IMG/VR virus record: IMGVR_UViG_3300014205_000003
Coordinates: 124,070-188,069 of that record
Direction: 5' to 3' (one strand)
DNA length: 64,000 nt
DNA from: a virus
Taxonomy: Duplodnaviria; Caudoviricetes
In this document: piece after piece, positions 1 through 64,000 of the stretch
How the letters are laid out: each line of letters opens with the position of its first letter
How positions within the stretch are numbered: the stretch's first letter is position 1
The notes under the pieces: generated by a model
Told to the model about the DNA's origin: nothing
What the model saw: the letters and a program-made list of their open reading frames with translations, nothing else
Databases searched by the model: none
Made by a program: the position numbers and the translations under genes

Positions 1-122
1 GAAGTGTTGAGTGCGGAAAATTTCGATACTAGGAAGTGGGCGCGTTTTGCTAAGCAGACTCGTCAGTCTGACGCTACGTCCAAAGTTAAAGACGCTACTT
101 ATGTGATTGTCAGGAATTTCGT

Positions 123-3100
123 ATGCGGTGGAGACTGCGGGTGAGATACGTTGTAGGCATTACGCAGAGATTAACACGCTATCACGAGATTGTAGTAGAA
201 GCAAAGAACATGCGAGAAGCTTCTGAAAAAGCTTTCTCTGCCGCTGAGGATTACGAACACTGGGACGAATGTGACGAAGCAGATCATGATTATCTGGTCG
301 ATTCAATAAACAAAGAAACAAAGGACACCGACTAATGCAGTACACCCTCATCAACGCTGACACTAATGTTAAGCTCGTCGTCAAAACCCTCAAGGGCTTT
401 ACCGTAGAGACTAAGTATGTTGCAGACGGAACGAAGCTGGATGCCTTCGTGTATCTTCGTGCTGAAAGTGGCGATCGCTACTTCCTCGACTGCAAGAATG
501 CTTCCAGTGGCTTCTTGGTTCGTAAGAACGAGAGTTATGTCGTCTACTGCGAGTCTCTCACGACTATCTGCAGTGGTCGTCAGTTCGCTGTGGAGATGCT
601 CAAGGCTTACGCAGACTTGTATGCAGACTCTGTCAAGAAGTTGATTGCTCTGGATGTGGACGACGAGAAGTTCTTCAAGGCTGAAGCAGACTCCTTGAAT
701 CAGTGTGAGAAGTTCAACAACGTGATGAAAGAGACTGCTAAGCGGTCGCACAAGAAAGGTGGGAAGTAACATGACTTTGAAAAGCACTTGGGACAGACTT
801 CTGCGAAAGTTCAACAAGCCGTCTTCAGATGCTCGTCGGATTGAAGTTCCTGAGGCCAATGTGGACGCTCTGCTGAGTCTATGGGACAAACACAAAGTTC
901 AAGGGTCTATAAAGAACGCGTTGGAGTTGGATAAGTACGCTTTTCAGATCTGTCCAGCGATGACGGAGTGGGGTGGAGATGCCGACTGGAATCTACATGT
1001 CGGTAATGGTAAGTTGTGGATTGTGGAAGATGTCTGAGAAAGAGTTGACAGAGCTTCTTTACAGGTGTCATCCGTTTTTGATTCATTCTCTTTGTACTAT
1101 TCCAAAGGACAACAGAGAATACAAAGATGCGGTGGCACTTGTTGAAGAAGTGAATACTGTTCTTTACGGTGATATTGACAAACTCCTTACAAAACACTCA
1201 AACAACAAGGAACAAAGCAAATGACAACAGAAACCAAAGTGGAAGAGAAACCTGTGGAAGCTAAGACGGAGCCCGTTAAGGTTAAGCGTGAACCTATGAA
1301 GGGCTTGAAGGCTTTGCGTGCTGTTAGTGACAAGAAGCCGTCTTTTGTCTGTGAGAACTGCAAGTGTGTTCGCTACAGTAAGTGTGGCTGCAAGAAGAAC
1401 CAGTAAGATGTTGAAGTACTATGTAAAGTGTAGAGGGGAAACCGTATCTGACGCTAGAGTTATTCCTTCGTACTTGAAAATAGGCAACAGCCTTTGTACA
1501 TGTCCTCCAATCTATGCTAGAGCGGCAGCTGAGCACTTTGACAGCTACGACGACGTTCGTGGTGTCATATCATGGCCTCTCAACTTCACAATTGTGGATG
1601 AAGAGGAGAAGGAGTGGACGATTCGCGTCGACAAGATTACAGAACCTATCTATGTGGTTATGGAGACCGAGGAATAATGCTTAAGTACTACATCAAAGAG
1701 TATGGTAATGGACCTGAGGATGCTCAAGAGCTTCCTTCAGGTGTCTGGAACTGTGATACAGATTGTGCTGAGGACTTTGCAGAAGCTGCCGCAGCTTATG
1801 ATCACGATCACCATGATGGCTGGGAATGTACTTGGCCTATTGTCTATACTGTTGTCTACGACGACGGTACAGAAGTAGATCTTGAGGTAGAGCGAGAGTT
1901 TGATCCTATCTTTTCTGCGTGTGAGGTACATCGTGCAAAAGACTAAAGTCGTCATCTACGTAGCTGGAGGAGTCGTTCAGGAAGTTCTGTCAAACGATCC
2001 AGAGATTGAGATCGTACTGATGGACCAAGACAACTGGGACGAAGATCCAGACAGTGTTGGACTGTTTGACGAAGCCTATGCAGTTGCTGTCAAAGATACA
2101 GACTGTGTGCCCTTCTGATGAAACCCTCAACTGTTCGCAGATCTTTGGAGCTTCAAGGTCTTGGCAAAACTTTGGAGCTCGCAAAGGTCGTGGAAGTAAG
2201 TAAAACACAAGGTCGAATGTTTCTGTACATTGAGGAGATTGAAGGAACAGACACTTGGCGTCTGACATACGACAAGAGACTTATTCCAGAGATCCGAGAC
2301 TTACAGAGCATTCGAATAGTACGAGAGGATGTCTGAATGACGAAAAAACGAAAGAGTGTTGATGTAACTACGTTGCTTGAAAATCTGGAATGGCAACTAA
2401 AACGAAACGAAGACATGTTGAAGAAAGTTGTAGAAGAGCATAGTTATGGTGCAGCTAATTATCGCGATGGGATAATCACAGGATTGCACATAGCTATCTC
2501 AGAACTTCAGAGTGTTGCACATGTCTAATGTAAGCGGAGCACTGCCATGTCCTACACAAATCTAAGTAGCGTTGACTGTCATACGAAGAAGCGACGAACC
2601 TGTGAGTGGTGTGGAGAAGTAATCTTTGCAGGAGCCTGCTGTCACAGGATAACAGGTGTCTTTGATTGGGAAATGGTTAGTCAGTATCTTCATCCAGAGT
2701 GTTATGCTGTTCTCCAACTTCACAATTTTGATCCCTACGAAGATGACTACGAACCGTCTGGCTACTACAGGGGATTTGACGTAAATACAGAACAATGTAC
2801 CAAAGAGGAGATGCTCCTTGGCTAAACAAACAGTAGTAAATGTGAAAGAGTTGCTTGAGTCGTTAGAAGCGACTGAGAGGGTGTGGGAAACTCGTCTTAA
2901 GGAAATTATAGCAGAAAGAGATTACGGCAAAGCACATTTTCGAGATGGGATGCTGTCAGGATTGAAAACTGCTATAGAGCAAATCAAGGAACAAGCTAGT
3001 GGTTACTAAACGAAAGGATAAGAAGAATGCCTAAGTATCGTGCGTGGATGCCTAAAACTGTGCTGGTTGAAGCTATTCTGGATTTTGACGAACCTCTGAA

Positions 3101-3272
3101 GCCTGGAAAGAAGGGTGATCACAAACGTCTTGTAGCCGCTTTCCGAGACGAAGGTGAATGTCTTGCAGTGCTTTGCAGTGACTGCGAAGAGCATATAATG
3201 TTCGAGCCAGATGATCTCGAATATACTAAGGTTGAAGATACAGAAATTGAAATCACGAAGATCAGTGACTAG
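123..3272 (+). CDS. Cluster of about 13 small hypothetical phage proteins (e.g. 123-335, 335-769, 1221-1406, 1408-1677, 1677-1946, 2118-2336, 2337-2528, 2547-2825, 2818-3009, 3027-3272)
   Basis: Abutting or overlapping + strand ORFs with RBS. Paralog pairs are visible: 1408-1677 and 1677-1946 both start MLKYYxK; 2337-2528 and 2818-3009 share V.V..LLE.LE...YG.A..RDG...GL..AI. Confidence 0.7.
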
Positions 3273-3380
3273 CCCTGATATTTTGTGATATTCGGTGCTA
3301 CATTAGAAGTCACTCAACGACACTTGAACATCCTCAAATGTCACTCAAACAAACTGCTAGAAACGAAGGAAAACACTGCT

Positions 3381-4682
3381 ATGGCTTCCCGTCCAATGAA
3401 ATCTGCCTACACTAACGAAACCTCCGGTACTACTGTCGTCTATCCTGCTCTGGTGAAATCCACAGGCTATGAATGGATTCCTGCTAAGCTCTCCAGCTAT
3501 CAGTCCGTTACTCGCCTGCGCTTCCTCCCAAGCTTCGATGAACGCGGTCAAGAACTGGATGCTCTCGTTCCAGACGGCAACAAAGAGAATCCCGATACCT
3601 GTCTTGGCGATGCCTTCATTAAGGAAGAAGTCTTTGCTTCCTACAAGAACGGCGTTCAAGCTCTTACCATTACCAGCTTGAATCCTCTTGATCGTAAGGG
3701 AAATCCCATCCCTATGACCAATCGTACAGTTGCCAACAATATCGTTGGTGCTTATAATTGGCAGTGCGCTACGTCTGAACTGCGTACGCAGAAGGGCTAC
3801 GAAGCTACCGCTCCTGACAACTGGGTTCAGCTCTTCCGCAAGAAGGTTACCAACAACAATAAGCCGAAGAGTGCTCTGCTTACTCGTTGTCTTGCTATTC
3901 AGGTTGACGGACAGTGCCGCTACGATCAGCAGAAGAACATCAGTCCGTACTTGGGCGTCTTTCAGATTCCTGCAAGTGCCTTGGCTTCCTTCTATGAGAA
4001 TCTGCTGAAGCGTCGTGATCCTAAAGTTGGGTTTGTTCCCAGCAATATGGTCGCTCAGGCTGACATGTTCAGCTGTCGCAGTGGTTATTCAATTGAGCTC
4101 AGTAAGACTCTGAAGAAGGGTCAGGATGGTAAGGACAGTGCTGTCTATACGCTGACTGCCTTTGAGCCTACGCCACTGCCTGTGGATCAGGTTCTGCAGA
4201 TGTATCAGCCGTGGGACAAGTTGATTGTCTATCCGACTATCGAAGATCAGATCGAGTTCTTCGTTGACTTACTTGGGCCTGAAGCTGTCGACTTCGGTTT
4301 GCGTGAGAGTCCCTTTGCGTCGTACATTCCTGCAGCGATTCAGGGAGCAGCTAAGGGGATTGTGCGCGAACAGTTGAAGTGGGATCAGGTCAAGGCTCTT
4401 CCTGTGAAGCAGTCCCCCAATGTTCACATGCCCACTCCTCCTGCCACTCCTCAGCAACCTGCTCCTGCGAAGGACAACATTGATTATGGGACTGCTCCTG
4501 CTCAGACTCAGGCAGCTCCTGCAATCAGTATGCCTACGGCACGTCCTCCTGCGATGAAGGTTAGTGCTCCTACTGGAGATGAGCCTGACGAAGAGACTCC
4601 AGAGGCTCCTCCGAGTGCCAACGACTTCTCGAATCGTCTTGCCGGTATGGCAGGACAGTTCAAGTTGCCGACTAGCAAGTAA
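3381..4682 (+). CDS. Large hypothetical protein, possibly ssDNA-binding or recombination accessory
   Basis: ATG 3381 follows AAGGA. Strong codon bias, Pro/Ala-rich then acidic C-terminal tail, located just upstream of the RecA-like gene. Function is inference only. Confidence 0.45.
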   Translation: MASRPMKSAYTNETSGTTVVYPALVKSTGYEWIPAKLSSYQSVTRLRFLPSFDERGQELDALVPDGNKENPDTCLGDAFIKEEVFASYKNGVQALTITSLNPLDRKGNPIPMTNRTVANNIVGAYNWQCATSELRTQKGYEATAPDNWVQLFRKKVTNNNKPKSALLTRCLAIQVDGQCRYDQQKNISPYLGVFQIPASALASFYENLLKRRDPKVGFVPSNMVAQADMFSCRSGYSIELSKTLKKGQDGKDSAVYTLTAFEPTPLPVDQVLQMYQPWDKLIVYPTIEDQIEFFVDLLGPEAVDFGLRESPFASYIPAAIQGAAKGIVREQLKWDQVKALPVKQSPNVHMPTPPATPQQPAPAKDNIDYGTAPAQTQAAPAISMPTARPPAMKVSAPTGDEPDEETPEAPPSANDFSNRLAGMAGQFKLPTSK

Positions 4683-4695
4683 GTAGTTCCTCCTG

Positions 4696-4734
4696 TCCCT
4701 AGGATTGCTCAGAAGTTCTGAGTGGTCCTAGGGA
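4696..4734 (+). terminator. Long stem-loop after the 3381-4682 gene
   Basis: tccctaggattgctcagaa / ttctgagtggtcctaggga followed by ttccttt. Confidence 0.6.
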
Positions 4735-4746
4735 TTCCTTTCAAAC

Positions 4747-4758
4747 GCACATCTGTGC
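4747..4758. repeat. Dispersed palindrome GCACA-TC-TGTGC, copy 1 (intergenic)
   Basis: aaacGCACATCTGTGCacttt. Confidence 0.85.
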
Positions 4759-4781
4759 ACTTTACCAGAAGGATTCTGTAG

Positions 4782-5289
4782 ATGAGTCGTGCTTACAACA
4801 TGCGTATCGTTGTTAATGCTTTTAATGCAGACAAAAAAGCTGACATTAAGCAAGCAGTTGAAGCTGAGTGGGATATTGACGAGTGGGGTGTAGACGATTT
4901 ATCAGACATTGAAGGCTATGGAGAATCTTCCTTGTGCGGTGGCGAAACTGAAGATGAGTTCTCTGTGAGGATTATGCAAGCTATTTGGAAAGCCAACGAT
5001 GCGTACTGCAACGTTGAGGTCTATGCCACAGACTTAGAGACATCAGCTGACGGTTATTACGGCGATCCAGAAGACTATGAAGCGTGGATAAATGCCAAAA
5101 CAAAGTAACGACACTTGGTATTATGGCTCAGGTAAGTACAGGGTTCTCTGTGACATCTGCAAAGCACCTGTGAGTGATCGTCTTACAGATATGCGAGAAC
5201 ACTTGGTGGATAAGCATTTCCTGTCTGTGGATGACATGGATGATAAAGACATTATTGATAGTTTCTCAGACAACAAAAAAGGTGAATAA
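4782..5289 (+). CDS. Two small hypothetical proteins (4782-5108; 5092-5289, the latter C2H2 zinc-finger-like)
   Basis: ORF track; CDIC...HLVDKH in the second. Confidence 0.6.
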
Positions 5290-5291
5290 TT

Positions 5292-6584
5292 ATGGCACGT
5301 ACTCGCAATCCTGACGCTCCTGTTAAAGAGAAACCTGTCAAGACAGACTGCTTCCAAGATCAGCTCTTCGACGCAGCTGTCAAGCAGTTCGGAAGTGCTG
5401 TCTCAGGCTGGGACGACTTCCTGAAAAGTACTTACGGTGTTCCTATCCATAACAATCTGCCCCTGCAGTACCTTGTGGGTGTTGATGTCATTCCTCTTGG
5501 TCGTATGATCAACGTTGTAGGTCCTTGGGGTGTGACTAAGAGTTCCTTCAGCTGGTACTTGGCAACTCTCTTCATGCGCTTCAGTGGCATGGTGATGTTT
5601 CTTGACTCTGAAGGCAAGTCGAATGAATCGCAGACTCGTGCAATGGTTTCTACCTATCTCGAGATGGAAAAGATGCACAACAAGTGGTTCCATCACGACA
5701 AAGCTACAACCCTTGATCAGCTGCTCGACTTCAACGTTTGGTACATCAAGCAGGTCTCTGAGATGGGTGGTAAGGCTATCAATACGCCTATCATGCTCTT
5801 GAACGACTCCCTTGGCGCTATCACCAGTGAAGAAGCTGTTGAAGGTCGTATGAACGATGAAGACATTAAGGGCTTCTCCGCTGCACGTAATGCTTCTAAG
5901 CTGAAGGAAGATATCCAAGTCTTTGCAAGTGTTCTTAGGAATACACCTATTACTGGTTTGTACATCAACCATCAGAAGAAGGTTGTTGATCAGAATGGTG
6001 GACGAGCTTCTTATCTGCCTGCTTTGAAGTCTGAAACTGGCGGCGAGCATCAGCGCTTCCAGTACACTTGGATTCTTGAACTGAATCAGATTCGTACCGA
6101 CAAAGGTATTGAGAATCAGATTCCAGTCTTCAAGATTACTACCAAGAAGAATGCGACTGGTCCTAAGCGCGACAAGGGCATTGAAGTGCCCTACGAACGC
6201 TTGTGGAGGGGTGAACAGGTAGAAGGCAATGAGTTGCTCTGGTATGATTGGAATGCGTCTCTGGCGATGCTTCTGACAGATGATAAGATCATGGACTTGG
6301 CTGAAGTGGCTAAGGTCTTTGACATTACCTGTAAGGGTAATCGCTATTCCAGTAAGGAGCTTGGTTTGGATAAGGTGATGGATCGTGAGATGGGAGCGGC
6401 GATCCATGCCAATCCAGAACTCGTAAAACGTCTGCAGGATACTGTTTTGCAGATTCGCAGGAAACCTACATATGGAAAACTCATCGACGGCATCGATCGC
6501 GGCAATCCTGGAGTCGAACTTCTTGCAGCACCAGCAGGAAGCGATGGGCAAGAAATGTCAGGAAGCCCGGAACAAGCTCCTTAA
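5292..6584 (+). CDS. RecA/UvsX-like recombinase
   Basis: GRMINVVGPWGVTKSS (Walker A region), FLDSE, LLNDSLGA (Walker B), YINHQ and TGG motifs in RecA order. Confidence 0.8.
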   Translation: MARTRNPDAPVKEKPVKTDCFQDQLFDAAVKQFGSAVSGWDDFLKSTYGVPIHNNLPLQYLVGVDVIPLGRMINVVGPWGVTKSSFSWYLATLFMRFSGMVMFLDSEGKSNESQTRAMVSTYLEMEKMHNKWFHHDKATTLDQLLDFNVWYIKQVSEMGGKAINTPIMLLNDSLGAITSEEAVEGRMNDEDIKGFSAARNASKLKEDIQVFASVLRNTPITGLYINHQKKVVDQNGGRASYLPALKSETGGEHQRFQYTWILELNQIRTDKGIENQIPVFKITTKKNATGPKRDKGIEVPYERLWRGEQVEGNELLWYDWNASLAMLLTDDKIMDLAEVAKVFDITCKGNRYSSKELGLDKVMDREMGAAIHANPELVKRLQDTVLQIRRKPTYGKLIDGIDRGNPGVELLAAPAGSDGQEMSGSPEQAP

Positions 6585-7058
6585 GAAAGTCTACTTGAGG
6601 ATCTGTCCGTTCTTTGAAGTAACACAGCAGGACGTCTACAATCTTTGGAACAATGAGTATGACGATCCTGCTACGTTACTCAAGGATTACTGCAAGAACA
6701 CAAGTGTCTTAGGTCGACTGGAAGTTTGCACAGATACGTTTACATTAGCTGAATTCTTTCACACGAAGTTCCCAAAGTCCGACTTGGGTAAGAAGTTAAT
6801 TGAAAGACATAAAGAGAGTTCGGGTAGTGTTACAGCTATTCGGATAACGGGTCTAGGACTTTGGTACTTGACTGGAAAGAATCCTGTACAGACTATTGCA
6901 GGATGTCCTTATTTGTATTTGCCTTTGTTGGAATCAGCAAACAATCTGGCTAGAAGTTATTACGCATATCCTGAGAGAGCTTTCCTGTCGATGTTCAAGA
7001 CTGCCAACATTGACTTGAGCTCTATGAAGGAACCTAAAGATGACACGGAGTATTATCG

Positions 7059-7607
7059 ATGATTGATCTTGTAAAACTTCATCTAGGTTGTGGGAAGGTT
7101 ATCCTTCCGGGCTTTGTAAACATGGATGCTAGACAGTTGGAAGGTGTAGACATTGTAACAGATGTCTTCACCTTGCCTACTGTTGAGAAGAACTCTGTAG
7201 ACTTGATCTACGCATCTCATATCTTTGAGCATGTTCCTCGACCAGACACGAAGAAGGTACTTACACGTTGGTATGATGTGCTGAAGCCTGGTGGAACTTT
7301 ACGTCTGGCAGTTCCCAACTTCTTAGCAATTGTAGAGCAGTACAATGAGAAGAGTAACTTGAAAGAGTTGTTAGGATTGCTGTATGGACGTCAGGACTAT
7401 CCCGGAAACGCACACATGTGCACTTATGACATGTGGACTTTGCATGATCTGTTAGTGGAAGTAGGCTTTCCTCATCCGAGGAGATACGACTGGCATGACA
7501 CAGAGCACGCAGATGTGGATGATTGTTCGCAAAGTTTTCTCCCGCATCTTGATAAGATCTACGGAAGACTGATGTCCCTAAACATGGAAGCAAGGAAACC
7601 TAAATGA
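7059..7607 (+). CDS. Class I SAM-dependent methyltransferase
   Basis: KLHLGCG, SVDLIYASHIFEH, VLKPGGTLRLAVPN. Confidence 0.85.
   Translation: MIDLVKLHLGCGKVILPGFVNMDARQLEGVDIVTDVFTLPTVEKNSVDLIYASHIFEHVPRPDTKKVLTRWYDVLKPGGTLRLAVPNFLAIVEQYNEKSNLKELLGLLYGRQDYPGNAHMCTYDMWTLHDLLVEVGFPHPRRYDWHDTEHADVDDCSQSFLPHLDKIYGRLMSLNMEARKPK
7410..7421. repeat. Palindrome variant GCACA-CA-TGTGC, copy 2 (inside CDS)
   Basis: aaacGCACACATGTGCactt, with the same flanks as other copies. Confidence 0.7.
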
Positions 7608-7782
7608 AAAGTAGGATTGAAGTGCTTGAAGGTGTTTTGAAGATTGATGAACATGATTATATGGGTGGTGCGTCTGTCAACAAGTACTGTCTGTCAGATC
7701 TGTTTGAAGACCACAACGGCAAACGCATTCGTGTCACTGTACAAGTACTCGACGAAGAAGAACAAGAAAAGGATTGGGAAAC

Positions 7783-8286
7783 ATGATCTACATCGGAATA
7801 GACAACGGAGTCTCTGGAAGTATTGGAATTGTTGCCGATGACGGCACAGTTCTCCACTTCGGCCCAACGCCTGTCAAAGAGTACTTGAACTATGTGAAGA
7901 AAGTCGCTCACATCAATCGACTCGATCGTCCTGTCTTCAAGGACTTGCTTGCCAAGTACAGTTCGGTTGCTGGACAAGTGCGTATAGGCATTGAACGTCC
8001 TATGGTGAATCCTATGCGATTTGCCGCTACTATCAGTGCTGTCCGAATGCTTGAGGCAATGGAAGGTGTGTTGGAAGACATGCAGCTTCCGGTGACCAAG
8101 TATGTAGACTCTAAGGAATGGCAGAAGAAACTGCTTCCAGAGGGCATTAAGGGCAGTGAAGACTTGAAGAGGGCATCTATGGAGGTAGGCACTCGTATGT
8201 GGCCTGCTCAAGCCCTTGCTATCAAGAAGCAGAAGGATGCAGACGGGCTAATGATTGCAGAGCACCTTAGGAGGATTCGAGTGTGA
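7783..8286 (+). CDS. RuvC-like Holliday junction resolvase
   Basis: YIGIDNG, IGIERP, WQK, DADGLMIA acidic motifs. Confidence 0.8.
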   Translation: MIYIGIDNGVSGSIGIVADDGTVLHFGPTPVKEYLNYVKKVAHINRLDRPVFKDLLAKYSSVAGQVRIGIERPMVNPMRFAATISAVRMLEAMEGVLEDMQLPVTKYVDSKEWQKKLLPEGIKGSEDLKRASMEVGTRMWPAQALAIKKQKDADGLMIAEHLRRIRV

Positions 8287-8502
8287 ATAGCGCTAAAGGA
8301 ATGTCCATTACGATCTGGCATCCTGTAGATGGCTACTGGCATCAACTAATCCAGATCAGTAAAGGTAACACTCGCGAGTACTACACCAACGGTGTGCTAG
8401 AGCGCGTAGAGACTCTTAATCCTGACGGTAGTTTGAAGAAGTCTGTTGTTAAAGTCAAACCTGAAAACAAAGTAACCAAAAACAAAAAGAAAGACTCATC
8501 AA

Positions 8503-9372
8503 ATGGCTAAGAAGAAAACCGAAGAGGTTTCAATCATCCCCCAGGAACGTGTTGAGATTATGTTCGACGCAGCTGTGGAAACGTTTCTCCCTCACACTGC
8601 AGTTGAGATGACTGCAGCGCTTCCTACAGATCGTGCTGGCTGTATGAAGCTCCTGATCTGCAACAGTGTCTCTGCTTGTCGCTACAACAGTATGCGCAAG
8701 TGGCACATTGGTCGCATCATCAGTGAACTCGATGCCCGTGGTGAAGAGAAGGTGATGGAAGAAGCCGCTAAGCTTACTGGCTATAAGACTCGTGAGCTTC
8801 AGCACAGCATCAAGCTGTATAAGGACTATCCGAATGTCTTGGATGTCATCAACCTTGCCTCTGTGGGCTTGGAGATGATTCAGTTCAAGCAGCTTGGAAC
8901 TATTCGTAATCCAGAGTCGCGCAAGCAGCTGACTGAGAAAGTCCTTGAGGGCAAGCTCAGCAAAGATGATTTGGCTAAGTCTGTGGACTCAGTCGTAGCT
9001 AAAGAAAAAGCTGCGAAGAAGTCTGAGAAAGATGCCGAAGCTGATCCTGATGCTCCTCCTGCAGAAGAGGAAGTTCCGAAGCCCAACTACAAGAGCTTGT
9101 ATGCTCGCACCGAAGAGCTGATGCTTCTGTTCATCAAGAACCTGCAGAACTACGAGAAAGAGCACACGGACATGTTGGAGTGGATCGGTGACCCTCAGCG
9201 TGTTCCTGCAGAAGAGTTCGATGCTGCTATGGCGATCTTCGAGGACAAGGTTGAGAAGCCGATGGAGAAGGCTCTGAAGGAACTCAACGCTACTGTCAAA
9301 GTGCTGAAGACGAAGGCTGATGAACAGGTTGAGCGTGGAAAGGTTGCTACAGCAGCGGCTAAGAAAGGGTAA
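8503..9372 (+). CDS. Helical protein with putative HTH (resembles DUF1016 N-terminal domain)
   Basis: KWHIGRII...TGYKTRELQHSIKLYKDYP pattern; coiled-coil C-terminus. Confidence 0.4.
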   Translation: MAKKKTEEVSIIPQERVEIMFDAAVETFLPHTAVEMTAALPTDRAGCMKLLICNSVSACRYNSMRKWHIGRIISELDARGEEKVMEEAAKLTGYKTRELQHSIKLYKDYPNVLDVINLASVGLEMIQFKQLGTIRNPESRKQLTEKVLEGKLSKDDLAKSVDSVVAKEKAAKKSEKDAEADPDAPPAEEEVPKPNYKSLYARTEELMLLFIKNLQNYEKEHTDMLEWIGDPQRVPAEEFDAAMAIFEDKVEKPMEKALKELNATVKVLKTKADEQVERGKVATAAAKKG

Positions 9373-9378
9373 GTACAG

Positions 9379-10275
9379 ATGATAAAAGGACGTGCTTGGT
9401 TCTCTGCAGATGATCCTATCTGTCCTGGTGGAGTAGCTTCTTACGTGAAGACGAACAGTCTTGTCTATCAAGACTTGATTGAAGCTAATCTGTTAGGTGT
9501 CAAGTGGGGTTTTACAGAACTGCAGCAAGCTTGGGACGTCCTTGCGGAGTACACGAAGGATACTGCTCACAATGCGGTATCCTCGTGGCTCTGCAACTTT
9601 ACAGGACGTGAGCTCTTACAAGAAGATCTGCAGAACCTAGCGGATACGTTTACAGGATGGCTTCCAGAGTTCTCTCAAGGATACACATTCAACAAGTGGA
9701 CTGGTGGATGTGGTGTGTGGGCTTTTCTGCACATCACTGACTGCAAGCTCTATCCAGACTTCGAACGACGTTACCAGATCACTACAAAGGTTATGAGCGG
9801 TCCTGCTTCAGGTCTTATTACACATCAGCAAATCTCTCGCAAGTTCTCTTACAGAATGCTTCATCTGCTTGGACTTCCTTATCCTCCGTATGGTGAGGAA
9901 GGAATCGATCCTCTGAATCTTGGTGACTTGTGGATGATTGCTTGGCTGGTTCCTACTCCTAAGGGAATCTCAGTAGACAACATCTCTGCAAGTCCTACGA
10001 TCAAGAAGCACAACGTCAATATTGTAGAGAGGCGTAAGGGTAAGTGTACTGGACCTGCGCGAATAGCTACTGGATGCACAGTGTTGTGTCCTGTCGGACG
10101 AAAGCTCTGTAGTTGTAGTACACATACGCAGGATTATCCAATTGCCAACTGCAAGAATGTAGTAACTCCTCACAGGGGCTACATAGCAAATGAAGGATGG
10201 TGTTCTAAATGCTTGAGAGAAGGCAGATTCCTATCCAAGAAGGATGTGTACAATGATCGCGGTGCCGGGAGGTAA
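9379..10275 (+). CDS. Hypothetical protein with Cys-rich C-terminus
   Basis: 298-aa ORF with multiple Cys/His. Confidence 0.6.
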   Translation: MIKGRAWFSADDPICPGGVASYVKTNSLVYQDLIEANLLGVKWGFTELQQAWDVLAEYTKDTAHNAVSSWLCNFTGRELLQEDLQNLADTFTGWLPEFSQGYTFNKWTGGCGVWAFLHITDCKLYPDFERRYQITTKVMSGPASGLITHQQISRKFSYRMLHLLGLPYPPYGEEGIDPLNLGDLWMIAWLVPTPKGISVDNISASPTIKKHNVNIVERRKGKCTGPARIATGCTVLCPVGRKLCSCSTHTQDYPIANCKNVVTPHRGYIANEGWCSKCLREGRFLSKKDVYNDRGAGR

Positions 10276-13200
10276 CTTCTTAGCAGAGAGTACATCTGGT
10301 GGGAAGTATTGGATATACGATAAGATTGATTTGCAGTACAAAGCTCTTAACGTCTCTGGTAACATTATTAAGGATGTCGTTGTAGAGGAGTTTCCATTCT
10401 TCTTTGTGTCTCCTGCAGACTGGAAGACGATCTCTGGTTGTACTGCGTTCTTGTTTGATAGTCTTACAGGATCAGACTTATACAGCGGATACCTAGAACT
10501 CAAAGGTAGTCTACACCTTAGTGAAATCTACGTTCGTCACAAGATTCTAGGATGTGAAGGTGATGGTCCTGTTCCTTGGGGGGACTTCCTGTCGAAGATC
10601 TTCAAGTACAAGGAGCAGCACGGAGGTTGGTCTCCTAGCGCTACAGAGCAGCAGATCAACTACTTTACGGTTTTGAAAACAGTGTCTAATCTCTAAAAGG
10701 AACTTCTGTGTCTGAAACAACGATTGTGTGGAAAGCTCCTAGGCCTATTGGAAGTAACGGAATGGAACTTCCAGCGGGTTCTGGCATTCCCGTAATGAGG
10801 CCGCGTTTGAAAAGCAAATGCTATCGCAGAGATATGATTGCGCTTTTGGAGGAGGTTCAGGATGATCTGGCAAGGGCTTTATGTTCTTCTAGTTTCTGTG
10901 ATGGCCCTATGCGTCCTGGACACATGTGCCCTAAATGTCAAGCAATACGAAAAGTCGGAACAGTTCTTGCAACATTGAAATCACAACTGTAAGGAAAACA
11001 AGTATGACTCAAACAATCGGTGAACTCGCAAACAAACCCAAGACGATCTTCGGTGTCTCCAAAGGTGAACAAGAGTTCGTCTTCATGCGTGACTTCTACA
11101 ATCTCTTGGACATCCTGCAGAAGACTGCCTTGACTACTTCTTGGCTTGCCATTGAAGAAGATCACAAGGACAAGCAGGACGAACTCGACAAGGCCAACAA
11201 GTACTTGACGAAGGTTGGAGCTGTTGGTAAGTCGATCTTTGCCTTGGGCTCTTCGAAGCGTCCAGAAGCTTGTCATGCTCTTCGAGACTTGATGGTGGAA
11301 GCTGAAGCAGATCCAATAAAGGCTAAGTGCTTTGGTACATATGCTGTAGCGTTCCTGCAGGCAACTCTGAGTATGCCTTTGCTGATTCCAGAGTTTGGTA
11401 AGGCTTTGAGTGACAATCTGGATGACGATGTCCGCATGCACTCAATGTTGCTTACAGGGCTCGAGCAGCTTGGGGATGATGACCGTCGAAAGATGGTAAG
11501 TGCTTTGACAGCTTGCGGAGTGTTCAGCAGCAGTTTCAATGTAACAGCTATCAAGCGGACGCTTCCTGCAGATGTGAAGAAGCTGATGGAAGACTTGGAT
11601 GGTAAGAAAGACGAACCTAGTGTTTGAGAAAGCTCCTCCCTATAAAGGAAAAGTTACGCTGTACTCTCAAGACTGCTGTCACGTTATCCAAACGTTTGAG
11701 GTTGGTGAGGCGCAATACTACAACGCGTTTGGGAATTGTGCATTCTTCAAGGATCTGGCCCTTCACCCTATTATGGAAACAAGTCTTCCGTTCACCCTTG
11801 AGGAAGATGCTGACCAGCACGGCTATCGAGGTATGGGTTATATCGATTACTCCACAGAAGCTCCTAAGGGTGAGGTGAAGATCTTACGTAATGATGGAAC
11901 AATTCTACTACAGTGTATACACTTAGGTTGTCACCAGCACTACGGCTTGTGGGAGATTCACAAGGAAGATGGAAGTGTCATCAGAACAAATATGGGAGTG
12001 ATTCTTACTCCTCTCAAGAAAGACAAAGATGAAACCTAAACCTGTTGCAGGTCAGCAGATCTTCAACTTGCCTTGCGGCAATGTTGCCAGAGGCCTGAAA
12101 GACGAAGACCGAAAGCTTGTTCCCTTTACTGTCACAAAGGTAGGCAACAAGTACTTCTGGGCAACTGACAGCCGTTTCGTACAGATCGTAGACGGCAAAC
12201 CACAATGTGGTTGCAGAACTACCAAGTTTGACATCCAGACTTGGTACGAGGTCTCTGAATACAGTCCGTGTCACCAGCTCTACGAAACTGAACAGTTGTG
12301 GAAAGATGATCAAGAGCGTTCAAGACTCTGGACGAAGATCAAAGACCTAACAGATTACTACACCTGTAAGTCTTCTTGTTACTCGCTGGAGACACTTCGT
12401 GCAGTTGTAGATCTATTGATCACTGACAGACAGAAAGAACAACAAAATGCTTCTGCTTAATCGCATATGCTCTATCCTTGACAAGCAGCCAGCTAATACT
12501 GTCTTTGCGCAGTGGGATGGCGCCGTCTACAAGGATGAAGATGAGCTTGTTCGCTATGATAAGTTCTTCCTCATGATCGTCAGGAAGCTGAAAGGCAAGT
12601 ACATCTTTCAGAAGATTCCTGCATGCTTGGGTAAGCTTCCAAATAATGAAGCGTATATCCATTACACAGATGTACCGCTGGTACGTGTATTGAATGGTAA
12701 GCGCAAAGACAAGTGTTATGCTGCCGATGGCTCGTTCATGGAAGACGAGAAGACTGAAGTAGCAGGAATCTGGAAAGAGCTTGAGTACGGACAGAAGGGT
12801 TGGTTCTTCTCTAGGAAGTACGCTCCTGACCTCTATTATCTTGACATCATCGAAGGAATTGAGACTGAAGGGTATGTTCCGTGGAAAGTACCTACTTGGT
12901 ACATCACAGGCAAGGACACTCCAGAATTCGAGTTGTTTGTTAGAAAAAGTGCTTCTGTTTTTCTAAATCGATTCCGTCGAGATAATGAGAATGCTTGGCA
13001 GACATTCAGTCGAGTAAAAGCATCGTTGAGTGTAGATGCTGGTACAGACAGTTATGGAAATGCTCGAATCGGCTATCCCTTCAGTTTGGTGTATGGGCGT
13101 GGAGTGAAGGCTGCAGATCCTATATCTTGCGGCTTCTGGATGAAGAGTACAGTTGCAGAGATGACTCGAGAGTTGCCTGCGATGCACATAACACTGGAGG

Positions 13201-14538
13201 AGGATAAGTGAGTAAAGCTGAATTGGAAAAGCAAGTGAAACTGATGGACGCGATTCTGGAGAACTACGAAGGTCGCATCAGTACATTGGAAGTCTTGAAC
13301 GCTGATCTGACTCGACGTGTTGAAGATCTTTCAATTGACGTGGAAGAGCTTCGTGTGGTTAATCAGAAAACAACAACAACTAAGAGGGCTTGGTAAATGG
13401 AATCACTTGAAAAGAAGGTAGAGCTTCTGCAAGAGATGATTGTTCGACTTCACGAACAAGATATGCAGTTGGTGCGAGATCTTGGAAAAGCCATTAAGAA
13501 CCAAAGTGTTCTAGCTCAACAAGTAAATGACCTTGCAGGTATGTGCACACAACTTGCTATGCATATGAGGAAAGACTAATGCCTTTCACACAGCAAAACA
13601 TTCCTGCAGAGTTGTTCTTGTCCTACAAAGGTGTGGAGATCTACCACAACTACAAGGACGACGATATGGATAATGGTCCGATGACGTATTGGTATGTCTT
13701 TGACGAAAATCACAACAGTATTCACGCCTTTGATATTCGAGAGATTCCAGGCTTTGTTGATTATGTGTATCCTAAGGATCCTGTTAAAGACTTCTCAAAG
13801 GAATACGCAAAGCACAGGAATCACCTGAAGAAGTTCTTCAGGACGGTGATCGACTCTGGAAGGCTTCAAGAATTCAAGAAGAAACACGAGCAAGGTGAAG
13901 AATGAATGCTTGTAGAGATCACGATAACTGTATTGTTGTCTACGAAGCTTACACATGTCCTGTTTGTGTAATGCAGGATGAGCTGGATGCTAGGATTACA
14001 CAGTTGGAACAAGAGAACGACTCTTTGCGTTTAGATAATGAAAGACTCAAAGATCAAATCTCCGACATGTCCGATCAGATCAAAGCACTGGAGTAACTAT
14101 GAAAATCTGTAACAATCATTGGACACCTGACGGACAACGCTTTGAAGTTCACTACCCAGATCATCAGTGGGTAGTCTGTCCTGTATGCTCTAGCACTGAT
14201 GCAGAGCGTATAGACGATCTTGAAGATGCCCTTTCAGAGGCTGATCTGAAGTATATAGATCTGCAGGATGCTTTCGACGACTACAAGGAAAGGTACCCAT
14301 GAGTGAAAAGTTTGTTTGTTCCGACTGTGGATCACCCACAGACTACGGTTATTACAAAGGCGAGTTCCTTGTATCGCCTTGCGAGGTCTGTAAAAAAGCT
14401 GCTGAGGTTTTGCTTACTGCGAAACTAGAAACACTTCGTCAACAGTTAACTATTCACACCGACAGTCTTTTACACACGATCTTGCAAATTACGAAAGACA
14501 AAAACTCATTGTTACCAGAAAGTAAAAACCCTGTATGA
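10244..14538 (+). CDS. Run of hypothetical proteins (including 11004-11627, 12029-12460, 12447-13211 and small coiled-coil/CxxC proteins 13208-14538)
   Basis: Contiguous + strand ORFs; 13902-14096 and 14099-14302 share V.Y...CPVC plus a coiled coil. Confidence 0.6.
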
Positions 14539-15161
14539 ACGTTTCACAGTGGTTCAGGTCTAACGGAGTATCTCTGAAGGATGCTGGAATCATCACTCTT
14601 GCCTCTGAAAGTTATGCCCTCAACAGCAATCCTCTGTCCATTACAACTTGTGACTTCGGTGACAACAAGACGCTGAAGACAATGTTCATTGATGGTGGTG
14701 ATCCTTCCAAAGGAAACACCTTCCACAACATTGAGAGTCGTGTCTACTATCAAGAGAAGATCGGCATACCAAATGCCATGGAACAAGTGGAAAACTGGTT
14801 TAAAGCTCATCCCATTGTCTTTACATACTCTGTATCCAGATTCACTCGTCCCTTCCTGCTGAAGATCACTCCTAACGTCCACAAGTATGCGATGATGGAC
14901 ATCGTCAGCATGTACAAGTGCTTGGACAGTGGATGTCTGAGTGAAGCGTTGTCAGACTCGAAAACCTTTTCGGATTTGATCAATGCTTGTGACAACAGTG
15001 GAGAGAAAAGTGGTAAAGGGTTTGCCATTGCAGATCTGATTGGCAGAACGTCGTTCTCTCTACGTGCAGGATCATTTGCGAGTCAGGGACAGGTTCCTGG
15101 ATATCTGATGAGAACGTTTGAAGTGTCTGCACTCCTCAACCACATACTATTGATGGATTAG
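14535..15161 (+). CDS. Possible degenerate DnaQ/DEDDh exonuclease-fold protein
   Basis: LASES (cf. LDTET), FHNI (cf. HGI), SRFTRPFL (cf. FD..FL) and MDIV occur in DnaQ order. Confidence 0.35.
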   Translation: MNVSQWFRSNGVSLKDAGIITLASESYALNSNPLSITTCDFGDNKTLKTMFIDGGDPSKGNTFHNIESRVYYQEKIGIPNAMEQVENWFKAHPIVFTYSVSRFTRPFLLKITPNVHKYAMMDIVSMYKCLDSGCLSEALSDSKTFSDLINACDNSGEKSGKGFAIADLIGRTSFSLRAGSFASQGQVPGYLMRTFEVSALLNHILLMD

Positions 15162-15359
15162 CATGAACAAGACAGAGATCCTTCTTGTGCGTGAAGCTAT
15201 GGAAGAACTTACCAACATGCCTTGTGGAGCTATTGGCGCGGTTGGTCCAACGCTGTATGAGCTGGATGACTATGCAGAGAAGCACGGTCAGCCTATTGAA
15301 AACGACGCAATGTATCACTGCACTCAACGCGCTTGGCGACTTCTAGAAAGGGTTTTGCC

Positions 15360-15563
15360 ATGAACAAAAACGGTTACGATTACTACGTCAAACGTACTGG
15401 AGGCTTTCAAGCGCCTCTTACAGAACATCAGGAAACAGCACTTCGTCTTCACAACGGTCAGCTGACACATACTGCGCTTGCACGTTTCAAAGCTCCTCCT
15501 TATGGTCCTTGCCCATGCAACTCCGGTTTGAAGTTTCGCTTCTGCTGCATGAAGAAAGTCTGA
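15360..15563 (+). CDS. SEC-C motif zinc-binding protein
   Basis: PCPCNSGLKFRFCC. Confidence 0.75.
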   Translation: MNKNGYDYYVKRTGGFQAPLTEHQETALRLHNGQLTHTALARFKAPPYGPCPCNSGLKFRFCCMKKV

Positions 15564-15815
15564 CAATGATACAGCAGATGACAATGTTTGAAGCCTCGCT
15601 GAGAGCTCATGAACTTATGTGGAAGCAGATAGATGAACACAGTCTCGGAGAGGTTGTTACTCAGTTGAGTAATTTTTACGAGTGTGCTAAACATGTAATT
15701 CCAGAAGTTCCGTTTCTTTATGAAGCTGCTAAAGAATTGCAGGCTTTTAAAGGACATGCGGACTCATGTAATTGTGATACGTGTACCACTATTCGAGAAA
15801 TGGAGAAACTCGTAA

Positions 15816-16130
15816 ATGTCACCTAAGAAAACCACATTTACCTTTTCGCTGTACGGTCAGCCTGTCAAGGTAGACTTCTCAGATCCTAAGGACTGGAGTG
15901 ACGATGCAATGGGACGAGCCAACTCTAGGAATTGGCTGATCTCAATTGCAGACAACCTCACACCAGCTGTTGAGATCAACGTGCTTCTGCACGAGATGAT
16001 TCATATGATCTGTGACACACAAGACGTCAAGATTAACGAACAAGCTGTGACAGTTGTCGCTAATGGTCTGTTGGATATCTTCAACAACAATCCAGAGATG
16101 CTGGGTAAAGTGTTCGGAGAACCTAAGTGA
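15816..16130 (+). CDS. Small HExxH metallopeptidase-like protein
   Basis: LLHEMIH...NEQAV. Confidence 0.7.
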   Translation: MSPKKTTFTFSLYGQPVKVDFSDPKDWSDDAMGRANSRNWLISIADNLTPAVEINVLLHEMIHMICDTQDVKINEQAVTVVANGLLDIFNNNPEMLGKVFGEPK

Positions 16131-16323
16131 AACTAATGTCAGACCATGACCACAAGCACTGGTTTGTGATTATTTTGGATTCTCAGAAGAGTAGGTGTAC
16201 CAATGTACAAACATGCACTACGCGTAGTGAAGCTCGACGCCGTATCAAATACAACAAAGAGTTTGGTATTAAGTCTTACATGTCTCGCAACATTGTCGTT
16301 GAGTTCACACAAGACAATTGAAC

Positions 16324-16335
16324 GCACAGATGTGC
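16324..16335. repeat. Palindrome copy 3 (opposite orientation, intergenic, just before an RBS)
   Basis: aacGCACAGATGTGCacaaaggag. Confidence 0.85.
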
Positions 16336-16349
16336 ACAAAGGAGATTAG

Positions 16350-17795
16350 ATGACTTTCCCCGTTGATATGAGGACGTTTCTCGCCACCAAAGTGAAAGAC
16401 CTAGACAATGCGATGTGGCTCCTTCCGAAGGAAGTGCGCTATCAAACTGTCTATCTTCAATCATCTGCAGTGGACGATGATACTCCGTGCTTAATGGTTC
16501 TCGCCACAAGACAACACCCCAATCCAGCCTTCTCCAGCGAAATCGTATATCTCTGGAGTCGTATGGACGCTTGTGCACCGTCTGGCAATCAGTGCATTGG
16601 AGTTGTCTACAGTGACTTGAATGCCTTGCTGTACAAACATCCGACAGCTTCTGCCAGACTTGACTTGATTGCTGATCCGAAGACTGCTGCAGATGCTCTC
16701 CCGAAGGGATCACTTGCAGTAACCTTCACAGATGACACGGAAGCCCATGAAGTGCCTGTTGTGCTTAGGAGTCAGCCTTTCCTCCTAGAGGACCGGGAAT
16801 GGACCTTTAAAGCGGATCTGCAGGGCAAGGGCTGGACTGCTGTGCTGTGTGTAGACTCTGAGGACAACACAGCTCAATTAGCCGTAAGTGGAGTATCTGT
16901 TACCGTTGGTAAGTATGCAGGTAATCGTATGGCACGTACGCGACTTCCCCAGCTGGATCGTGCCAGTGTCAACGAGTTCTTGAATCACATAGGGCTCAGC
17001 AGTATCACTGAAGATCCCTTTGCCAAGATGAATCCTGCGGCGAAGGCTCCGCATGTTCCGATGACTCTGACAGCAGCATTGAAGAACATTCCAGTTGAAG
17101 GCGAAACTATTGGAAGCGGTGAAGGTAAGACAAGTACAGAGATTCATCTTCCTGTGGTACTTGTAGATCAAGTAGTTGTTCAGGGTAAGGATATCTCAAC
17201 AGCTAAGGTCAAGTTCACGTCTCCTGAAACAGTTACGATTACAAACACTGCAATCGTTATGGCTAAGCCAGAAAACAACGTCAGTCTTCCTATGCTGACT
17301 CCCGAAGCAATCATCAACAACACCCAAAAAGGAAATTTTGATATGAACAAGAAAACTACTGAAAACACTCCCGCTACTACTGAAACTACTGTCGTCGCTA
17401 CCACTGCTCCTTCAACTCCTGCTGAAACTACTCCTTCTACTGAACCTACAACTCCCCCCACTGACATTAAGCCCAAACGCATCAAACGCACTGCAGAACA
17501 AATGCTCGCTGACTCAATCAAAGAAGCCCAGGAACTGCTGACAGCAAACGGATTTGAAGTAAAGAAGATCGAGGAAAAAGCAAATGAGAATACCAGTAAT
17601 CAGCCTCCTAAAGCTAAGCAGCTCGTTGAGTACCTTAGTGATCTGCGCACAAATCGCGCTGACGGCGATCGAATCTTGGCAAGCATGGAAGCGAGCATCA
17701 AAGAACAGCTGACCGCTCCTGCAGTCTCTGTTGAAGCTCTGAAGGACATTCAGAGTGCTGTCGCAATCCTCAACCACATCGCAAAGGCAGAATAA
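16350..17795 (+). CDS. Hypothetical 481-aa protein with Thr/Pro-rich linker
   Basis: ORF with GGAG RBS; low-complexity TTPST segment. Confidence 0.65.
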   Translation: MTFPVDMRTFLATKVKDLDNAMWLLPKEVRYQTVYLQSSAVDDDTPCLMVLATRQHPNPAFSSEIVYLWSRMDACAPSGNQCIGVVYSDLNALLYKHPTASARLDLIADPKTAADALPKGSLAVTFTDDTEAHEVPVVLRSQPFLLEDREWTFKADLQGKGWTAVLCVDSEDNTAQLAVSGVSVTVGKYAGNRMARTRLPQLDRASVNEFLNHIGLSSITEDPFAKMNPAAKAPHVPMTLTAALKNIPVEGETIGSGEGKTSTEIHLPVVLVDQVVVQGKDISTAKVKFTSPETVTITNTAIVMAKPENNVSLPMLTPEAIINNTQKGNFDMNKKTTENTPATTETTVVATTAPSTPAETTPSTEPTTPPTDIKPKRIKRTAEQMLADSIKEAQELLTANGFEVKKIEEKANENTSNQPPKAKQLVEYLSDLRTNRADGDRILASMEASIKEQLTAPAVSVEALKDIQSAVAILNHIAKAE

Positions 17796-17797
17796 GT

Positions 17798-18258
17798 ATG
17801 AAACCAAACTTCTCAAAGATGTTCAATGGCTGGTGGATCGTTGAACACGGTAAAACTGACAGCAATAAGTATCCTGAGATTGTGTATCAGGTTCATGGGC
17901 CTTTCAGTACTCGTGAAGACGCTCGCAAAGAAGCTAAAGTCGTGAGAGATGAGGATCTCAGTAACTTCTCTTACGGTGCTTACTACACTGTTGTCAACGA
18001 CTTGATTATTGAAGGGTGGCGATAATGCGTATACTTGATTTGGAAAGTCCTAAAGGTTTTCCTTGGTGGATTGTTCAGTACTCAGAAGGGCAATTCCTCG
18101 AAACAGTCCACGGTCCTTACAAGACGCGAGAAGCTGCACGTGAAGAGTTGAATAGTTGTAAATCAGATGACGGGGAGTTCGTCTATACAGAAGACGGCGA
18201 AGAGAAGAAGTGTCAGTGGGCAATTATCAAAGATCTCTTCTTAACCTCAAAGGTGTGA
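17798..18258 (+). CDS. Two paralogs of the WWIV...HGP(Y/F).TR..AR family (17798-18025; about 18025-18258)
   Basis: Shared WWIV, HGP.xTRExAR and (K/N)DL motifs. Confidence 0.7.
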
Positions 18259-18259
18259 T

Positions 18260-18316
18260 ATGAAAGATGAACGCTGGATTATTGCAGTAAGCAATCCGAA
18301 AAACAAGTGGTGGATA
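18260..18316 (+). pseudogene. Orphan 5' fragment of a WWIV-family gene (MKDERWIIAVSNPKNKWWI), cut by TnpB cassette 1
   Basis: RBS plus ATG; family similarity ends at the cassette right end and the frame stops at 18326-18328. Confidence 0.7.
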
Positions 18317-18336
18317 GTTACCAACTAGATAGCTAG

Positions 18337-19392
18337 TCAGTTTGTCACGGAAGGGGGACTATAGGCTCCCCTCTGTCGGATGTTGATGGCCGCATTGAAG
18401 TCTGCATCCATCTTCATTCCACACGCGGTACAACAGAATGACTCTCCCTTTCGGGACAGTTTGTCTACCGCTCCGCACAAGCTACATGTCTGCGAAGTAA
18501 AGGCAGGATTAATCCTCGTAAGGGTTAGTCCTGCTTCTTCACAAACCATCTGAAGTTTGTCCAAAACTTTTGGATAGCTCCAGCGTTGTAACTTGTTGTT
18601 AAATTGCTTGCTAATCTCGCCTTTAGAACCCTTCTTCACATCCTTGAGATCTTCGACTACAAGTTCTTGAATGTTAGTAAGATCAATCAGCTTTACAGAC
18701 TGATTGATCTTTTGGTCACGTTCCTTCAATGCTCTTTTAAATGCTTTAGATCCTTGTTTCTTCCTAGCGATTTTCTCATAGACATTTTCCATGCCTACGT
18801 CGTAGGTTTTCTGATCGGAAGAAGCAAGGAGTTTCTTGTATCCACAATCAAGGCCTAAGAATGTTCCCTTCGATGTACTGGGAGTATCTTTCTCGAAGAA
18901 TACATCCAAGTACCACTTCCCATTGACTTTACGTAAGCAAGAGGACTTCTTAAGAAGCCAGCCGTGCTGACTGAACTTGAGAAATTGCTTGTGCTTACAT
19001 GAAGGGATCTTAAGATTTATCTTGTTTCCTAGACAAAAGAGTTTAATCCAGAAGTCGAAAGAATTCTGCTTAGTAGAGAAAGTACAGATAAGTTCCGTGA
19101 GATTAAAAGTTTTTTGTTTGAGTACAGGCTTAGATGCTTTCTTTACTTTGTTCTTTCGAGCTCGTAGTTTCTTAAGTACGTCAAAGGCTTGAATGAAAAG
19201 ACATCTTTGAAGGCGAGCGGCGAGCCACGTTGGAATTGGAGGAAGTTGATCGAACTTTGTAGCAGAAGGATCTTTCCAGAAGTGCTCTACGTAGAGATTA
19301 AGTACTCTCAGGGCTTCCACACTGAAAGTATCAAGCTTTTGGAGCTTCCCGGCGTTTGCAAAGTTCAACGACATTTGTACTCTACGAATCAC
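18337..19392 (-). CDS. tnpB: TnpB (Cas12f-like) RNA-guided endonuclease
   Basis: RuvC-I GLDCG, RuvC-II VVEDL, Zn ribbon CSLC/CTAC, RuvC-III DADFNAAINI. Confidence 0.92.
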   Translation of the reverse strand: MIRRVQMSLNFANAGKLQKLDTFSVEALRVLNLYVEHFWKDPSATKFDQLPPIPTWLAARLQRCLFIQAFDVLKKLRARKNKVKKASKPVLKQKTFNLTELICTFSTKQNSFDFWIKLFCLGNKINLKIPSCKHKQFLKFSQHGWLLKKSSCLRKVNGKWYLDVFFEKDTPSTSKGTFLGLDCGYKKLLASSDQKTYDVGMENVYEKIARKKQGSKAFKRALKERDQKINQSVKLIDLTNIQELVVEDLKDVKKGSKGEISKQFNNKLQRWSYPKVLDKLQMVCEEAGLTLTRINPAFTSQTCSLCGAVDKLSRKGESFCCTACGMKMDADFNAAINIRQRGAYSPPSVTN

Positions 19393-19559
19393 TTAGAAGA
19401 TTCTCCTGCAAGAATGCTTTGGATAGATTCTACAGAAATCTTACGTTGCTTAGAAGGTGTCTTATACCCTTTAAGCTTCCCTTCATCAAACCATCTACGT
19501 ATGGAGTCAGGATGTACTCCCATCATCTTAGCTGCTTTAGTTAACGAGATATATTCCAT
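19389..19559 (-). CDS. 56-aa MerR/excisionase-like HTH protein (not in the ORF track)
   Basis: Manual translation MEYISLTKAAKMMGVHPDSIRRWFDEGKLKGYKTPSKQRKISVESIQSILAGESSK; AAAGGA RBS; GTGA overlap with tnpB. Confidence 0.85.
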   Translation of the reverse strand: MEYISLTKAAKMMGVHPDSIRRWFDEGKLKGYKTPSKQRKISVESIQSILAGESSK

Positions 19560-19608
19560 TTTGCTGTTCCTTTCTCATTAATACTAATATAGCATAAGGA
19601 TTTTTATT

Positions 19609-20133
19609 ATGGGAACTAAATGTGCGATGTGCTGTGAGTCTGCTCCTTCGGACAAGTGGTGGGTTCTTCTGTCTTTCAAGCCTAAGAAAATGCCTCGTTA
19701 CCCGTACTTTGATAGCATTCATGGTCCTTATCCAACACGTAAGGAAGCACGAGTAGCTGCAAAGAAGATTAGAGAGAACAGCAGTGAGAGTTCAATCAAA
19801 CTCTCTTACTCTGTTGGAAGAAATCTAGTCATATCCTGTGTCTTCTAACCAATGAAAGTACGAGGATTAATGCAGAATTACTATCTGGAACATCCTGACA
19901 AACTCCCTTGGTGGGTCATCTGCTATAAGAACTATGAAGCCGAGAATAAAGACCTACATGATGGGGACTTTTTCAAGGACGCTCAACTGTATAGACTCCA
20001 TGGTCCTTACATGTCTCGATCGGCAGCGAGATCCTACCTTGAGATTTTGAAAAATAATGACATTTACGATTTTGGTGAGATCGGTCTTCGTTGGAAGATT
20101 GTAAAAGATCTCTGCGTATCCTGTAATCCCTAA
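19609..20133 (+). CDS. Two further WWV...HGPY family paralogs (19609-19848; 19852-20133)
   Basis: KWWVL...HGPYPTRKEAR; PWWVI...HGPYMSRSAAR. Confidence 0.7.
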
Positions 20134-20381
20134 AACCAATGAAAGTACGAGGGCTGAAGAGGTTGTAAAAGATCTCCTCAGCCCTCTCAACCCAACATGG
20201 AAATTTGGCTCACTGCAACAGACAAATTAGTGACTATGTTTAAAGGTGCAAGTCCTCGAAAAATCAACGGAGAGTACAGGAGTTTTAAACCGCCCTGCTT
20301 TGAGATCTCCCTTGAGGATCTGAAAAACAAATCACCTCGTCATGTTCACCTTGACGAACCAGAAGAAGCACCTAAGAAACA

Positions 20382-22646
20382 GTGAAAGACAAAACGATGG
20401 CTCCTAAGAACATCCCAGTCCTGACACCCGCAGAACTCTCCGACAAGATCTTTGAAGGAAAGTACAAACACTCTAAAGATACTAATCGGGACGATATGTT
20501 CCGACGTAATGCTAAAGCCGCAGCCGCTGTACGGCAGCTAGAAGGTACTGCAGAGGAACTGGAAGAATCCTTCTTTCAACTGATGAAAAAGGAACTCTTC
20601 TTTCCAGCAGGTCGTATCCTATCGAACTTAGGTACTGGGCGGCAACAGGTTACAACATTTAACTGCGCAATTGCAAACACCATCCCGGATAGCATGGAAG
20701 GTATCTTTGACGTCTTGAAGATGGGTGCCTTGACACAGAAAGCCGGAGCCGGTATCGGCTATGACTTCTCTACGATTCGGCCAAAGAATCAACTGGTTAA
20801 AGGTGTAGAGAGCAAAGCGTCTGGTCCTATCAGCTTCATGAAAGTCTTTGACAGCGCTTGTCAGAGTATTATGAGTGCTGGCCTGAGACGTGGCGCAAAC
20901 ATCGCCATCCTTCGAATCGATCATCCAGACATCGAAGAGTTTATCACAGCTAAGTCCTCTGCAGGTGTACTGGAGATGTTCAATCTCTCCTGCGGTTTAA
21001 CTGACGAATTTTTAAAAGCTGTGGAAGAGAACAAGACGTTCGATCTGAGGTTCGGAGGAGAAGTCTACAGCACAGTAAAAGCTCGAGACCTCTGGGACAA
21101 ACTGATCAAGAACAATTACGACTATGCAGAACCTGGAGTGCTCTTTCTTGATACCGTAAATCGAAATAATTCACTTTACTATTGTGAGACTATTTCCTGC
21201 TGTAATCCTTGTGGCGAAATAGTTGGACCTCCCTATGGCGTTTGTCTGCTCGGTTCGATGATTCTTCCCTCGTTCGTAAACAAATATAAAACGTTTGACT
21301 GTTCTAGGTTTTACAGTGCTGTAAGACTAGCTACCCATTTCCTCGACAATGTCATTGACATCTCTAAGTTCCCTATTAAGGAACAAGAGAAAGAGGCTAA
21401 GAACAAACGCCGAATGGGTCTCGGTGTTACAGGCTTTGCAGATGCTCTTATCAAGATGGAAATTCCTTACAATTCCCCAGAAGCCGTTAGATTTGCCTCG
21501 GAAGTAGCTAAACAATTGGCCAACGCTGCGTACGGTGCTTCTTCAGATCTTGCTGGGAAGTTTGGTTCGTTTCCTGCATACGTCGCTGAGAAACATAAGG
21601 AGAGCGTTCCTTACAAAACCCTTGCGTTAGAGTTCCCTGATACTGCGAATAACATCGAGCGTAAAGGTCTTCGAAACAGTCACTTGATTAGTATCGCTCC
21701 TACAGGAACTATCTCGCTACTGGCCTCGAACATCTCTAGTGGAATTGAGCCTATCTTCGCTTACGACTACACTCGTAAATTTCGTACAGCTGATGGTGAA
21801 GAACTGTTCAAGGTCTACGACAAGGTGTACTATGAGTGGCTTCAGGCTAATCCTGACAAGAAGCGTCCTGCGTACATGGTGTCGGTGGATGATCTGACTC
21901 CTGATGATCATTTGAATGTTCAAGCGGCGTTTCAGAAGTGGGTGTGCTCGTCAATCTCCAAGACGATCAACTGTCCTGCAGATATCAAGTACGATGAGTT
22001 TTCTAAGATCTATATGAAGGCATGGAAGATGTCGCTCAAGGGGGCAACGTGCTACCACCCCTCTGGTAAGTTGAAGGCTGTCTTGGTAAAAGACACTCCT
22101 GAGAAGCCTGTAGAAACTCTTCCTATTGTGTCTGACGCTGTTCCAGAACGCCCTGATCAGCTTACGGGTGTGACGTACAAGCTGAAAGACGGTCAAGGTG
22201 TGTCGTACTACATAACCATCAACGATCTCGTGGAGGGCTCCCAAACCAGGCCTTTCGAAATCTTCTGCAGTAGCAAGAACCTTGCTGCCGCTGCAACACT
22301 CGCTACGATGACTAGGCTCCTTTCCACCATCTTTAGGCGTGAGAAGGATATCTCATTCATTGTCAATGAGTTGTCGCAGATTTCAGATCCGTCTGGGGGC
22401 TATTGGAGTAATGGTGTGTTCTACTGCAGTCTCCAAGCACACATCGCCGCATGTATCGACGCTCACGTCCAGGCCCTCTCTAAGAAGGGTGTGTTCAAGG
22501 GTAAGCATGTGAAGGACAAGACAGTTACTCCAGAGTCTGAGAAGAAGGGTAAGGTAACAGATCCTTGTCCTCTGTGCGGCAAGCAATTGATCCGTAAGGA
22601 AAATTGTCTGGCTTGCTCGGAGTGTACGTGGTCCCGTTGCCAATAG
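20382..22646 (+). CDS. nrdJ: Class II (adenosylcobalamin-dependent) ribonucleotide reductase with C-terminal TSCPD-like domain and Zn ribbon
   Basis: PAGRIL, TFNC, GIGYDFS, RRGA, AEPG, NPCGE, IAPTGTIS, SSGIEP, ISKTIN, RPFEIF, terminal CPLC...C..C..SRC. Confidence 0.92.
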   Translation: MKDKTMAPKNIPVLTPAELSDKIFEGKYKHSKDTNRDDMFRRNAKAAAAVRQLEGTAEELEESFFQLMKKELFFPAGRILSNLGTGRQQVTTFNCAIANTIPDSMEGIFDVLKMGALTQKAGAGIGYDFSTIRPKNQLVKGVESKASGPISFMKVFDSACQSIMSAGLRRGANIAILRIDHPDIEEFITAKSSAGVLEMFNLSCGLTDEFLKAVEENKTFDLRFGGEVYSTVKARDLWDKLIKNNYDYAEPGVLFLDTVNRNNSLYYCETISCCNPCGEIVGPPYGVCLLGSMILPSFVNKYKTFDCSRFYSAVRLATHFLDNVIDISKFPIKEQEKEAKNKRRMGLGVTGFADALIKMEIPYNSPEAVRFASEVAKQLANAAYGASSDLAGKFGSFPAYVAEKHKESVPYKTLALEFPDTANNIERKGLRNSHLISIAPTGTISLLASNISSGIEPIFAYDYTRKFRTADGEELFKVYDKVYYEWLQANPDKKRPAYMVSVDDLTPDDHLNVQAAFQKWVCSSISKTINCPADIKYDEFSKIYMKAWKMSLKGATCYHPSGKLKAVLVKDTPEKPVETLPIVSDAVPERPDQLTGVTYKLKDGQGVSYYITINDLVEGSQTRPFEIFCSSKNLAAAATLATMTRLLSTIFRREKDISFIVNELSQISDPSGGYWSNGVFYCSLQAHIAACIDAHVQALSKKGVFKGKHVKDKTVTPESEKKGKVTDPCPLCGKQLIRKENCLACSECTWSRCQ

Positions 22647-22903
22647 TTCATGAAGCAGTACAAACACTCTGAGTATTGTTCTTACGTTCTGCATCACCTT
22701 GCCTGTGATTGTGGTGCAGATCGCAGGACATGGAAAGAGTGGTTAGCTAAGGGGCTGCATGTGAAGAAGGGCGAACACGCTGTAGAGACGACTACTACAG
22801 GTCAAGCTCTCTTTACACACAGTCAGGTTACAAGCAATGAATCAACTATTCAGCGAGGTCGCTGGTGGTTGGATGATAGTGTAAATTGTCATTGGTAAAG
22901 TTC

Positions 22904-23222
22904 TTCGTCAGCAGGGATCATATTGGCATCGAAGGGGTTGTGGTGTTTCGCTAAGAGCTTGCTGACGGTCGAGGTGCTCGAAATCTCTCTTAGCGAATTC
23001 CTTTCCAGGTGTGCCCCAGTTCTCCCGCACTCTTAAGAAACGATCCCAGGGAGAACAACTTACTATTTAGTCTTGTCAGAGGGTTGACCATTGGCGCGGA
23101 GGTCACGTGCGTGTTGTAGCAGATGTTCCTCTGACAGTGTGGTACGATTCGCTCTGCTACAGCTCCTAACAGATAGCCAAGACTCCTCCTACCTGTACCG
23201 TAACGTGCTTAGAGGAGTCACC
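22904..23222 (+). ncRNA. Candidate structured RNA of two tandem pseudoknotted modules
   Basis: Crossing 9-11 bp helices repeated with different sequence in two modules of about 150 nt; no convincing ORF. Confidence 0.55.
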
Positions 23223-23253
23223 TTTCTTTCCCTATCAGCAAATAAGGAATCTC

Positions 23254-23793
23254 ATGTCCGTTTCAAGTATGCCTGAGTACAAATCTCTCTTTGATCTATC
23301 TCAGCAGTCAATCTCCTCAAAGTGCACATCTGTGCACTCTCTCCCCACAACCTTCAAGAAAGTTCTCTGGGCTCCGCACAGCTGGAACCTTGACTTAGGT
23401 GGTGGTCAGTACGAAGATGCTTCTATCTATCTGCAGAAACGTTTTGTATCCAACTTTGTATATGATCCGTTTAACAGGTCGGATGAACACAACGAACGCA
23501 TTCGAGCATACATCATAAGTAGTTCGTTTGATACAGTAACATGTTGTAATGTTTTGAACGTTATTAAGGAAGCAAAGATTCGACATACAGTCATAGAACA
23601 GGCGTACAAAGCATTGAAGCTCGGAGGGGTAGCCTACTTTCAGATCTATGAGGGAGACCGCTCTCAGAGGCAAGGAAAGACTTCTAAGGGCTATCAGTTG
23701 AACTGGTGGACGTCTTCTTATGTATCAGAAATCACTAAGGTCTTTCACGGACTATGTAATGAGTACGCTAATACTCTAGTAGTAAGGAAATAA
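23254..23793 (+). CDS. SAM-dependent methyltransferase-like protein
   Basis: NLDLGGG, YDPFN, FDTVTCCNVLNVI, LKLGGVAYFQIYEG. Confidence 0.8.
   Translation: MSVSSMPEYKSLFDLSQQSISSKCTSVHSLPTTFKKVLWAPHSWNLDLGGGQYEDASIYLQKRFVSNFVYDPFNRSDEHNERIRAYIISSSFDTVTCCNVLNVIKEAKIRHTVIEQAYKALKLGGVAYFQIYEGDRSQRQGKTSKGYQLNWWTSSYVSEITKVFHGLCNEYANTLVVRK
23324..23335. repeat. Palindrome copy 4 (inside CDS; 8-bp arms)
   Basis: agtGCACATCTGTGCact. Confidence 0.85.
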
Positions 23794-23825
23794 CCTAGGT
23801 AGGTATTTTATCTTGTTGCTAATCC

Positions 23826-23842
23826 TATGCTATATTAGTATT
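23826..23842 (+). promoter_or_regulatory. Putative extended -10 promoter of the HTH-tnpB operon
   Basis: TATGCTATATTAGTATT, identical on the minus strand upstream of the cassette 1 HTH (about 19580-19596). Confidence 0.6.
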
Positions 23843-23863
23843 CAATAGAAAGGCTAGGTTATA

Positions 23864-24031
23864 ATGGAATACACATCCGTTAGTAAGGCCGCTAAGATGA
23901 TGGGAGTTCATCCAGACTCAATACGCCGGTGGTTCGACGAAGGGAAACTTAAAGGATACTTGACTCCGTCAAATCAACGTAAGATCTCTGTTGAGTCAAT
24001 TAAGGTTCTTACAGGAGAATCTCCTAAGTGA
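23864..24031 (+). CDS. 55-aa MerR/excisionase-like HTH protein (not in the ORF track)
   Basis: MEYTSVSKAAKMMGVHPDSIRRWFDEGKLKGYLTPSNQRKISVESIKVLTGESPK; GTGA overlap with tnpB. Confidence 0.85.
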   Translation: MEYTSVSKAAKMMGVHPDSIRRWFDEGKLKGYLTPSNQRKISVESIKVLTGESPK

Positions 24032-25341
24032 TAAGAACGACTCGTCACAAACTAACTGATAGTAACGCCCTGAAGCAACAAAGGTTACTTTATGTTTTGA
24101 CTGAGAGTAAGAACGTTGCACAAACGTACTTAGACTATTTGTGGACGTATGGTTGTACTTGGCAAACTAAAGATAGTTTGGGCGCTGGTATCCTACACAC
24201 CCTAGACATATCAAGGAATCTTTTTGAACATCCGTCTATGCTGTCAAACGTAGATTTAGAAAACAGCATTCAGGGATTCTCATCGGCCTTATCGGCGCGT
24301 CTGAAGAAGTGTATACTTACTCAAGTCTTAGGGATAGTTGGAGCATCTATAGAGAAGCAGAAGAAGCGTTTGTGGCAGCTTAACAAAAGCATAACAGAAG
24401 GAAAGTCTTGCAAGCAACTGCTCAAGAAAATCGGACAGAATGCTCCTGTTAAACCAGATCTTTCTAACTTCTCATTAGAACTAAACACACTTTGTGTTGA
24501 CCTCCGACGTTTACAAAACTCGCCGTTCGACTATTTTGTGCAACTTAAATGCTTGGGAAAAGGTATTCCTTCCATTCGTCTTCCCATTAAGTTGCACAGA
24601 GCTGATAGGAAGTTTCAATCCTGGAGAATGCTTACCAGTTTTCTGATTTCAGAGAACGAAATACAGATACGATATGAAAAAGAGACACCGCCAAAGCTTG
24701 AACAGGGCTCGGTAGTAGGTGCCGATCAAGGTTTGAAAACAACCATAACCTTCTCTACAGGCTCTATCACTCCAGCAACAGACCCTCACGGTCATTCCCT
24801 AGAAGACGTCACTCATAAATTGTCTAGACGACGCAAAGGCTCCAAGGGCTTTAAAAGAGCTCAAGACCATCGAAAGAACTTAATCAACTTTCAGATCAAA
24901 CAACTGAACTTAACTGGCATCAAACAAATCAATCTAGAGAAGGTCTGGAACATTGGTTACAAGACTCGTAAAAGTCGATACTTGTCGCATTGGTGTAATA
25001 CACTCATCCGAGACAGACTGATCCAAGCTGGAGAAGAACAAGGGGTCCTTGTGAAACTTCAGCCATCAGTCTACAGAAGTCAGAGATGCAGTGCATGTGG
25101 GTTGGTACGAAAAGCCAATCGAAAAGGAAAGGAGTACAAATGCCTTTGTGGCTTTCATCTAGATGCAGATCTGAATGCTAGTCTCAATCATGTAGTTGAA
25201 CTCCCTGAGATTTCGTTTGACTTTCGTAAGTTGAATCTAAACAGAAAGGGTTTCTATTGGAAACCTGAAGGTCTGTTTGATTTAACTGGTAGGGAGTTTG
25301 CAGTCCCCTATTCCTCACAAGAAACTGACTCTAAGTTGTAA
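24028..25341 (+). CDS. tnpB: TnpB (Cas12f-like) RNA-guided endonuclease
   Basis: GADQG, INLEKV, SQRCSACG/CLCG, DADLNASLN. Confidence 0.9.
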   Translation: MIRTTRHKLTDSNALKQQRLLYVLTESKNVAQTYLDYLWTYGCTWQTKDSLGAGILHTLDISRNLFEHPSMLSNVDLENSIQGFSSALSARLKKCILTQVLGIVGASIEKQKKRLWQLNKSITEGKSCKQLLKKIGQNAPVKPDLSNFSLELNTLCVDLRRLQNSPFDYFVQLKCLGKGIPSIRLPIKLHRADRKFQSWRMLTSFLISENEIQIRYEKETPPKLEQGSVVGADQGLKTTITFSTGSITPATDPHGHSLEDVTHKLSRRRKGSKGFKRAQDHRKNLINFQIKQLNLTGIKQINLEKVWNIGYKTRKSRYLSHWCNTLIRDRLIQAGEEQGVLVKLQPSVYRSQRCSACGLVRKANRKGKEYKCLCGFHLDADLNASLNHVVELPEISFDFRKLNLNRKGFYWKPEGLFDLTGREFAVPYSSQETDSKL

Positions 25342-25360
25342 ATGCTTAGATTTCAGTAAC

Positions 25361-25640
25361 TGTCAAAGCAGGAACTGATACTGTCACATGCTGCAACGTA
25401 TTGAATGTGATAAAAGAGCCTGACGTGCGTCGAAAGGTCATAGAACAGGCCTACAAGGCTTTGAAGATGCGTGGGGTAGCGTACTTCCAGATCTACGAGG
25501 GAGACGTCTCCAGCAGGCCCTGCAAGACCACCAAAGGTTTCCAGATGAACTGCAGAGCTAGTAGCTACATTCGCGAGTTCCATGACGTGTTTCATGGCTG
25601 TGTTAATCAATACTCAAATATTCTAGTAATGAGGAAATAA
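25361..25640 (+). pseudogene. Orphan 3' half of the methyltransferase (diverged second copy)
   Basis: DTVTCCNVLNVIKE...VIEQAYKALK..GVAYFQIYEGD...N.LV.RK aligns with the C-terminal half of 23254-23793; no RBS or start. Confidence 0.85.
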
Positions 25641-25642
25641 GT

Positions 25643-26497
25643 ATGACAGTTGCAAAGATTTACCCAAACAACGATTCTGCTTGTCCTGTCTGTAAAGGTC
25701 CGACAGTCCTTACAGAACTTACATGTCGGCACAAGAAAGCGCTCACATTTGTTCTAAGCTGTAAGAATCACAAGTATTGCTACGAGTGTTCTAGCTCGAG
25801 TGTCTCTACACTTGCTAGTGCGCTCTCAGCGACATACAGCGCTATGAATACACCTCCTCGTATGCAGACTGGATTTCCTACGTGCCCTCGCTGTGGTAAA
25901 CAGTTTATTGAGGTTACGCATGACAGCAACAACTACGACTTCAAGTGTCCAGAGTGCAACTTGTGGAAGATGGCTCCTACATATGCAGAACTCGAACTGC
26001 AGTTGGAAGAGATAGACGCCGATTGTAAGGATTACGACAAGTCTATGGGACGGGCTAACAACATACGAGTCCAGAACGTGGTGAAAGAGAACGAGGAGCG
26101 ATTCAACAACATGCCAACGAATTCTACAGAACTCTCCGACGAGGAGAAAGAGAAGCTCCTTAAGGAAATGAAAGAGACAGGTAAGGGAATCAAATTCGAT
26201 CAGGAAAAGCTTAAGTACTCCCTCCTACCTTGGGATGCTGTTAAAGAGGTTGTGAAAGTACTGATGATTGGTGCACGCAAGTACTCAGCTTCAAATTGGG
26301 TAGTGGTTCCCGGAGCCTCTGGAGGCACTGGTCGATACGCTAACGCGGCTATGCGACACCTTGTTTCCTATATGTCAGGAGAGAAGAATGACCCAGAGAC
26401 AAAACTGTCACATTTAGCGCATTGTGCGTGCTGCATTCTTTTTCTGCTTGCTTATGATCTTAGAGGCATTGTATCTAAACCAGAGGAATCCAAGTAA
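25643..26497 (+). CDS. Zinc-ribbon repeats fused to a dATP/dGTP diphosphohydrolase (DUF5664-like) domain
   Basis: GIKFDQEKLKYSLLP...GARKYS..NW...AAMRHL...DPET.LSHLAH; several CxxC pairs at the N-terminus. Confidence 0.8.
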   Translation: MTVAKIYPNNDSACPVCKGPTVLTELTCRHKKALTFVLSCKNHKYCYECSSSSVSTLASALSATYSAMNTPPRMQTGFPTCPRCGKQFIEVTHDSNNYDFKCPECNLWKMAPTYAELELQLEEIDADCKDYDKSMGRANNIRVQNVVKENEERFNNMPTNSTELSDEEKEKLLKEMKETGKGIKFDQEKLKYSLLPWDAVKEVVKVLMIGARKYSASNWVVVPGASGGTGRYANAAMRHLVSYMSGEKNDPETKLSHLAHCACCILFLLAYDLRGIVSKPEESK

Positions 26498-26498
26498 C

Positions 26499-27620
26499 AT
26501 GTACAAAGAATTCCCCGCTCTGTTCAAGAAAACGTCAACAGGTGCCCTTCAGACCTGGAAAATCTGTGTCGACTACGACAAAATCATCACCTTCTTTGGT
26601 CAGGTCGGTGGCGCAATTCAAGAGACTGCTCCTACGATCTGTCAAGGGAAGAATCTGGGTAAAGCCAATTCTACTACAGGAGAGACTCAAGCTCTCTTGG
26701 AAGCTGAAGCACAGTGGACGAAGAAGCTGAAGAAAGATTATGTCAAGACTCCTGAAGAAGCTATGGCAGGCAAGTCCAGTGAGTTGATCGAAGGCGGAAT
26801 CCTTCCGATGCTTGCTCACAAGTTCAGCGAACAAGGACACAAGATTAAATATCCATGTGCATGTCAGGGTAAGCTTGACGGCCATAGATGTATTGCTGTT
26901 ATTGACGAGAATGGTAAGTGTACTTTGTGGAGTCGTACTCGTAAGCAGATCTTCAGTGCTCCTCACATCGTTGCAGAGATTGAGAAGAAAGCTTTAAAGA
27001 GCTACGTGCTGGACGGGGAGTTATATAACAGTCGATATAACGACAGGTTTGAAGAGCTTACTAGTTTGATTCGTCAGGAAGTTCCTTCCCCTAACTGTAC
27101 AGAGATTGAATATCACATCTACGATTATCCGATAGCGGATAAGACCTTTGAAGTGCGTAATCAGTTATTGCGCACTTGGTTCATGTGGCCTGAGGCAAAT
27201 TCTCATCTGGTTTACGTTGAGACTCTCAAGGTCAACGACGAAGACGAGCTGATGCTTGCCTTCAACAAGTTCCTTGCAGACGGTTACGAAGGTGCTATTG
27301 CACGCAATGTCGATGGCATGTATGTCAATAAGCGTTCGTATGATCTGCAGAAGATCAAAGAGTTCGACGACGCAGAGTTCAAGATTGTAGGAGTTGAAGA
27401 AGGTAAGGGTAAGCTTGCAGGTCATGGGATCTTCGTTTGTGTGACTGACGAAGGTCAGACGTTCAACGCTAAGATGAAGGGTTCTACAGAGGCTCTGAAG
27501 GACTACTTGGAGCATCCTGAGAAGTATATCGGAAAGCTGTTAACGGTACAGCATCAGGGTAAGTCTGCTAGTAAAATTCCCAGGTTTCCTGTAGCTCTTC
27601 ACATTCGTCAAGATGTTTAA
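26499..27620 (+). CDS. ATP-dependent DNA ligase
   Basis: PMLAH, KLDGHRC (motif I), LDGELY, YHIYD, GYEGAIAR, KIKEFDDAE, PRFP. Confidence 0.9.
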   Translation: MYKEFPALFKKTSTGALQTWKICVDYDKIITFFGQVGGAIQETAPTICQGKNLGKANSTTGETQALLEAEAQWTKKLKKDYVKTPEEAMAGKSSELIEGGILPMLAHKFSEQGHKIKYPCACQGKLDGHRCIAVIDENGKCTLWSRTRKQIFSAPHIVAEIEKKALKSYVLDGELYNSRYNDRFEELTSLIRQEVPSPNCTEIEYHIYDYPIADKTFEVRNQLLRTWFMWPEANSHLVYVETLKVNDEDELMLAFNKFLADGYEGAIARNVDGMYVNKRSYDLQKIKEFDDAEFKIVGVEEGKGKLAGHGIFVCVTDEGQTFNAKMKGSTEALKDYLEHPEKYIGKLLTVQHQGKSASKIPRFPVALHIRQDV

Positions 27621-27636
27621 CTGAAAGGACTTACAC

Positions 27637-28530
27637 ATGTCTTATATGCACGTGGACAACCTTTATAAGAACCAGACCGTTATGCTTTTCAAGCAGTGTT
27701 ACGCTATGGAGAAGATTCATGGCACATCTGCTCACATCTCTTGGAAGGCTGGTAAAGTCTCCTTCTTTGCAGGAGGAGCTTCTCACTTAGCATTCGTAAA
27801 GCTCTTCAACATTGAAGATTTGACTGCAAAGTTCACAGAGTTCTTTGGTATCGAGAAAGACGTTACGATCTTTGGTGAAGCTTATGGTGGGAGTATGCAG
27901 GCTATGTCAGCCACATACGGAAAGGTTCTGAAGTTCGTGGCTTTTGAGATCGGTGTTGGAGAACATTGTTTTCTCAATGTAAAAGACGCTCACGAACTTG
28001 TCTTGAAGATGGGACTTGAGTTTGTAGACTACGCAATCATCGACTGTACAGTTGAAGCTCTTGACAGAGAGATGATGAGAGATTCAGTTCAAGCTGTAAG
28101 GAATGGTTGTGGAGAAGGGCATAAGCGTGAAGGAGTTGTTCTCCGTCCGCTTGTGGAAATGCGAACCAGCAATGGTGCGAGAGTTATCTCGAAGCACAAG
28201 AGAGCTGACTTCCAACCTGAACGCAAAAATCAACCTTCTCTTGCAGATCCTGAGAAGCAAGCAGTTTTGACAGAGGCTTCAGAGATTGCGGATGAGTGGG
28301 TTACTCCTGGACGACTGGAACATGTCTTGGATAAACTGTTTGTCAACAATACGGCACCTGACATCACGCGTATGAAGGATGTGCTTGCAGCAATGGTTGA
28401 GGATGTTGTACGAGAAGCTGAGAGTGAGATTGTAGACAGTAAAGAAGTGCGTTCAGCTATTTCACGTAAGACTGCACAACTGTTCAAATCGAAACTTGAA
28501 CACAGCTTGAAGGACACAGGAACTGTATGA
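27637..28530 (+). CDS. RNA ligase, Rnl2 family-like
   Basis: MEKIHGTS, IFGEAYG, FVAFEI, EGVVLRP, KHKR..F, VT..RL.HV. Confidence 0.8.
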   Translation: MSYMHVDNLYKNQTVMLFKQCYAMEKIHGTSAHISWKAGKVSFFAGGASHLAFVKLFNIEDLTAKFTEFFGIEKDVTIFGEAYGGSMQAMSATYGKVLKFVAFEIGVGEHCFLNVKDAHELVLKMGLEFVDYAIIDCTVEALDREMMRDSVQAVRNGCGEGHKREGVVLRPLVEMRTSNGARVISKHKRADFQPERKNQPSLADPEKQAVLTEASEIADEWVTPGRLEHVLDKLFVNNTAPDITRMKDVLAAMVEDVVREAESEIVDSKEVRSAISRKTAQLFKSKLEHSLKDTGTV

Positions 28531-30591
28531 AGACGTACATCTTTCGCAAGATGTTTACGGACTTGTACTACATGGTGGATGCTCGGGGCATTCCGCACAC
28601 TACAGGGAACATTGAGATGGCTCTTGTGTTCCCCAGCGATGTATACAAGGAGCCTTCTGCTAGTGAGTACCTTCAGGAAGATGTTCCTTGTCTGCGAGAG
28701 CTGATTGAAAAAGAGTTGTCTCCGATGAATGAGAGTATGAGGTACAAGTGGAATCACATTTGGGGATCTAAGTGGCTTACAGAACCGGAAGCTGATGAAG
28801 TCTCCTTTGAGACAGCTCTGCAGTGTGTTGAATACGCCTTGCAGGATAATCTGGAAGTAGTCTTAGAGAAGAATGATGATTCCGGCGAGATGATGTGGCA
28901 TGTCGTTGTACATGACAGTGAAAAGTACAAAGATCCGTTCACCTCAGGCTTCTGGATGTGTTCGTATCTGACTAAGAAGGAAGCTGTCAGTGTCTGTGAT
29001 GTCATGAAGTGGAAGATTATGAAATGAGCAAACTCAAACACAGTGAAGACGACTATCCAGCTTGGATCTGTATGAGTTGTGGATGGAAGCTGGGCAAAGC
29101 GCCTAGTGAGAAAGCTATTTGTACATTTCACAACGGTACGTGTGATGTGTGTAAGACTGAGTGTGCTGTAACAGAACCTAGGGACTTCGGTCACCTTAAG
29201 AACAATTGGAGAGAACTGAAGAATGCGTAAAGACTTGAAGGCGTACCGAATGGTTGCAAACGCTCTTGCGCGTAGTGAAGATACTTGCGTGGCAGCGGAA
29301 GCTATTCGAGAGTTGCTGGAAGAGCTGCACAAGGAGTACATGTTTGTTGATGCCTTGAAGCGGACTGTAGAAGCTCGTATTGACTGCTACCACAAGAGCG
29401 TGGCTCTTAAACAACTCTTGGACGAACATGACTAACTACAACAAGTACCATCAGCTGATTGATCAAGGCCGATTGGGGTATGTTACGCCAGATGATCTCA
29501 CAGCGGCTTGTTCCCAGCTCCTCGAGCAGTTGATCAAAGCTGAGAACTGCCTTGTCTCAATTGGCAAGTACTGTCAAGACGATATGCCTCCAGATAGTGA
29601 CGATGCTCGTAATATTCTGCGGAGGGTGGACACGTATGACTGACTACAAAGAGTATCAAGCAGCTCTTGACGATTACTTGGAAGATGAATTTGTAAGTGC
29701 TCGAAACGTTCTGAGCAAATATGTAGATCTTCTTGACCAGTTGAAGTATGCGGAGAAGACGCTTGCAGACATTCGTGAGTATATCGAAAATGATGTGCGT
29801 AATGGTGACAGTCTAACTGCTTACGACATTCTGCAGAAGATCAAAACATATGAACAATGATATAGCTCAAGCAATTACAGACGCTTCCTTTATTGCTGAC
29901 GCTCTATCCAAGAATCATATGTCCAGCAGCGGCGACCAAATTCGAATACTGGTTACTGAGGTGCAAAGACTTCAGAAATGCTCAGAAGTACTTATAGACA
30001 CGATCCACATTCTCTCCGACAGACTAGAAAGTGCTGAGAAGACACTTGCAGACATCAAGCAGGATTGTGAGAGTTGTGCAGAGTGCGATGACGTAGATCT
30101 CATTGTAGAATCCGTTCCTAAAAGGATACAGGCGTATGAAGAAAACCAAAAGCAAAAAGTCTGACAAGTGGATCTTGGAAGTTACTACAGAGCAAGCTTA
30201 CTTGATTCAGCAAGCTGTCGAGCACATGGCGAGAATCCTTGCAGGTCAGCTCTCTGAAGTTCGAAGTGCTGTAGTTTTTCGTCCAAGGAAAGTAGAGAAT
30301 GTGGAAGAACTCGCAGACTATCCAGACAACGAGAAGATTGACAAAGCTCTGCACGACTTGAAAGCTTCTCTCTTTCCAGAGCTTCATCCCAATGCTTCCT
30401 ATGGAGTAGGCTCTAAAGAGTGTCATCCAGACTGTCACAGATATTGGGACTTGTATCAGATAATTCGCAGACCTCTGTTTCTGGATCGCACTAAAGATAC
30501 TGCAAAAGAGGATTCATATAGTGTTCTTGGCAACTCATTCATGCAAACCTCTGACCTTCCTCCAGCTCTCTTCAAGAAACTTGAACAATAA
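28527..30591 (+). CDS. Run of small hypothetical proteins, including paralogs 29428-29643, 29636-29860 and 29850-30164
   Basis: Shared L..AE..L..I..Y motif; overlapping start/stop codons. Confidence 0.6.
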
Positions 30592-30632
30592 CTGTACTTG
30601 ATTCAATAACAGCAACCTAAAGGATAACACAC

Positions 30633-32868
30633 ATGCTACTCAACGCGGCTCGTACTACTGTTTGGAACTGGGACAATGTCACTTCTTCACTCTGCCCTGA
30701 CTGCGGCGAAAAGCTTATGGCTCGTCGCTGTGAAGACAAGATCTGGCACTGGGCTCATTACCCTCTCCCTAAAGGTGCAACCCCTCGTGCATGTCATGCA
30801 GAAGAGACTGCTTGGCGCTTGCAGTGGAAGTTTGCACAGATGTGCAATGATGGCTGGGAGATCGAGAAGCGTGTAGAGCTTGAAGGTAAGATTACTGTTT
30901 TGGATGCTTACAATGCTGAACAGAATCAAGTAACTATCTTCGTTCACAGCACTTCACCTAAGTCCCTCGAACGATTCGAACGTCTCAAGCGCAGTTCCTA
31001 CAACTGCTACTGGATCAACTAAGGTCCCTTTGTCTGGTAACAGGCATTGAAAAGAAAGTGAATTGCTGGGACACCTAAAGTGCACATCTGTGCGCCATGG
31101 CAATCAGCAGCCGACCTCTTAATAGACCCTAGTGGCCTCTAAGAGAAGGTTCAACGACTAGTCCGTAAGGACGTAGGGTCAAGCGGCCCGAAGCACTCTC
31201 TCCTGAGCAATTAGGAGAATGATATAGCCTTTGCCACAGTGAAAATTGTGGGAGTCCTGATTAACCATCAGCAAACCGGCAGTACTTAGCGAGTACTGTT
31301 GAAAACAACTATACGAAGTAGAAATTTCGTTTTGTTTCTCAAGTAGTTTACAAATTCTGATTTGATGTATTATAATAATCCATATGCAGCGTTCACATAA
31401 AATTCGATTAGATCCTACAGTCAAGCAAGAAGTCGCAATGCGACAAGCTGCTGGAACTGCGAGATTTACTTGGAATTACGCGCTGGCTATGTGGAAAAAG
31501 CAATACGACGATTTTAAGCTAGGGCTGGCGACTAAACCAGATGTCTACAGTATCTCCAGACGTTGGACACAAGAAAAACCAGATTGGGCTCGAGAAGTTG
31601 CATGCGGTCTTCAGAACCGTGCAATTATGACTCTCGGAAAAGCTATGATCAGTTTTTGGAACGGGAAGACAAATTTCCCGAAATTCCATAAGAAGTCTGA
31701 CAAGTCTTCTTTCTATGTGGCTAATAGTCATGGTTATATCAAAGATGGCCGGATACACATTACGAATGTTGGAAAAGTAAAACTAGCAGAAGCTCCCCGT
31801 TTTGAGGGGCGAACGCTGTGTTATACTGTTTCTCATTCTGCAGGTAAATGGTTTGTGTCTGTTCAAGTAGAATTGACAGAACCTATTGTACCTAATCCGT
31901 CCTTGTCTGTAGTTGGTGTAGACGTCGGGATTAAGAACATTGCAGTTGCAAGCGATGGCACTTCGTTGCCAAATCCTCATTTTCTTATCAAGCAACAACG
32001 ACAGTTGAAATACTATCAACGTCAATTAGCGCGACAAGTAAAAGGATCAAATCGCCGCAATGCAACGAAAACCCGTATTGCAAAGATCCATCAGAAGATT
32101 GTAAATCAACGTCAGGACTGTGTCCACAAGTTCACTACAGCTCTTGCCAAAAACCACGGCACTGCAGTGATCGAAACACTGGACATCGAGAGTATGAAAA
32201 GTTCAGACAAGGTCTGGATGAATCGTGCTCTCCAAGACACCTGCATGCGCGAGGTCCACAGGCAACTGGAGTACAAGATGAGGGAGCTCGTAAAAGCTCC
32301 TAAGTTCTTCCCCAGCTCCAAGACCTGCTCGTCATGTGGAGATGTCAAAGAGTCCTTGCCACCCTCTATTAGGGTGTACAGATGTCAGTGTGGCTTAGAG
32401 ATCGACCGCGATCTCAACGCTGCACTGAACTTGAGAAACAGGAGTTGGGTAACAACTTCTACATGCGTGGAGACCTCTAAAGGGTCTACGAAGCGCAAAA
32501 CGAAACTCGTTGCCGCTAGGTAACGAACCTCGTATTACAGCTATGACGGAAAGGCCCTTGGCTCTGCTCGTACACGTCGATGCATGTGGGATGATACGTT
32601 GAAGAAGTACATGTTGTATCAACGCATGTTGAAGCCTGCTGCTATGGGTCTCTACAAGGCTACAGGAGGCGCTGTACATCGCTATGAGGGTCTGTACCAC
32701 TGTAAGGACGTGAATCCCTATTATGGCTATGGAAAGGTTCGTGACATTACTCGTTGGACAGCGTTGGAAGGTCCGTTGACGCAGAAGGCTTTGGAGAACT
32801 TCCACAGTGCTCTGAGTCTGATGAACTTCCTTCGCAGGGATGATGAAAAGCCGCAGGTGAGTCCTTGA
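30633..32868 (+). CDS. CoiA-like zinc finger/nuclease protein, split: exon 1 30633-31015, exon 2 32541-32868 (236 aa spliced)
   Basis: CPDCG...HWAH...C..EETAW...W, IE, LD motifs; the join gives in-frame ...NCYW-I-YDGKAL... Confidence 0.7.
31016..31310 (+). ncRNA. Group I intron catalytic core (IA-like, with P7.1/P7.2)
   Basis: P1 GGAU/GUCC with U-G wobble; P AAUUGCUGGG 31061; Q AAUCAGCAG 31102; R GUUCAACGACUA 31149; S GAUAUAGCC 31221; GNRA-capped P2, P7.1, P8 and P9. Confidence 0.88.
31082..31093. repeat. Palindrome copy 5 (inside the intron P5 region)
   Basis: aaagtGCACATCTGTGCgcc. Confidence 0.85.
31347..31376 (+). promoter_or_regulatory. Putative sigma70-type promoter for the intron tnpB
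   Basis: TTTACA-N18-TATAAT just upstream of ATG 31384; no RBS, so probably a near-leaderless mRNA. Confidence 0.5.
31384..32523 (+). CDS. tnpB: TnpB (IS605/IS607 OrfB type)
   Basis: HKIRLDPT..Q...ARFTWN N-terminal HTH; GVDVG, IETL, SSKTCSSCG, DRDLNAALN. Confidence 0.93.
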   Translation: MQRSHKIRLDPTVKQEVAMRQAAGTARFTWNYALAMWKKQYDDFKLGLATKPDVYSISRRWTQEKPDWAREVACGLQNRAIMTLGKAMISFWNGKTNFPKFHKKSDKSSFYVANSHGYIKDGRIHITNVGKVKLAEAPRFEGRTLCYTVSHSAGKWFVSVQVELTEPIVPNPSLSVVGVDVGIKNIAVASDGTSLPNPHFLIKQQRQLKYYQRQLARQVKGSNRRNATKTRIAKIHQKIVNQRQDCVHKFTTALAKNHGTAVIETLDIESMKSSDKVWMNRALQDTCMREVHRQLEYKMRELVKAPKFFPSSKTCSSCGDVKESLPPSIRVYRCQCGLEIDRDLNAALNLRNRSWVTTSTCVETSKGSTKRKTKLVAAR

Positions 32869-33449
32869 GTCTTAGGGTCATTTGCGGGTGTGAGTCGAGT
32901 GGTGTTGTTCGCGAGGCCTTTAGGAAGCTTGGACACAATGCTTGGTCGTGTGACTTGCTTCCCGCAGATGACAACAGTGAATATCACTTTCAGTGTGATA
33001 TCAGAGACATCATAGGGCGTAATTGGGATCTCGCTGTCCTGCATCCTCCTTGTACGCATCTTTGTGTCTCAGGAGCTCGCTGGTTCAAGAACAAGAAAGT
33101 TGAACAGGAAGAGGCTTTGGAGTTTGTCAGATATCTGATGAACGTTCCGATTCCTCACACCTGTATTGAGAATCCTGTAGGGATCCTTTCTACACGAATC
33201 TGTAAACCTACTCAGTACATTCAGCCCTACGAATACGGATGTGGGGAGACTAAGAAGACAGGGCTCTGGCTAAAGAACCTTACTCCTCTAGTTCCTACAG
33301 ACATTGTAGAAGGTCGTTCTAACAGGATTCACATGATGCCTCCAGGTCCTACTCGCTGGAAAGAACGAAGTCGTACGTATCCCGGTATTGCTAAAGCTAT
33401 GGCAGAACAGTTCTCACACTACATACTTAACCAAAGGAAAACACCATGA
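32865..33449 (+). CDS. Phage DNA-cytosine-methyltransferase-like protein
   Basis: CESSGVVREAF, WSCDLLP, HPPCTHL (catalytic PC), IENPVG, KKTGLWL. Confidence 0.7.
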   Translation: MSLRVICGCESSGVVREAFRKLGHNAWSCDLLPADDNSEYHFQCDIRDIIGRNWDLAVLHPPCTHLCVSGARWFKNKKVEQEEALEFVRYLMNVPIPHTCIENPVGILSTRICKPTQYIQPYEYGCGETKKTGLWLKNLTPLVPTDIVEGRSNRIHMMPPGPTRWKERSRTYPGIAKAMAEQFSHYILNQRKTP

Positions 33450-34919
33450 CAGACTTCAAAACGCAAATCACTGACATCTCGAAAGTCCTGCAGTACGAAC
33501 TGGATTGTGTCAGCAACGGTATTAGCAATATGCAGAAAGCTATCAACGAATTGAAAGCTCTTGCAGAAGCTGTGGAACCTATAGAAGTTGTTCCAGAGCC
33601 TCTCAACAGTATGGTGGATGCTGCGTTCAAAGCGTCTACATATAACGAAGCTGAAGAAGAGAGTAAGAACGTTAAGCTGTTTAATGAGATTGTTCAGACA
33701 ATCCAGAGTATTCCTGAAAACATTGCAGATCTTCCGTGGTCTAACGATCCTTGTGAATGTAATCACTGTACCTGTGAACATCCTGAGCCTGTTGTAGTAA
33801 AGACTCCTCGTCCTAAGAATCCTGTGCTTGGAGATGCGGGTCCCTATCGCTTGCATCTTGCAGGTACTTTGCAGGATGATGTAGCGTTTGCTCGAGTTGC
33901 GATACGTTTGCGTAAATGTGACAAAGCTGATCGATATGTTTCATCCATGTATCTATCTCAAGCTCGTCTGTCAGAGTGTGTTGAAATGCATTTGAAAGTT
34001 CTCAATGACATCAATGGCTTGTCTACAGATGGAACCTTGAAGTTCCTGAAGCTGGAATTTGTATGCTCTGATCCGGGTATTGCGGTGATTACGAAGTACT
34101 ACTATTACCGTGAGTACGACGTATCTGGTGCTTGGCTTAAGAATGTTATCAATAGTCTTGTTCTAGGTAACAAAGGAAATACGTCAGTTGTTGAGTATAT
34201 GCAGAACGGCATTGTTGAAGGTACTTCTCTCATCATTGCCAACGATCCAGACACTCAGCAAGCAACTATTGATGCTGTACTGAATTTCCTGAAAGTTACT
34301 GAAAAACAAGTTACTGAAGTTGAAATTCCAGAGAGTCGTTTGGCAGAGCCCCAGATCGATACTCTTCGTCGAATTCTGGAATATGCAAATGGTTACGGCG
34401 CAACTAAACAATTGAAGAATAAGGTGGCTTAACATGGGTAGCAATCCAGATCGTAAACTGTCAGAGATGGATCAGCTGATCATGAAAGTTCAGATGATCC
34501 AGAACGTTGATCAGCAGACTCCTAAGGAACTCTCAGAACTTCTTACAGACATCGACCAAGCTCAAGACGCTCTGAAGACCCTGAGAGATGAAATCAAGAC
34601 AAGAGTGATTGTAGAGAAACTGAACCTGCCACATTGGAAGATTGTCAGCTTCTTCGAGAAACAGACCTTTAAGGGGCCTAAGGAGGCTCTTGCGTGTCTA
34701 GACCTTCTGAAGACCTGTTACAAGGCTTCTGACACCATTCTAATGCAAACGGACGCGGTTGTAGTGAGTGTTGCCAAATGCCGAGACTACATCAAAGACG
34801 TCTTGGTGAGTCAGGGAGTTTCCGAGGACATGGCGTTGGATGATGCAAAAGGTGTCATTGCAGACTGGTTGACGAAACCTGTGGAAAACTTCAAACTGCA
34901 GAAACGAAAACCTCAGTGA
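33446..34919 (+). CDS. Two hypothetical proteins (33446-34432; 34434-34919)
   Basis: Long ORFs with RBS. Confidence 0.6.
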
Positions 34920-35350
34920 GTTTTTGAGGGGTCAAATCCTCCCCCTGGCAACCCCCTCGAAATTTGGGGACCCTATTAAAAAAGGGGTCCCTCCAAGCTT
35001 TTGAGTGATTTAGGTCAATTTTTAAAGGTCCAAAAAACCTATCAAAAACAGACCTAAAAATCAACAGCCTGATCACTCGCGTTGCTCGTGCTTTGCCGTC
35101 GGCAGGAAGAGTGAAACCTGTCGTTCCCTCGTAGTCGCTGCGCTCCTACTCAAAGGGGAACTCCTGGTTTTTGTTTTTAGAAAGGCGACTGGTATGATAA
35201 ATCTTGACAGGAGCTATGTTTAGTTGACCTTCAGAACCAGTTAGTCTTCTAAGTCGACTAGGAGTTCCCCTCATCCTCTCAAACGCCTCTAAACACCCTT
35301 TAAATGTGTTCTGCCAATAGTGCAGACTGTCTAACCTCCAAAGGAAACTC
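34920..35350. other. Non-coding hairpin- and homopolymer-rich region; candidate replication origin or control region
   Basis: A/T and G/C tracts, several inverted repeats, TCGCTGCGCTC-type hairpin. Confidence 0.4.
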
Positions 35351-35762
35351 ACATGTACAAGACAGATATCAATAATGGACTTTCCGGCTAACTCTCACGA
35401 TGAACATCTCAACAAAGTTCTTCGACAACTAGACTCTGCAGAAGTCTTACTTGAAGAGTGGATTTCGTATGCCTTAGTCTTTGTAAAATACGATGACTAT
35501 TTACTACAGGGTAAAAGGTTATCAAAGTACTCAGGTATGAATAGTCAGATTGCTAAAAGTTACTTGCAGTCTGCTCCTCGTTTAGTAGAGGTTCAAGACG
35601 TTTGCTGGATGATCAATCCATCAGCTGAACATAAGGAACTGAAAGAGCGACTGAAGAAACTTATGGGATCTTTGCAGTATGCAATTCTTGCAGGCGTGTT
35701 CACTACAGAAGCTCAGCTCTTAGAGATCAGCTGCTGGGGAACAATGCCTAGAAGGGAGCTTG

Positions 35763-37560
35763 ATGTCCGTTGCAATGAAATCGTCCTCTCCAACTTGTGA
35801 TGGTATCTGTACAGGTGTTTCTTATGATGTAGAGAGTGGTTACTTAAAGCTAAGGGCAGATTTTATTTTACCTGCGAATACTGAGATGCATTCTCTAACA
35901 GACATTCATCTGGTTTTAGGACGTGTAGTGGGAGATTGTATTGTTGTGGAGACTCCTACAGATACTCAAGTGGAGATGCCTGGATATTGCTTGATGACTA
36001 ATGATGGAGTTACTCCAGTAGCATTTTTCTACGACAAGCGCTTGGCTAACTATGTCTGCAACCTGCTTAACCAAAAGCCCTGACGGTTTCTTTGTATGTC
36101 TACTTTCAAAATACAAGACGTACAGGGTCTACTCAAAACAGAGAAGGATATTGCTTCCTACTACGAAAAGATGCTGGCAAAGGCTCTAGGTATCCCAAAG
36201 GAATTTATGTCAAATGACAAAACCTTAGACGACTTCAAGCAGTATTTCACTATTGCTCAGTCGCCTAAAGAACAAGTAGATAAAGGACTTCCCGAGTTTG
36301 TAGTATTCCAGAATGAAGGTCTGACTCCTCTAGCAGGGTTCTGGAACAAGAGCAAAGCTGAGACATATGTGGCGAAGGCCGCAGAAGATTTGTTAGAAGG
36401 TTGGCAAAAGGATCATCTGTTTGGAAAAGCGATTAGAGCTTCGGGCAGGGACATGGAGCTAGTTACTACAGCGGATAAAGACACTCAAGTAAATGATCTA
36501 CTGTACGCAGACACTGGTCATATGTATGGAGTAGCTTCTAGGGCGGCGGCTAAAGGCTCTCCTCTGTACTTCTGGCCTTGCAGTGCTTTGCAGGTTCCTT
36601 AGATGCTAAGCAAGAACATTGATTCAATGATGGGTTTCTTGAAGAAGATTGCAACTCCTTCTGGAGAACCCTCCGATAAGGAACTCCAAGACGTTGCTGA
36701 CACTTTGAATAGTAATGGCGTAGATGAAAAAGCCTTCTCAGAGATGGTGTCAAAATTGGATAACTTGCAAAAGGATGGCTTTACAGATGTGAAATCACTC
36801 AGGCCTTGTCAGATCTTTCTGCTCATACCTACAACGGTTCTGTAGCGGCTACAGGCTTTTGTCTTCCCGGATATACGGAACCTTCTGAAGAAGTCTACAC
36901 AGAACTCAAACTGGACATTGTTCAGAGTCCTCAAGAGTCCATCCTGCAAGGGCTTCCCCATTATGTAGTCTTTAGCAATGATGGCTTGACGCCTCTAGCA
37001 GGATTCTGGAGCAAGGAAGAAGCTGAGAAGTATGTAGAGATGAAGAAGCAGAGAGATAGATCAGATTGGGAGCGGAAGCAGACAACTAGGTTTATACCTG
37101 TTCATGATTTCTTTGCTGAACCTCTAGGACAAAGCTTTCAAGTGACGATTTCGAATAAGAGTGGGTAAGTATGGCGATTCCTAAATTGTTTCCTGATATG
37201 GATATCATCTTCAAAGATCCTTACAATCTGGTAGAGACTCCTGCAGATCAAGTTGCTACAGGCTATCCACCATTTGTAGTATTCTCTGAAGAGGGTATAG
37301 TTCCTCTAGCTTGCTTTTGGAACAAGTCAGTTGCAAGGAAGTACCTTGATAGTCTTTCTCCAAAAGACGCTTTCAATGCGTATTTCTCTGCAAAGCTGAA
37401 AGAGAGCGGTATTCTTCGTCAGATACTTCCTCCACCTCCAATTACAGCAGCTGACTTGTCTACACAAGGTCCTGTAAGAGCGTATCCCGTCATTGTAAAG
37501 GATGTCTATGTCAAATCCAAGCGAAAAAGAAAACGTGCAAGAACCCGTAAGATTCCCTAA
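35763..37560 (+). CDS. Tandem family with a shared motif (35763-36083, 36096-36602, 36806-37168, 37171-37560) plus 36603-36845
   Basis: P.(F/Y)VVF.N(D/E)G.TP.A.F(W/Y).K..A..Y in four ORFs. Confidence 0.65.
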
Positions 37561-38695
37561 GTGTCTGCTGAAGGCTGGGCGCACATCTGTGCGTTTGCTG
37601 GCATGTGTTCCAGGTCCCTCTGACGGTACTTCGTGGTATCGTGCAGTACGTCCTCTAGCCAAGATGTCTCAGATGTTCCCCCTAGAAGTCGTTTACAATG
37701 CTAACCCCTCGTGGAGCGACATTGTAGGTGTCGATGCAGTGTTCATTCAGCGTCCAGACTCTCAACACGCCTACAGCATCTGTAGACTTGCTGCTGGCCT
37801 TGGTAAGCGCATCTGGATAGACTACGATGATAATCTCTTGGCAGTTCCTGAATACAATATGTCCTTCCAGTCGTGGAGTCCAGAAGTTGTAGAAGTCATC
37901 AAGAAGATCTGTGCTACTGCTTCTGTTGTGACAGTGTCTACTCCAGTTATCAAAGAATCTATGGAAGGCATGAATCCTTGCATAGTCCTTCTTCCTAACG
38001 CTGTAGACTTCGACTTCTACAATACCTATAAAGTAGAGAGACCTCGTACTACAGATGAAATTCGTATCATGTGGCGCGGAAGTGATAGTCAGAGTCTTCA
38101 ACTTCGTGCCCTTGCTCCTCATGTCCTAAGGTCCTTGAAGGAGTTTCCAAACGTCAAGTGGATTCTTATGTGTGGAACAACTCCTTTCCAGTACTTGCGA
38201 TCTGCTCCACCGGATAGATGTATCTGGCAGAAGTGGAAGCTGATTCCTGAAGTCTTCATCACTATGTTGGAATACCAAGCAGACATCCATGTAAGTCTGT
38301 TGTTTGATGAAGTCTTTGACAGAAGCAGATCTCCTGGTGCTTTGATGGAGAGTATTCCTGCAGGAGCGGCTTTCCTAGGTCCTGAGTGGTGGAGTCTTCC
38401 GGGACAGACGTTGTATACTCCAGGAGACTTGAATGTTCAGCCTTTGATTACGTTCAGTGATAATGAACTTGCGTACGCATCTGGTAACTTCTACGAGAAG
38501 CTTGTAGAGCTTATACAGAAGACTCCAGAAGAGCGCACAGCTTTGAATGCTGAGACTCTGCAGTTTCTGCAGGATCAGGCTTCACTGACTCGAGCAGCGG
38601 AGTTTCGTTGGCGAATGCTTGTCTCGTGTCTTGATCAGACTCCTGTCACTATCAAACTTGCTCCAAAAGAACTCAACCTTCCTCAACATCCCTAA
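37502..38695 (+). CDS. Glycosyltransferase-like (GT-B) protein
   Basis: SWYR...P, IQRP, WIDYDDNL, VTVST, PNAVD, IMWRGS. Confidence 0.7.
   Translation: MSMSNPSEKENVQEPVRFPKCLLKAGRTSVRLLACVPGPSDGTSWYRAVRPLAKMSQMFPLEVVYNANPSWSDIVGVDAVFIQRPDSQHAYSICRLAAGLGKRIWIDYDDNLLAVPEYNMSFQSWSPEVVEVIKKICATASVVTVSTPVIKESMEGMNPCIVLLPNAVDFDFYNTYKVERPRTTDEIRIMWRGSDSQSLQLRALAPHVLRSLKEFPNVKWILMCGTTPFQYLRSAPPDRCIWQKWKLIPEVFITMLEYQADIHVSLLFDEVFDRSRSPGALMESIPAGAAFLGPEWWSLPGQTLYTPGDLNVQPLITFSDNELAYASGNFYEKLVELIQKTPEERTALNAETLQFLQDQASLTRAAEFRWRMLVSCLDQTPVTIKLAPKELNLPQHP
37581..37592. repeat. Palindrome copy 6 (inside CDS)
   Basis: gcGCACATCTGTGCgttt. Confidence 0.85.
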
Positions 38696-38754
38696 TCTGG
38701 CAGAAGTAACAGTAAACAATCATATAAGGAATTCTGAATGAAAACAATCACTAA

Positions 38755-39420
38755 ATGGACGTCAAAACTGCTAAAGAGATTACGGGTGGCCTTTCGAACA
38801 CAACTAAGATGCCGGGAGCCTCATACAGCTTACCTGCTTCAGCCTGCATCACCGGCTCTAAGTTGCGCGCTGTTGCCGGTAGTGTTTGTTCGAAGTGCTA
38901 TGCCTGCAAAGGAACATATCGCTATCCAGTAGTCAAGAAGTGCTTGGAGAAGCGTCTTGCTTCGCTTACAGATCCCGGTTGGACTGTCGCGATGTTTGTG
39001 CTGATTAATGAAGAAGTGCGTAAGCACCTCGAAACAGGTAAATGGTTTCGTTGGCACGATAGCGGAGACATTCAGAGTGTTCAACATCTGCAGAATATCT
39101 TCGACGTCGTTAAAGCCCTTCCGAATGTCCACTTCTGGCTTCCCACTAAGGAATTGAACATTCTGAAGATGTGGCTTTCGAAGAATCCTGAGATTCTTCC
39201 TCCGTCGAATGTGACTATTCGGATATCTGCTTCGATGATTGATTATACTCTGAAAGCTTCCGGTTTCCCTACCAGTGCAGTAGCCACAGCAAACTTTGAC
39301 GACACCATTGCAGATGTTCCTGTTCATCATTGCCCCGCACCTAGTCAAGAAGGACAGTGCAAAGACTGTCGAGCTTGCTGGGACAAGAACGTCCCCCTTG
39401 TAGCTTACCACATCCATTGA
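38755..39420 (+). CDS. Phage Gp88-like protein (Cys-rich, radical-SAM-related)
   Basis: GGLS.T.KMPG.SYSLPA..C..GSKL, C..CYA.KG, FRWHDSGD, FWLPTKE, C.DCRACWD. Confidence 0.8.
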   Translation: MDVKTAKEITGGLSNTTKMPGASYSLPASACITGSKLRAVAGSVCSKCYACKGTYRYPVVKKCLEKRLASLTDPGWTVAMFVLINEEVRKHLETGKWFRWHDSGDIQSVQHLQNIFDVVKALPNVHFWLPTKELNILKMWLSKNPEILPPSNVTIRISASMIDYTLKASGFPTSAVATANFDDTIADVPVHHCPAPSQEGQCKDCRACWDKNVPLVAYHIH

Positions 39421-39429
39421 GGAGAAAGC

Positions 39430-40569
39430 ATGTCTGAAGAACAAGAAAAAGGTTGGCAACTCCTAGATCCTCCTGAGGTAGACATTCCAAGTCTTACAGT
39501 AGGCATCTTCACACCCGGAACAAGCGATGCCAATTCCTTCTACAGAGGTTGGGGTCCTTGGTTCTCCCTAGCTAAGATGTCCAATCATGTAGTTCGTCTA
39601 AAGGAGATCAAAGGAGGCATCAACTGGCAAACATTGTACGATGTCGACTTGATCTACATGTGCCGTCCTGGAGGCAACGAAGGCGTAGCTCTGTGCAAAG
39701 CTCTGGTGTCTGCAGGAATCCCTCTGTGGGTTGACTATGATGACAACTACTTCGAGCTTCCTAAGGACAATCCAGCTCTGATACAGACGAAGAACATTGC
39801 TGAGACTGTGGAAGAGATCTGCAAGCTTGCTACTGTTGTCTCTGTACCTACGCAAGAACTCGCAGATGTCTTTCACACTAAGGGATTCAAACCTATTGTC
39901 ATCCCCAATGCTCTGGATATCCCTTGGTGGAGTCGAACCTTAGGTTCTGCAGGGAAAACTCCCTATCAGGATTTGGGGAATGTCTTCTACTGGCGCGGGG
40001 GAATCTCTCAAAGAGACAACGTCAAGTATTATCTGTCAAGTCTTGAGAAGTTCGCAGAAGTTCAAGGCATGTGGGTCTTTCAGGGATATGACGTATTTGG
40101 TAAGTCGAGTACAAACAAAGAATCAGATTCCCTGTACAAGCCCTTGAAGTGTCCTTTCTCTCCTAGCAAACTGCTTACACTCCCTTGGGATATCATTCCG
40201 AGGTGTTTCCAGAAAGCCTATCAGATTCGACCAACGTTCAACATTGTAATGCATACAGATACATTGTTTGAGCGTTGTAAGAGTAAGAATGCTTGGATGG
40301 AAGCGACGGCGATGGGAGCTGTGAGTGTAGTTCCTGACAATCCTGAGTATGACCTTCCAGGAACCTTGAAGTACAAGGCAGGAGACACCACGAGCTTCGA
40401 AGCAGTGCTTCAGGCTTGTGTGGAGATGACGCCAGAAGAGAAACATGCTCGTGTAGGCATGTCGATGAGTCACTTGATGAAGAGCTGTACAGTTGACTTA
40501 GCCAACAGACTTCGCTTGACTATACTGAGTCGTATGTTTAGTCCACCAGAGGAGACTGAGAATGGGTGA
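39430..40569 (+). CDS. Glycosyltransferase-like (GT-B) protein, paralog of 37502-38695
   Basis: SFYR..P, WVDYDDNY, PNALD, YWRGG, CKS.NAWME. Confidence 0.72.
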   Translation: MSEEQEKGWQLLDPPEVDIPSLTVGIFTPGTSDANSFYRGWGPWFSLAKMSNHVVRLKEIKGGINWQTLYDVDLIYMCRPGGNEGVALCKALVSAGIPLWVDYDDNYFELPKDNPALIQTKNIAETVEEICKLATVVSVPTQELADVFHTKGFKPIVIPNALDIPWWSRTLGSAGKTPYQDLGNVFYWRGGISQRDNVKYYLSSLEKFAEVQGMWVFQGYDVFGKSSTNKESDSLYKPLKCPFSPSKLLTLPWDIIPRCFQKAYQIRPTFNIVMHTDTLFERCKSKNAWMEATAMGAVSVVPDNPEYDLPGTLKYKAGDTTSFEAVLQACVEMTPEEKHARVGMSMSHLMKSCTVDLANRLRLTILSRMFSPPEETENG

Positions 40570-40813
40570 CTTTTTTGGAAAGCCTACAAAGAGCAAGAAG
40601 AACTTGAGCAAGTTTGCAGATTTCTCTCAAGACACGTCAAGGAAGCGTGATACAGGGCAGAAGTGCTTCTGTGGTCATCCTGTAACTTCAGGAGGTGTCT
40701 GTGCCCGTTGTGGAGCCCTCAACATGGACGACAACGTCAGTGTAGAGGAGCGTCCTTACAGCGAGAAGATGGGTTGGGCATTGCAGAACGGGTTCTTTGG
40801 TGACGTGGAGTAG

Positions 40814-41290
40814 AGGCTTAAGCTGGAAGGGTATTTCTGGCATCCTCTAACGAGAGCACTCAAATACCCTGTTTGGGCTGGATCGGGGAAACCCTTTCCA
40901 GCCCTTCTTTTTAGCTATAAATGGCTATCCTGTAGAACCTTAAGTTATACCCCAGATATGGCATCTTAACTTACGGAACCTTCCTAGCCTATAGCTAGGA
41001 GGGGTTTCCAGAGACTTGTTATAGACACTTCCGTCTATGACGATTCTCTAGAAACGAATAAACTTCCGTATAAAAGGAGATTGTTATGATTAGTACGCGT
41101 AAGAGGGAAAGTTTATTGTGACCCCACGGAGAACCCGTGGGTCTGCTACTGAGAGCTGCCCCGCTCAAGAGCAGATTTGGGAAGATTGCTAATAGCGCTG
41201 TTAGCAGTGGACTCATAGGTCACAAAGGGGTATCTCAAGAGACTTGTTATATCTTCCTCGGATATGACGATTCTCTTGAGATTAAACATC
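40814..41290 (+). ncRNA. Structured intergenic region with a duplicated bulged hairpin
   Basis: AGAGACTTGTTATA...TATGACGATTCTCT at 41010-41049 and 41238-41276; multibranch stem between them. Confidence 0.45.
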
Positions 41291-41311
41291 TAACAGAAGG
41301 AGGAACACAGA

Positions 41312-42856
41312 ATGGCCTTCGACGGCATTCTGGATTGTACCGATATGTCACCTAGCGCGGGTATGTTGGCCTGCGCAAAGTGGGGTCGCTTGCACCCCAA
41401 AGTAGGTGGAGCCTTGGTACTTCCCGGAACAAGGGAAGCACTTTGGGTCCACATAACGATGCCTCCCCCACAGGCAGATGGTGATCTCTGCGTAAGCTGG
41501 GACGTCGATACCAGCAATTTTGAGCTGTGGGGTAACGTAGATGTCAGCGAAGATGGAAAGGTCCAAGGGGATCTCCAGAGGAACGTCAAGTTCCTTCTTC
41601 CTGCCGTCCAACGTCGTATCGAAGATAGACGAATCGGAAAAGGCACCTCCTTGTTGATGGTAGGTAAGGCCCCTTATTGGGCGTATTGTCTGCTACTGGC
41701 AAGGGTGTGTCAAGCCGGTTGTGCAAAGGTGATGTGGTCGTATCGGAGTCAACAGTTGAGTTTTTGAGAAGGAGTTGTAACAATGCATAACATTTTAGTA
41801 GAGTTTGCGATAGCCCATTGTAATGGGTGGGTCTTTGTGAAAGACCTTGAATCGTTGAATGGCGCTGTGACCCTTAAAGCGAAAACGGTAAACCAAGACG
41901 GCCCAACCGTAGAAGCCTCGGGGCTCTTTTACCAGGACCAGTTGGTCTCAGAAAAAGCGGCCTGGTCCGCAACAGGGGTCGACGAGGAAGGGGAGCACGT
42001 GGAGTATTCGGGAAATTTTCAGTCGGGTTGGACAGGCGGGTGGGAGAACTTTCTTAGCTGCTGGCGGAATGGTAACATCAGAGATATCGCAGTTTCTTTC
42101 CCTGTGTAAATCTTTCATGCAGTTCTTGGGAGTCTGCAACAAAACTCCCTTTACGTCTTTTCGGTAGATTGGTGAGGAGTAGTGATGCGTGTCCTGGAAT
42201 AACTCCAGTGATTGCAACTTGACGGTTGCATGTTTAAGCAGATGATGTCCCTGTGGCATCTGTTTAACACACGTCCATGAGGGCTCAACGATCTACTGAG
42301 AAGATGTGCTCCTCCCCCAGAACAAGCTACGTCTGGGAACCGGAGGTCGAGTAGCAAGTCGTGTAAAAGAAAACGGAGAAAGCTCATGTATCAAGAAATC
42401 CAAAAGCGAATCACCGAGTCCATGTCTGACGCACTCACCAACATCGAAAAATTCACGAAGTCGGCTGAGGGGAGCGCTGCTCTGCAACCCTTGAGGACGG
42501 CGGTGAAAAGTATCTCGGGCGAAGCGGACCCCGTTAAAGCGTTTGAGTTGTGCAAAACGATCCGGTCCATTTGCTGGACCATTGAGAACAAGCTGAACGC
42601 AGTGGGGCCGACGCTGCCTACCCCGGCGAAGAGCACTGCCCGGTTCGCCCTGTCGTGGACCAAAGCTCTGCGTCAGGATGCGCAGACCCTCGGGGATGAG
42701 TTGGACATCGAGCTGCATCCGAAGAAATACGAGAAGGATGACTTCGTGCTGGTCGTTCCGAAGGGGCAAGAATCCGTCTTTGCGCAAAACATCGCGAAGA
42801 GGGTTGAGGCAGCGTTGGCTGCCAAGGAACTGCAACTTGCCGACGTCAACGGCTGA
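41312..42856 (+). CDS. Three GC-richer hypothetical genes (41312-41767, 41783-42109, 42386-42856)
   Basis: Strong RBS (AAGGAGG, AAGGAG, GGAG); separated by hairpin-rich spacers. Confidence 0.65.
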
Positions 42857-42918
42857 TGTAGAATGATGTAGAAGGATTCAGCTCAGCAGGCATATAGCCT
42901 CGCTGAGTTGATCCTTCG

Positions 42919-42970
42919 AGTCGGAATGCTAGGGGAACGATCTCCAAGCCTTCCGACTTTTTCTTTAGCT
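42919..42970 (+). terminator. Rho-independent terminator
   Basis: agtcggaa...ttccgact followed by ttttcttt. Confidence 0.6.
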
Positions 42971-42996
42971 AATACTGAACCTACAAGGAGAATCGC

Positions 42997-45900
42997 ATGC
43001 AACATCAAGGCTTATCAAGCATTCAATATGTCAAAGCCGCTTTGTGTTATTTTGTGGGTTTGAACAGCAACTTGTTGAATAGACGTTTTGATGACGCTAT
43101 TAAAGAAGAGTTTGGAGGCTTTTCTTTACCAGACGCATGGGAGACTTGTGCTCTTCAAGTGTATCCACGCGTTGTGGGTAAACTGATTCAAGAGCAACCA
43201 CGCGAATGGGACGACTGTCTGTTTCGCGCTCTGATGGACAGCTTTGAAGCACGCCATATGAGGGATAATAATGTCTAGTTTTTACAATATGGAGTATGTC
43301 TTTAACTGGTCCCCTAATCCGATTACACCTGACCAGTATATGCAGATGGCCTATATCAGACTGCTGACTAAAGCCTATATCGGAAGTAACGGAGGCGTCT
43401 CTGGAACCTTTCGTAAACATCTGAGAGACTTTCCATCTCTGCAGAATGTTGAAAAGATGGAACAAATTCGACACTTCCTCGGACACATGATTTACAAGCA
43501 TCCTCGCATCTGGGAAAAGTTTTTGAAAGAAAGTATGGAATGGGTGCCTTAATGAAAGACTCACATTGGTTAGGTCTTATAGGTATTGTGAGAGTTCCTG
43601 AGGAGTCAAAAGATGCTGGTCCTATGTACCGTGTAGCTTGTGTCTTGCTGTCCAGCATATATGGACCTCTGCTTGTAAAGGACCTACTTGTCAATGTTGG
43701 GAAGTATAACAGACGAGCATATGAGGTCCATACGTACAACGGAGAGTACTTAGGAAGCTTTCAAGGACTGTCACGTTGCAGAAGGCTACTCACTATGACA
43801 ACTTTTATGCGGGTTAGAGCGTCTAACACGTTCTACAGTGTTAAACAGCATCTCAATTACTTTTATCCATCGGATCAGGACCGCATACGTGCGTGCTACT
43901 CCATGAGTCAGCTATGAACCAAAAGAATGATGAGAACTACCTATATGTTACAGGATTGTGCAGAGTCCTCCCCAAGTATATCCCCATCCACATAGGCATC
44001 TGGTACTTGAACAGCTGCTTGCTCTCCGCTGTCTACGGCCCTCTAGGGGTCTGGTACAGAACTGGGGAATATGAGAATATGTGGGAGCTCTTCGACTGGG
44101 ACGGCAACGGCAAGCACTACTTGAAGGATTTGCACACTTGCCGATGGATGGTAAGTAAGAACATTGAACGGCATGTTCTTGCACATCACGTAAATGGTAA
44201 AGGTAACTCACTTGCTATGTCAGAGTGGGTACACGTTTTCTCAGAAGATGATCAGCTTCTCATCAGGAGTTGTGACAGAATTCGTAACCTCTAGGAGGAT
44301 CTAGTGAAAACACTGCTTAAGTTCTTTTGTCTCATATTATCTATTCCCTTTCTCATTTTGGGTTTAGGTGTAATCTTTGTTGCGGCAGCTTGGAAGCTCT
44401 TAACAGGTAAAGGAGAATAATGATGAACGGTAAAGGTGATTCTGTCCGTCCTATGGACAAACGTAAATATGACAAGGAGTTCGATAGGATCTTCCGAAAG
44501 ACGAAAGCTGTTGAAGAGACTCCGCAGTTTGTACATGATTGTAAGCACTGCAAATTCCTAGGACGCTTTAAAGAGGGCGATAAGGTTTTACTGTGCGCTG
44601 GAGAGAGCGGTGACTATGATTTGTATTTCTGCAAAGACGGCAATAGGAATCTCTCTTCAGTCATAGCTAGATACGGAGATGATCCTTCCAGTTATATCAG
44701 TGGTTTGCATGGAAGTCAATTCTCACCGTGTCTTGCAGAGGGTGTCAAGCGAGCCTTCACTAAAGGTTATTTGAAATTTGAGGAGTGTCCGTGAACTCTC
44801 GCTGGCTCTGGAAGAACATTCGTCTTCGCTTTATCTACTATTTGAGGAAGTTCTACATAGCATTGTGGATCTGTCCAGAGTGCTACAGCAGACTCAACGA
44901 AACAACTGCAGGGCGAAAGCACTGCATCCTTTGCGGAAAGGTTAAGAGCTAAGCATGAACAATAAAGCTGAATGGTTTGCAGTGGCTCTGATAGCAACAA
45001 TCGTCTGTTGGGCAGTACTGGGTGTTCCCCTCATCTGTGTCTATGCTAAGTATGTCGATGGCAGAGAAGTTAAGACAGCTCTGGCTAAGCCTGCGCAAGG
45101 TCCTCGAACAGTTGTTAGTCGTCAGTTAGAGTCCTCTTGGGGTGTTGGTCCTAAAGGTGTGAACGTCACGTGTTATCTGGATGCCCCTACAGGCAATCAG
45201 ATATTCATTATTGACATCAATGGGGGCAACATAGAAAAGTCTTCCGTATACGTGCAGATCCTTCCCCCAAGCACTCTGGAGAAATAATGACCACTTGTCC
45301 AACTTGTCATCAGCCCATAACTTCTATCAACACTGAAGAAGGGGTTGCGAAGTATCTCAATGATATGAACGTCCATGTTGACGGACCTTCCCAGCAAGAA
45401 GTTGCTCAGGCGAGGTTCAACAGGGATCTTGCCGTTGGCAAAAGTGTCGTTGAGGTTCCTGCAAATGTTACTATCCCTACTAAGACACGGGGAGATGTTG
45501 TTGCAGGAGCGATGATGGGTTTAGTAGTTATAATCTGGCTTATCGCTATGGGGATTGTTGTAATCACTCACAAGGAACATAAAGGATTCCTATGAGTCAA
45601 ACCATTTGGAAATATCAACTACAGGTTACTACAGACTTGAAGTTGCCTGCAGGTTCTCGAGTCTTATCTGTAGGCAATCAGGAAGAGCGAGTAGTTTTAT
45701 GGGCTATGATTGATCCCAAGAGCTCGAAGATTCGTACTCGCAGGTTTCGGATATATCTCACAGGAGAAGAGTTTAACGGAGATCCTGGGATCTTTATAGG
45801 AACGGTTCAGCTCAAAGATCAGATGGACGAGACTAAACAGTTTGTCTGTCACGTCTTCGAAACTCTTTGACGATGATGGACGATTATAGGCTTGAGTTTT

Positions 45901-46238
45901 GGGTGATAGAGAAACCGATTCCTGTATTTATAAAAGGCTCTAAAACGGTTTTTAGAGCGTTTGTCTACATTCCTGAGAAAGGTATCTTTGGGATCTGGTC
46001 TGGATACGGAGACAACACCTCTCCAAGATTCACAACAGCTTCAGGCGAAGCTCTTGAAATCTTGTTTGGAGATAAAGGTATAATTGCGTATGAATTTCAG
46101 ATACGTGAATACTTTCGAGGTTCCCAACAAGATACACGTTATATCAGTTATCCTCCATTCAGCGCAATATACGACAAGCTGAACGATCCTATCCTTGTAG
46201 AAAAAGTACGAGCCCTCGTATCCATTCACAATCTGTAA
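42997..46238 (+). CDS. Run of small hypothetical proteins, some with TM/signal segments (44955-45287, 45287-45595)
   Basis: ORF track; hydrophobic stretches. Confidence 0.6.
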
Positions 46239-46255
46239 ACCAACAGGAAACACAC

Positions 46256-47908
46256 ATGAAAGTTACTATGCCCTCTATCTGTAACTGCAAGCACACTGCA
46301 CCTGCCTTCGACGATGGTTTTGACAAGTACCTTGAACTCCTCTCCACCACTGCTAAGATGTGGCTCACAGAACATCCTTCAGGACTCTTCACCACCAAAG
46401 CTTCCGAGAACGATCTCTTCGCACTATATCTGCGAAACATCAAAGTCGAGGTGCGTCAAACTTATAATTGCAATGCTTGCCGTCACTTCGTAAATCGCTT
46501 CGGCGGTTTGGTTGTGATCGACGAGCTGACCGGCAAAACTTTCAGTCCCTTCTGGACCGCTCCTGCTACCAGTGTTCCTGTGACTCTGCGAAAGGCTTTC
46601 CAAGCGCTCGCACAGAAAGTGGCTAAGAGCCCTGTGACAGGTGTCTTCTATCCTGCCACGTCTGTTATCGGAGAACCATTCACAGGCACGTGGAAGCACC
46701 TCTCCTGCAGGTTTCCTGCCGCGTATATCAAGTCTCTCCCAGAGTCCCGCCTTCAGACGAATGAACAGATTGCATCGGGGAAGAAAGAGGATTTCCGCAT
46801 CCTGAAAGAGTCGCGAAAGGCTTATTCTCTCAAGACGGTGCGTCAAGCTGTTACGCTGCTTCGTACAGATTCCTTGAACCGTTCTGAGAAGTTCATCGAC
46901 ATTGCTAAGTGGTTCGAGGAGATTCAAGACACTTCGTTTGAAGGTACCGCTGGGAACAACATGCTCTGGTGTCGCGTAGTGAAAGCTCCTAAGGGCTTCT
47001 GTCACATCAAGAGCAGCATGATCGGGACTCTGCTGGACGATTTGGAAGCAGGCCTTCCGCTGGAAGTTGTGAAGCGCAAGTTCGCTGAGAAGACTCAGGG
47101 CGATGTCTACATGCGTCCTCAAGCTCTTCCTGATGCAGGTAATGTTAAGCGTGCTGAGCAGATCTTTGAGAAGCTCGGACTGGAAGAAGCGCTGCATCGA
47201 CGCTATGCCACTCTGGACGAATGTGAAGTGCTGTGGAAGTCTTTTGTGCCTAAGAGCAAGCAGCCTTCCAGTGGCATCTTCGCAAGCGTGCCTGTCAAGC
47301 AGAAGGTTGAACAGACTCCTCTGAAAGATCGTACGCCGATTGTCATGACGTGGGAGAAGTTCACTCGAACGGTTCTGCCGACCGCAGAGAAGATTCAGTT
47401 GATGGTTCCGGGTGGACAAGCTTCCTTTGGTGCCTATGTGACTGCTGAGAATCCTTTTGCTCCTCCGCTGTTGCAGTGGGACAGCGAGAAGAGTCGCAAT
47501 CAGACTTCGTGGTATGTATATCATATGGGGTCGCTGGCAACAAACTGGAATCTTCAGCCTTATATGCTCGTCAATGTCTTGGGGATTTCTCCTGGACCGC
47601 ACATGTGGGAGGCCAGCAAGGTCAACGGAGACTTCTCTCGCCATGCTAAGGGTGCTTTGCTGATTCTGGAAGGCGCTCGAGACCTTCGTGCAGCTGATTG
47701 CGGCCTTGCTATCTTCCCTGAGACTCTTCGTGGCGACTTGCACGAAGTACGCTCAACCATCGAAGCCTATTCCCGCAAAGGTACTCTGGGACAGCCTTTT
47801 GATCAGCATGCTGCTGGATTGTTGCTGAGTGATAAGAACGCTGTTGCAGAGTTGCATGTGACAAGCGGCGGTGTTCAGCAGACGTACAAGATCGATCGTT
47901 GGGACTAA
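46256..47908 (+). CDS. 550-aa phage protein of unknown function
   Basis: RQTYNCNACRHF motif; strong codon bias and RBS. Confidence 0.7.
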   Translation: MKVTMPSICNCKHTAPAFDDGFDKYLELLSTTAKMWLTEHPSGLFTTKASENDLFALYLRNIKVEVRQTYNCNACRHFVNRFGGLVVIDELTGKTFSPFWTAPATSVPVTLRKAFQALAQKVAKSPVTGVFYPATSVIGEPFTGTWKHLSCRFPAAYIKSLPESRLQTNEQIASGKKEDFRILKESRKAYSLKTVRQAVTLLRTDSLNRSEKFIDIAKWFEEIQDTSFEGTAGNNMLWCRVVKAPKGFCHIKSSMIGTLLDDLEAGLPLEVVKRKFAEKTQGDVYMRPQALPDAGNVKRAEQIFEKLGLEEALHRRYATLDECEVLWKSFVPKSKQPSSGIFASVPVKQKVEQTPLKDRTPIVMTWEKFTRTVLPTAEKIQLMVPGGQASFGAYVTAENPFAPPLLQWDSEKSRNQTSWYVYHMGSLATNWNLQPYMLVNVLGISPGPHMWEASKVNGDFSRHAKGALLILEGARDLRAADCGLAIFPETLRGDLHEVRSTIEAYSRKGTLGQPFDQHAAGLLLSDKNAVAELHVTSGGVQQTYKIDRWD

Positions 47909-47971
47909 ATACACAAACACGAAGTACAGGGAGGCCTAAGAAACCTCTCTGCACTTCAAAGGAGACTTCAT

Positions 47972-49595
47972 ATGGATGTCAGTGTATACGAATTGAAACG
48001 CGAGGCTCCTGTGCGTCCACAAAAACCCTTGATGCACTCGTGGGTTTCTGCTGCTGAGTGTCAAGTCTTTGCCGATGCTGCAAAACGCTACGTGGAAGAA
48101 AAGGCTGTCTACGACGCCATAGTAAAGAACCAGCAAGCTATTCAAAGAGCTATGCATATCCAGTTCAAAGCAGATGCTCTCGAAGAGGTCGGCTTGCAGC
48201 ATCACAAGAACGCTGACAAGCTTTTCAACTATGCTTGGGATCAGAGTCACAGCGAAGGGCTTTACTCCGTATTTAACACGCTGGAAAACCTTGCTGACTT
48301 GGTGCTCTGATGGATCTTCAGTTCTTCTGGCTGGATACACCAATTGTATTTGATGATCCTATTTGGAAGACACTTTTGATGAGTAGTAAGGATCGCATTG
48401 AGTGTCTAGGATTTGTTGCAACGCCCAGTAAACAACTATTCAGTATCTGGCCACACAACGGTTGGGCGAGACCTACTGAGAAACGCCACAAGTTTCTGTG
48501 GGTGATTACAGCAGCTGGAGGGCTTCTAAGAGATTCTTTGGCAGGAGACACAATGGAGCTTAAAGAAAATAACATCCGAGGGATGTTTGACGAACTCCGT
48601 GGAGATTTGCATGCACCATTAAGCGTTCCGCGTAGACCCTCATTTGCGGACTTGCGTAAGACAGAAATAGGAGATTATCTGAGATGTCTTCAGGTACTGG
48701 TGGAGCTATGAGACGAACATTTACGTGTGTAATGTGCGAGAAGTCAAAGTTTATCAAAGGGTCTTGGCACCTCTCTTCCCTACACGGCTTTCCTGACTTC
48801 CACGGACAGATCTGTGCTAAGTGCTACGATGATGTCTACTGTGCCACAAAGCCCATTAACTGGAAACAAGACATCCGAGAGTACATACCCAGCCATCCTC
48901 GAAGATTCAAGAACAGACAACTGAAGTGGAAAGTGAAGCAATTGATAAAGGAGCTGTAAATGGATGATCCAAATTATTGCGTGCTTTGTGACAAAGGAAA
49001 ACACCTGTGTGAAATGTCAGTTGGTAAAGTTGGGGGTCATGTAGGTTTTAAAGATCTTTGTGGCTTTATTTGTAAAAGCTGTGAAGAAGCGATTTGGCAT
49101 GATTCAATAATTGTTACAGATCCCTTGACAGGTAAAGAAAGAGGACAGTGGATTCCTAAGTATCCAAGAAGATACAAGGTAAGGCTTCTTCGCTGGAGGG
49201 CGAAGCAAGTACTAAAGGAGCTGTAAATGCCTAGTCAGTATGTCTGGTTGGACTTCCCTATCTACATACCCTTTCGAGGCAAACAAAAAGCCTTTAGGGG
49301 TTACACATACGATGACAAAGGTCTTCTCTTGATGTGGTGGCACGAAGCCGGATATATCTCCAGATTCATACTGTTTTCCGATGTATCTGGAAAAGAGGTA
49401 GATTGTTCTTCACGGTTCCGAGAAGATGAACAGACTGCAGTAGACATGCAAGGTCTCTGCGATTCTGTTTTTCTACATCTGAGGTGTATGGGAGCAAATG
49501 TGGAGCAGGGTCTACCTACGCTGAGAGAGCTGTACCCGCTACTAGAACAGGAGCTTGCAGACAAACTGAGAACGCTTAACGTCATCTGTAGTTAA
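47972..49595 (+). CDS. Small hypothetical proteins, including paralogs 48708-48959 and 48960-49226
   Basis: CV.C.K...F.D..G.IC..C...IP..PRR.K.R.L.W...KEL in both. Confidence 0.65.
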
Positions 49596-49605
49596 TAAAG
49601 GAACT

Positions 49606-50112
49606 ATGATACACTCACTAACAATTTGTGACTTAGACGACATTGATCAGATAGAGCTCGCAGAGCTGATTGCGCACATTGTCCACAAAGGACAGTTCCG
49701 CAGAGACGGACAGACTCCGTATGTAGAACACCCTGAAGCAGTGTGTGATCTGCTTTATGATCTTGTCTATGACTACGGATTTACAGAAGCTGAAATAGAC
49801 GAAGCCTGCGCTGTTGCACTCCTTCACGATGTCTTGGAAGACGCTACGTGTGTAGACTTCACCTACAAGACGCTGCTTGCACTCGGAGTGTCCAGCAACA
49901 TTGTAGTTGCTGTCGTTCTGCTGACTAAGACCAAGGAAGAGTCCTATCAGAGATATTTAGAGCAGATGTGCTCTAACAAGCTTGCGCTGATTGTGAAGAT
50001 TGCAGACATCACACACAACCTGAGTGATTCTCCTAAGGCTCTGACAGTTCCTCGATATCAGAAAGCCCTTGTCTTTCTCAAGGAGAAGCTAAGTGCACTC
50101 CAACTGGCCTGA
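49606..50112 (+). CDS. HD-domain (p)ppGpp hydrolase-like protein (small alarmone hydrolase/Mesh1 type)
   Basis: HKGQFRRDG.TPYVEHP, ALLHDVLED, LLTK, VKIAD..HN. Confidence 0.85.
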   Translation: MIHSLTICDLDDIDQIELAELIAHIVHKGQFRRDGQTPYVEHPEAVCDLLYDLVYDYGFTEAEIDEACAVALLHDVLEDATCVDFTYKTLLALGVSSNIVVAVVLLTKTKEESYQRYLEQMCSNKLALIVKIADITHNLSDSPKALTVPRYQKALVFLKEKLSALQLA

Positions 50113-50368
50113 CATCGTTAATGGCTGTTTCGAGCTCTTAGGAGGAGTCCTCTGCTGGTTCAATGTCTACAGACTACAGAAGGACAAGCAGGTTAAGGGG
50201 GTCTGCTGGAGCGTTCAAGCTTTCTTTACATCCTGGTCAGCCTGGAATCTTGCCTTCTATGGCGTGTTGCAAATGCCTCTGTCTCTTATAGGGGCAATCC
50301 TACTAGGCTCTGGAAACGGAGCTTGGTGCGTCTTAGCGTTGTACTACAAAAGGAAACAATTGAAATGA
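50093..50368 (+). CDS. Small 3-TM membrane protein (PQ-loop/SemiSWEET-like)
   Basis: Three hydrophobic helices with a K.VKGV loop. Confidence 0.5.
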   Translation: MHSNWPDIVNGCFELLGGVLCWFNVYRLQKDKQVKGVCWSVQAFFTSWSAWNLAFYGVLQMPLSLIGAILLGSGNGAWCVLALYYKRKQLK

Positions 50369-51394
50369 AGACGAAAGAAGAATTGTTGCAATCGGGTCGC
50401 AAGTTTACGATCTGGCCTTGGGACAACAACGATGTTCATTACATTGTGGTCACTCAGGTTCCGGGCAAGCTTCCCGCCATTGAAACGATGGCTCAGTACA
50501 TGGGGATCTTTCAGGGGGATCAGTACATTCAGGCTCTCAGTGTGGCTATCAGTAAAGCGGAAGACTGGACTAAACAACCAGATTTCAAGTGTGCTCCTTG
50601 GAGGCCCTTGCCTGATCAACCGTTCTTTTTTGTCTGTAGCTCAGGCACAGTAGAATTTAGTGTCTCTGGAAGTTTCTCAAGGTCTTTAGAGCAAGTCGGA
50701 AACTGCTTCCAGACTCGTGAAGAGGCTGAGAAAATCGCTCCCAAGTTCTTGGAACTGTTCAAGAAGAATAAGTAACTGTGGTTCCTTATGACGTTAAGCA
50801 ACGGGTTGACGGTTCTCGTGTATATAACCTGTGGACCAACTAAGAAGCCATCTTGTGTAGTAGTTGAAGCTTTCAAAGATCAGCCTGTACGCATTAGGCT
50901 TCAGTCGTCTGCTCTTAGGAGCATAGATGAATCCATCACCACAATGGCTTGCTTCCAATTCGCATCAAGCAAAGCAGAAGATATACAAAGAGCACGTGCT
51001 CTTGAAGATTTTCACACAATAAAGGAAAAGCATGTTCGCGCCTGACTACCTTAAGTCTCGTCCACCAGTCAACGAAGGCTGCAAGGCCACTTGGCTGGAC
51101 GCTCAAAGTGGAGAACTGCTTGAGCGACTCCTAGAAGACCACTGCAAGAAGCAGATTGACTTGGAACTAGCTTGTTATAATCAAGAAGTTGTTGCGGACA
51201 TCGTAATCAAGTTTGATCCACGTTCTACTGATCCTCGAGCTGATGCACTCTCTTGTGGTCTGAGGAAGCATCCGAAGGCTCTGGAGCATGTTGCTCAGCT
51301 TGCACGTCAAGATGGTTGGAAGGTGATGACCTTCAACTGTGGTGACACTTGGATGATTACGTTTCGAGTTCCTGAAGATATTCGAAAGAGCTGA

Positions 51395-51650
51395 CGTTAC
51401 ATTAAACAGCGTAAGTGTTGGAAAACTCTGCTGACAAGTGGTGTAGCGCCCTAATAGATAAACGTTGATTACAGAGCGCGAGGCGAACATTTCGAGAATC
51501 AACCTCGAATGTGGCGTGTTCGAAGGCAGTAGAGAGATCTGACAAGGTGTAAGACGCTTATGAGAGACAAGCCTACGTATACCTAGGTCGGTCTTGAGGG
51601 CGGTCACGCTACTGGGCGAAGGTCGGGGCCACAGTAGCTTCCTTTTCTCC
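51395..51650 (+). ncRNA. Candidate structured intergenic RNA
   Basis: About 250 nt non-coding with several complementary segments. Confidence 0.3.
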
Positions 51651-51654
51651 AAAC

Positions 51655-51666
51655 GCACATCTGTGC
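51655..51666. repeat. Palindrome copy 7 (intergenic)
   Basis: aaacGCACATCTGTGCactt. Confidence 0.85.
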
Positions 51667-51698
51667 ACTTCTTTCTCTACACTCAACAAGGGATTACT

Positions 51699-54103
51699 AT
51701 GTCTCTAGACATCTGGCTTAACGATGAATCTGGTAATTGTGTCTTTGACAGAAACATTACGCACAACCTTGGATATATGGCTAAAGCCGCTGGAATCTAC
51801 GAAGTGCTTTGGCATCCTGACAGCATCAACATTACGAAAGCTTCGCAGATCACTCCCATTCTGGAGAATGGTCTGATGGACATGATCAAGTATCCTGAGA
51901 AGTACGAGATCTACAATGCTGCGAATGGTTGGGGCATGTACGAACACTTTGTTCCGTTCTGCATTGCTGTCCTGCAAGCCTGCGTCAAGTATCCTAACGC
52001 AACTGTCAAAACAAGTACATAAGGAACACAAACATGCATAAAGTAAAACGTACTGAACGTGGTTGGCCTGGACACTTTATCTGTGCTGACCAGTGCATCT
52101 TTCGTCGTAATACTCTGCTGGAGTGCGGGGATACCCGAATAGTCGTGTCCACTGTTGGAGGGATGAGGGACTCCAATGATACATATACAGGCATCGCTGG
52201 ACATTTCGCTGAGACCTTGTGCTTCCATGCAGAGCGGGTAAGTGGTCTTTACTGGGACGCTGATGTGTCGAGACAGTTATCCGTAGGCTGTGGACGTACT
52301 GGAGAGGGCTGTGATGTTGATTCTGACATGCTTGCCAACAACGCACACGAAGCAACTGTTGCGGAACTTACCAAACTCTTGAAAGCAGGAGAAGTGCTCT
52401 AAGATGAATCCTCGCAAATATCTCAATCGTCTTTCACAGCCTGCTCCGAGTTACATGAAATTCTTCAAGCGCTTTAAACTGTTTCATTGGTTGTCGGGGC
52501 GTGTGAAGTTGAAAGCTAACTTCGTCTACAACCAGTATCGATTTTTGAAGGCAGGCATTCGTAACAGTGTCTGCATTGACCCAGCGGCTCTTCAAGCATG
52601 GGACAGCTTCTACGCATGAAACACCACAAACTGAAGCACATGTGGAAAAAGAAAACGCAATACTACAAACAGCAACGAAAGATTCGTATCCGCATTGGCT
52701 TATGGCATACGTTCAGACTCTGTCTGCAGCTGACGCAAACGCTCTGTTTCGATTCCTCATTTGCGGAGCAGTGATGTGCCTTAGTGTAGATGTTCTTGCG
52801 TGGATAACGAAGCACGACGAGAAACAAGGAAATATGCAATGACTGCTAAAGCTGCTTGGGCACGCGACAAGAAACGCTGTGCCAACTATGTCAGGTTTCA
52901 AACTACAATGATCAGGCAGTGTTCTGTAGAAGATACTCCTAACATTGCGTACATCCGCGATCAGTACAAACTCTTGCAAGCTGGTGTGCGAAAGCACGTC
53001 ATTTCCTATCTTGCAGAGTCTGCGTGGATACTTGCTGGAGGAGAATGGTGATGAAAAGCTATCAACTGTATTCACTTGCCGCTATTGTTTTAGCAACTCC
53101 CCACATACCTAAATGGTTTGCAATTTCTTTAGGGGCGGTCTATGCTGTGTTGTCCGTACTTGATTGGTGTGTTGATTCCCCTCTCAAGAAATAACTACAA
53201 CAAAGGGATTACATATGTCTGAAGTGACCAAACAGCAAATTGTAAAAGCTCAAGCTCAAGTACTTGATCGCGGAGAACGAGACGATACTCCTATCTATAC
53301 CTATCTCGAGCTCCTCGAAGATTACGCACATGTTCCCCATGTCTGGAAGAAAACCTTCAAGAAACCTGAAGGATACGAAGGCCTTACAGAGCTTGCAGAA
53401 CAGCTTGAAGGCATGGAAGTCCCCACTGCCATCAAGTGGATGCTTGCTCAGAAGTTCATTGATCGTGACGATGAAGGTCTCGTTGTTATGCATGATCACT
53501 GGACAGGTCTGGGCAAAGAGATCCATGAAACGGTCTTTGACATGCACCAAGAGTCTTGGCACGAGTGTACCAAGGTGTACTTGCCTCGTGTCCTTACAGA
53601 CATCATCAAAGGTGTCTGGGCTCTGCAGAGGTCTACTCAGAAGAGTCGAAAGATTCTCAGCCAGTTGTCCAAGAGGGCATCTGTCTAATGAGTGAACAAG
53701 AGTCACCCACTTGCACAGGGTGTCAACACCTCATTGTAGCAGGTACAAAACACACCTGTGACTTGTGGAGGAAACTCCTGAGGAAGAAGGAATGCGGCGA
53801 AGCAATAAAACTGAAGGACTGCGAAGGTCCTTTCAATGTACGGAAGCAGAGAGCTCAATGGTAGATAATAAAGGCTGTCGCTTCTTCGTTGCAGTAGAGC
53901 AACCGGAACATGATTACATCACTATGGGAAAGAAGATGTATTTCTCTTTTGAAGAAGCTTGTGCAGATCCTACTTGTAACATGATTTATGGTTTTAATTG
54001 GGAAGGCGTTCTGCAGAAAGCATGGGAGTATACTTCTTTCAATGGTTGCACAGGGCGAAAGCAGTCTGATCCGACGGGGTCATATGAATCTATCGGCTTT
54101 TAA
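51699..54103 (+). CDS. Run of small hypothetical proteins (51699-52022, 52034-52402, 52404-52619, 52839-53051, 53215-53688 and others)
   Basis: ORFs with RBS; 52404 and 52839 share QY..L.AG.R. Confidence 0.6.
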
Positions 54104-54145
54104 CTAACTCACATACTACTCAAACACACTCATAAAGGAATCTAA

Positions 54146-55441
54146 ATGTCCTCAGTAAACCATGAAGAACTTGTTGAATCCATGCGCGCTGCCTACGGTC
54201 CTGTCTTCAATACTCGTAACTACGAAACTGGCCTCTTCGATGATGAGAACTTTAAGCGTGATCCCATTATGATCTGGGGCGCTCCGGGTATTGGCAAGTC
54301 TGATGTCGTCAAGTCCTTCGGCAGGACTATGGCAGCTGAAACTGCTGTGGGCACTTGGCTGGACAATAAGTACGTGCCTACGAAAGATGGACGAACTTTC
54401 TTCGACTGGAACAAGAGTTCTTTTCTCGAGAAGAAACGCCTTCTCTTCGACGAAGACTTCCGTCGTAAGGTTTTCATCTACGTAGACTTCCGTCTTGTCC
54501 AGTGTGACGCTGTGGATATTCGTGGATGTCTGGCAATGACTGACACAGACAATCTCTTGACTTGGAAGACTCCTCTCGTCTTCTTGGTTCTCTGTGAGAA
54601 AGGTGCGGCTGGTATCCTGTTCTTTGACGAGTTCACTTGTGCTCCTCCAATGGTTCAGACCACCTGTCTGCAGCCTCTGTTGGATCACTCTGTTGGTGAC
54701 AATGGACTTCAGCGAGATGTCTACATCCTTGCCGCAGGCAACACTGCAGAACATCGTGCTAGTGTCTATGAAATGTCTGCTCCTGTCGCTAATCGTTTCT
54801 GTCATGCTTGGCTCTCTGCTCCTTCTGTCAAGGACTGGGCAAAGAACTATGCGTACGGACACGGTGTGGATGATCGTATCATTGCTTATCTGATGTGGAA
54901 GCCTGACGCATTCATCTCAGACGCCAAGTGCATCAAGGATGCTAAGAATCAGGCTTTTGCTACAGCTCGTTCGTGGGTTATGGCAAGTCGTCAGATTCGT
55001 GGACTGAGCGTCGACAAGTGTCGGATGCCTGTCAGCAATTGTGTAGGTGATGCCAATGGCTCTAACTTCGTAGCCTTCCTCAAGGTCTACAAAACTATCA
55101 ACGTCAATGAGATCTTTGAGAACCCGACTGCTGCCATCAAGAAGTATGGCAAGGACTCTCAGCTCTTGTGGGCTCTGACCTCTGTTGTGACTAGTCGCTA
55201 TGTGGAAGAACCGAAGTTGTTTCCGAAGGTGATGGAGATCGTTGAAGGTCTGTGGAACACTGCAGACTGGAACGATTATGCGGTTGCGTTGATGCAGATG
55301 GTTCGTCATTGTTCGCTGCATTGTGGCCACAGTGTTGAGAGTTTCAGTAAGCAGATCCTGAAGTTTCCGAAATATATGAAGACGCTTGCTGTGATGGACA
55401 AGTTCCTTGGTAAGGACAGCGACGTCCAACTGGAGGCATAA
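54146..55441 (+). CDS. MoxR-type AAA+ ATPase
   Basis: WGAPGIGKS, ILFFDE, LAAGN, PVANRF, ARSW. Confidence 0.88.
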   Translation: MSSVNHEELVESMRAAYGPVFNTRNYETGLFDDENFKRDPIMIWGAPGIGKSDVVKSFGRTMAAETAVGTWLDNKYVPTKDGRTFFDWNKSSFLEKKRLLFDEDFRRKVFIYVDFRLVQCDAVDIRGCLAMTDTDNLLTWKTPLVFLVLCEKGAAGILFFDEFTCAPPMVQTTCLQPLLDHSVGDNGLQRDVYILAAGNTAEHRASVYEMSAPVANRFCHAWLSAPSVKDWAKNYAYGHGVDDRIIAYLMWKPDAFISDAKCIKDAKNQAFATARSWVMASRQIRGLSVDKCRMPVSNCVGDANGSNFVAFLKVYKTINVNEIFENPTAAIKKYGKDSQLLWALTSVVTSRYVEEPKLFPKVMEIVEGLWNTADWNDYAVALMQMVRHCSLHCGHSVESFSKQILKFPKYMKTLAVMDKFLGKDSDVQLEA

Positions 55442-55842
55442 ATATGTACGACATTGCTTGGAAAGAGTTGACCTACAAGACAGGTAAGTTTTACGGAGTC
55501 TGTAATAACTGTTTCAAGATTGGTTCTGTTGTGTTTGAAGCTTTGGAAGATGAAAATGATGGCTATCGCAGCTCCTTGAAAGGTGTTAATGTTCTGACAG
55601 ATGAAGAAGTAAAGAGTCGAGATTTGATTTTCTTTCATGAGTCTATAGCACAGGTCAAAATTATCACAGACGAAGACAATCTTTATTTGGCAGATACAAC
55701 AACAGGACACACATGGCTTCGAGTAGGGACAGACACTACAGATTCCTGCTATCCGATGTTCCGTTTCGAGTACACGCCTGTAGATTCTAAATGGCACAAA
55801 GATAACATCCTAAACACAGTGTCCTTGCACTTGGAGGATTGA

Positions 55843-57270
55843 GTGGCTGAACAAGAGAATCCGTATAAGGACTCAGATGTTCTGAAAGAGGTCTTGGCTA
55901 GGAAGCGCTGTACGCTTTCTGGTCAGGACTGTATGAAGCGAAGTCGTGTAAGGCTCATGAACAAGTCTCCCTTCTATGGAAGTATGCTCATGGGCTTTCG
56001 CTTCGTCGAGTCAGCTAAAATTCCTACGATGTGCATCGGTAAGTCTGACGTCATTGAATACAACGAGGACTGGGCACGTAAGCTTACAGATCCTGAGCGT
56101 GAGACTGAACTGTGTCATGAGATCTGGCACAGGATCAATTGCCACGTTGAGCGCGGATTTAATTGGTTAAAGAGGTGTCGAGACAAGAAGCTAAGCTATT
56201 ATCCAGGTATTGCCAACTTGGCGATGGATCTCAAGAATGATGCTGTCCTTGCACGTGATGAAGGACGTATCTTCTTCCCTGGCGTGATTCGCACAGAAGC
56301 TGACGGAAGTTATCTGTTGAAGCAGAAAGGTCAACCTGATTATCACATCCAAGACATTTCTGCTAAGACCTGGGAACAGATCTACGACGAGATCATCAAT
56401 CAGCTGCGGAAGTCTGGTGGTTCTGGCAAAGGTCAGAAGGGCAAAGGATTTGGCGAAGGTCAGCCTCTGGATGTCTCTTCACTCATAGAAGGTCATCCAG
56501 ACAACGATACGAGCTCCAAGAGCCCTCAGGAAGGCCAGAAGAATGATGAAGAGGGTAATGGTGAAGGTGGATGCCCTGCAGAGGTTCCAGACATGTCTGA
56601 AGAGCTTTCAGATATCTGGAAGAGCCAACTCGCTACTGCAGTAGCTGTTGCCAAGCAGAAGGGAAACATTCCTGCAGGCTTGGAGAAGTATGTGGACGAT
56701 GTGTTGGAAGAGAAGGTTTGTTTCAGGGAGCGTCTTTCACGTTTCATGACACAGCTGGTTCCTTTCGACTACACTTGGGCAAAGCCCAGCCGACGTTCGC
56801 AGATCTCAGGTTACTACATGCCTTCTACTAAGAAGGAGTCTTTTGAGTTTGTATGTTCTGTTGACACTAGTGGAAGTTGTTGGAATGACATCACCGACTT
56901 CGTCGGGGGCATCCAGCAGATTCTCAACAGTTTCAACAACACGACAGGCTGGCTGATGTATTGCGATTGTGCTCTGTACAAAGTAATAGACTTGACAGAC
57001 GCTTCTCGTGATACAAATGATTGGAAGAAGCCTGAAGGTGGCGGTGGAACTTCTCATAAACCTGTTCTTGATTGGATCGTTGAGAACAAGCCTGAGGTCA
57101 AGTTGTACATATGTTTCACTGACACATACAGTGATTTGGAGACGCAGCTGAAGCGGTTGCCTGATGGTTGTGCGAAGATCTTGGTTATTCCTCAGAGGGA
57201 CGACCATTTGATCGAGCAGTGGGAAGACAGGTTCGATGACGTGATGTGGATGAAGGATAAGGCGTACTGA
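55843..57270 (+). CDS. HExxH metallopeptidase-like plus VWA domain protein (DUF2201 type)
   Basis: HEIWH, NLAMD, W..PSRR, VDTSGS, GGGGT, FTD. Confidence 0.85.
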   Translation: MAEQENPYKDSDVLKEVLARKRCTLSGQDCMKRSRVRLMNKSPFYGSMLMGFRFVESAKIPTMCIGKSDVIEYNEDWARKLTDPERETELCHEIWHRINCHVERGFNWLKRCRDKKLSYYPGIANLAMDLKNDAVLARDEGRIFFPGVIRTEADGSYLLKQKGQPDYHIQDISAKTWEQIYDEIINQLRKSGGSGKGQKGKGFGEGQPLDVSSLIEGHPDNDTSSKSPQEGQKNDEEGNGEGGCPAEVPDMSEELSDIWKSQLATAVAVAKQKGNIPAGLEKYVDDVLEEKVCFRERLSRFMTQLVPFDYTWAKPSRRSQISGYYMPSTKKESFEFVCSVDTSGSCWNDITDFVGGIQQILNSFNNTTGWLMYCDCALYKVIDLTDASRDTNDWKKPEGGGGTSHKPVLDWIVENKPEVKLYICFTDTYSDLETQLKRLPDGCAKILVIPQRDDHLIEQWEDRFDDVMWMKDKAY

Positions 57271-57277
57271 AGTATTT

Positions 57278-57315
57278 GAAGAGCTCCTTGGGCTATACAG
57301 TTCAGGGAGCTCTTC
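57278..57315 (+). terminator. Stem-loop after the VWA gene
   Basis: gaagagctccttg...cagggagctcttc. Confidence 0.5.
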
Positions 57316-57335
57316 TCAATTTGTAGGAGAAATCT

Positions 57336-59741
57336 GTGAAACATTTCGTAAAGTGTAGAAGAGTCTTTGAGAGTTGGTGTCCTGCTCACCGCTATCTGAT
57401 CAGACTCTTCGGCGTGTACTATGTGCAATCGATCCAGTATCCTACATTACTCTTTCTCAATCAGACAGTAGGTGCTCCTAAGTTCAGACTTTACAATCTG
57501 TGGGGCGACTACATCCTGAGTGACGACACAGGATGGCAACCAATTATAGACAAAGCTGAAGCAGACTTTCCACAAGAGCCTGCATACTGGAGATGGACAG
57601 AACCAGACGATCTGAGATATCCTTTCAACTTTGAAAGTTGCAGACACTGCTTCAGTCAGAGCGTTCAAAATCGAGTCGATGTAATGGTAAGGGTTGACAG
57701 ATTATGAAGCTCGAGAAAGAGTTCTTGGAGAATCCCGCAAACGCTGGAAAGATTCTGCTTCCACAAACTCCGTACACATACACAGACAAAAGTCGGACAC
57801 ATCGTCTTCTGTGCATGTACTTGATCTTGGGAACATATCCCTTGACGCTTTGGCATTATCAGCTTAATGTTGAAGATCGGGATCGATTCTGGTTGAGGCA
57901 GCCAGACGGCTTTGCTTACATAGCGAACGCGTTGTGTCAGACAGTTATCCAAGACGCAGAACAGTTTACTTCAAACATCTTGGGACAAGGAAAAACACAA
58001 CAAGTAGCTTCGTATATGTCTCCACAGCCTATTGAATATTGCAGTAGCTTGTCCTACTATGCGGTTCGTCATTGCTTCTCCCAAGAAGACCAAGATAAAA
58101 TTGCATGTTGCTTAACGCTTTGTCAGTTGTAAAGGAGACAGATGCAACTCGAACGCTTTTACAAATGTCAGACTCCGATAAGAATTAGAAATTATAGAGA
58201 CCGCCCTGAAGAAAACTTAGAACTCTTAGGTGTCTACATAGCGCCTAGGATTCTGTTTCCGGTCTATATCTTCCTAGATGTCAAAGACAATCCTGCGTGC
58301 TTCCAAGAACGCTACAAGATCTTCAACGCGCAAGGCGATTTTCTGAAGACTGAATCATCTCTGTTGGAGGCACTTAGAGTTATAGACAAACACACCAATA
58401 GCACTTACTGGAAAGAAGAACCCAACACATTATACGCACGGTGGAGAGCTTTCTCTTGGAAGAAGTTTCGTCCGCACTTCAGTGAAGAAACTCAACTACT
58501 CGTAGATACAATCTTAGTGTTGCACAATCTGTAAACGCACAGATGTGCACTTTCAGAGAAAGGAGGAAGCTCTTTGATTTTCTTGAAGCCTATTAGACCT
58601 TACAGATCGAAGCTTGGAGATCCTGAACAGCACAAGTCAGGAAATCCATTATACGCGTCCGACTACGACTTCGAAGGCTTCTACATACACAAAGGGTATT
58701 TACCCTTTCAAGTCTGGAAGCTTGTGCCTCACAACGACCCGAATATAAACTTGGATCTCTTCTCATATCTTCTGCTTGATCATACAGGACGCCATCAGGT
58801 AAGTGCTAACTATTTAACAGATGAAGAGTTCTTGCAACTTGCTTATGATAATTGGGGAACTCGAGGTTCTTTTCCATACCCTCAAGCCACTTGGTCAATC
58901 ATCAAAGAGTATTTGTCTCCAGAAGATGTGGAAACCATAAGAGCCCTTCGTGTACTAAACGAACTGTAGAAAGGAGTTGTATGTCCAGAAGCACTAAGCG
59001 ACAAGCTGTTTATGGAAGTTGTCACAGGAATCCTAAAGGTCGCAAGCAGATCAGGATTGCCTGTGAAGATGATGTTCCTCCGCGTAAAGGAGCGATTCCT
59101 CCAGACGCTTGGGAAGACCTTCCGCGAGACAAGCAAGCAGGCCTTATCTGGCACTTGGCAATCAAACTCAAACGTAAAGACAAGCTCTCCTACGACGAGG
59201 TTTATGAGAAGCTGAGGAATAAGTTCAAAGCGTCGGAACTCCAATACGTCATCAACAGGCTCAAACGATGTCACTGGTAGCCTCTAAGTGCGTCTGTCGT
59301 AGAATGAGAAAATATGGCATGGAGGAGATTCTGTATGTAGAGTCTAATCCTAACTTACCTGACTTGTACTTGTGGAAGCCTATGAGGGTTGACAAGCACT
59401 TCTTTCAGGATGCCTCTTTTGTTAGTCTCAACATGTTGATTGCTGTAGGTTTGTTTGGACCGTGTCCTGTTGTGTTCTATACCGTTCCAGTAGACTCAGA
59501 TCAAGCTGGAACGATATCTCTAGGACTAAACAGACACACAAACTACTACGAAGCTTTTGGTCTTACCTCTGGCAATCACATACATCAGCTTCAAGCACTC
59601 GAAAGCTTCTACTCCCGGTTTATAAACCCTCCAAGTAGAAATCTTGATTTGGACAAAGCACGTTGGTTAGCCATCAAATGTCTCTTCCCACCACAAGCAA
59701 GAGAAATGGTCGAAGCTCGCAAGAGAATAGACTTACTATGA
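57336..59741 (+). CDS. Tandem 120-155-aa proteins with a shared C-terminal helix (57336, 57704, 58142, 58574, 59268) plus 58981-59280
   Basis: Ends such as HCFSQEDQDKIACCLTLCQL and PHFSEETQLLVDTILVLHNL. Confidence 0.65.
58537..58548. repeat. Palindrome copy 8 (intergenic)
   Basis: aaacGCACAGATGTGCacttt. Confidence 0.85.
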
Positions 59742-59754
59742 AAGGAATCACACA

Positions 59755-60273
59755 ATGAGACTCATTACAGCAATCATTCTGTTCGTAACTGCTAGTGTCT
59801 TCGGACAAACTCCTGAACAACGTCTGAATCGATTGGAACAACAAACACGAGACGCCAACTTTAAATCCTCTATCAATGCGCTGAATGCTAGGTATGACGC
59901 TGAGAGTAATTCTAGACAATCGGAATTCAGTCAACGTCAAGCCTCTACAGACGCTAATACGATCTATCGTCTCATGCATCAACCACGTGCTGTAGAAGCT
60001 CCTGTACTCTCTTATCACGAGCAATTTCTTGCAGATACCAAGTACGTAATGGCCGCTAAAGATTATTACGACTACCCATCGGTTACAAATCCTGATGGAG
60101 AAGTACTCAAGAGAAAGAGCATCGCTCACTACTTTGTCTATCTTGGCAAAATTACCATGCAATCAAGACTCGGACCTAAGTATGGGGATTGGTATGAACA
60201 ACGACAATTTGACTTCAAGCAAGAAGTACTTCCACTCCTGCAAGACGCCTTCCCCGGTCGATACGGTAAGTAG
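59755..60273 (+). CDS. Secreted protein with signal peptide
   Basis: MRLITAIILFVTASVFG-Q. Confidence 0.65.
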   Translation: MRLITAIILFVTASVFGQTPEQRLNRLEQQTRDANFKSSINALNARYDAESNSRQSEFSQRQASTDANTIYRLMHQPRAVEAPVLSYHEQFLADTKYVMAAKDYYDYPSVTNPDGEVLKRKSIAHYFVYLGKITMQSRLGPKYGDWYEQRQFDFKQEVLPLLQDAFPGRYGK

Positions 60274-60332
60274 TTTCTCTTCGTCCTCTTGAGGTTATGT
60301 TAGATATTACTTCAACAAGGAGAATATCTGAC

Positions 60333-60596
60333 ATGAACGCTGCTAAACTTCTTCAAGACAGTGCAATTAATTCCGCTCAGTACAAAACCATTGTCAAAGA
60401 CAACAGCGCTGCGGGTTTGCAGTGGGTCGGAATTGCTGCCCCAGGTTCTGCTACTTCCGCTGCTGTCTGGCAGATCAAACGCATCACTACGACTGTCGAC
60501 GGAGCTGTTGAGACTACTCTGATCGAGTGGGCAGACAGCAACTTAAAGTTCGACAATATCTTCGACAACGCTATGACAACCATTGTATATGGGTAA
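60333..60596 (+). CDS. Hypothetical phage protein
   Basis: AAGGAG RBS; WVGIAAPGSATSAAVWQIKRI. Confidence 0.6.
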   Translation: MNAAKLLQDSAINSAQYKTIVKDNSAAGLQWVGIAAPGSATSAAVWQIKRITTTVDGAVETTLIEWADSNLKFDNIFDNAMTTIVYG

Positions 60597-60599
60597 CCA

Positions 60600-60622
60600 A
60601 TGACTATAGTCAGAGTCAAATG
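60600..60622 (+). pseudogene. Orphan 5' fragment (MTIVRVK) of the zinc-finger gene now at 61979
   Basis: GAGTCAAATG at 60613-60622 is repeated at 61998-62007; both encode VRVK. Confidence 0.65.
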
Positions 60623-60644
60623 GTTGTAGCTAAGCGGGGCTTCT

Positions 60645-61721
60645 CTACTTTTGAGCTTGGGCGACCATAGACTGCCCAAAGGTTCCGAGGTGTTTAGCGA
60701 GAATGTTGCAAGCTCCGACGTAGTCGGCATCAGCAGAATGACCGCAGCTGATACAAGCAAACTTCTCTCCCTGTCTATTGTCTTTCGACACCGTGCCACA
60801 TGCAGGACAGCATCGCGAGGTATTGGCTGGATCTACGAACACAACGCGAACACCGTTCCGTTGTGCTTTGTACTCAATCCAGTTGATCGCCTGACGTACT
60901 GTCCACGGTGCCATAGCTTTACGAAATGCTTTTCCTCTGTTTTGTTGTTTTCCTTGTTTGATTCCTCTAAGGTCTTCTAGTACGATTGTCTGTAAGGACT
61001 TCCAAGGCAGTTGATTTACGGATTCTCGAATGTACTGATCACGATGCTTACGAGCTTGCAGGTTGCTCTTTGAGCCTTTCTTGGAAGTCTTTACAGCATC
61101 GCAAAGAGGCGAAACTATATTTCCTAGGAATTTTCCAGAAGATAGTGAGAGAAGTTTGTTCTTCCCTAGATCAATTCCCAGTACATCTCCTGTGCTCTTC
61201 GTCTCTTTATCTACCACGTCAACAAAGAGTGTAATTCTGTCAGAATACAAAGATGCACTAGATGAGAGGACAGCCCCAGGTTCTGCTAGAAGTTTGTTTA
61301 GGTGGGCGTGCTTTTTACACGGAAGTGCAAGCCTCTTCCCTTTCTTCAGATATGACACTTTGATCAAAAGATCAAATTCTTTTAGTGATGTTGTTTGTAC
61401 AACAGTACAGGTTAGTTCGGTAAGATCTACAGGACCATTGTATTTAGATGTTTTGTGTGATTTAGTTTTCTTGCTCAATTTCCTAGGAGTATTGTGAATA
61501 CTGAGCGCTTTCTTAAATGCAGAGCCTCTAAGATTAGCAGACAGCCTTGTCTCCGTAGGCGAAACGAGGCTTTGTGTTTTGGCGTCAAAGGAACCTCTTC
61601 CTTTAGGCAAACGTACAAGGTAGAGGTTCACAATACGACAATATTCAGTACGCAGATTCGCAACAGCTTTCTTCTTAGAGGCTGTTAAGAACTTCAATGA
61701 AATGTTTACAGAGAGTTGCAC
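60645..61721 (-). CDS. tnpB: TnpB (Cas12f-like) RNA-guided endonuclease
   Basis: GIDLG, VLEDL, TSRCCPACG/CISCG, DADYVGACNI. Confidence 0.92.
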   Translation of the reverse strand: MQLSVNISLKFLTASKKKAVANLRTEYCRIVNLYLVRLPKGRGSFDAKTQSLVSPTETRLSANLRGSAFKKALSIHNTPRKLSKKTKSHKTSKYNGPVDLTELTCTVVQTTSLKEFDLLIKVSYLKKGKRLALPCKKHAHLNKLLAEPGAVLSSSASLYSDRITLFVDVVDKETKSTGDVLGIDLGKNKLLSLSSGKFLGNIVSPLCDAVKTSKKGSKSNLQARKHRDQYIRESVNQLPWKSLQTIVLEDLRGIKQGKQQNRGKAFRKAMAPWTVRQAINWIEYKAQRNGVRVVFVDPANTSRCCPACGTVSKDNRQGEKFACISCGHSADADYVGACNILAKHLGTFGQSMVAQAQK

Positions 61722-61909
61722 GGGTTCTCTACTTTTGTCACGAACGCGGAGCTTTTTCCTGCAAGAGCTGTAATCGAATCCACAGAAACCTTACGCTGTT
61801 TAGAAGGAGTCCTGTAAGATTCTACAATCCCTTTATCAATCCAACGACGTAAAGTATCTCTGTGAACCCCTAGCATCTTAGCGGCTTTTCCTATTGACAT
61901 GTAGAGCAT
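61706..61909 (-). CDS. 67-aa MerR/excisionase-like HTH protein
   Basis: MLYMSIGKAAKMLGVHRDTLRRWIDKG..SYRTPSKQRKVS; AAAGGA RBS. Confidence 0.85.
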   Translation of the reverse strand: MLYMSIGKAAKMLGVHRDTLRRWIDKGIVESYRTPSKQRKVSVDSITALAGKSSAFVTKVENPCNSL

Positions 61910-61978
61910 GTTGCATATCCTTTCGTTATGATAAATACTACAGCACATGGTTTCAACAAATAAGGAGTCCGTTTACGT

Positions 61979-62143
61979 ATGACAAAGCAAACAGTACGAG
62001 TCAAATGCACTAAGTGCGATGGCGTAGGCTTCGTTAAGGTTGACAGCAAGCTTCGTGTTTGTCCTGTATGTCTTGGCAACAAAACCATTCGCTACGATAC
62101 AGAAGCCATCAAGAAGCCTCAACAGCTTCGCATCGACAACTAG
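61979..62143 (+). CDS. 54-aa zinc-finger protein (CxxCxGxG...CxxCxG; not in the ORF track)
   Basis: MTKQTVRVKCTKCDGVGFVKVDSKLRVCPVCLGNKTIRYD...; TAAGGAG RBS. Confidence 0.75.
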   Translation: MTKQTVRVKCTKCDGVGFVKVDSKLRVCPVCLGNKTIRYDTEAIKKPQQLRIDN

Positions 62144-62163
62144 CTGTCATCAAGTCTTTATCT

Positions 62164-62200
62164 AGAGCTCAGGTCACAACGATCTGAGCTTTTTGCTTTT
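62164..62200 (+). terminator. Rho-independent terminator
   Basis: agagctcaggtc-acaac-gatctgagcttt followed by a T-rich tail. Confidence 0.65.
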
Positions 62201-62771
62201 CCACTATAGAAGGAGTGTTTCCTACGTATGCCCAAGCAAGAAGTAAGAGTGAACATCGAGAGACTGTTGGATGATGCTGTAGAGCGTGGAGTCGGCTACG
62301 GCTTCATGCACACTATCAAGCACATGGAAGGTCTTGTCATCAGCGACAGTCAAGAGTATCACATCAAAGAAGGTGTTCGAGAAGCTGTGATGAGCGAGTT
62401 GTATGATGTGATTCGATTTCCAAGCTTTGATGAAGACGAGATAGCAGATATTGTCAAACGCGAACTGGAGAAATATCATGACGAAGAAGCAAGGCTGCGA
62501 GAACTTGAGCGGACTGCTGAAGGCAGAAGTACCGCTGATACAGAAACACTTAGAGCGCCACAAGTACTTCAAGCACATTGTGAGTGAAGACGAAGCCCTT
62601 TTGAGCTTTGTCAAAGAGTATGGTCCGATGATCAAAGAGATTTACTGCATGTTCGCCTGTGAACTTAAAGATGTCTGCCAACACGCAGAAGACTTACGTA
62701 ATGGGTTGGTTGAAAAGAACCCCGAAGAAGCGTAACACACAGCAACCAGAAAACAAGAAAGAAAACACACC

Positions 62772-63830
62772 ATGTCAAAGATCAACGTCCTCATCTCATT
62801 CGACAATACTGCAAGTATGACTTTTTGCCTCGATCAGGTCCGTCGCAATATCGTCCAGATCCTTCACAACCTCTTCACCATTCCAGACATCAGTGTCGGT
62901 CTTATCAGTCACCTTGACTACTTCAACGGCGACGACGCTATCAAGAGCATCGACTTCACCACCAACAAGCAACGCCTGATCGACTTCTGCAACAACGCTC
63001 CGCACATAGGCAATCAGGACAACGATGAGTGCTATGAATTGGTCCTGCATCGTGCACGTGAAGCGTCTTGGACTGGTGGTGCCAAGAAGATCCTCATCCT
63101 CATCGGGGACTGCAATCCTCACTCCAAGGGTGACTTCACTGGCGGCGTGCGCTGTGAGCTCGACTGGAAGAACGAAGCCAAGCTGTTAGCTGACTTGGGC
63201 GTGCAGATCTATGCAGTGCATGCCATGGGCAACTACTTCAGTCAGAACTTCTATCAGAGCCTCGCAAGCATCACCAACGGCCTCTACATCCCTCTGCAGC
63301 AGCTGATGAACTGTGTTCCGATGATCACGGCTTCCTGCTATGCTCAAGAGAGCACTAAGCGTGTTGAGCAGTACGAGGACGAAATTGTCAAAGCCGGTAA
63401 GATGAATCGCGACTTGGACAGTGTCTTTAATAAGATCCTGCACAGGGACTCCAAGGGTCGCTTCTGCAAGTCTGTCAAAGATCTCGGAGCTGTGGAAGAC
63501 GGACGGTTCCAGGTTCTTGAAGTTCCTGCAGATGTGAAGATCAGCGACTTTGTTCGCAGTCAGGGTTTGGCTTTCAAGGAAGGTTCTGGCTACTACGAGT
63601 TCACCAAGCGCGAAGAGATTCAGGGATACAAGAAGATCATCCTGCAGGAGCGTTCGTCTGGTGATTTGTTTGAAGGTGCGCGTGCTCGAGAGATCGTCGG
63701 ACTTCCTGAGGGTGTGTCTGTCAAGATGAGCCCAACCATGCTCTCTCAGTATCGTGTGTTTGTTCAGAGCACTTCCAACAATCGCAAGTTGATCGGCGGC
63801 ACTCTATTCCTCTACGAGGTTCAGCGCTAA
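62772..63830 (+). CDS. VWA-domain protein
   Basis: FDNTASM (MIDAS-like), DY, ECYE, ILIGD.NPH. Confidence 0.8.
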   Translation: MSKINVLISFDNTASMTFCLDQVRRNIVQILHNLFTIPDISVGLISHLDYFNGDDAIKSIDFTTNKQRLIDFCNNAPHIGNQDNDECYELVLHRAREASWTGGAKKILILIGDCNPHSKGDFTGGVRCELDWKNEAKLLADLGVQIYAVHAMGNYFSQNFYQSLASITNGLYIPLQQLMNCVPMITASCYAQESTKRVEQYEDEIVKAGKMNRDLDSVFNKILHRDSKGRFCKSVKDLGAVEDGRFQVLEVPADVKISDFVRSQGLAFKEGSGYYEFTKREEIQGYKKIILQERSSGDLFEGARAREIVGLPEGVSVKMSPTMLSQYRVFVQSTSNNRKLIGGTLFLYEVQR

Positions 63831-63877
63831 TTATAATTTTTAACCATCAATTACAATAACTAAAAGGAAACACCAAT

Positions 63878-64000
63878 ATGTGCAAACCCGCATCCTTTGT
63901 CCTCTCCATCGGACACAAAGCTCACTTCTCCACAAAACAGACTCCCACGAGGAAATTATCCAGGAGCACGGGCTCTGCCCGGACGACGGAAGATTCTCCA
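63878..64000 (+). CDS. 5' part of a gene running off the window
   Basis: AAAGGA RBS plus ATG, MCKPASFV... Confidence 0.55.
   Translation, partial: MCKPASFVLSIGHKAHFSTKQTPTRKLSRSTGSARTTEDSP

Follow-up and report, generated by a model that had tools for sequence, protein, structure and literature searches.

The layout of a TnpB cassette without a transposase at a methyltransferase gene of a 188-kb complete phage genome (case 2) suggests, as far as can be read from the sequence, a natural RNA-guided 'home-and-rescue' drive. Immediately beyond the right end (RE) of this cassette lies an orphan gene fragment, whereas on its other side an intact gene contains a diverged counterpart of the same segment (the 'cargo'). 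The genome encodes eight tnpB genes in total, all of them (8/8) with an intact D/E/D triad. Three belong to the HTH-tnpB cassettes of the window, i.e., of the whole 64-kb stretch of DNA that was analysed, which also contains a fourth tnpB gene (31384-32523); four further tnpB genes lie elsewhere in the genome. The fourth gene is the sole one that scored best on an IS200/605-type model.

IS607 derivatives without a transposase

All three cassettes were found where the earlier note had placed them and, with the RE boundary mended, in the arrangement it had described: promoter, HTH of 55-67 aa, tnpB with intact D/E/D triad and RE (Table 1). Profile searches matched the three tnpB products to PF07282 and to the NCBIfam guided_TnpB model (NF040570), and each carries the RuvC D/E/D triad along with four zinc-finger cysteines. 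The start of each tnpB is overlapped by the short HTH ORF, and a conserved extended -10 (TGCTATATT) is located upstream in cassettes 1 and 2. Read as its reverse complement, the left-end block of cassette 1 (19560-19600) gives the gene at 19609 an AAGGA ribosome-binding site.

Table 1 Features of the three cassettes and of the flanking genes (positions in the window)
Feature	Position	Strand	Description
Case 1 orphan	18260-18313	+	Start codon and 17 further codons (MKDERWIIAVSNPKNKWW); the small WW-family gene is truncated by the cassette RE
Guide, cassette 1	18294-18313	-	Predicted from TnpB biology, 20 nt; adjoins the omegaRNA terminus on its 3' side and is antisense to the orphan
Right-end tail, cassette 1	18314-18336	-	Hairpin CTAG..CTAG, then GGTAACTAT; terminal ACTAT pairs with loop ATAGT at 18358-18362
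tnpB, cassette 1	18337-19392	-	351 aa; D182/E247/D331; CxxC..CxxC zinc finger
HTH ORF, cassette 1	19389-19559	-	56 aa; positions 2-48 of the 187-position IS607 transposase model; catalytic domain absent
Left-end block, cassette 1	19560-19600	-	Conserved; extended -10 promoter (TCCTTATGCTATATTAG...)
WW-family gene, intact	19609-19848	+	79 aa; candidate cargo for the case 1 orphan: first 18-19 codons (19609-19665)
SAM-methyltransferase-like gene, intact	23254-23793	+	179 aa; counterpart of the case 2 orphan: codons 93-179 (23530-23793)
Left-end/promoter block, cassette 2	23823-23863	+	TCCTATGCTATATTAG...; starts 29 nt past the methyltransferase stop
HTH ORF, cassette 2	23864-24031	+	55 aa; 52/55 identical to the c4 HTH elsewhere in the genome, dN/dS 0.05
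tnpB, cassette 2	24028-25341	+	437 aa; D233/E304/D381
Right-end tail, cassette 2	25342-25363	+	Ends CAGTAACTGT; terminal ACTGT pairs with loop GCAGT at 25300-25304 (one G-U pair)
Guide, cassette 2	25364-25383	+	Predicted; first 20 nt of the case 2 orphan
Case 2 orphan	25364-25640	+	Diverged methyltransferase allele, 3' part only (~92 codons and stop codon); frame open; abuts the RE
Case 3 orphan, weak candidate	60600-60619	+	ATG and 6 codons (MTIVRV-); 3 nt past the stop of gene 60297-60596
Guide, cassette 3	60600-60619	-	Predicted, 20 nt; coincides exactly with the candidate orphan
Right-end tail, cassette 3	60620-60644	-	Ends CTACAACCAT; terminal ACCAT pairs with loop ATGGT at 60664-60668
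tnpB, cassette 3	60645-61721	-	358 aa; D184/E249/D333
HTH ORF, cassette 3	61706-61909	-	~67 aa from the homologous start; MerR/HTH_17/excisionase-type; IS607 transposase model positions 2-48
Zinc-ribbon gene, intact	61979-62143	+	54 aa; DnaJ CXXCXGXG-like; candidate counterpart of the case 3 orphan: codons 1-9 (MTKQTVRVK)

The HTHs of cassettes 1-3 align to positions 2-48 of the IS607 transposase model NF033518, which has 187 positions, and relatives of the tnpB genes (about 50% identity) adjoin complete TnpA genes of the resolvase type, which encode 185-210 aa and overlap the tnpB start (P0141, P0187 and about 14 IMG/VR loci). By these matches the cassette HTH is the N-terminal DNA-binding domain of a serine-recombinase TnpA whose catalytic domain is gone. 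The earlier claim that no TnpA, HUH or serine recombinase, is present applies to the complete genome: neither the serine-recombinase domain PF00239 nor the Y1 transposase domain PF01797 gave a match anywhere in the 188 kb, and the HTH ORFs end at 55-67 aa. Membership in IS200/IS605 was rejected, since PF01797 is absent from the genome and the relatives pair with serine recombinases.

Like IS607 elements, the cassettes have a TnpB clade with relatives bearing an HTH-containing serine-recombinase TnpA; they also have no inverted repeats and no target duplication, and take the guide from the right flank. Unlike them, they lack a functional recombinase catalytic domain in every copy, end in AAC(T/C)(A/G/C)T instead of GG, and in three instances are flanked by gene-segment duplicates, those of cases 1 and 3 being candidates. 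Termini of this type (AACTAT, AACTGT, AACCAT or AACTCT) also occur in subgroup members that carry TnpA. Altogether, the cassettes are, on the basis of sequence, derivatives of the IS607 family and not autonomous members of it. As the HTH is what remains of an IS607 transposase, it is likely that a transposase made the RE junction.

The genome-wide set of cassette copies (c6 being that of case 2) differs by dS values of 0.6 to >1.8. The dN/dS ratios were 0.05-0.16 for TnpB and for the HTH pairs c4-c5 and c4-c6, and reached 0.27-0.41 for HTH pairs with c2; judged by these ratios, both TnpB and HTH are under purifying selection. The retained HTH is now probably a regulator of the cassette.

Displaced gene segments and their counterparts

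At case 2 the orphan and the 3' part of the intact methyltransferase share 64% amino acid identity over 92 aa (E 2e-41). Over 88 codons the third-position identity is 43%, with pS 0.80 (synonymous sites saturated) and dN 0.25, which marks them as two old functional methyltransferase alleles and not as a local duplication. The orphan has no stop in ~92 codons and retains family-consensus residues right up to the RE junction. By sequence comparison this orphan/cargo pair is solid, and it is the sole statistically firm one among the three cases. In a weak test of base composition, GC3 was 0.59 in the orphan (94th percentile of the genome) and a typical 0.42 in the cargo, the opposite of what the simple expectation of a native orphan would give.

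The earlier note had proposed a survey for flanking protein-level duplications. In 70 non-redundant related cassettes, scored against a cross-locus null, the case 2 geometry recurred at L028, an unrelated viral contig, but these two of the 70 were the only ones with a clear layout: c6 scored 103 and L028 138, against a null maximum of 44-47. In L028 a 1138-aa gene is followed by tnpB, an RE ending ...GCAACTAT and then the last 34 codons of the gene again; the two copies of the gene end show pS ~1 and pN 0.08 and stop at the same place. Cassettes c2, c3 and c4 of the phage genome are located at gene boundaries and have no orphan/cargo pair. In L053/L054 a displaced helicase 3' fragment lies on the left-end side, beyond two extra ORFs, and gene-end duplication near such islands is therefore not always on the guide side. 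A cassette-free (empty) allele was not found in any of the collections searched, which contain no close relatives.

The case 1 orphan has its ATG 1 nt past the stop of the upstream gene. Its translation is similar to the N-terminal end of the gene 19609 product without any shift in register (residues 15-23 of either one); the permutation p was 6e-4 against random genome segments, and an 11-nt stretch matches exactly (p 0.002). The cross-locus null places it at p 0.07. This resemblance is real at the sequence level, but falls within a tandem array of at least four small WW...HGP paralogues (17798-20133). Case 3 comprises 7 codons only; its protein-level match is not significant (p 0.27), its 10-nt DNA match (p 0.004) includes 3 nt that belong to the RE, and it ranks outside the top 20 of the cross-locus null, so that this orphan/cargo pair is weak. 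Of the 'three independent cases' claimed before, one is firm, one is a match inside a paralogue array, and one comprises seven codons.

These values bear on the view that the likeness in cases 1 and 3 is fortuitous or that their short ORFs are unrelated, the methyltransferase being the sole real duplication, with no common mechanism. The case 3 statistics and the cross-locus ranks of both cases speak for it, but the in-register match of case 1 from the start codon does not, nor does the position of both short orphans' ATG 1-3 nt past an upstream stop, like real genes here; we regard this view as unlikely.

Still less likely is that each cassette entered one member of a tandem pair or array of paralogues, the left-end-side part of which was later deleted. 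The WW...HGP array would suit this history, with the orphan as a fifth member, and end-mediated rearrangements are plausible for recombinase-type elements. Against it, neither another 5' part of the methyltransferase nor any other paralogue exists, the gap between the stop of the intact methyltransferase and the left end is only 29 nt, and in L028 a tandem 1138-aa gene would have had to lose everything but its last 34 codons. Saturated synonymous divergence with low dN further implies that both copies were long functional in case 2 and in L028.

Right ends and predicted guides

Pseudoknot covariation and family comparison locate the RE 3 nt beyond the 'AAC', further on than the hairpin + AAC at which it had been placed before: AACTAT in cassette 1 (+ strand, 18314-18319), AACTGT in cassette 2 (25358-25363) and AACCAT in cassette 3 (+ strand, 60620-60625). 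In ~35 sequences the terminal pentamer covaries with the hairpin loop in four forms (ACTAT/ATAGT, ACTGT/ACAGT, ACTCT/AGAGT and ACCAT/ATGGT), and in near-identical elements with different flanks conservation ends sharply just past it. The loop-terminus pseudoknot defines a structured omegaRNA that overlaps the tnpB 3' end and ends at the RE; an Rfam search of this region matched no family.

With the REs fixed by the pseudoknot and by the end of conservation, the first guide nucleotide is 18313 in cassette 1 and 60619 in cassette 3, both reading downward, and 25364 in cassette 2. Each of the three predicted guides is thereby placed inside an orphan, in line with the earlier suggestion that the displaced segment serves as guide. 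The resident copy differs from the guide at 11 of the first 13 nt in case 2 and ceases to be identical after 7 nt in case 3; in case 1 it matches over the first 11 nt, with mismatches at positions 12-16. The last 3-5 nt of the RE resemble native sequence, which bears against self/non-self discrimination: in cases 1-3 and L028 they coincide with the native reading of the gene (WW-I, V codon, K-C, and AGTAT versus ACTAT).

This coincidence would also fit a static recombination scar, which we consider rather doubtful. The RE of a cassette located beside gene D in one phage would have recombined with a site within R, the homologue of D in a diverged phage infecting the same cell, through a serine TnpA acting in trans or ancestrally or through illegitimate joining at a short match; alternatively, insertion into R would have been followed by ordinary recombination with D. 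The hybrid would be kept because the gene is whole, the orphan would be a by-product with no ongoing homing, and TnpB would persist for other reasons, e.g., maintenance or competitor killing. The family has active-looking TnpA partners, IS607 exchanges DNA over 2-bp identity with minimal target specificity (PMC6188088), and both the rarity of the layout and the atypical GC3 of the orphan agree with a scar. For such a scar, however, a rare event would have to have ended in the same way two or more times in this genome and once more in L028, and this reading leaves unexplained the open, consensus-like orphans, unless all events were recent, as well as the strong purifying selection on cassettes without any transposase. 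The homing reading is in turn weakened by the layout being clear in only 2/70 cassettes, by c2, c3 and c4 having no cargo, and by the 11-nt seed match of case 1.

Mobile endonuclease ORFs and possible homing and rescue

The architecture, of which the earlier note knew no description, is known from mobile endonuclease ORFs (mORFs) of fungal mitochondria (PMC3630166). These create gene hybrids in atp6 of Allomyces macrogynus and in atp6, atp9, cox2 and nad3 of Glomus sp., in the order gene core, foreign C-terminal segment, endonuclease gene and, last, the native C-terminus that was displaced. Most differences between the two copies are synonymous, it is the inserted copy that is expressed, and the endonuclease drives mobility (PMC3630166). 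Case 2 and L028 have this part order, cases 1 and 3 as candidates only, and synonymous-heavy divergence between the copies is common to both systems. The mORF nucleases belong to the protein-guided LAGLIDADG or GIY-YIG types and are often in-frame fusions, whereas the phage cassettes encode an RNA-guided TnpB with a guide templated by the displaced fragment, and their host is a phage. In the two candidate phage cases, unlike in mORFs, it is the 5' end that would be replaced, because the cassette is antisense to the gene. By analogy, the case 2 layout as an RNA-guided variant of the mORF-type arrangement is partly supported.

TnpB is known from restorative homing (Meers et al.) and from a plasmid gene drive (10.1101/2023.03.14.532601, PMC11870625), and 'non-restorative homing' into co-infecting phages has been framed as a concept (PMC13565253). 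These share with our proposal the RNA-guided cut of the element-free site and the copying of the element by homologous recombination; in the known cases an excised copy is put back or a bare IS spreads, none brings along a diverged replacement of the target gene segment, and none is known to have been shown in phages. Free-standing homing endonucleases of T-even phages perform intronless homing with marker exclusion (summarised in PMC13565253). Here too a nuclease gene lies between conserved phage genes, the rival genome is cut in mixed infection, flanking markers are co-converted and sequence differences protect the self allele, but recognition is by protein and normally no displaced gene fragment is left.

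An IS607-derived cassette with a foreign gene segment, acting as an RNA-guided version of the mORF or of phage intronless homing, is an explanation to which we give just under an even chance. When it invaded the methyltransferase gene, the cassette would have brought with it a counterpart of the neighbouring gene segment that was foreign and had long diverged; the WW gene was probably invaded in this way too, and the zinc-ribbon gene possibly. The imported copy would now complete the resident gene, and the resident's own segment would have been pushed beyond the RE as the orphan. The first RE junction probably came from a serine transposase, in trans or ancestral, or from illegitimate joining at a short match. 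An omegaRNA guide transcribed from the first ~16-20 nt past the RE would be drawn from the orphan, so that TnpB is programmed against the un-invaded allele and the hybrid resident gene is mismatched. In mixed infection we infer an active nuclease that, given its TAM, cuts the naive allele; repair from the invaded genome, with the 5' part of the gene and the orphan as homology arms, would copy in cargo and cassette and leave the recipient with a new orphan made from its own segment, by which the cassette may spread. As for the RecA-like and RuvC-like genes reported in the window, no Pfam RuvC resolvase was found, and the likeness to RecA is weak (E 8e-4, below the curated cut-off).

Synthetic home-and-rescue or cleave-and-rescue drives, engineered Cas9 systems in insects, pair a guide that targets the wild-type allele with a rescue copy that is recoded and carried by the drive. 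The phage arrangement would differ in being natural and in a virus. We tentatively entertain the possibility that phages harbour natural RNA-guided home-and-rescue drives, in which the orphan is both guide template and homology arm and the HTH a regulator. If so, a TnpB cassette without a transposase would travel with a synonymously diverged replacement of the segment it interrupts, and each homing event would make a fresh, intact-looking orphan from the recipient's own gene.

The tnpB cassettes and their IS607 ancestry

The window covers bases 124070-188069 of the virus record (188,069 bp, GC content of 45.7%, direct terminal repeats, rated complete), which encodes phage functions such as a class II-like ribonucleotide reductase, an ATP-dependent DNA ligase and an RNA ligase. 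We identified eight tnpB genes in the genome (c1 to c8), four of them inside the window. The three that had been reported earlier (cassettes 1, 2 and 3) are all real, whereas a fourth window tnpB had been missed. Their products match PF07282 and NF040570 and retain the RuvC D/E/D triad and the four zinc-finger cysteines, in agreement with the claim of catalytically intact TnpBs.

As also described earlier, a short ORF lies ahead of each of the three genes, its stop overlapping the start of tnpB. These ORFs match HTH_17 and MerR and, in the NCBIfam IS607 transposase model (187 positions), positions 2-48. Since the DNA-binding domain of IS607 transposases is N-terminal (PMC6188088), the ‘HTH’ is such a transposase with the catalytic domain removed. 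Relatives of the tnpBs at ~50% identity, found in a Pirellulaceae assembly and in large viral contigs, lie directly behind full-length resolvase-type genes (185-210 aa) overlapping the tnpB start. No resolvase or Y1 transposase domains were found in the whole genome, which bears out the reported absence of TnpA.

All eight tnpBs are under purifying selection (dN/dS near 0.1 with dS of at least 1 for the four group-A TnpBs). The HTH remnant is not decaying: between c4 and c6 its protein has 3 changes in 55 residues (dS 0.60, dN/dS 0.05). The promoter-plus-HTH modules of these two cassettes are near-identical (52 of 55 amino acids the same, with many synonymous changes), but their TnpBs share only 30% identity, so regulatory module and nuclease have been swapped between cassette types. 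In other viral relatives, TnpB is preceded by a 70-aa HTH-only ORF, by 49-54-aa ribbon-helix-helix-like ORFs or by nothing; this variation between contigs argues that small DNA-binding partners have repeatedly taken the place of the transposase. Loci with varied small ORFs include L030 (the 70-aa TnpA remnant), L053, L056, L058 and L085.

The fourth window tnpB is of classical IS200/605 type (NCBIfam). Ahead of it is an RNA resembling a group I intron (RF00028, E 1.6e-9; its 44.4 bits fall below the gathering score of 50), just upstream of which lies an ORF with a CoiA N-terminal domain, and the whole region looks like an IStron without TnpA.

Coordinates of the features discussed (window positions, unless marked as genome or contig)
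Feature	Position	Strand	First base of right flank
Cassette 1 (c5)	18314-19600	-	18313, reading down
Cassette 2 (c6)	23823-25363	+	25364
Cassette 3	60620-61909 (right end to HTH ORF)	-	60619, reading down
Promoter-plus-HTH module, c6	23823-24031		
Promoter-plus-HTH module, c4 (locus L005)	genome 102365-102565		
Conserved left-end block, c5	19584-19600		
Conserved left-end block, c4	genome near 102560		
Tandem small WW...HGP genes	17798-20133		
Case 1 orphan, ATG	18260		
Case 1 gene across cassette	19609		
Case 2 intact methyltransferase	23254-23793		
PF18909 gene	25643-26497		
Fourth window tnpB	31384-32523		
Group I intron-like RNA	31006-31251		
ORF with CoiA N-terminal domain	30633-31022		
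IStron-like region	30633-32540		
c2 and c3 with 720-aa gene (loci L002, L003; outside window)	genome 50380-55106	c2 -, c3 +	
SNF2 helicase locus L053 (IMGVR_UViG_3300023242_000003)	contig 2560-8211		

Right ends and predicted guides

In about 35 family members, TnpA-bearing ones included, tnpB is followed by a hairpin and then by an AACTAT terminus, and in near-identical elements the sequence right past AACTAT is unrelated. A conserved hairpin within the 3' end of tnpB has a loop that base-pairs with the terminal five bases of the right end. The combinations of terminus and loop are ACTAT/ATAGT (26 sequences), ACTGT/ACAGT (four), ACTCT/AGAGT (c1), ACCAT/ATGGT (cassette 3 and the related L101) and, with one G-U pair, ACTGT/GCAGT (cassette 2). 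Such loop-terminus pairing supports a functional omegaRNA. Placed by this pseudoknot, the true right end lies 3 nt beyond the hairpin and ‘AAC’ previously taken as its boundary. A terminal TAT derived purely from the target is ruled out, as it covaries with the internal loop; it is element-encoded and may additionally match the target. Placement of the cassette 3 right end at GACTAT, which would put the case 3 fragment inside the element, is ruled out by the ACCAT/ATGGT covariation common to L101.

TnpB guides are templated by the first 20 nt of the right flank. The guides so predicted fall wholly within the three gene fragments beyond the right ends (‘orphans’), as the earlier note had it. 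For this TnpB clade, the pairing of terminal pentamer and hairpin loop thus offers a simple rule for right end placement and guide reading. No matching omegaRNA family was found in Rfam; pattern scans with four close copies gave no matches, and those with the c1/c8 pair gave two distant loci.

No target-adjacent motif (TAM) emerged from the left-end flanks: those of c4, c5 and c6 read TCCT(T)AT, and those of other subgroups lack a consistent motif. The opposite strand of the conserved left-end block TCCTTATGC has AAGGA; at c5 and c4 it lies 7-9 nt ahead of the start codon of a gene facing outward, for which the cassette end may thus supply the ribosome-binding site. The block could be the TAM-bearing flank.

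Displaced gene fragments

Judged on sequence, the methyltransferase pair (case 2) is firm. Cassette 2 begins 29 nt after an intact methyltransferase gene (the resident), and its right end abuts an open frame of ~92 codons that, as first described, matches methyltransferase residues 88-179 (64% identity, E 2e-41). This orphan is family-like right to the junction (VKAGTD versus consensus ..GGAD in 39 homologues). Over 88 codons the two copies share 67% of nucleotides and only 43% of third positions; with pS of 0.80 (saturated) and dN of 0.25, they diverged long as working genes, the truncation being recent by comparison. Such long divergence excludes a duplication made by the insertion and decaying later. 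Of the first 13 positions of the predicted guide, 11 are mismatched in the resident. A GC3 comparison gave no support for the orphan as the native copy. Right after the orphan lies a gene with a dATP/dGTP diphosphohydrolase N-terminal domain (PF18909, E 1e-27), followed by the DNA and RNA ligase genes, an arrangement that may point to a pathway for DNA with modified bases.

At cassette 1 (case 1) the orphan starts 1 nt past the upstream stop and comprises 18 codons, the last three (KWW) lying at the junction; the gene across the cassette has KWW at the end of its first 18 codons, in the same register. The similarity exceeds that of random genome segments (p 6e-4; p 0.002 for an 11-nt exact match). 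The proposed displacement is weakened by a tandem array of small WW...HGP genes in which both members lie, since the fragment could be a neighbouring paralogue, and we consider the pair probable. Its resident keeps the guide's first 11 nt. The array genes (75-93 aa) carry N-terminal WW[IV] and central HGP[YF]..R..A motifs and have no Pfam or PHROG family. In case 3, a zinc-ribbon gene, the fragment is an ATG and six codons starting 3 nt past the upstream stop. The pairing claimed for it was not significant at the protein level (p 0.27), and three of the ten matching nucleotides belong to the right end; it is a weak candidate only.

No such pair was found at c2, c3 or c4. The right ends of c2 and c3, whose left ends face a single 720-aa gene lying between them, supply coding sequence to their neighbours: that of c2, on the other strand, forms the last 8 codons and stop of an upstream 610-aa gene, and that of c3 gives the ATG of a downstream 291-aa ORF.

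We fetched 79 related viral loci, compared each right-end flank with the left-end side, and scored 70 non-redundant cassettes against a cross-locus null. The scores of c6 and L028 alone were clearly above it (103 and 138 versus null maxima of 44-47). L028, on an unrelated contig, repeats the case 2 layout: a 1138-aa gene is followed after 25 nt by a tnpB without HTH and a right end ...GCAACTAT, and 4 nt further the last 34 codons of the gene appear again, with the stop at the same place (third-position identity 46%, pS ~1, pN 0.08). The top-ranking c1 and L056 were rejected, their alignments running through stop codons in implausible frames. At L053/L054, a displaced SNF2-helicase 3' fragment sits on the left-end side, past two further ORFs. 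The layout is thus occasional rather than a rule, and not always guide-side. In L053, the helicase gene carries intein-like LAGLIDADG/Hint signals, and 46 nt separate its end from the TnpB right end; 1.1 kb past the left end, 72 residues of its C-terminal part are found again (63% identity, one stop). An HNH endonuclease identity was not confirmed for the Cys-rich ORF beside the cassette.

No cassette-free (‘empty’) allele of this genome's loci was found by blastn in the phage collection or via methyltransferase relatives among 5.8 billion proteins. The search for relatives of the L028 1138-aa gene returned only itself, a degenerate pattern of the orphan peptide had no match in metagenome contigs, the helicase orthologue was absent from sister records of the L053 phage, and comparison of L069 with a 72%-identical genome met a hypervariable paralogue region without a clean junction. 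With no DNA match in the phage collection (blastn) and the best methyltransferase relatives at 45-51% identity (none above 51% among the 5.8 billion proteins), the lineage is essentially unsampled, which limits all comparative tests.

Proposed homing with rescue and its precedents

The tally from sequence is one firm case, one probable and one weak, plus one independent repeat. In cases 1-3 and L028 the last 3-5 nt of the right end equal what the native gene would read there, which fits a short-identity exchange (PMC6188088) or microhomology joining. The first junction, a separate question, would then stem from serine-recombinase exchange over short identity or from microhomology joining of two co-infecting diverged genomes. 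The main rival holds that this same event occurred alone, without any later homing. The anatomy also fits a homing-with-rescue cycle: the guide would match the un-invaded allele and mismatch the resident hybrid, the 5' part of the gene and the orphan would act as homology arms, and repair would copy cargo and cassette, turning the recipient's own segment into a new orphan. The freshly truncated look of the orphans would follow, because each repair makes one anew. We regard this homing interpretation, predicted from anatomy, as plausible, if somewhat short of probable. Of the recombination genes earlier invoked for it, the RecA-like match is weak (E 8e-4, below cut-off) and Pfam RuvC is absent.

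Homing stimulated by TnpB is an established property of IS605/IS607 elements and of plasmids (10.1101/2023.03.14.532601; PMC11870625), and the general idea that co-infecting phages are invaded has been put forward (PMC13565253). The architecture, thought earlier to be undescribed, is known from fungal mitochondria, where mobile endonuclease ORFs (mORFs) bring a foreign C-terminal segment into atp6, atp9, cox2 or nad3; the native C-terminus remains as a downstream fragment, and the copies differ mainly at synonymous sites (PMC3630166). Allomyces atp6 is cited there as such a case. In contrast to the fungal mORFs, the nuclease here is RNA-guided, a TnpB left from a decayed IS607 element, its host is a phage, and the position from which the guide is read is exactly that of the displaced fragment; these three features are what is new. 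No RNA-guided TnpB version of the layout turned up in full-text searches of the literature covering TnpB together with phages, homing, alleles or truncated transposases.

If true, homing with rescue would explain how tnpB persists and multiplies in phage genomes that encode no transposase (eight copies here), and would widen the role of TnpB from restoring an excised copy to invading rival alleles with host-gene function kept. It would be a natural counterpart to engineered rescue-carrying gene drives, and would connect RNA-guided nucleases with mORFs in mitochondria and with intronless homing in phages.

Follow-up and report, generated by a model that had tools for sequence, protein, structure and literature searches.

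Tandem arrangement of related structured RNA domains, and pseudoknots within them, are features of several well-described systems. In the glycine riboswitch and the class I NAD+ 'nadA' motif, the leader of a same-strand gene contains two homologous structured domains placed head to tail, in which the stems covary and the loop and junction nucleotides are conserved. The type III antitoxin RNAs ToxI and CptI are tandem direct repeats, each folding as a pseudoknot, with nearly identical repeat units of 34-45 nt beside a toxin endoribonuclease gene. RNA C and RNA D of phage T4 are tandem small stable RNAs whose role is unknown, and stable RNA loci of this type lie among tRNA genes or have their own promoter. 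The omega RNA of TnpB systems is pseudoknotted and approximately 120-160 nt long, the group I intron core has its P3 and P7 helices, of 5-7 pairs, in crossing order, and for some small ribozymes a tandem intergenic arrangement is known. New riboswitch and ribozyme classes are now mostly rare orphans, and phage genomes are poorly mined in this respect.

A 355-nt gene-free gap (22899-23253) in the genome of an uncultured phage holds what is a statistically robust structured element of no known family, probably two paralogous pseudoknot modules that act as + strand RNA. With the glycine and 'nadA' riboswitches it has in common the head-to-tail placement of two related domains ahead of a same-strand gene, covarying stems and conserved loop nucleotides, but neither module gives a sequence or model match to them, and as compared with tandem-aptamer riboswitches each module is an H-type pseudoknot with two 11-pair stems plus a putative docking hairpin, about 165 nt in all. 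At that length, and with about 40% identity between them, the modules also differ from the short and nearly identical repeats of ToxI and CptI, and a type III toxin-antitoxin RNA was rejected since no toxin gene is adjacent, the neighbours being nrdJ, a gene for 82 amino acids and a methyltransferase gene. The likeness to T4 RNAs C and D is that of adjacent, putatively structured small RNAs in phage intergenic DNA; the present element, however, is inside a nucleotide-metabolism operon, and no sequence relation of T4-type stable RNAs to it was detected. For the TnpB omega RNA the resemblance is in size, in pseudoknotting and in the presence of eight tnpB genes in the same genome, one of them 0.8 kb away, whereas the element neither overlaps nor follows a tnpB 3' end. 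An omega RNA was discarded as a candidate, the nearest tnpB starting 800 nt downstream with the methyltransferase gene between, as was a TnpB guide-RNA scaffold or guide, there being no likeness to the eight TnpB 3' regions and only matches of 13 nt or less, the chance level, elsewhere in the genome. With the group I intron core the similarity is one of topology only, comprising the P3/P7 crossing order and a P8-like hairpin between the 3' strands (the hairpin being in module 1). P4-P6, the P, Q, R and S core sequences and an Rfam score are all lacking, the stems have 11 pairs as against 5-7, and the modules are in tandem and interrupt no host gene.

The stretch of DNA analysed, here termed the window, forms the final 64 kb of an IMG/VR phage record, which is 188,069 bp long and bears direct terminal repeats, and positions are those of the window except where the genome is specified. 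The gap is one of the nine longest stretches of the genome without an open reading frame of at least 75 aa, has stops in all six frames and has a GC content of 0.50 (genome, 0.457). The neighbouring genes are closely packed, and every one of them is on the + strand. The original prediction put the element downstream of nrdJ, which encodes a class II ribonucleotide reductase, and this is right as to order and not as to adjacency: nrdJ ends at 22646, so that the element is one small gene removed from it, the gene for 82 amino acids (22650-22898, + strand) intervening as a flank outside the RNA. The small gene has weak PHROG matches (E 7.6e-7) and no homolog in a large protein collection. On its other side the element abuts the start of a SAM-methyltransferase-like gene (23254-23793, + strand), which is preceded by an AAGGA Shine-Dalgarno sequence at 23244-48, and 34 nt separate the end of the last hairpin of module 2 from its start codon. 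A search of the gap for promoter-like sites of the sigma-70 type found none, and the lone terminator-like hairpin in it (22969-81) is weak and is inside module 1. A coding or pseudogene reading of the gap was rejected on account of the stops in six frames; the frame that continues the 82-aa gene has two, which is not significant. An alternative genetic code is unsupported because the stops are of mixed kinds.

Further downstream is a gene (25643-26497) whose product joins a MazZ-like dATP/dGTP diphosphohydrolase to a zinc ribbon, and after it come genes for an ATP-dependent DNA ligase (26424-27620) and an RNA ligase (27637-28530), the last being 4.4 kb downstream of the element. The region 25643-29027 is a nucleic-acid metabolism and repair cluster, and the MazZ-like gene hints at non-canonical base chemistry. 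A 16-nt long-range pairing, 75% complementary and with the core TGATAG/CTATCA, can be drawn between 22869-22884 and 23227-23242. It brackets both modules and ends just 5' of the methyltransferase Shine-Dalgarno sequence, and may be due to chance.

Module 1 occupies 22899-23066 and is the first copy of an architecture of two crossing helices, S1 and S2, and a hairpin, H3; module 2, with the pyrimidine-rich tail after it, occupies 23067-23232, both on the + strand. The six helices originally predicted are all present at the positions given for them and 100% complementary, the first two of each module crossing and the hairpin then following. As perfect repeats they comprise 22906-13/22960-67, 22947-57/22987-97 and 23019-26/23049-56 in module 1, and 23074-82/23128-36, 23115-23/23153-61 and 23181-88/23212-19 in module 2, with spacers between the arms of 46, 29 and 22 nt in the former and 45, 29 and 23 nt in the latter, and with module-to-module offsets of 168, 168 and 162 nt. 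When extended, S1 of module 1 pairs 22905-22915 with 22958-22968 (11 pairs, of which nine are Watson-Crick and two G·U; duplex energy -16.8 kcal/mol), and its counterpart in module 2 pairs 23073-23083 with 23127-23137 (again nine Watson-Crick and two G·U; -16.6 kcal/mol). S2 of module 1 has 11 perfect pairs between 22947-22957 and 22987-22997 (-15.5 kcal/mol), crossing S1 with a 0-nt junction, and in module 2 it reaches 11 pairs between 23113-23123 and 23153-23163, nine from the perfect repeat plus a U·G and a G-C (-16.2 kcal/mol). The H3 hairpins, 23019-23056 and 23181-23219, each have an 8-pair stem, with loops of 22 and 23 nt respectively, and that of module 2 is followed by ACCUUUCUUUCCC. 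In both modules H3 is bracketed by A...A and a pyrimidine-rich tail is conserved after it (AaCUUuCUuUu).

S1 and S2 have no nucleotides in common, and the junction of the S2 5' arm with the S1 3' arm measures 0 nt in the first module and 3 nt in the second. The order of the arms (S1-5', S2-5', S1-3', S2-3'), the short junction and the 11-pair stems are those of an H-type pseudoknot, and with approximately 30 and 15-18 nt the loops have the length needed to span the grooves. In such a fold S1 and S2 could stack coaxially in a rod of about 22 pairs. By their duplex energies the two stems are nearly isoenergetic in both modules, and in the proposed fold the two would form simultaneously. The nested-fold z-score of only -1.6 is unimpressive because nested folding can use just one of S1 and S2. 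As a local alternative to S1, GUCAG can also pair with the conserved UUGGC to form a hairpin, a pairing that displays no covariation because both motifs are invariant.

That so many repeats should fall together by chance can be excluded because the 188-kb genome has 237 perfect repeats (arms of at least 8 nt, spacers of at most 70 nt), or about 0.44 per 350 nt, and because 20,000 dinucleotide-preserving shuffles of the region gave a mean of 0.27 and a maximum of 4, versus the 6 observed. The locus is the densest inverted-repeat cluster of the genome. A strict structural descriptor was also applied, which demands a pair of crossing helices, each with 8 or more pairs and with little between them, and 3' of these a large-loop hairpin whose stem has 7 or more pairs. 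On both strands of the genome it matches the two modules only, and 368 kb of loci from other phages and from bacteria contain no match. Confidence that the gap holds a real structured nucleic-acid element is high.

Between the modules, at 13 of the approximately 30 base pairs both sides have changed with pairing kept (five such double changes in S2, five in H3 and three in S1, which also has two exchanges between G·U and G-C), and one terminal S2 pair is the only one lost. A covariance model built from module 1 alone (S2 plus H3) retrieves module 2 over its full length as its best non-self match, with 17.6 bits and an E of 0.007 for the 64-kb window. The claim that identical topology with different sequence amounts to internal covariation is thus upheld by the 13 compensatory changes and the model retrieval, though with no homologs found this covariation rests on two paralogs in one genome. 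Since the stems stay paired through many matched changes, the element is very likely a real structured RNA, and of an undescribed type.

Unpaired blocks have held their positions while the stems diverged. Loop L1 of module 1 (22916-22946) carries ATTGGC at 22922-27, CGAAGG at 22930-35 and the first four bases of GTGTT (22943-47, T22947 being in S2), and L1 of module 2 (23084-23112) carries ATTGGC at 23090-95, CGGAGG at 23097-102 and the first two bases of GTGTT (23111-15, the remainder being in S2). ATTGGC, CGRAGG and GTGTT, together with AACG in the H3 loop, are at corresponding places across the modules. The motifs noticed at the outset do have the same spacing in both modules, GTCAG-N10-ATTGGC-N15-GTGTT, and that string occurs exactly twice in the genome, once in each module. 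The further suggestion that each 3' loop can pair back (GCACT/GGTGC in one module and GTACC/GGTAC in the other) fares less well: the complementarities are there, but that between L3 and the H3 loop is not significant by shuffling (p ~0.12). For the 3' portions of L1 and of the H3 loop a pairing is likewise possible in both modules (22934-41 with 23040-47 and 23104-08 with 23203-07), with a shuffle p of ~0.03 that is uncorrected for the six comparisons made. Docking of the loops on each other is hypothetical, the pairs not being significant.

As to strand, five of the pairs that extend the helices read as G·U on the + strand, where the - strand would have C·A mismatches, and for one pair the opposite holds (p ~0.1). 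This is suggestive in favour of the + strand, in agreement with the orientation of the genes, and that the element is + strand RNA can be regarded as probable.

The contention that no known family is present is borne out by Rfam 15, which has no match in the window at gathering thresholds or in the element at E<=10, the families covered including riboswitches, ribozymes, pRNA, HEARO, GOLLD/ROOL and Y RNA-like RNAs. With the permissive E<=10 over 22600-23500 the sole match is a chance one to snoR128, outside the element. The negative result is meaningful because a genuine group I intron, at 31006-31251 (44.4 bits, E 1.4e-9), is picked up at this same permissive setting. A group I intron was accordingly rejected for the element, where there is no match at E<=10 while the control intron of the same window is detected. 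The control intron itself is under the Rfam gathering score of 50, so the default scan is silent there, and the introns of this phage are missed at curated thresholds. ARAGORN found no tRNA or tmRNA gene in the window. A retron msr/msd or a template RNA of a diversity-generating retroelement (DGR) was dismissed as no reverse transcriptase (RVT_1) matches anywhere in the genome, and a Y RNA-like element (YrlA/YrlB) as there is neither a Ro (TROVE) protein match in the whole genome nor an Rfam match. No description of such an element was found in the literature.

The search for relatives was similarly unproductive. Neither blastn against 50,697 phage records nor searches of viral, metagenome and genome collections with patterns and models found a homolog of the element. 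Such pattern matches as there were have the motif alone, with both stems absent when scored with the two-module model; because a small number of exact motifs underlies these searches, a family that has diverged could have escaped them. Within the genome no other copy was found by motif, BLAST or model, and complementarity of the element to other genome sites is none above chance. The loci or records of five methyltransferase homologs (44-48% identical) and five nrdJ homologs (at most 51%) do not have the element, and looser structural descriptors applied to the records of these kin yielded only chance matches, inside long reading frames. The phage is without close kin in the collections searched, its best nrdJ and methyltransferase matches being 51% identical.

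The element most probably works as RNA inside the operon transcript, and the function that is tentatively favoured for it is cis-regulatory. On this reading the gap would be transcribed from the + strand within a transcript of nrdJ, the 82-aa gene and the methyltransferase gene, and its two ~165-nt modules would derive from an ancient duplication. In each, S1 and S2 would cross with their 0-3-nt junction in an H-type pseudoknot that may stack to a rod of about 22 pairs, its long loops of about 30 and 15-18 nt presenting ATTGGC, CGRAGG and GTGTT, and the 22-23-nt loop of H3 may dock back on the pseudoknot loops, with the pyrimidine-rich tail next. The two sensor-like domains would then bind a small molecule or a protein and so set methyltransferase expression. 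Before insertion of the TnpB cassette described below, the leader would also have been ahead of the MazZ-like pyrophosphohydrolase, DNA ligase and RNA ligase genes. The composite statement, of a selection-maintained + strand RNA whose two duplicated pseudoknot modules serve as the tandem cis-regulatory leader of the methyltransferase gene, is possible and short of an even chance. Several features sit uneasily with a leader. There is no convincing expression platform. H3 shares no strand with S1 or S2, and its loop is larger than a classic terminator would have, while such alternative pairings as are conserved amount to short, low-complexity CU/GA-rich matches. Methyltransferase homologs in other phages are without the element, and stems that are all perfect are equally expected of a palindrome at the DNA level. 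A more ambitious version, and an unlikely one, would make the two modules founders of a hitherto undescribed class of large, triple-pseudoknotted RNA with a sensor or catalytic role, be it a ribozyme of a new kind or a tandem riboswitch that responds to a nucleotide-related metabolite. Such an RNA would control or process the transcript of a phage nucleic-acid-modification operon comprising the methyltransferase, MazZ-like, DNA ligase and RNA ligase genes.

The lack of a clear expression platform would also fit two stable, processed, trans-acting noncoding RNAs cut from the operon transcript and serving as decoy, sponge or scaffold for a protein of the host or the phage. In its compact pseudoknot folds the element is reminiscent of stable RNAs that resist RNase, and both modules end in a hairpin and the conserved pyrimidine-rich tail, but the gap has no promoter-like site, canonical terminator, tRNA-like feature or RNase P-type end, the element directly abuts a gene start, and its complementarity to other sites of the genome is at the level of chance; such RNAs are on balance rather unlikely. 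Nor need the selected entity be RNA. The six stems are perfect Watson-Crick palindromes that would work equally well as folded single-stranded DNA or cruciforms for replication initiation or recombination, or as palindromes for protein binding, and the genome has further repeat-dense gaps. However, the arms have no motif in common, which makes an iteron-type site unlikely, and their half-sites are 22-46 bp apart and interleaved in a manner unlike operators. Neither a GC-skew switch nor an AT-rich unwinding region is present, the conserved blocks are in the loops and not in the arms, and the extensions of the helices need G·U or G·T pairs on one strand only. A DNA-level element is, given these features, improbable.

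Eight tnpB genes and more than one group I intron are present in the genome, and a TnpB cassette is 540 nt downstream, so that a relic or accessory of a mobile element comes to mind. It could be a group I intron core that has degenerated, or guide-RNA scaffolds left behind by TnpB cassettes since lost. The order S1-5', S2-5', S1-3', small hairpin, S2-3' and next hairpin is that of P3, P7, P3', P8, P7' and P9. Against this, the Rfam group I model that detects 31006-31251 has nothing at the element (E<=10), there are only 31 nt in place of P4-P6, and no gene is interrupted, the 82-aa gene ending at its stop and methyltransferase homologs aligning from residue 3-25. The TnpB variant is countered by the dissimilarity to all eight TnpB 3' regions, by putative guides that have no targets and by absence of a cassette-specific 17-mer, and decay would not preserve 30 pairs across 13 double changes, making a relic of either kind very unlikely. 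Two ribozymes that cleave or process themselves, and in doing so part the upstream cistrons from the downstream ones, would be in keeping with a compact multi-pseudoknot fold that has few conserved single-stranded nucleotides. No Rfam ribozyme family matches, though, the helix order is incompatible with the layouts of HDV-like, twister, pistol or hatchet ribozymes, and no candidate cleavage site was identified; of such ribozymes there is scant prospect.

Two copies in one genome that retain ~30 pairs, helix spacing and loop motifs at ~40% identity are an unusually clean natural experiment, and they already define a testable fold, a 22-pair coaxial pseudoknot with a putative docking hairpin. 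The element is placed ahead of nucleic-acid-modification genes, in a phage crowded with RNA-guided nucleases and introns. Should it sense a ligand or protein it would represent a new regulatory RNA class, and should it sense neither, structure probing would still have a well-defined object in it. It is a good candidate for experiments, though as a singleton without a known host it is at present of limited value.

Other parts of the genome have gaps with repeats of their own. The other longest ORF-free gaps, approximately 475 nt each, are at 40814-41290 (genome 164883-165358) and at genome 91717-92191. They are rich in perfect inverted repeats, seven in genome 164897-165601 and five in 91802-92347, ranges that run past the respective gaps; the one gap searched with Rfam had no match, and by model they are unrelated to the modules. 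A 356-nt ORF-free gap at genome 6864-7219, also with no Rfam match, has crossing perfect repeats (6913-22/6953-62 and 6923-31/6973-81) whose 5' arms are directly adjacent, for which alternative hairpins are more likely than a pseudoknot.

The eight TnpB genes, with a Cas12f1-like TNB domain, are all in one 188-kb phage genome, and four of them have 87-93% nucleotide identity over their last 140-170 nt. Copies in the window are at 18337-19392 (- strand), 24028-25341 (+ strand), around 31384-32523 (+ strand) and around 60700-60890 (- strand). In several of the cassettes an identical 17-mer, TATGCTATATTAGTATT, is found ~25 nt 5' of the start codon of an HTH gene, occurring at 23826-23842 (+ strand) and 19580-19596 (- strand) of the window and at genome 102554-102570 (- strand), with a variant at ~51646-51662 (- strand). 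Its candidacy as a general phage promoter motif was rejected, as it is specific to the cassettes and absent at the element. The cassette nearest the element, 23794-25640, consists of an HTH gene (23864-24031, MerR/HTH_17-like) and the TnpB gene at 24028-25341, followed at 25374-25640 by a diverged copy (~72% nucleotide identity) of the 3' half of the methyltransferase gene, with the same stop and Shine-Dalgarno context. This cassette seems to have broken up an older methyltransferase gene and at the same time to have provided a substitute for its 3' half.

Follow-up and report, generated by a model that had tools for sequence, protein, structure and literature searches.

A methyltransferase gene in the 64,000-nt stretch of phage DNA analysed here (hereafter the window) probably harbours a TnpB homing cassette of a 'home-and-rescue' type, a reading to which we give a probability of about 60%. 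The cassette, called E1 below, would occupy a site within the gene and carry on its left long-diverged versions of the last ~92 codons, which complete the reading frame and which we call the cargo. The original last ~92 codons, the orphan, would have been pushed downstream, where they start on the first base after the right end of the omega-RNA. The features on which this reading rests are collected in the table.

Features of the methyltransferase locus and of cassette E1 (positions in the window)
Feature	Position	Strand	Description
Methyltransferase 5' part	23254..23516	+	Codon 1 to the second base of codon 88; open reading frame with weak Methyltransf_23/12 matches
Proposed replacement ('cargo') 3' part	23517..23793	+	Codon-for-codon alignment with 25364-25640; completes the ORF and ends at the stop codon
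Left end of shared HTH module	23824..23863	+	Extended -10-like TGCTATATT at 23828-23836
HTH protein, 55 aa	23864..24031	+	NCBIfam transpos_IS607 E 1.8e-6; HTH_17/MerR
tnpB, 437 aa	24028..25341	+	Cas12f1-like_TNB (PF07282) E 1.3e-11
Predicted omega-RNA scaffold	25229..25363	+	Three helices 25229-25312, tail to the right end AACTGT 25358-25363
Predicted guide	25364..25383	+	First ~16-20 nt of the orphan; position from the conserved right end
Proposed displaced ('orphan') 3' part	25364..25640	+	Open and undecayed, without a convincing start
dATP/dGTP diphosphohydrolase-like gene	25643..26497	+	Pfam dGTP_diPhyd_N E 1e-27; PHROG 801

The initial annotation of this DNA had described about 93 codons duplicated on either side of an HTH-tnpB pair, and this duplication is confirmed. 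The methyltransferase gene has 179 codons (23254-23793, + strand), of which the last 88-93 recur at 25364-25640, with a constant offset of 1847 nt between cargo and orphan and no indels. tblastx paired 23515-23793 with 25362-25640 (64.5% over 93 aa, E 1.7e-38) and blastn gave 69% over 267 nt; the amino acid identity is 64-68%, and the similarity ends at the TAA stop of the methyltransferase ORF. The three peptides quoted in that annotation are present in both copies, its 20-mers align as described (25361-25380 with 23514-23533), and the changes are mostly synonymous, as it had stated: identity at the third codon position is 0.43, against 0.72 at the first and 0.85 at the second. The saturated dS together with a dN of 0.255 points to two old functional alleles and to no fresh duplication. 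Judged from their sequences, the two 3' copies are thus anciently diverged alleles. When 23517-25363 was removed in silico, the 5' part and the orphan rejoined as a 179-codon ORF. An assembly artefact is unlikely, because the longest exact match between cargo and orphan is ~14 nt, below typical assembly k-mer sizes, and the record shows terminal repeats and is classed as complete.

The methyltransferase protein, putatively a class I SAM-dependent enzyme with a Rossmann fold, matches Methyltransf_23 only weakly (23.8 bits for a cut-off of 27); many of its 120 homologues carry PF13489, and the LDLGGGQ and FD-x-V motifs are visible. No other methyltransferase paralogue was found in this phage genome. 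The orphan contains neither stops nor frameshifts, as noted earlier, its frame being open from 25350 to 25640, and it keeps 27 of the 39 family-conserved columns where the intact copy keeps 28 of 39. To this extent only does the earlier suggestion of a recent arrival of the new 3' part find support. Inspection of the orphan gave no in-frame ATG with a good Shine-Dalgarno sequence. The best candidate is the ATG at 25467, with a weak AAGG in front of it, and its product would be 57 aa long and devoid of the SAM-binding half; independent translation of the orphan is disfavoured by such poor starts. The ATG of the downstream gene lies 2 nt past the orphan stop and its Shine-Dalgarno sequence falls within the last codons of the orphan, a tight packing which argues that the orphan is the copy in native context.

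Between the two copies lies a compact cassette. Its HTH module resembles those of three other cassettes of the same genome from the left end onwards (E5, 90% over 207 nt; E4, 78%; E2, 70%), and the sequences upstream of this end are unrelated among E1, E2, E4 and E5. The HTH protein covers positions 2-46 of the 187 of the transpos_IS607 model and is 41% identical to the N-terminus of a Resolvase-type TnpA located beside a related tnpB (locus L017); on this evidence it is what remains of an IS607 serine transposase, namely its N-terminal DNA-binding domain, and it may serve as a repressor or bind the element ends. The catalytic domain is absent, and the cassette holds no serine-recombinase TnpA of the IS607 type, whereas four relatives (P0122, L017, L018 and P0129) have Resolvase TnpA genes of 189-194 aa. 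Since only the HTH is present here and related tnpB genes stand beside a full Resolvase TnpA, no transposase in cis can drive the mobility of E1. TnpB matches solved TnpB/Cas12f chains, in an alignment that spans the E and the D of the catalytic triad. It has the RuvC-like D-E-D triad (D233, E304, D381) and, within the TNB domain, the Zn-finger (C354/C357/C372/C374) of an OMEGA nuclease, all invariant in 119 relatives, and none of the 56 columns with a conservation of 95% or more among them is altered. The nuclease is apparently active. Its homologues number more than 1000, and the nearest, 60% identical, adjoins a Resolvase TnpA. The best reading of the cassette is an IS607-derived element that has lost the transposase catalytic domain and consists of promoter, HTH, tnpB and omega-RNA.

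A structured omega-RNA lies over the 3' end of tnpB and terminates at the right end of the element. In a six-sequence alignment with a 27-pair consensus, 93% of the cells were paired and 12 pairs showed compensatory change; none of 500 shuffles equalled this covariation and slid controls reached at most 2. The right end AACTGT is common to six elements (E1 and loci L014-L018), which diverge directly after it. As this end closes at 25363, the orphan's first base, 25364, is the most probable start of the guide, 3 nt from the 25361 predicted in the initial annotation. The right ends of IS607 elements are described as obeying a GG terminus rule (PMC13565253); here the right end finishes in TGT, and the GG at 25371-25372 was rejected as an alternative because the six elements share AACTGT and diverge right after. 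Neither RAGATH-18, the known IS607 omega-RNA, nor any other Rfam omega-RNA family was found in 23000-26000, at the gathering score or at E<=5. The sequence that precedes 23517 reads ACATCAT, unlike the AGGAG/GAGGG TAMs reported for IS607 TnpBs (PMC13565253), and no TAM emerged from the related tnpB loci, whose left ends have no defined boundary.

We infer that 25364..25383 acts as the guide. Its first 16 nt are unique in the 188-kb genome. Compared with the homologous site in the intact gene, the guide is identical at 1 of the first 12 positions and then at 7 of 8. The claim that the two copies are most divergent over the guide therefore stands for its first 12 nt, which give the lowest identity of 263 windows and also of 88 four-codon windows; it does not extend to 16- and 20-nt windows, in which 23706-23725 is as divergent or more. 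At these guide-proximal 12 nt the orphan fits the family consensus and the cargo departs from it: the orphan's opening K-A-G agrees with the consensus, and cargo residues 89-92, SSSF, are off the consensus x-G-G-A.

This anatomy suggests how E1 could spread. Because the orphan begins directly after the right end, its first 16-20 nt would be transcribed as the guide. Upon co-infection with a phage carrying the uninterrupted allele (TAM + CAAAGCAGGAACTGAT...), the TnpB-omegaRNA complex would cut that allele, and the break would be repaired by homologous recombination, so that cargo and cassette are copied together. The 5' part would serve as the left homology arm, with the TAM in its last bases, and the orphan as the other arm. 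The carrier itself would be immune, because 11 of the first 12 guide positions are mismatched in its cargo and because the element end, not a TAM, stands before its orphan. The gene remains functional, and hence the element should cost the phage little. The TAM, the cleavage, the homing, the choice of the native half and the immunity are all put forward here as predictions from this anatomy.

Two further cassettes in the window, E4 and E7, are built on this principle too, except that there it is the 5' gene end that has been displaced. In each, an exact match of 11 or 10 nt begins at base 1 of the right-end flank and sits 46-63 nt upstream of the left end, before a homologous replacement 5' gene end; past the right end comes the displaced 5' gene end together with its ATG (pieces of 18 and 7 codons). 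In the cargo of E4 and E7 the opening 10-11 bases of the guide are unchanged, and recoding of the seed is therefore no general rule. No clear cargo/orphan pair was seen at E2 and E5 of this genome, and none in the five related tnpB loci L014-L018. We propose tentatively, and at slightly less than even odds, that phages carry natural RNA-guided 'home-and-rescue' drives. Such drives would consist of TnpB-omegaRNA cassettes that lack TnpA and pass solely from one co-infecting genome to another; a diverged piece of the target gene would rescue the gene and give self-immunity, and the displaced piece would be kept both as guide template and as adjacent homology arm, three lineages (E1, E4 and E7) having evolved or converged on this arrangement in one genome. 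As a separate observation, tandem arrays made up of small paralogues occur in this phage, one example being the surroundings of E4 (18016-18258, 19609-19848 and 19852-20133).

We then asked which of the two 3' halves is native. According to the initial annotation, the intact gene shifts midway from a phage-like, C-ending codon style to A/T-ending codons, and the orphan keeps the phage style. The data do not support this description in that form. The frequency of C-ending codons (C3) is 0.30 in the 5' part, about 0.16-0.17 in the cargo and 0.345 in the orphan; within the intact gene, C3 splits best after codon 87, at the junction, with a permutation p of 0.29 (a-priori Fisher p 0.05 for the drop at the junction), and there is no GC3 break at that point. 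The phage prefers T-ending codons (whole-phage N3: T 0.335, C 0.228), which makes the orphan the atypical copy (GC3 0.60, 95th percentile) and the cargo the typical one (36th percentile), and at the 29 synonymous differences the orphan has the phage-preferred codon only 11 times. The compositional comparison thus gave no significant breakpoint, and genome-wide usage slightly favours the cargo as native. Likelihood ratios of codon usage in phage genes and in tnpB genes (means 1.5 and -1.9, sd 2.7) overlap too much to assign an 87-codon piece. Separate phylogenies of the halves, which had been suggested as a check, did not separate them: the nearest methyltransferase homologue is 51% identical, cargo and orphan are each other's closest relatives, and both correlate equally well with the 5' half (0.21 vs 0.24). 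Of the earlier claim that the intact gene is a chimera whose 3' part came with the element, the anatomy is what holds, and fits closely; there is no significant breakpoint, and phylogeny does not discriminate. A chimera is still the best reading, and selection of the 3' part as a homology arm, also suggested earlier, may have contributed.

These compositional data fit the opposite history, in which the intact gene is native and the element, with a donor's orphan and perhaps downstream genes, joined illegitimately just after the resident stop. We nevertheless consider this unlikely, since in C3 the 5' part resembles the orphan and not the cargo, the best C3 split falls exactly on the junction, the next gene is packed against the orphan rather than the cargo, and the off-consensus SSSF just opposite the guide is not predicted for a purely native gene. 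It is also conceivable, although very improbable, that the element entered the second of two tandem paralogues, whose 5' half was later deleted, so that the intact gene is not chimeric and there is no cargo. Both copies are indeed old and under purifying selection, and the phage does keep paralogue arrays. However, the deletion must then have run exactly from ~30 nt past the first stop up to the left end of the element, similar coincidences would be needed at E4 and E7, whose displaced pieces are very short and have their own ATGs, the lowest-identity window at the guide start is left unexplained, and the genome holds no further methyltransferase paralogue.

The locus could also be a relic, a frozen accident of past recombination in which homing was lost with the guide, the TAM or the partner alleles, and tnpB is kept for another role or only briefly. 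That the target allele is seen nowhere fits such a scenario, as does the presence in this genome of eight tnpB genes, of at least four lineages, most of them without recognisable cargo. We hold it to be distinctly unlikely, because the nuclease and the omega-RNA are fully conserved, the orphan is undecayed and the 16-nt guide is intact and unique. Moreover, E1 and E5 have HTH modules that are 90% identical and tnpB genes that are only 26% identical, which argues for continuing exchange among live elements. The homing cassette thus remains the reading that we prefer. As to its target, neither an uninterrupted allele nor a relative closer than 39-51% emerged from blastn and tblastn against phage records, from protein searches with the whole methyltransferase gene and with the orphan by itself, or from scans of IMG/VR in which the methyltransferase and the TnpB proteins of E1 and E4 served as queries; a degenerate DNA pattern for DTVTCCNVLNVIKE had no match in IMG/VR or JGI metagenomes. 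Target and direction of exchange are consequently unobserved.

The closest parallels to this layout come from protein-guided homing elements. In the mORFs of fungal mitochondria (Allomyces macrogynus atp6; Glomus atp6, atp9, cox2 and nad3), a nuclease gene sits in a host gene together with a foreign C-terminal piece that completes the gene, and the native C-terminal piece is displaced downstream, the mORF duplicate being unexpressed (PMC3630166). In WHO elements of the yeast FBA1 gene, the 3' end of a conserved gene is replaced at each integration, through allele-specific cleavage and repair by gene conversion (PMC7282813). The arrangement common to both, a nuclease gene between an inserted end that completes the ORF and a displaced native end, is matched by the layout of E1, and the nucleotide identity between inserted and native pieces is comparable (64-81% in mORFs (PMC3630166), 69% in E1). 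However, mORFs belong to organelle genomes, and their protein-guided nucleases, of the LAGLIDADG or GIY-YIG kind, are in many cases in-frame fusions with the host gene; WHO elements are found in eukaryotic chromosomes, rely on an intein-like protein endonuclease and leave former 3' ends behind in arrays. E1, in contrast, is a phage cassette with its own promoter, a predicted RNA-guided TnpB and a single orphan, and this displaced piece would double as guide template. Our search of the literature found no published case of a gene-end-replacing layout with TnpB.

The resemblance to IS607/IS605 TnpB-omegaRNA systems is of another kind. There too the omega-RNA overlaps the 3' end of tnpB and the guide comes from the right-end flank, and recombination after cleavage of the empty site restores or spreads the element (10.1101/2023.03.14.532601; PMC13565253). 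TnpB is known to secure the retention of transposons in this way, since it cuts the donor site that an element has left. TnpB-driven spread of an IS without TnpA has been shown on plasmids (PMC11870625); homing of TnpB into co-infecting phages was still considered theoretical in a 2026 review (PMC13565253). E1 differs from these elements in the lack of a TnpA catalytic domain, of the GG terminus and of an Rfam match, and they interrupt their target whereas E1 carries a replacement gene segment. With the transposase gone, RNA-guided homing would be the sole plausible route of spread, which makes this locus a concrete candidate for TnpB homing, in which the element offers a spare gene end in return for its insertion. 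Its compact TnpB should also be well suited to TAM determination, as both the end of the omega-RNA and a candidate target are defined.

E1 would thereby join the gene-end-replacing homing elements of fungi and yeast with OMEGA nucleases, and offer a natural counterpart to engineered rescue drives. The design called HomeR reportedly combines an RNA-guided nuclease placed in a needed gene with a rescue copy of the disrupted part that resists cleavage. The published account presents it as a home-and-rescue CRISPR drive aimed at an essential gene (PMC7968924). HomeR is synthetic, relies on Cas9 and operates in diploid animals, whereas E1 would be a natural TnpB version acting between co-infecting phages. 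IStrons, in which TnpB is associated with a group I intron, are likewise RNA-guided elements within a gene made harmless to the host (PMC10690162, PMC4227781), but in IStrons the repair takes place in the RNA, through splicing, and in E1 it would take place in the DNA, through the spare gene end. Cassette E8, also located in the window, is itself an IStron candidate.

The layout around E1, one of the eight tnpB cassettes (E1-E8) of this phage genome, is a real, well-defined structure. The last 88-93 codons of the methyltransferase gene preceding the cassette are present again at 25362/25376-25640, beyond its right end. As the initial annotation had claimed, the 3' half is doubled on either side of HTH-tnpB: the two copies match by tblastx (64.5% over 93 aa, E 1.7e-38) and by blastn (69% over 267 nt), at a constant offset of 1847 nt. 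The displaced copy (the orphan, 25364-25640) was also correctly described as lacking stops and frameshifts, its frame being open from 25350 to the stop codon with zero indels relative to the intact copy. The likeness of the two copies stops exactly at their stop codons. We propose that the most economical account of this layout is a gene-end-replacing homing cassette with an RNA-guided nuclease, in which the orphan would be the native half and the 3' part of the intact gene (the cargo, 23517-23793) its replacement.

Main features of E1 and of the other cassettes discussed (window coordinates)
Feature	Position	Strand	Description	Remarks
Intact methyltransferase gene	23254-23793		ORF, 179 aa	weak Methyltransf_23/12 matches
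HTH protein	23864-24031		55 aa	helix-turn-helix
tnpB (E1)	24028-25341		TnpB, 437 aa	>1000 homologues
Omega-RNA scaffold	last ~135 nt up to 25363		three helices, 25229-25312	
E4 cassette	18313-19602 plus cargo	minus	HTH-tnpB	region 18260-20133
E7 cassette	region 60600-62145	minus	layout as E4	
E8	31384-32523		further tnpB	unrelated to others

The ends of the element fit this account. On the right, E1 and five related tnpB loci have AACTGT in common, in most cases as part of AGTAACTGT or CTAACTGT, and are wholly different beyond it; we therefore place the right end at 25363 and the guide start at 25364 (CAAAGCAGGAACTGAT...), with 2-3 nt of ambiguity because the terminal GT could be target sequence. 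The initial annotation had located the guide start near this junction, three bases too early (25361). In the E3-E5 subfamily, the right end is GTAACTAT. On the left, likeness of the HTH module starts at about 23824 (E5, 90% over 207 nt; E4, 78%; E2, 70%), and the end lies at the extended -10-like motif TGCTATATT, 30 nt past the methyltransferase stop. Position 25364 is homologous to 23517, and removal of 23517-25363 fuses the 5' part (23254-23516) and the orphan in frame into a 179-codon ORF (...RAYIIKAGTDTVTCCN...). The orphan opens with K-A-G, in line with the family consensus for those columns (K/E, G, G, A); at the same place the intact gene reads SSSF, which hardly ever occurs among 119 homologues. 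Moreover, the ATG of the next gene lies 2 nt past the orphan stop and its GAGGA ribosome-binding site falls inside the last orphan codons, an arrangement that identifies the orphan as the copy in its original operon setting and hence as the putative native one. Together with the start of the downstream coding sequence (25644-25662), the right end of E1 (25347-25365) forms a 19-nt inverted repeat, 74% complementary and including AACTGTCA/TGACAGTT, which may be due to chance.

The genes between the two copies point to an IS607-lineage element whose transposase no longer has its catalytic half. Among curated models, the HTH protein fits that of the IS607 transposase best, over its first 46 positions (E 1.8e-6). 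The protein also shares 41% identity with the N-terminal end of a Resolvase-type TnpA adjoining a related tnpB, and the nearest homologue of E1 TnpB (60% identical), like several others, is encoded on phage-like contigs directly behind a 189-194-aa Resolvase gene. In E1 TnpB, D233, E304 and D381 are present, as are all four cysteines of the zinc finger, and no column with at least 95% conservation across 119 relatives has changed. The omega-RNA fold was examined in an alignment of six sequences, with base pairing in 93% of its cells and compensatory changes at 12 pairs, a level reached by 0 of 500 shuffles (slid controls, at most 2). No Rfam family matches this RNA.

The copies were claimed to diverge most over the predicted guide, and this holds for its first 12 nt. 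Only one of these positions agrees with its counterpart in the intact gene, the lowest identity among 263 windows and also among 88 four-codon windows. It does not hold for a 16- or 20-nt guide, which is low in identity without being the minimum (23706-23725 is lower), and the 8 nt that follow the first 12 are identical at 7 of 8 positions. The predicted 16-nt guide occurs once in the genome. Outside the window, at genome C1:98259 (minus strand), its first 12 nt (CAAAGCAGGAAC) recur without a mismatch, preceded by AAAGGAAG and with divergence past 12 nt; the chance expectation for this genome is about 0.02, and the match is probably accidental.

We then considered how the two 3' ends arose. 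Identity at codon positions 1, 2 and 3 (0.72, 0.85 and 0.43), together with a dN of 0.255 and a saturated dS, indicates two anciently separated alleles under purifying selection rather than a recent duplication. Family-conserved columns are kept at 27 of 39 positions in the orphan and 28 of 39 in the intact copy, and database searches return 120 methyltransferase homologues of similar length, the nearest 51% identical. Cargo and orphan are each other's best match (68%), and protein searches found no database protein closer to the orphan than the cargo; separate comparison of the halves thus favours neither direction of transfer. The chimera model of the initial annotation, in which the 3' part came with the element, best explains the layout, but its native half remains putative and its compositional breakpoint is not significant. 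The best C3 split in an unguided change-point scan does fall at the predicted junction, after codon 87. However, the case is suggestive at best, because the permutation p is 0.29, GC3 splits elsewhere and the cargo is ordinary for this phage. GC3 is 0.48 in the 5' part, 0.42 in the cargo, 0.59-0.60 in the orphan, 0.42 in HTH and 0.41 in tnpB (phage ORFs, 0.46 +/- 0.07, n=174). The share of C-ending codons is 0.30 in the 5' part, 0.17 in the cargo and 0.345 in the orphan (Fisher p: 5' vs cargo, 0.05; orphan vs cargo, 0.015; 5' vs orphan, 0.63). The supposed C-ending phage style was an error: the whole phage prefers T-ending codons, by which measure the orphan is the unusual copy, using the phage-preferred codon at 11 of 29 synonymous differences.

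Two similar layouts bear on whether E1 is a one-off accident or derives from tandem paralogues. The right-end flank of E4 opens with CCACCACTTGT, an exact 11-mer found again 52-63 nt upstream of the left end. An orphan 5' end of 18 codons (MKDERW...NKWW, ATG at 18260, plus strand) runs into the right end, and the intact gene at 19609 (79 aa) has a different but homologous N-terminus (MGTK...DKWW). E4 lies among three small, tandemly arrayed paralogues with common WW and HGPY motifs. At E7, the flank opens with the 10-nt CATTTGACTC, found again 46-56 nt upstream of the left end; seven orphan codons (MTIVRVK, ATG at 60600) run into the right end, and the intact gene at 61979 encodes a 54-aa, zinc-ribbon-like protein starting MTKQTVRVKC, with its own AAGGAG. 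The gene ends concerned are 5' ones at E4 and E7 and a 3' one at E1. Since the exact repeat begins at base 1 of the right-end flank in each, the same design is found three times with three tnpB lineages, which argues against both an accident and a tandem-paralogue origin. Mismatches at E4 and E7 start only after position 10-11, so the first bases of a guide are not always recoded. No clear cargo/orphan pair was found at E2, E5 or the five related loci elsewhere.

If E1 is such a homing cassette, the orphan would offer perfect homology immediately right of the expected cut, and repair would copy the cassette; without it, the cargo (69% identical) might serve as repair template, and the gene would be converted with no transfer of the element. 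This arm role, together with a guide-template role, would explain why the orphan is retained. The architecture resembles that of yeast WHO elements (PMC7282813) and of fungal mitochondrial mORFs, in which the inserted C-terminus is 64-81% identical to the native one (PMC3630166); an engineered counterpart is the home-and-rescue drive, as outlined in PMC7968924. Homing by TnpB is an established property of IS605/IS607, and plasmid work has shown that spread can occur independently of TnpA (PMC13565253, PMC11870625). For a 2026 review, homing into phages that co-infect a cell is a theoretical possibility; it mentions no form that carries cargo (PMC13565253), nor did our literature searches find one. 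Gene-end replacement is known from protein-nuclease elements, and a TnpB form with cargo is apparently undescribed. E1 is relevant to research in the OMEGA field and on homing elements of phages.

The source record (188,069 bp, direct terminal repeats), of which the window covers bases 124070-188069, is rated complete in IMG/VR, and no near relatives were found among deposited phages or IMG/VR contigs. Among the tnpB genes, identity is 73-79% within E2-E5, only 26-28% between these and E1, and 44% between E6 and E7; E8 stands apart. If E8, a candidate, is a group I intron with TnpB (an IStron without TnpA), one genome would repair TnpB insertions at both the RNA and the DNA level. The HTH modules of E1 (23824-24032) and E5 (genome 102330-102540, outside the window) are 90% identical in nucleotide sequence beside tnpB genes with only 26% amino acid identity, the similarity stopping at most 5 nt from the tnpB start. 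The pattern suggests that unrelated cassettes of one genome have swapped modules or undergone gene conversion and, more speculatively, is compatible with an origin of the cassette by recombination within the HTH module. Finally, the closest viral relatives of the small methyltransferase (44-48% identical, on five IMG/VR contigs) are domains inside open frames of 1,660 to >2,800 residues that, judged by eye, also contain helicase-like and other methyltransferase-like regions, a context that hints at a counter-defence or nucleic-acid-modifying role for the stand-alone protein.

Follow-up and report, generated by a model that had tools for sequence, protein, structure and literature searches.

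What kind of element occupies positions 31016..32540 of the window (the whole 64,000-nt stretch of phage DNA analysed here), and how could a single RNA act both as a group I intron and as the guide of a nuclease? To our knowledge, only IStrons unite ribozyme, transposon and RNA-guided nuclease in one RNA, and the IStron studies known to us have dealt only with clostridial and Bacillus elements. The central reading of the preliminary description, namely that the locus is a group I intron/TnpB chimera (IStron) bounded by its splice sites, with a 3' end that is also the guide-RNA scaffold, is right. Probably, the segment is a transposase-less IStron: a compact IA-type phage group I intron with a promoter, tnpB and the guide-RNA scaffold packed together as a module at its 3' tip. 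Both IStrons in general and those of phages have been published before, as has homing by tnpA-less members. New here are, first, a P1 helix that varies from one host exon to another, whereas the 5' flank holds no conserved motif, and, second, a covarying long-range helix that appears to tie the 3' splice site to the ribozyme core, apparently competing with the basal pairing of the last guide-RNA stem, with a conserved promoter located between the two strands of the helix. The exons and the ends of the element are as follows.

30633..31015, + strand: exon 1 of the interrupted host gene (CoiA_N-domain family), from the open reading frame, the CoiA_N match and homolog alignment
31011..31015, + strand: TGGAT 5' flank, the end of exon 1, in which GGAU is the 5' strand of P1; candidate TAM, from the sequence
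31016..32540, + strand: the complete IStron (1,525 nt), present once in the genome; relatives' similarity ends exactly after ...ACAG
32541..32868, + strand: exon 2 of the host gene, stop codon included, in frame with exon 1; homologs align directly after the junction
32541..32560, + strand: start of exon 2, candidate guide/target segment CTATGACGGAAAGGCCCTTG, directly abutting the scaffold; presumed guide function

The element terminates with ...TTACAG at 32540. Joining 31015 to 32541 opens a 236-aa frame (...CYWIYDGKALG...), and U31015 is the sole nearby U that links the long upstream frame (131 codons) with the downstream frame (109 codons). Because C31016 and C32541 are identical, the boundaries are ambiguous by one base at the DNA level; they are fixed by the U and G rules of group I introns, the last intron base being G32540 and U31015 forming the U.G wobble of P1. 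The TGGAT flank codes for the conserved W-I of the host protein, and 35 uninterrupted homologs read W-[I/L]-x-D-G precisely at the junction point, where the preliminary description expected intronless homologs to read YWIYDG; these homologs do not bear out its refuting condition. Its coordinates and features were all found where it had placed them, including the TGGAT exon end at 31015, the TACAG end at 32540 and the in-frame W-I-Y-D-G obtained upon removal of the element.

The host gene was described as CoiA-like, which holds for its N-terminal CoiA_N zinc-ribbon only. Exon 1 matches CoiA_N with 30.3 bits (cut-off 26.3) and aligns with residues 1-~125 of 90 uninterrupted homologs of 200-300 aa; the CoiA nuclease domain was matched neither by the exon products nor by any of five full-length homologs. 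The insertion site lies in the most conserved motif of the family. Within the (R)EFVHS motif, the window protein has I where ~32 of 35 homologs have E, so that the gene may be without strong selection; three homologs are also devoid of E. The family is small, accessory and uncharacterised.

The intron part of the element folds as an IA-type ribozyme.

31012..31298, + strand: IA-type group I ribozyme (RF00028 match; structure count on 7 members)
31012-15/31024-27 and 31032-45, + strand: P1 and P2
31053-60/31194-99 and 31064-69/31104-09, + strand: P3 and P4
31080-95 and 31110-50, + strand: P5a and P6/P6a
31156-60/31225-29, 31161-72 and 31176-89, + strand: P7, P7.1 and P7.2
31200-17, 31234-51, 31257-71 and 31280-98, + strand: P8, P9, P9.1 and P9.2
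31157 and 31228, + strand: the P7 mismatch A31157.C31228, beside the G-binding pair G31156-C31229 (comparison with relatives)

The Rfam model RF00028 aligned end to end (model 1-253) with 31006..31251 at 44.4 bits, with an E-value of 1.3e-9 for the region and 3.3e-11 for the whole genome. The gathering score of the model is 50 bits, which is why the search of the whole window at the gathering threshold returned no match and the copy was detected by E-value reporting. The comparison with group I models that the preliminary description proposed thus gave a significant match over the full model, at a score below the gathering value. The fold, including the P3/P7 pseudoknot and P7.1/P7.2, is paired in 90.6% of cells among 7 members, with compensatory changes at 43 of 73 pairs; pairing at this level was reached by none of 500 shuffles, and slid controls gave 32-47%. 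P7.1 and P7.2, located between P7 and P3', are the mark of subgroup IA and are 86-94% paired with compensatory changes.

At least 8 distinct relatives lie on other phage-like contigs; their TnpB proteins are 52-71% identical, and they have the same layout at different insertion sites. TnpB homologs on contigs of 150-197 kb, represented by gene maps, are candidate further members. Nine members end with U-N-ACAG, where similarity stops. Their covariation supports the predicted ribozyme fold and guide-RNA scaffold. Queries of viral contigs with exon 1 and with TnpB retrieved no related loci, and a search for the exact 24-nt core motif gave no match; a degenerate core pattern found 17 loci, only two of which have TnpB. 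The ribozyme itself is nearest to compact ORF-less introns of environmental phages.

P1 is formed as the preliminary description had proposed, by GGAU (31012-31015) and GUCC (31024-31027) with the wobble U31015.G31024. Its internal guide covaries with the host exon, from GGAU/GUCC in the window to GGAGAU/GUCUCC in L008, GGCCU/GGGCC in L006 and GAGU/GCUC in L033. Relatives are found after GAGAT, TGAGT, GGCCT and TGCCT, and no pentanucleotide is conserved. TGGAT, which had been put forward as the TAM, is therefore a candidate only.

The module located downstream of the ribozyme contains the following features.

31311..31316, + strand: AUACGA, 5' strand of a long-range helix, pairing with 32530-32535 (in-register count, 9 members)
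31347..31376, + strand: sigma-70-like promoter TTTACA-18-TATAAT, 11/12 matches, 7 nt before the tnpB ATG (leaderless-type spacing)
31384..32523, + strand: tnpB, 379 aa, intact (three Pfam domains; ISDra2 TnpB alignment)
32381..32540, + strand: guide-RNA (omegaRNA) scaffold, shared in part with the 3' end of tnpB and reaching up to omega-G 32540 (folding, consensus; 5' limit approximate)
32530..32535, + strand: shared 3' strand UCGUAU, forming the tether with 31311-31316, or pairing through UCGU (32530-33) with ACGA (32500-03)

The tnpB gene is intact, as previously claimed. The domains HTH_OrfB_IS605, OrfB_IS605 and Cas12f1-like_TNB are above their Pfam cut-offs (99.8, 54.6 and 54.8 bits, respectively), and the nearest solved structure is ISDra2 TnpB (8BF8/8EXA; E 1.2e-43), with which the acidic residues of GVDVG, IETL and DRDLNAALN and the CxxC...CxC ribbon are aligned; the roles of these residues (RuvC D-E-D, zinc ribbon) are taken from the literature. 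The scaffold has a minimum free energy of -64 kcal/mol (z -5.65; none of 200 shuffles equally stable), and its consensus over 6 members has 37 pairs, 11 of which show compensatory change, one pair of the last omegaRNA stem being lost in the window. Since the scaffold ends at 32540, these data agree with the earlier remark that in IStrons the 3' end is used both as splice site and as omegaRNA. The biology of TnpB guides is taken as established (PMC10690162, PMC10055086), and by analogy the first ~16-20 nt of exon 2 would be the guide.

With an IA-type group I intron at its 5' end fused to an IS200/IS605-type tnpB and guide-RNA scaffold at its 3' end, element ends that are splice sites, a 5' exon terminal U pairing with G in P1, and exon ligation restoring the host frame, the element comes closest to group A IStrons such as CdISt1 and the CdiIStrons of Clostridioides difficile, many copies of which also lack a functional tnpA (PMC4227781, PMC10690162, PMC13565253). 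It differs from them in several respects. Group A IStrons insert after the T-rich pentanucleotides TTGAT, ATTAT or TTTAT and end with TCAG (PMC13565253), whereas the window element follows TGGAT, its relatives follow the flanks listed above, and its 3' end is ACAG. It is also devoid of any tnpA remnant, its ribozyme is nearest to phage introns, the family is characterized by an internal promoter that is conserved and by a long-range 3' tether that covaries, and its carriers are uncultured phages that show no connection with Firmicutes or Fusobacteria. An IS607-type (group B) assignment was discarded: group B IStrons (CboIStron, BcISt1, CbISt3/CbISt4) insert after GG, splice after G, end with CGG and have a serine recombinase or descend from elements with one (PMC4227781, PMC10690162, PMC13521648), while here the exon ends with T, the element ends with CAG, the 3' junction is without GG and no PF00239 was found in the genome. 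Group B nevertheless provides the precedent for phage residence: CbISt3 and CbISt4 are listed for the C. botulinum phages c-st and D-1873 (PMC4227781), so that phage-borne IStrons are not new as such.

A non-autonomous group A element could also move by peel-and-paste with a Y1 TnpA that the bacterial host or another element provides in trans, TnpB merely restoring excised copies. The resemblance to ISDra2 TnpB, the terminal T of the 5' exon together with a [T/A]CAG 3' end close to the TCAG of group A, and TGGAT being one base off TTGAT (PMC13565253) all point in this direction, as do the many different sites occupied by the family, which homing alone cannot explain. Nevertheless, we regard this mode of mobility as improbable. 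As noted in the preliminary description, no tnpA or fragment of it is found in the element, where only 85 nt separate P9.2 from tnpB and leave no room for tnpA; no Y1 transposase (PF01797, E <= 0.1) or serine recombinase (PF00239) was found in the 188-kb phage genome, and no tnpA was called beside tnpB in any relative fetched. The 5' flanks also lack the conserved pentanucleotide. Moreover, the terminal hairpins (P2 or the P1 loop on one side, the last omegaRNA stem on the other) vary in sequence between members and differ from each other within the element; being conserved by structure and not by sequence, they fit an RNA function better than TnpA binding.

How the intron and the guide RNA might share the same 3' end is suggested by the position of the promoter. 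The internal promoter reported earlier is confirmed, and a match of 9-12/12 lies at the same place in 8 of the 9 family members, between the two strands of the long-range helix. Helix positions a2-a7 are paired in all 9 members, two to three pair types occur at four positions, 4 of the 6 core positions covary, and the best pairing site for the strand has the same offset in 6 of the 9 members. The contrast in duplex energy between cognate and non-cognate strands is modest (-10.2 versus -7.0 kcal/mol). No single helix stood out significantly from shuffles, hence support for the helix comes from in-register covariation, position and comparison. The two pairings of 32530-32535, as tether or with 32500-03 at the base of the last omegaRNA stem, are mutually exclusive. 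Published experiments on IStrons, group B elements included, have demonstrated cleavage of the rejoined donor site by TnpB, and also a conflict between splicing and guide-RNA folding that is located at the base of the last stem (PMC10690162, PMC13521648); this conflict matches the competing pairings predicted here.

We tentatively propose that transcript origin and an RNA switch settle the conflict between intron and guide RNA, and that the family spreads without a transposase to sites chosen by P1 pairing, with no fixed TAM; such a scheme is possible, if less than likely. In the preferred reading, transcripts of the host gene would contain the ribozyme, and helix 31311-16/32530-35 would loop out the ~1.2-kb tnpB module and set omega-G 32540 at the core, thereby joining the exons (TGGAT-CTATGAC) and yielding the host protein. 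Under the proposed switch, pairing of the 3'-terminal segment with the strand just after P9.2 would be the splicing form, open to host-gene transcripts solely. In the preferred reading, transcripts from the internal promoter (31347..31376) would be without the ribozyme and the 5' strand of the helix and would serve only as tnpB mRNA and as guide RNA with the first ~16-20 nt of exon 2; under the switch, their 3'-terminal segment would have the guide-RNA scaffold as its sole option.

Is the window copy still able to splice? The P7 strands read GACUA/UAGCC, in which G31156-C31229 is retained and A31157.C31228 is mispaired. A perfect 5-bp P7 is found in 14 relatives, one of them with double compensatory changes, in a comparison that excludes L013, L014b and L021 (mis-anchored) and L015c (no anchor); in the structure count, the P7 pair 133-207 is AU in 6 members and 'other' in 1. 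The mismatch, unique to the window among cleanly extracted relatives, may weaken or abolish splicing. The full group I core announced by the preliminary description thus stands for its folds and its full-length RF00028 alignment, with the reservation of this mismatch and of the 44.4 bits. The copy could be a decaying relic, a once-working IStron that now splices inefficiently, with the host gene effectively knocked out and drifting and TnpB active or not. A P1 of 4 pairs only and a tether of 6 would suit such decay, together with the lowest Rfam score of the family (44.4 versus 54.8-75.1 bits for related introns, all above the cut-off), the pair missing from the last omegaRNA stem, the I replacing a conserved E and the accessory nature of the host gene family. 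We find it rather unlikely, considering that the exons together keep an open frame of 236 codons, that tnpB is full-length with its catalytic residues, that the promoter keeps 11/12 matches and that all remaining ribozyme helices are intact; a lone A.C pair may be tolerable or possibly an assembly error, and the E is also absent from three homologs.

For the transposase-less IStron preferred here, spread would follow from cleavage. TnpB and its guide would cut the intron-less gene copy of a co-infecting related phage, with the 5' flank beside the target, and repair off the intron-bearing genome would copy the element in, which is homing; we infer that TnpB acts as the intron homing nuclease. 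The databases hold no near-identical intron-less allele, the best homolog of the host protein being 45% identical, and all three products at the locus are singletons; the homing target is therefore hypothetical. Classical phage introns (T4 td/I-TevI, Twort orf142) likewise lie in a conserved motif of a phage gene, have their ORF looped out of the peripheral 3' region and are expected to pass from one co-infecting phage to another through a double-strand break and its repair. Unlike theirs, the window endonuclease would be RNA-guided with its guide read from the 3' exon, so that the insertion site itself sets specificity.

The same cleavage could instead make the TnpB/guide module a weapon of the phage against related competitors that carry the uninterrupted gene, or a regulator, the intron being a harmless parking place. 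At least two further transposase-less TnpB-like genes lie in the window of the same genome, the target falls within the motif that is best conserved in the host gene family, and phage homing endonucleases are known to cause marker exclusion (reviewed in PMC13565253). We give this role little credence: cutting of the empty site and copying-in are one event, so that homing is difficult to tell apart from such a role, no intron-less phage is known that would be a close competitor, and the intact nuclease residues argue against a purely regulatory, nuclease-dead function.

The family thus presents the same chimera on a different, compact phage intron, transposase-free and with its own promoter, and bears what looks like the comparative signature of a structural switch between splicing and guide formation. 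It offers a natural small system in which to ask whether intron homing between phages can truly be the work of an RNA-guided nuclease, how transcripts are divided between the two RNA fates, and whether the target-flank needs of TnpB can drift together with the internal guide of the intron. Its practical value is modest, as one more compact TnpB/guide pair with a precisely defined guide boundary.

Two minor observations concern P1 in relatives. A MAFFT alignment of the window P1 region with the L006 exon was dropped; with the internal guides GGUCC/GGGCC aligned, P1 fits in all members. In L035, frame continuity is compatible with a 5' splice site either after GGCCU or after GGGUU.

The element at 31016..32540 (+) was correctly identified as an IStron in the preliminary description; it is real and its DNA anatomy is solid, while splicing of this copy, its flank requirement and its homing are proposed. 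The interrupted ORF (30633..31022) ends ...TAC TGG ATC AAC TAA, and joining 31015 to 32541 yields an open frame of 236 amino acids reading ...CYW-I-YDGKALG..., so that removal restores W-I-Y-D-G in frame as had been claimed. Among all nearby U positions, 31015 is the only one linking the upstream long frame to the downstream frame. Searching exon 1 (30633..31015) against 1.84 billion representative proteins returned 92 matches, including the ORF of exon 1 itself and 90 other homologs, most of them 200-300 aa long with their first ~125 residues aligning to exon 1. Alignment of the spliced translation with 35 homologs is carried on by exon 2 (32541..32868) free of gaps, and the junction lies inside W-[I/L]-x-D-G, the most conserved motif of the host gene family, two observations which show that the element boundaries are correct. 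The expectation that intronless homologs read YWIYDG at this site was thus borne out in the form of this motif. Mobile introns typically occupy conserved sites, as does this element in its CoiA_N-family gene. The label "CoiA-like" is valid for the N-terminus alone, since CoiA_N is the sole domain recognized by Pfam in the family. Within exon 1, the motif TIFVHS (window 30900..30960) has I where ~32 of the 35 homologs have E in (R)EFVHS, an E also missing in three homologs; the interrupted gene may not be under strong selection.

At the 5' splice site, P1 can form between GGAU (31012-15) and GUCC (31024-27), placing its U.G wobble at 31015 as first described. By direct reading, this internal guide varies with the exon among loci on other contigs that carry relatives (GGAGAU/GUCUCC in L008, GGCCU/GGGCC in L006, GAGU/GCUC in L033, beside GGAU/GUCC in the window), and P1 was omitted from the ribozyme alignment because the exons differ between members. 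The secondary structure drawn from the window sequence runs from P2 to P9.2 and takes in the P3/P7 pseudoknot as well as P7.1 and P7.2, which are specific to subgroup IA. Counted on seven members, 90.6% of cells are paired and 43 of 73 pairs show compensatory changes, values attained by none of 500 shuffles; moving the partners by 1-3 columns left only 32-47% pairing. From end to end, Rfam's group I model matches 31006..31251 (E = 1.3e-9 for the region, 3.3e-11 for the genome); the 44.4 bits fall below the curated threshold of 50, hence the empty gathering-threshold search. The "full group I core" initially announced is present with one caveat, an A31157.C31228 mismatch in P7 adjoining the G-binding G-C pair. 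This defect is specific to the window, P7 being perfect in 14 relatives with cleanly extracted strands and retained in L010 by two double changes. In the Tetrahymena and Twort ribozymes, a base-triple sandwich surrounds the bound guanosine (cited in PMC13521648); on that basis the mismatch could reduce the activity of the window ribozyme. An extra small hairpin occurs in the P1 loop of L006 (79..101), L028 (~66..88) and L035 (1269..1284), and is absent from the window and L008; it may represent an extension of P1 or the remnant of a hairpin once bound by a transposase.

The tnpB gene (31384..32523) is intact, as reported: three TnpB domains exceed Pfam cut-offs, the product matches ISDra2 TnpB (8BF8/8EXA) with an E-value of 1.2e-43, and conservation extends to the zinc-ribbon cysteines and to the acidic positions of GVDVG, IETL and DRDLNAALN. 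The lack of tnpA was likewise upheld, a domain search of the phage genome finding neither Y1 transposase nor serine recombinase. Going by the way such elements are established to work, exon 2 (32541..) would supply the guide as its initial ~16-20 nt, and the flank that TnpB requires (TAM) would be the last bases of exon 1. In an intron-less allele, TGGAT would then stand immediately 5' of CTATGACGG..., and the intron-bearing allele, with TACAG before the target, would be protected if TACAG is not a TAM. TGGAT is present and, because it codes for the conserved W-I, is expected in most relatives of the host gene. The flank is unconserved in the family (TGGAT, GAGAT, TGAGT, GGCCT, TGCCT), which reduces the proposed TAM to a candidate. 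No near-identical empty allele of the host gene was found in the databases searched.

The last 160 nt of the element have a far more stable fold than shuffled versions (z = -5.65), and a consensus from six members contains 37 pairs, 11 with compensatory changes, as expected for a TnpB omegaRNA overlapping the 3' end of its gene. AUACGA (31311-16), just past P9.2, is the complement of UCGUAU (32530-35), which a single base separates from the terminal ACAG. Member by member, this short tether helix does not reach significance. In register across nine members, its six core positions are paired 9/9, four of them using two or three pair types (variants include ACACGA/UCGUGU, AUGCAA/UUGCAU and CAUGUAAA/UUUACAUG), and in 6/9 the site is the best partner for the 3' end across the whole 5' non-coding region. 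The tether would close a ~1.2-kb loop, moving omega-G (32540) to the core. UCGU (32530-33) also pairs with ACGA (32500-03), closing the last scaffold stem at its base, and this overlap makes tether and stem mutually exclusive. The internal promoter already recognized in the window lies between the two tether strands and is conserved in the family (in the relatives read, TTGACA-17-TATAAT, ~85 nt past the ribozyme, followed by tnpB); transcripts initiated there would be unable to splice and would yield only guide RNA and tnpB mRNA. In both the window copy and L006, 7 nt separate the -10 box from the tnpB ATG and no Shine-Dalgarno sequence is present (window 31377..31386); elsewhere in the family, a leader of 20-21 nt carries a GGA-rich motif. 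Leaderless tnpB translation is thus suggested for part of the family. TnpB cutting of the rejoined site and the conflict between intron and guide are experimentally established, in papers that do not mention a native internal promoter or this tether (PMC10690162, PMC13521648).

The element belongs to a family and is not a one-off. TnpB homologs number thousands, the closest (52-71% identical) being on metagenomic contigs with phage-like neighbours and the nearest in GenBank phages at most 36% identical. Every readable relative has the same layout (L006/L007, L028, L008, L009, L010-12, L033, L034/L035, L036), with ribozymes of 54.8-75.1 bits where the 5' part is on the contig, a different flank in each and no adjoining tnpA in any. 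Their structured 3' ends finish in U-N-ACAG, where similarity breaks off sharply, in agreement with the end originally placed at TACAG (32540). L010, L011 and L012, from different runs, all start at the same base within the intron, just past P1/P2; this suggests that assemblies break at the element edge, and fits coexisting copies or presence/absence variants in the samples.

With a degenerate core pattern, 17 further loci were found to contain this type of ribozyme; nearly all are viral or metagenomic, and only two carry TnpB. The other introns are compact, 226-278 nt in length and sometimes grouped in threes within 1.4 kb, and several have exons ending GCCU with the guide GGGCC, as in L006 and L028. 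Compact introns share P9.1, P9.2 and the UUGAACA motif with the window and end 6-10 nt later, which places the promoter-tnpB-scaffold module at the very 3' end of an ancestral phage intron of the compact kind; judging from these sequences, the 3' splice site is shifted to the end of the module. Two viral contigs, L015 (1542..2906) and L018 (655..2019), each hold three introns of this class within ~1.4 kb; the phage gene there is heavily interrupted and its exons are very short.

IStrons were described in 2000. The window element matches group A in architecture but has none of its T-rich target, TCAG end and tnpA remnant, and it shows no defining feature of group B. Phage IStrons and "ORF B only" copies were listed in a 2014 survey, the former in C. 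botulinum phages c-st and D-1873 (PMC4227781), and a 2026 review stated that tnpA-less IStrons could spread through intron homing (PMC13565253); these ideas are thus already published.

The virus record is complete (188,069 bp with direct terminal repeats, the window being bases 124070-188069), with a GC content of 45.7% versus 44.9% for the element. Similarity searches found no cultured close relative; the region has just a 66% DNA match to a methyltransferase of Prochlorococcus phage P-SSP7, and the ribonucleotide reductase shares no more than 43% identity with its counterparts in phages of Proteobacteria. Two further TnpB-like genes are present in the window, with no detectable group I ribozyme near either:

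Divergent TnpB-like genes in the window
24028..25341, + strand, divergent TnpB-like gene; Pfam: only Cas12f1-like_TNB above cut-off, OrfB_IS605 weak
60645..61721, - strand, divergent TnpB-like gene; Pfam: only Cas12f1-like_TNB above cut-off, OrfB_IS605 weak

Outside the window, another divergent TnpB-like gene lies at genome position ~45346, and weak group I intron matches at 110314-110609 (L031, 24.5 bits) and 109525-109704 (L032, 14.8 bits) may be additional, divergent introns of the same phage genome.
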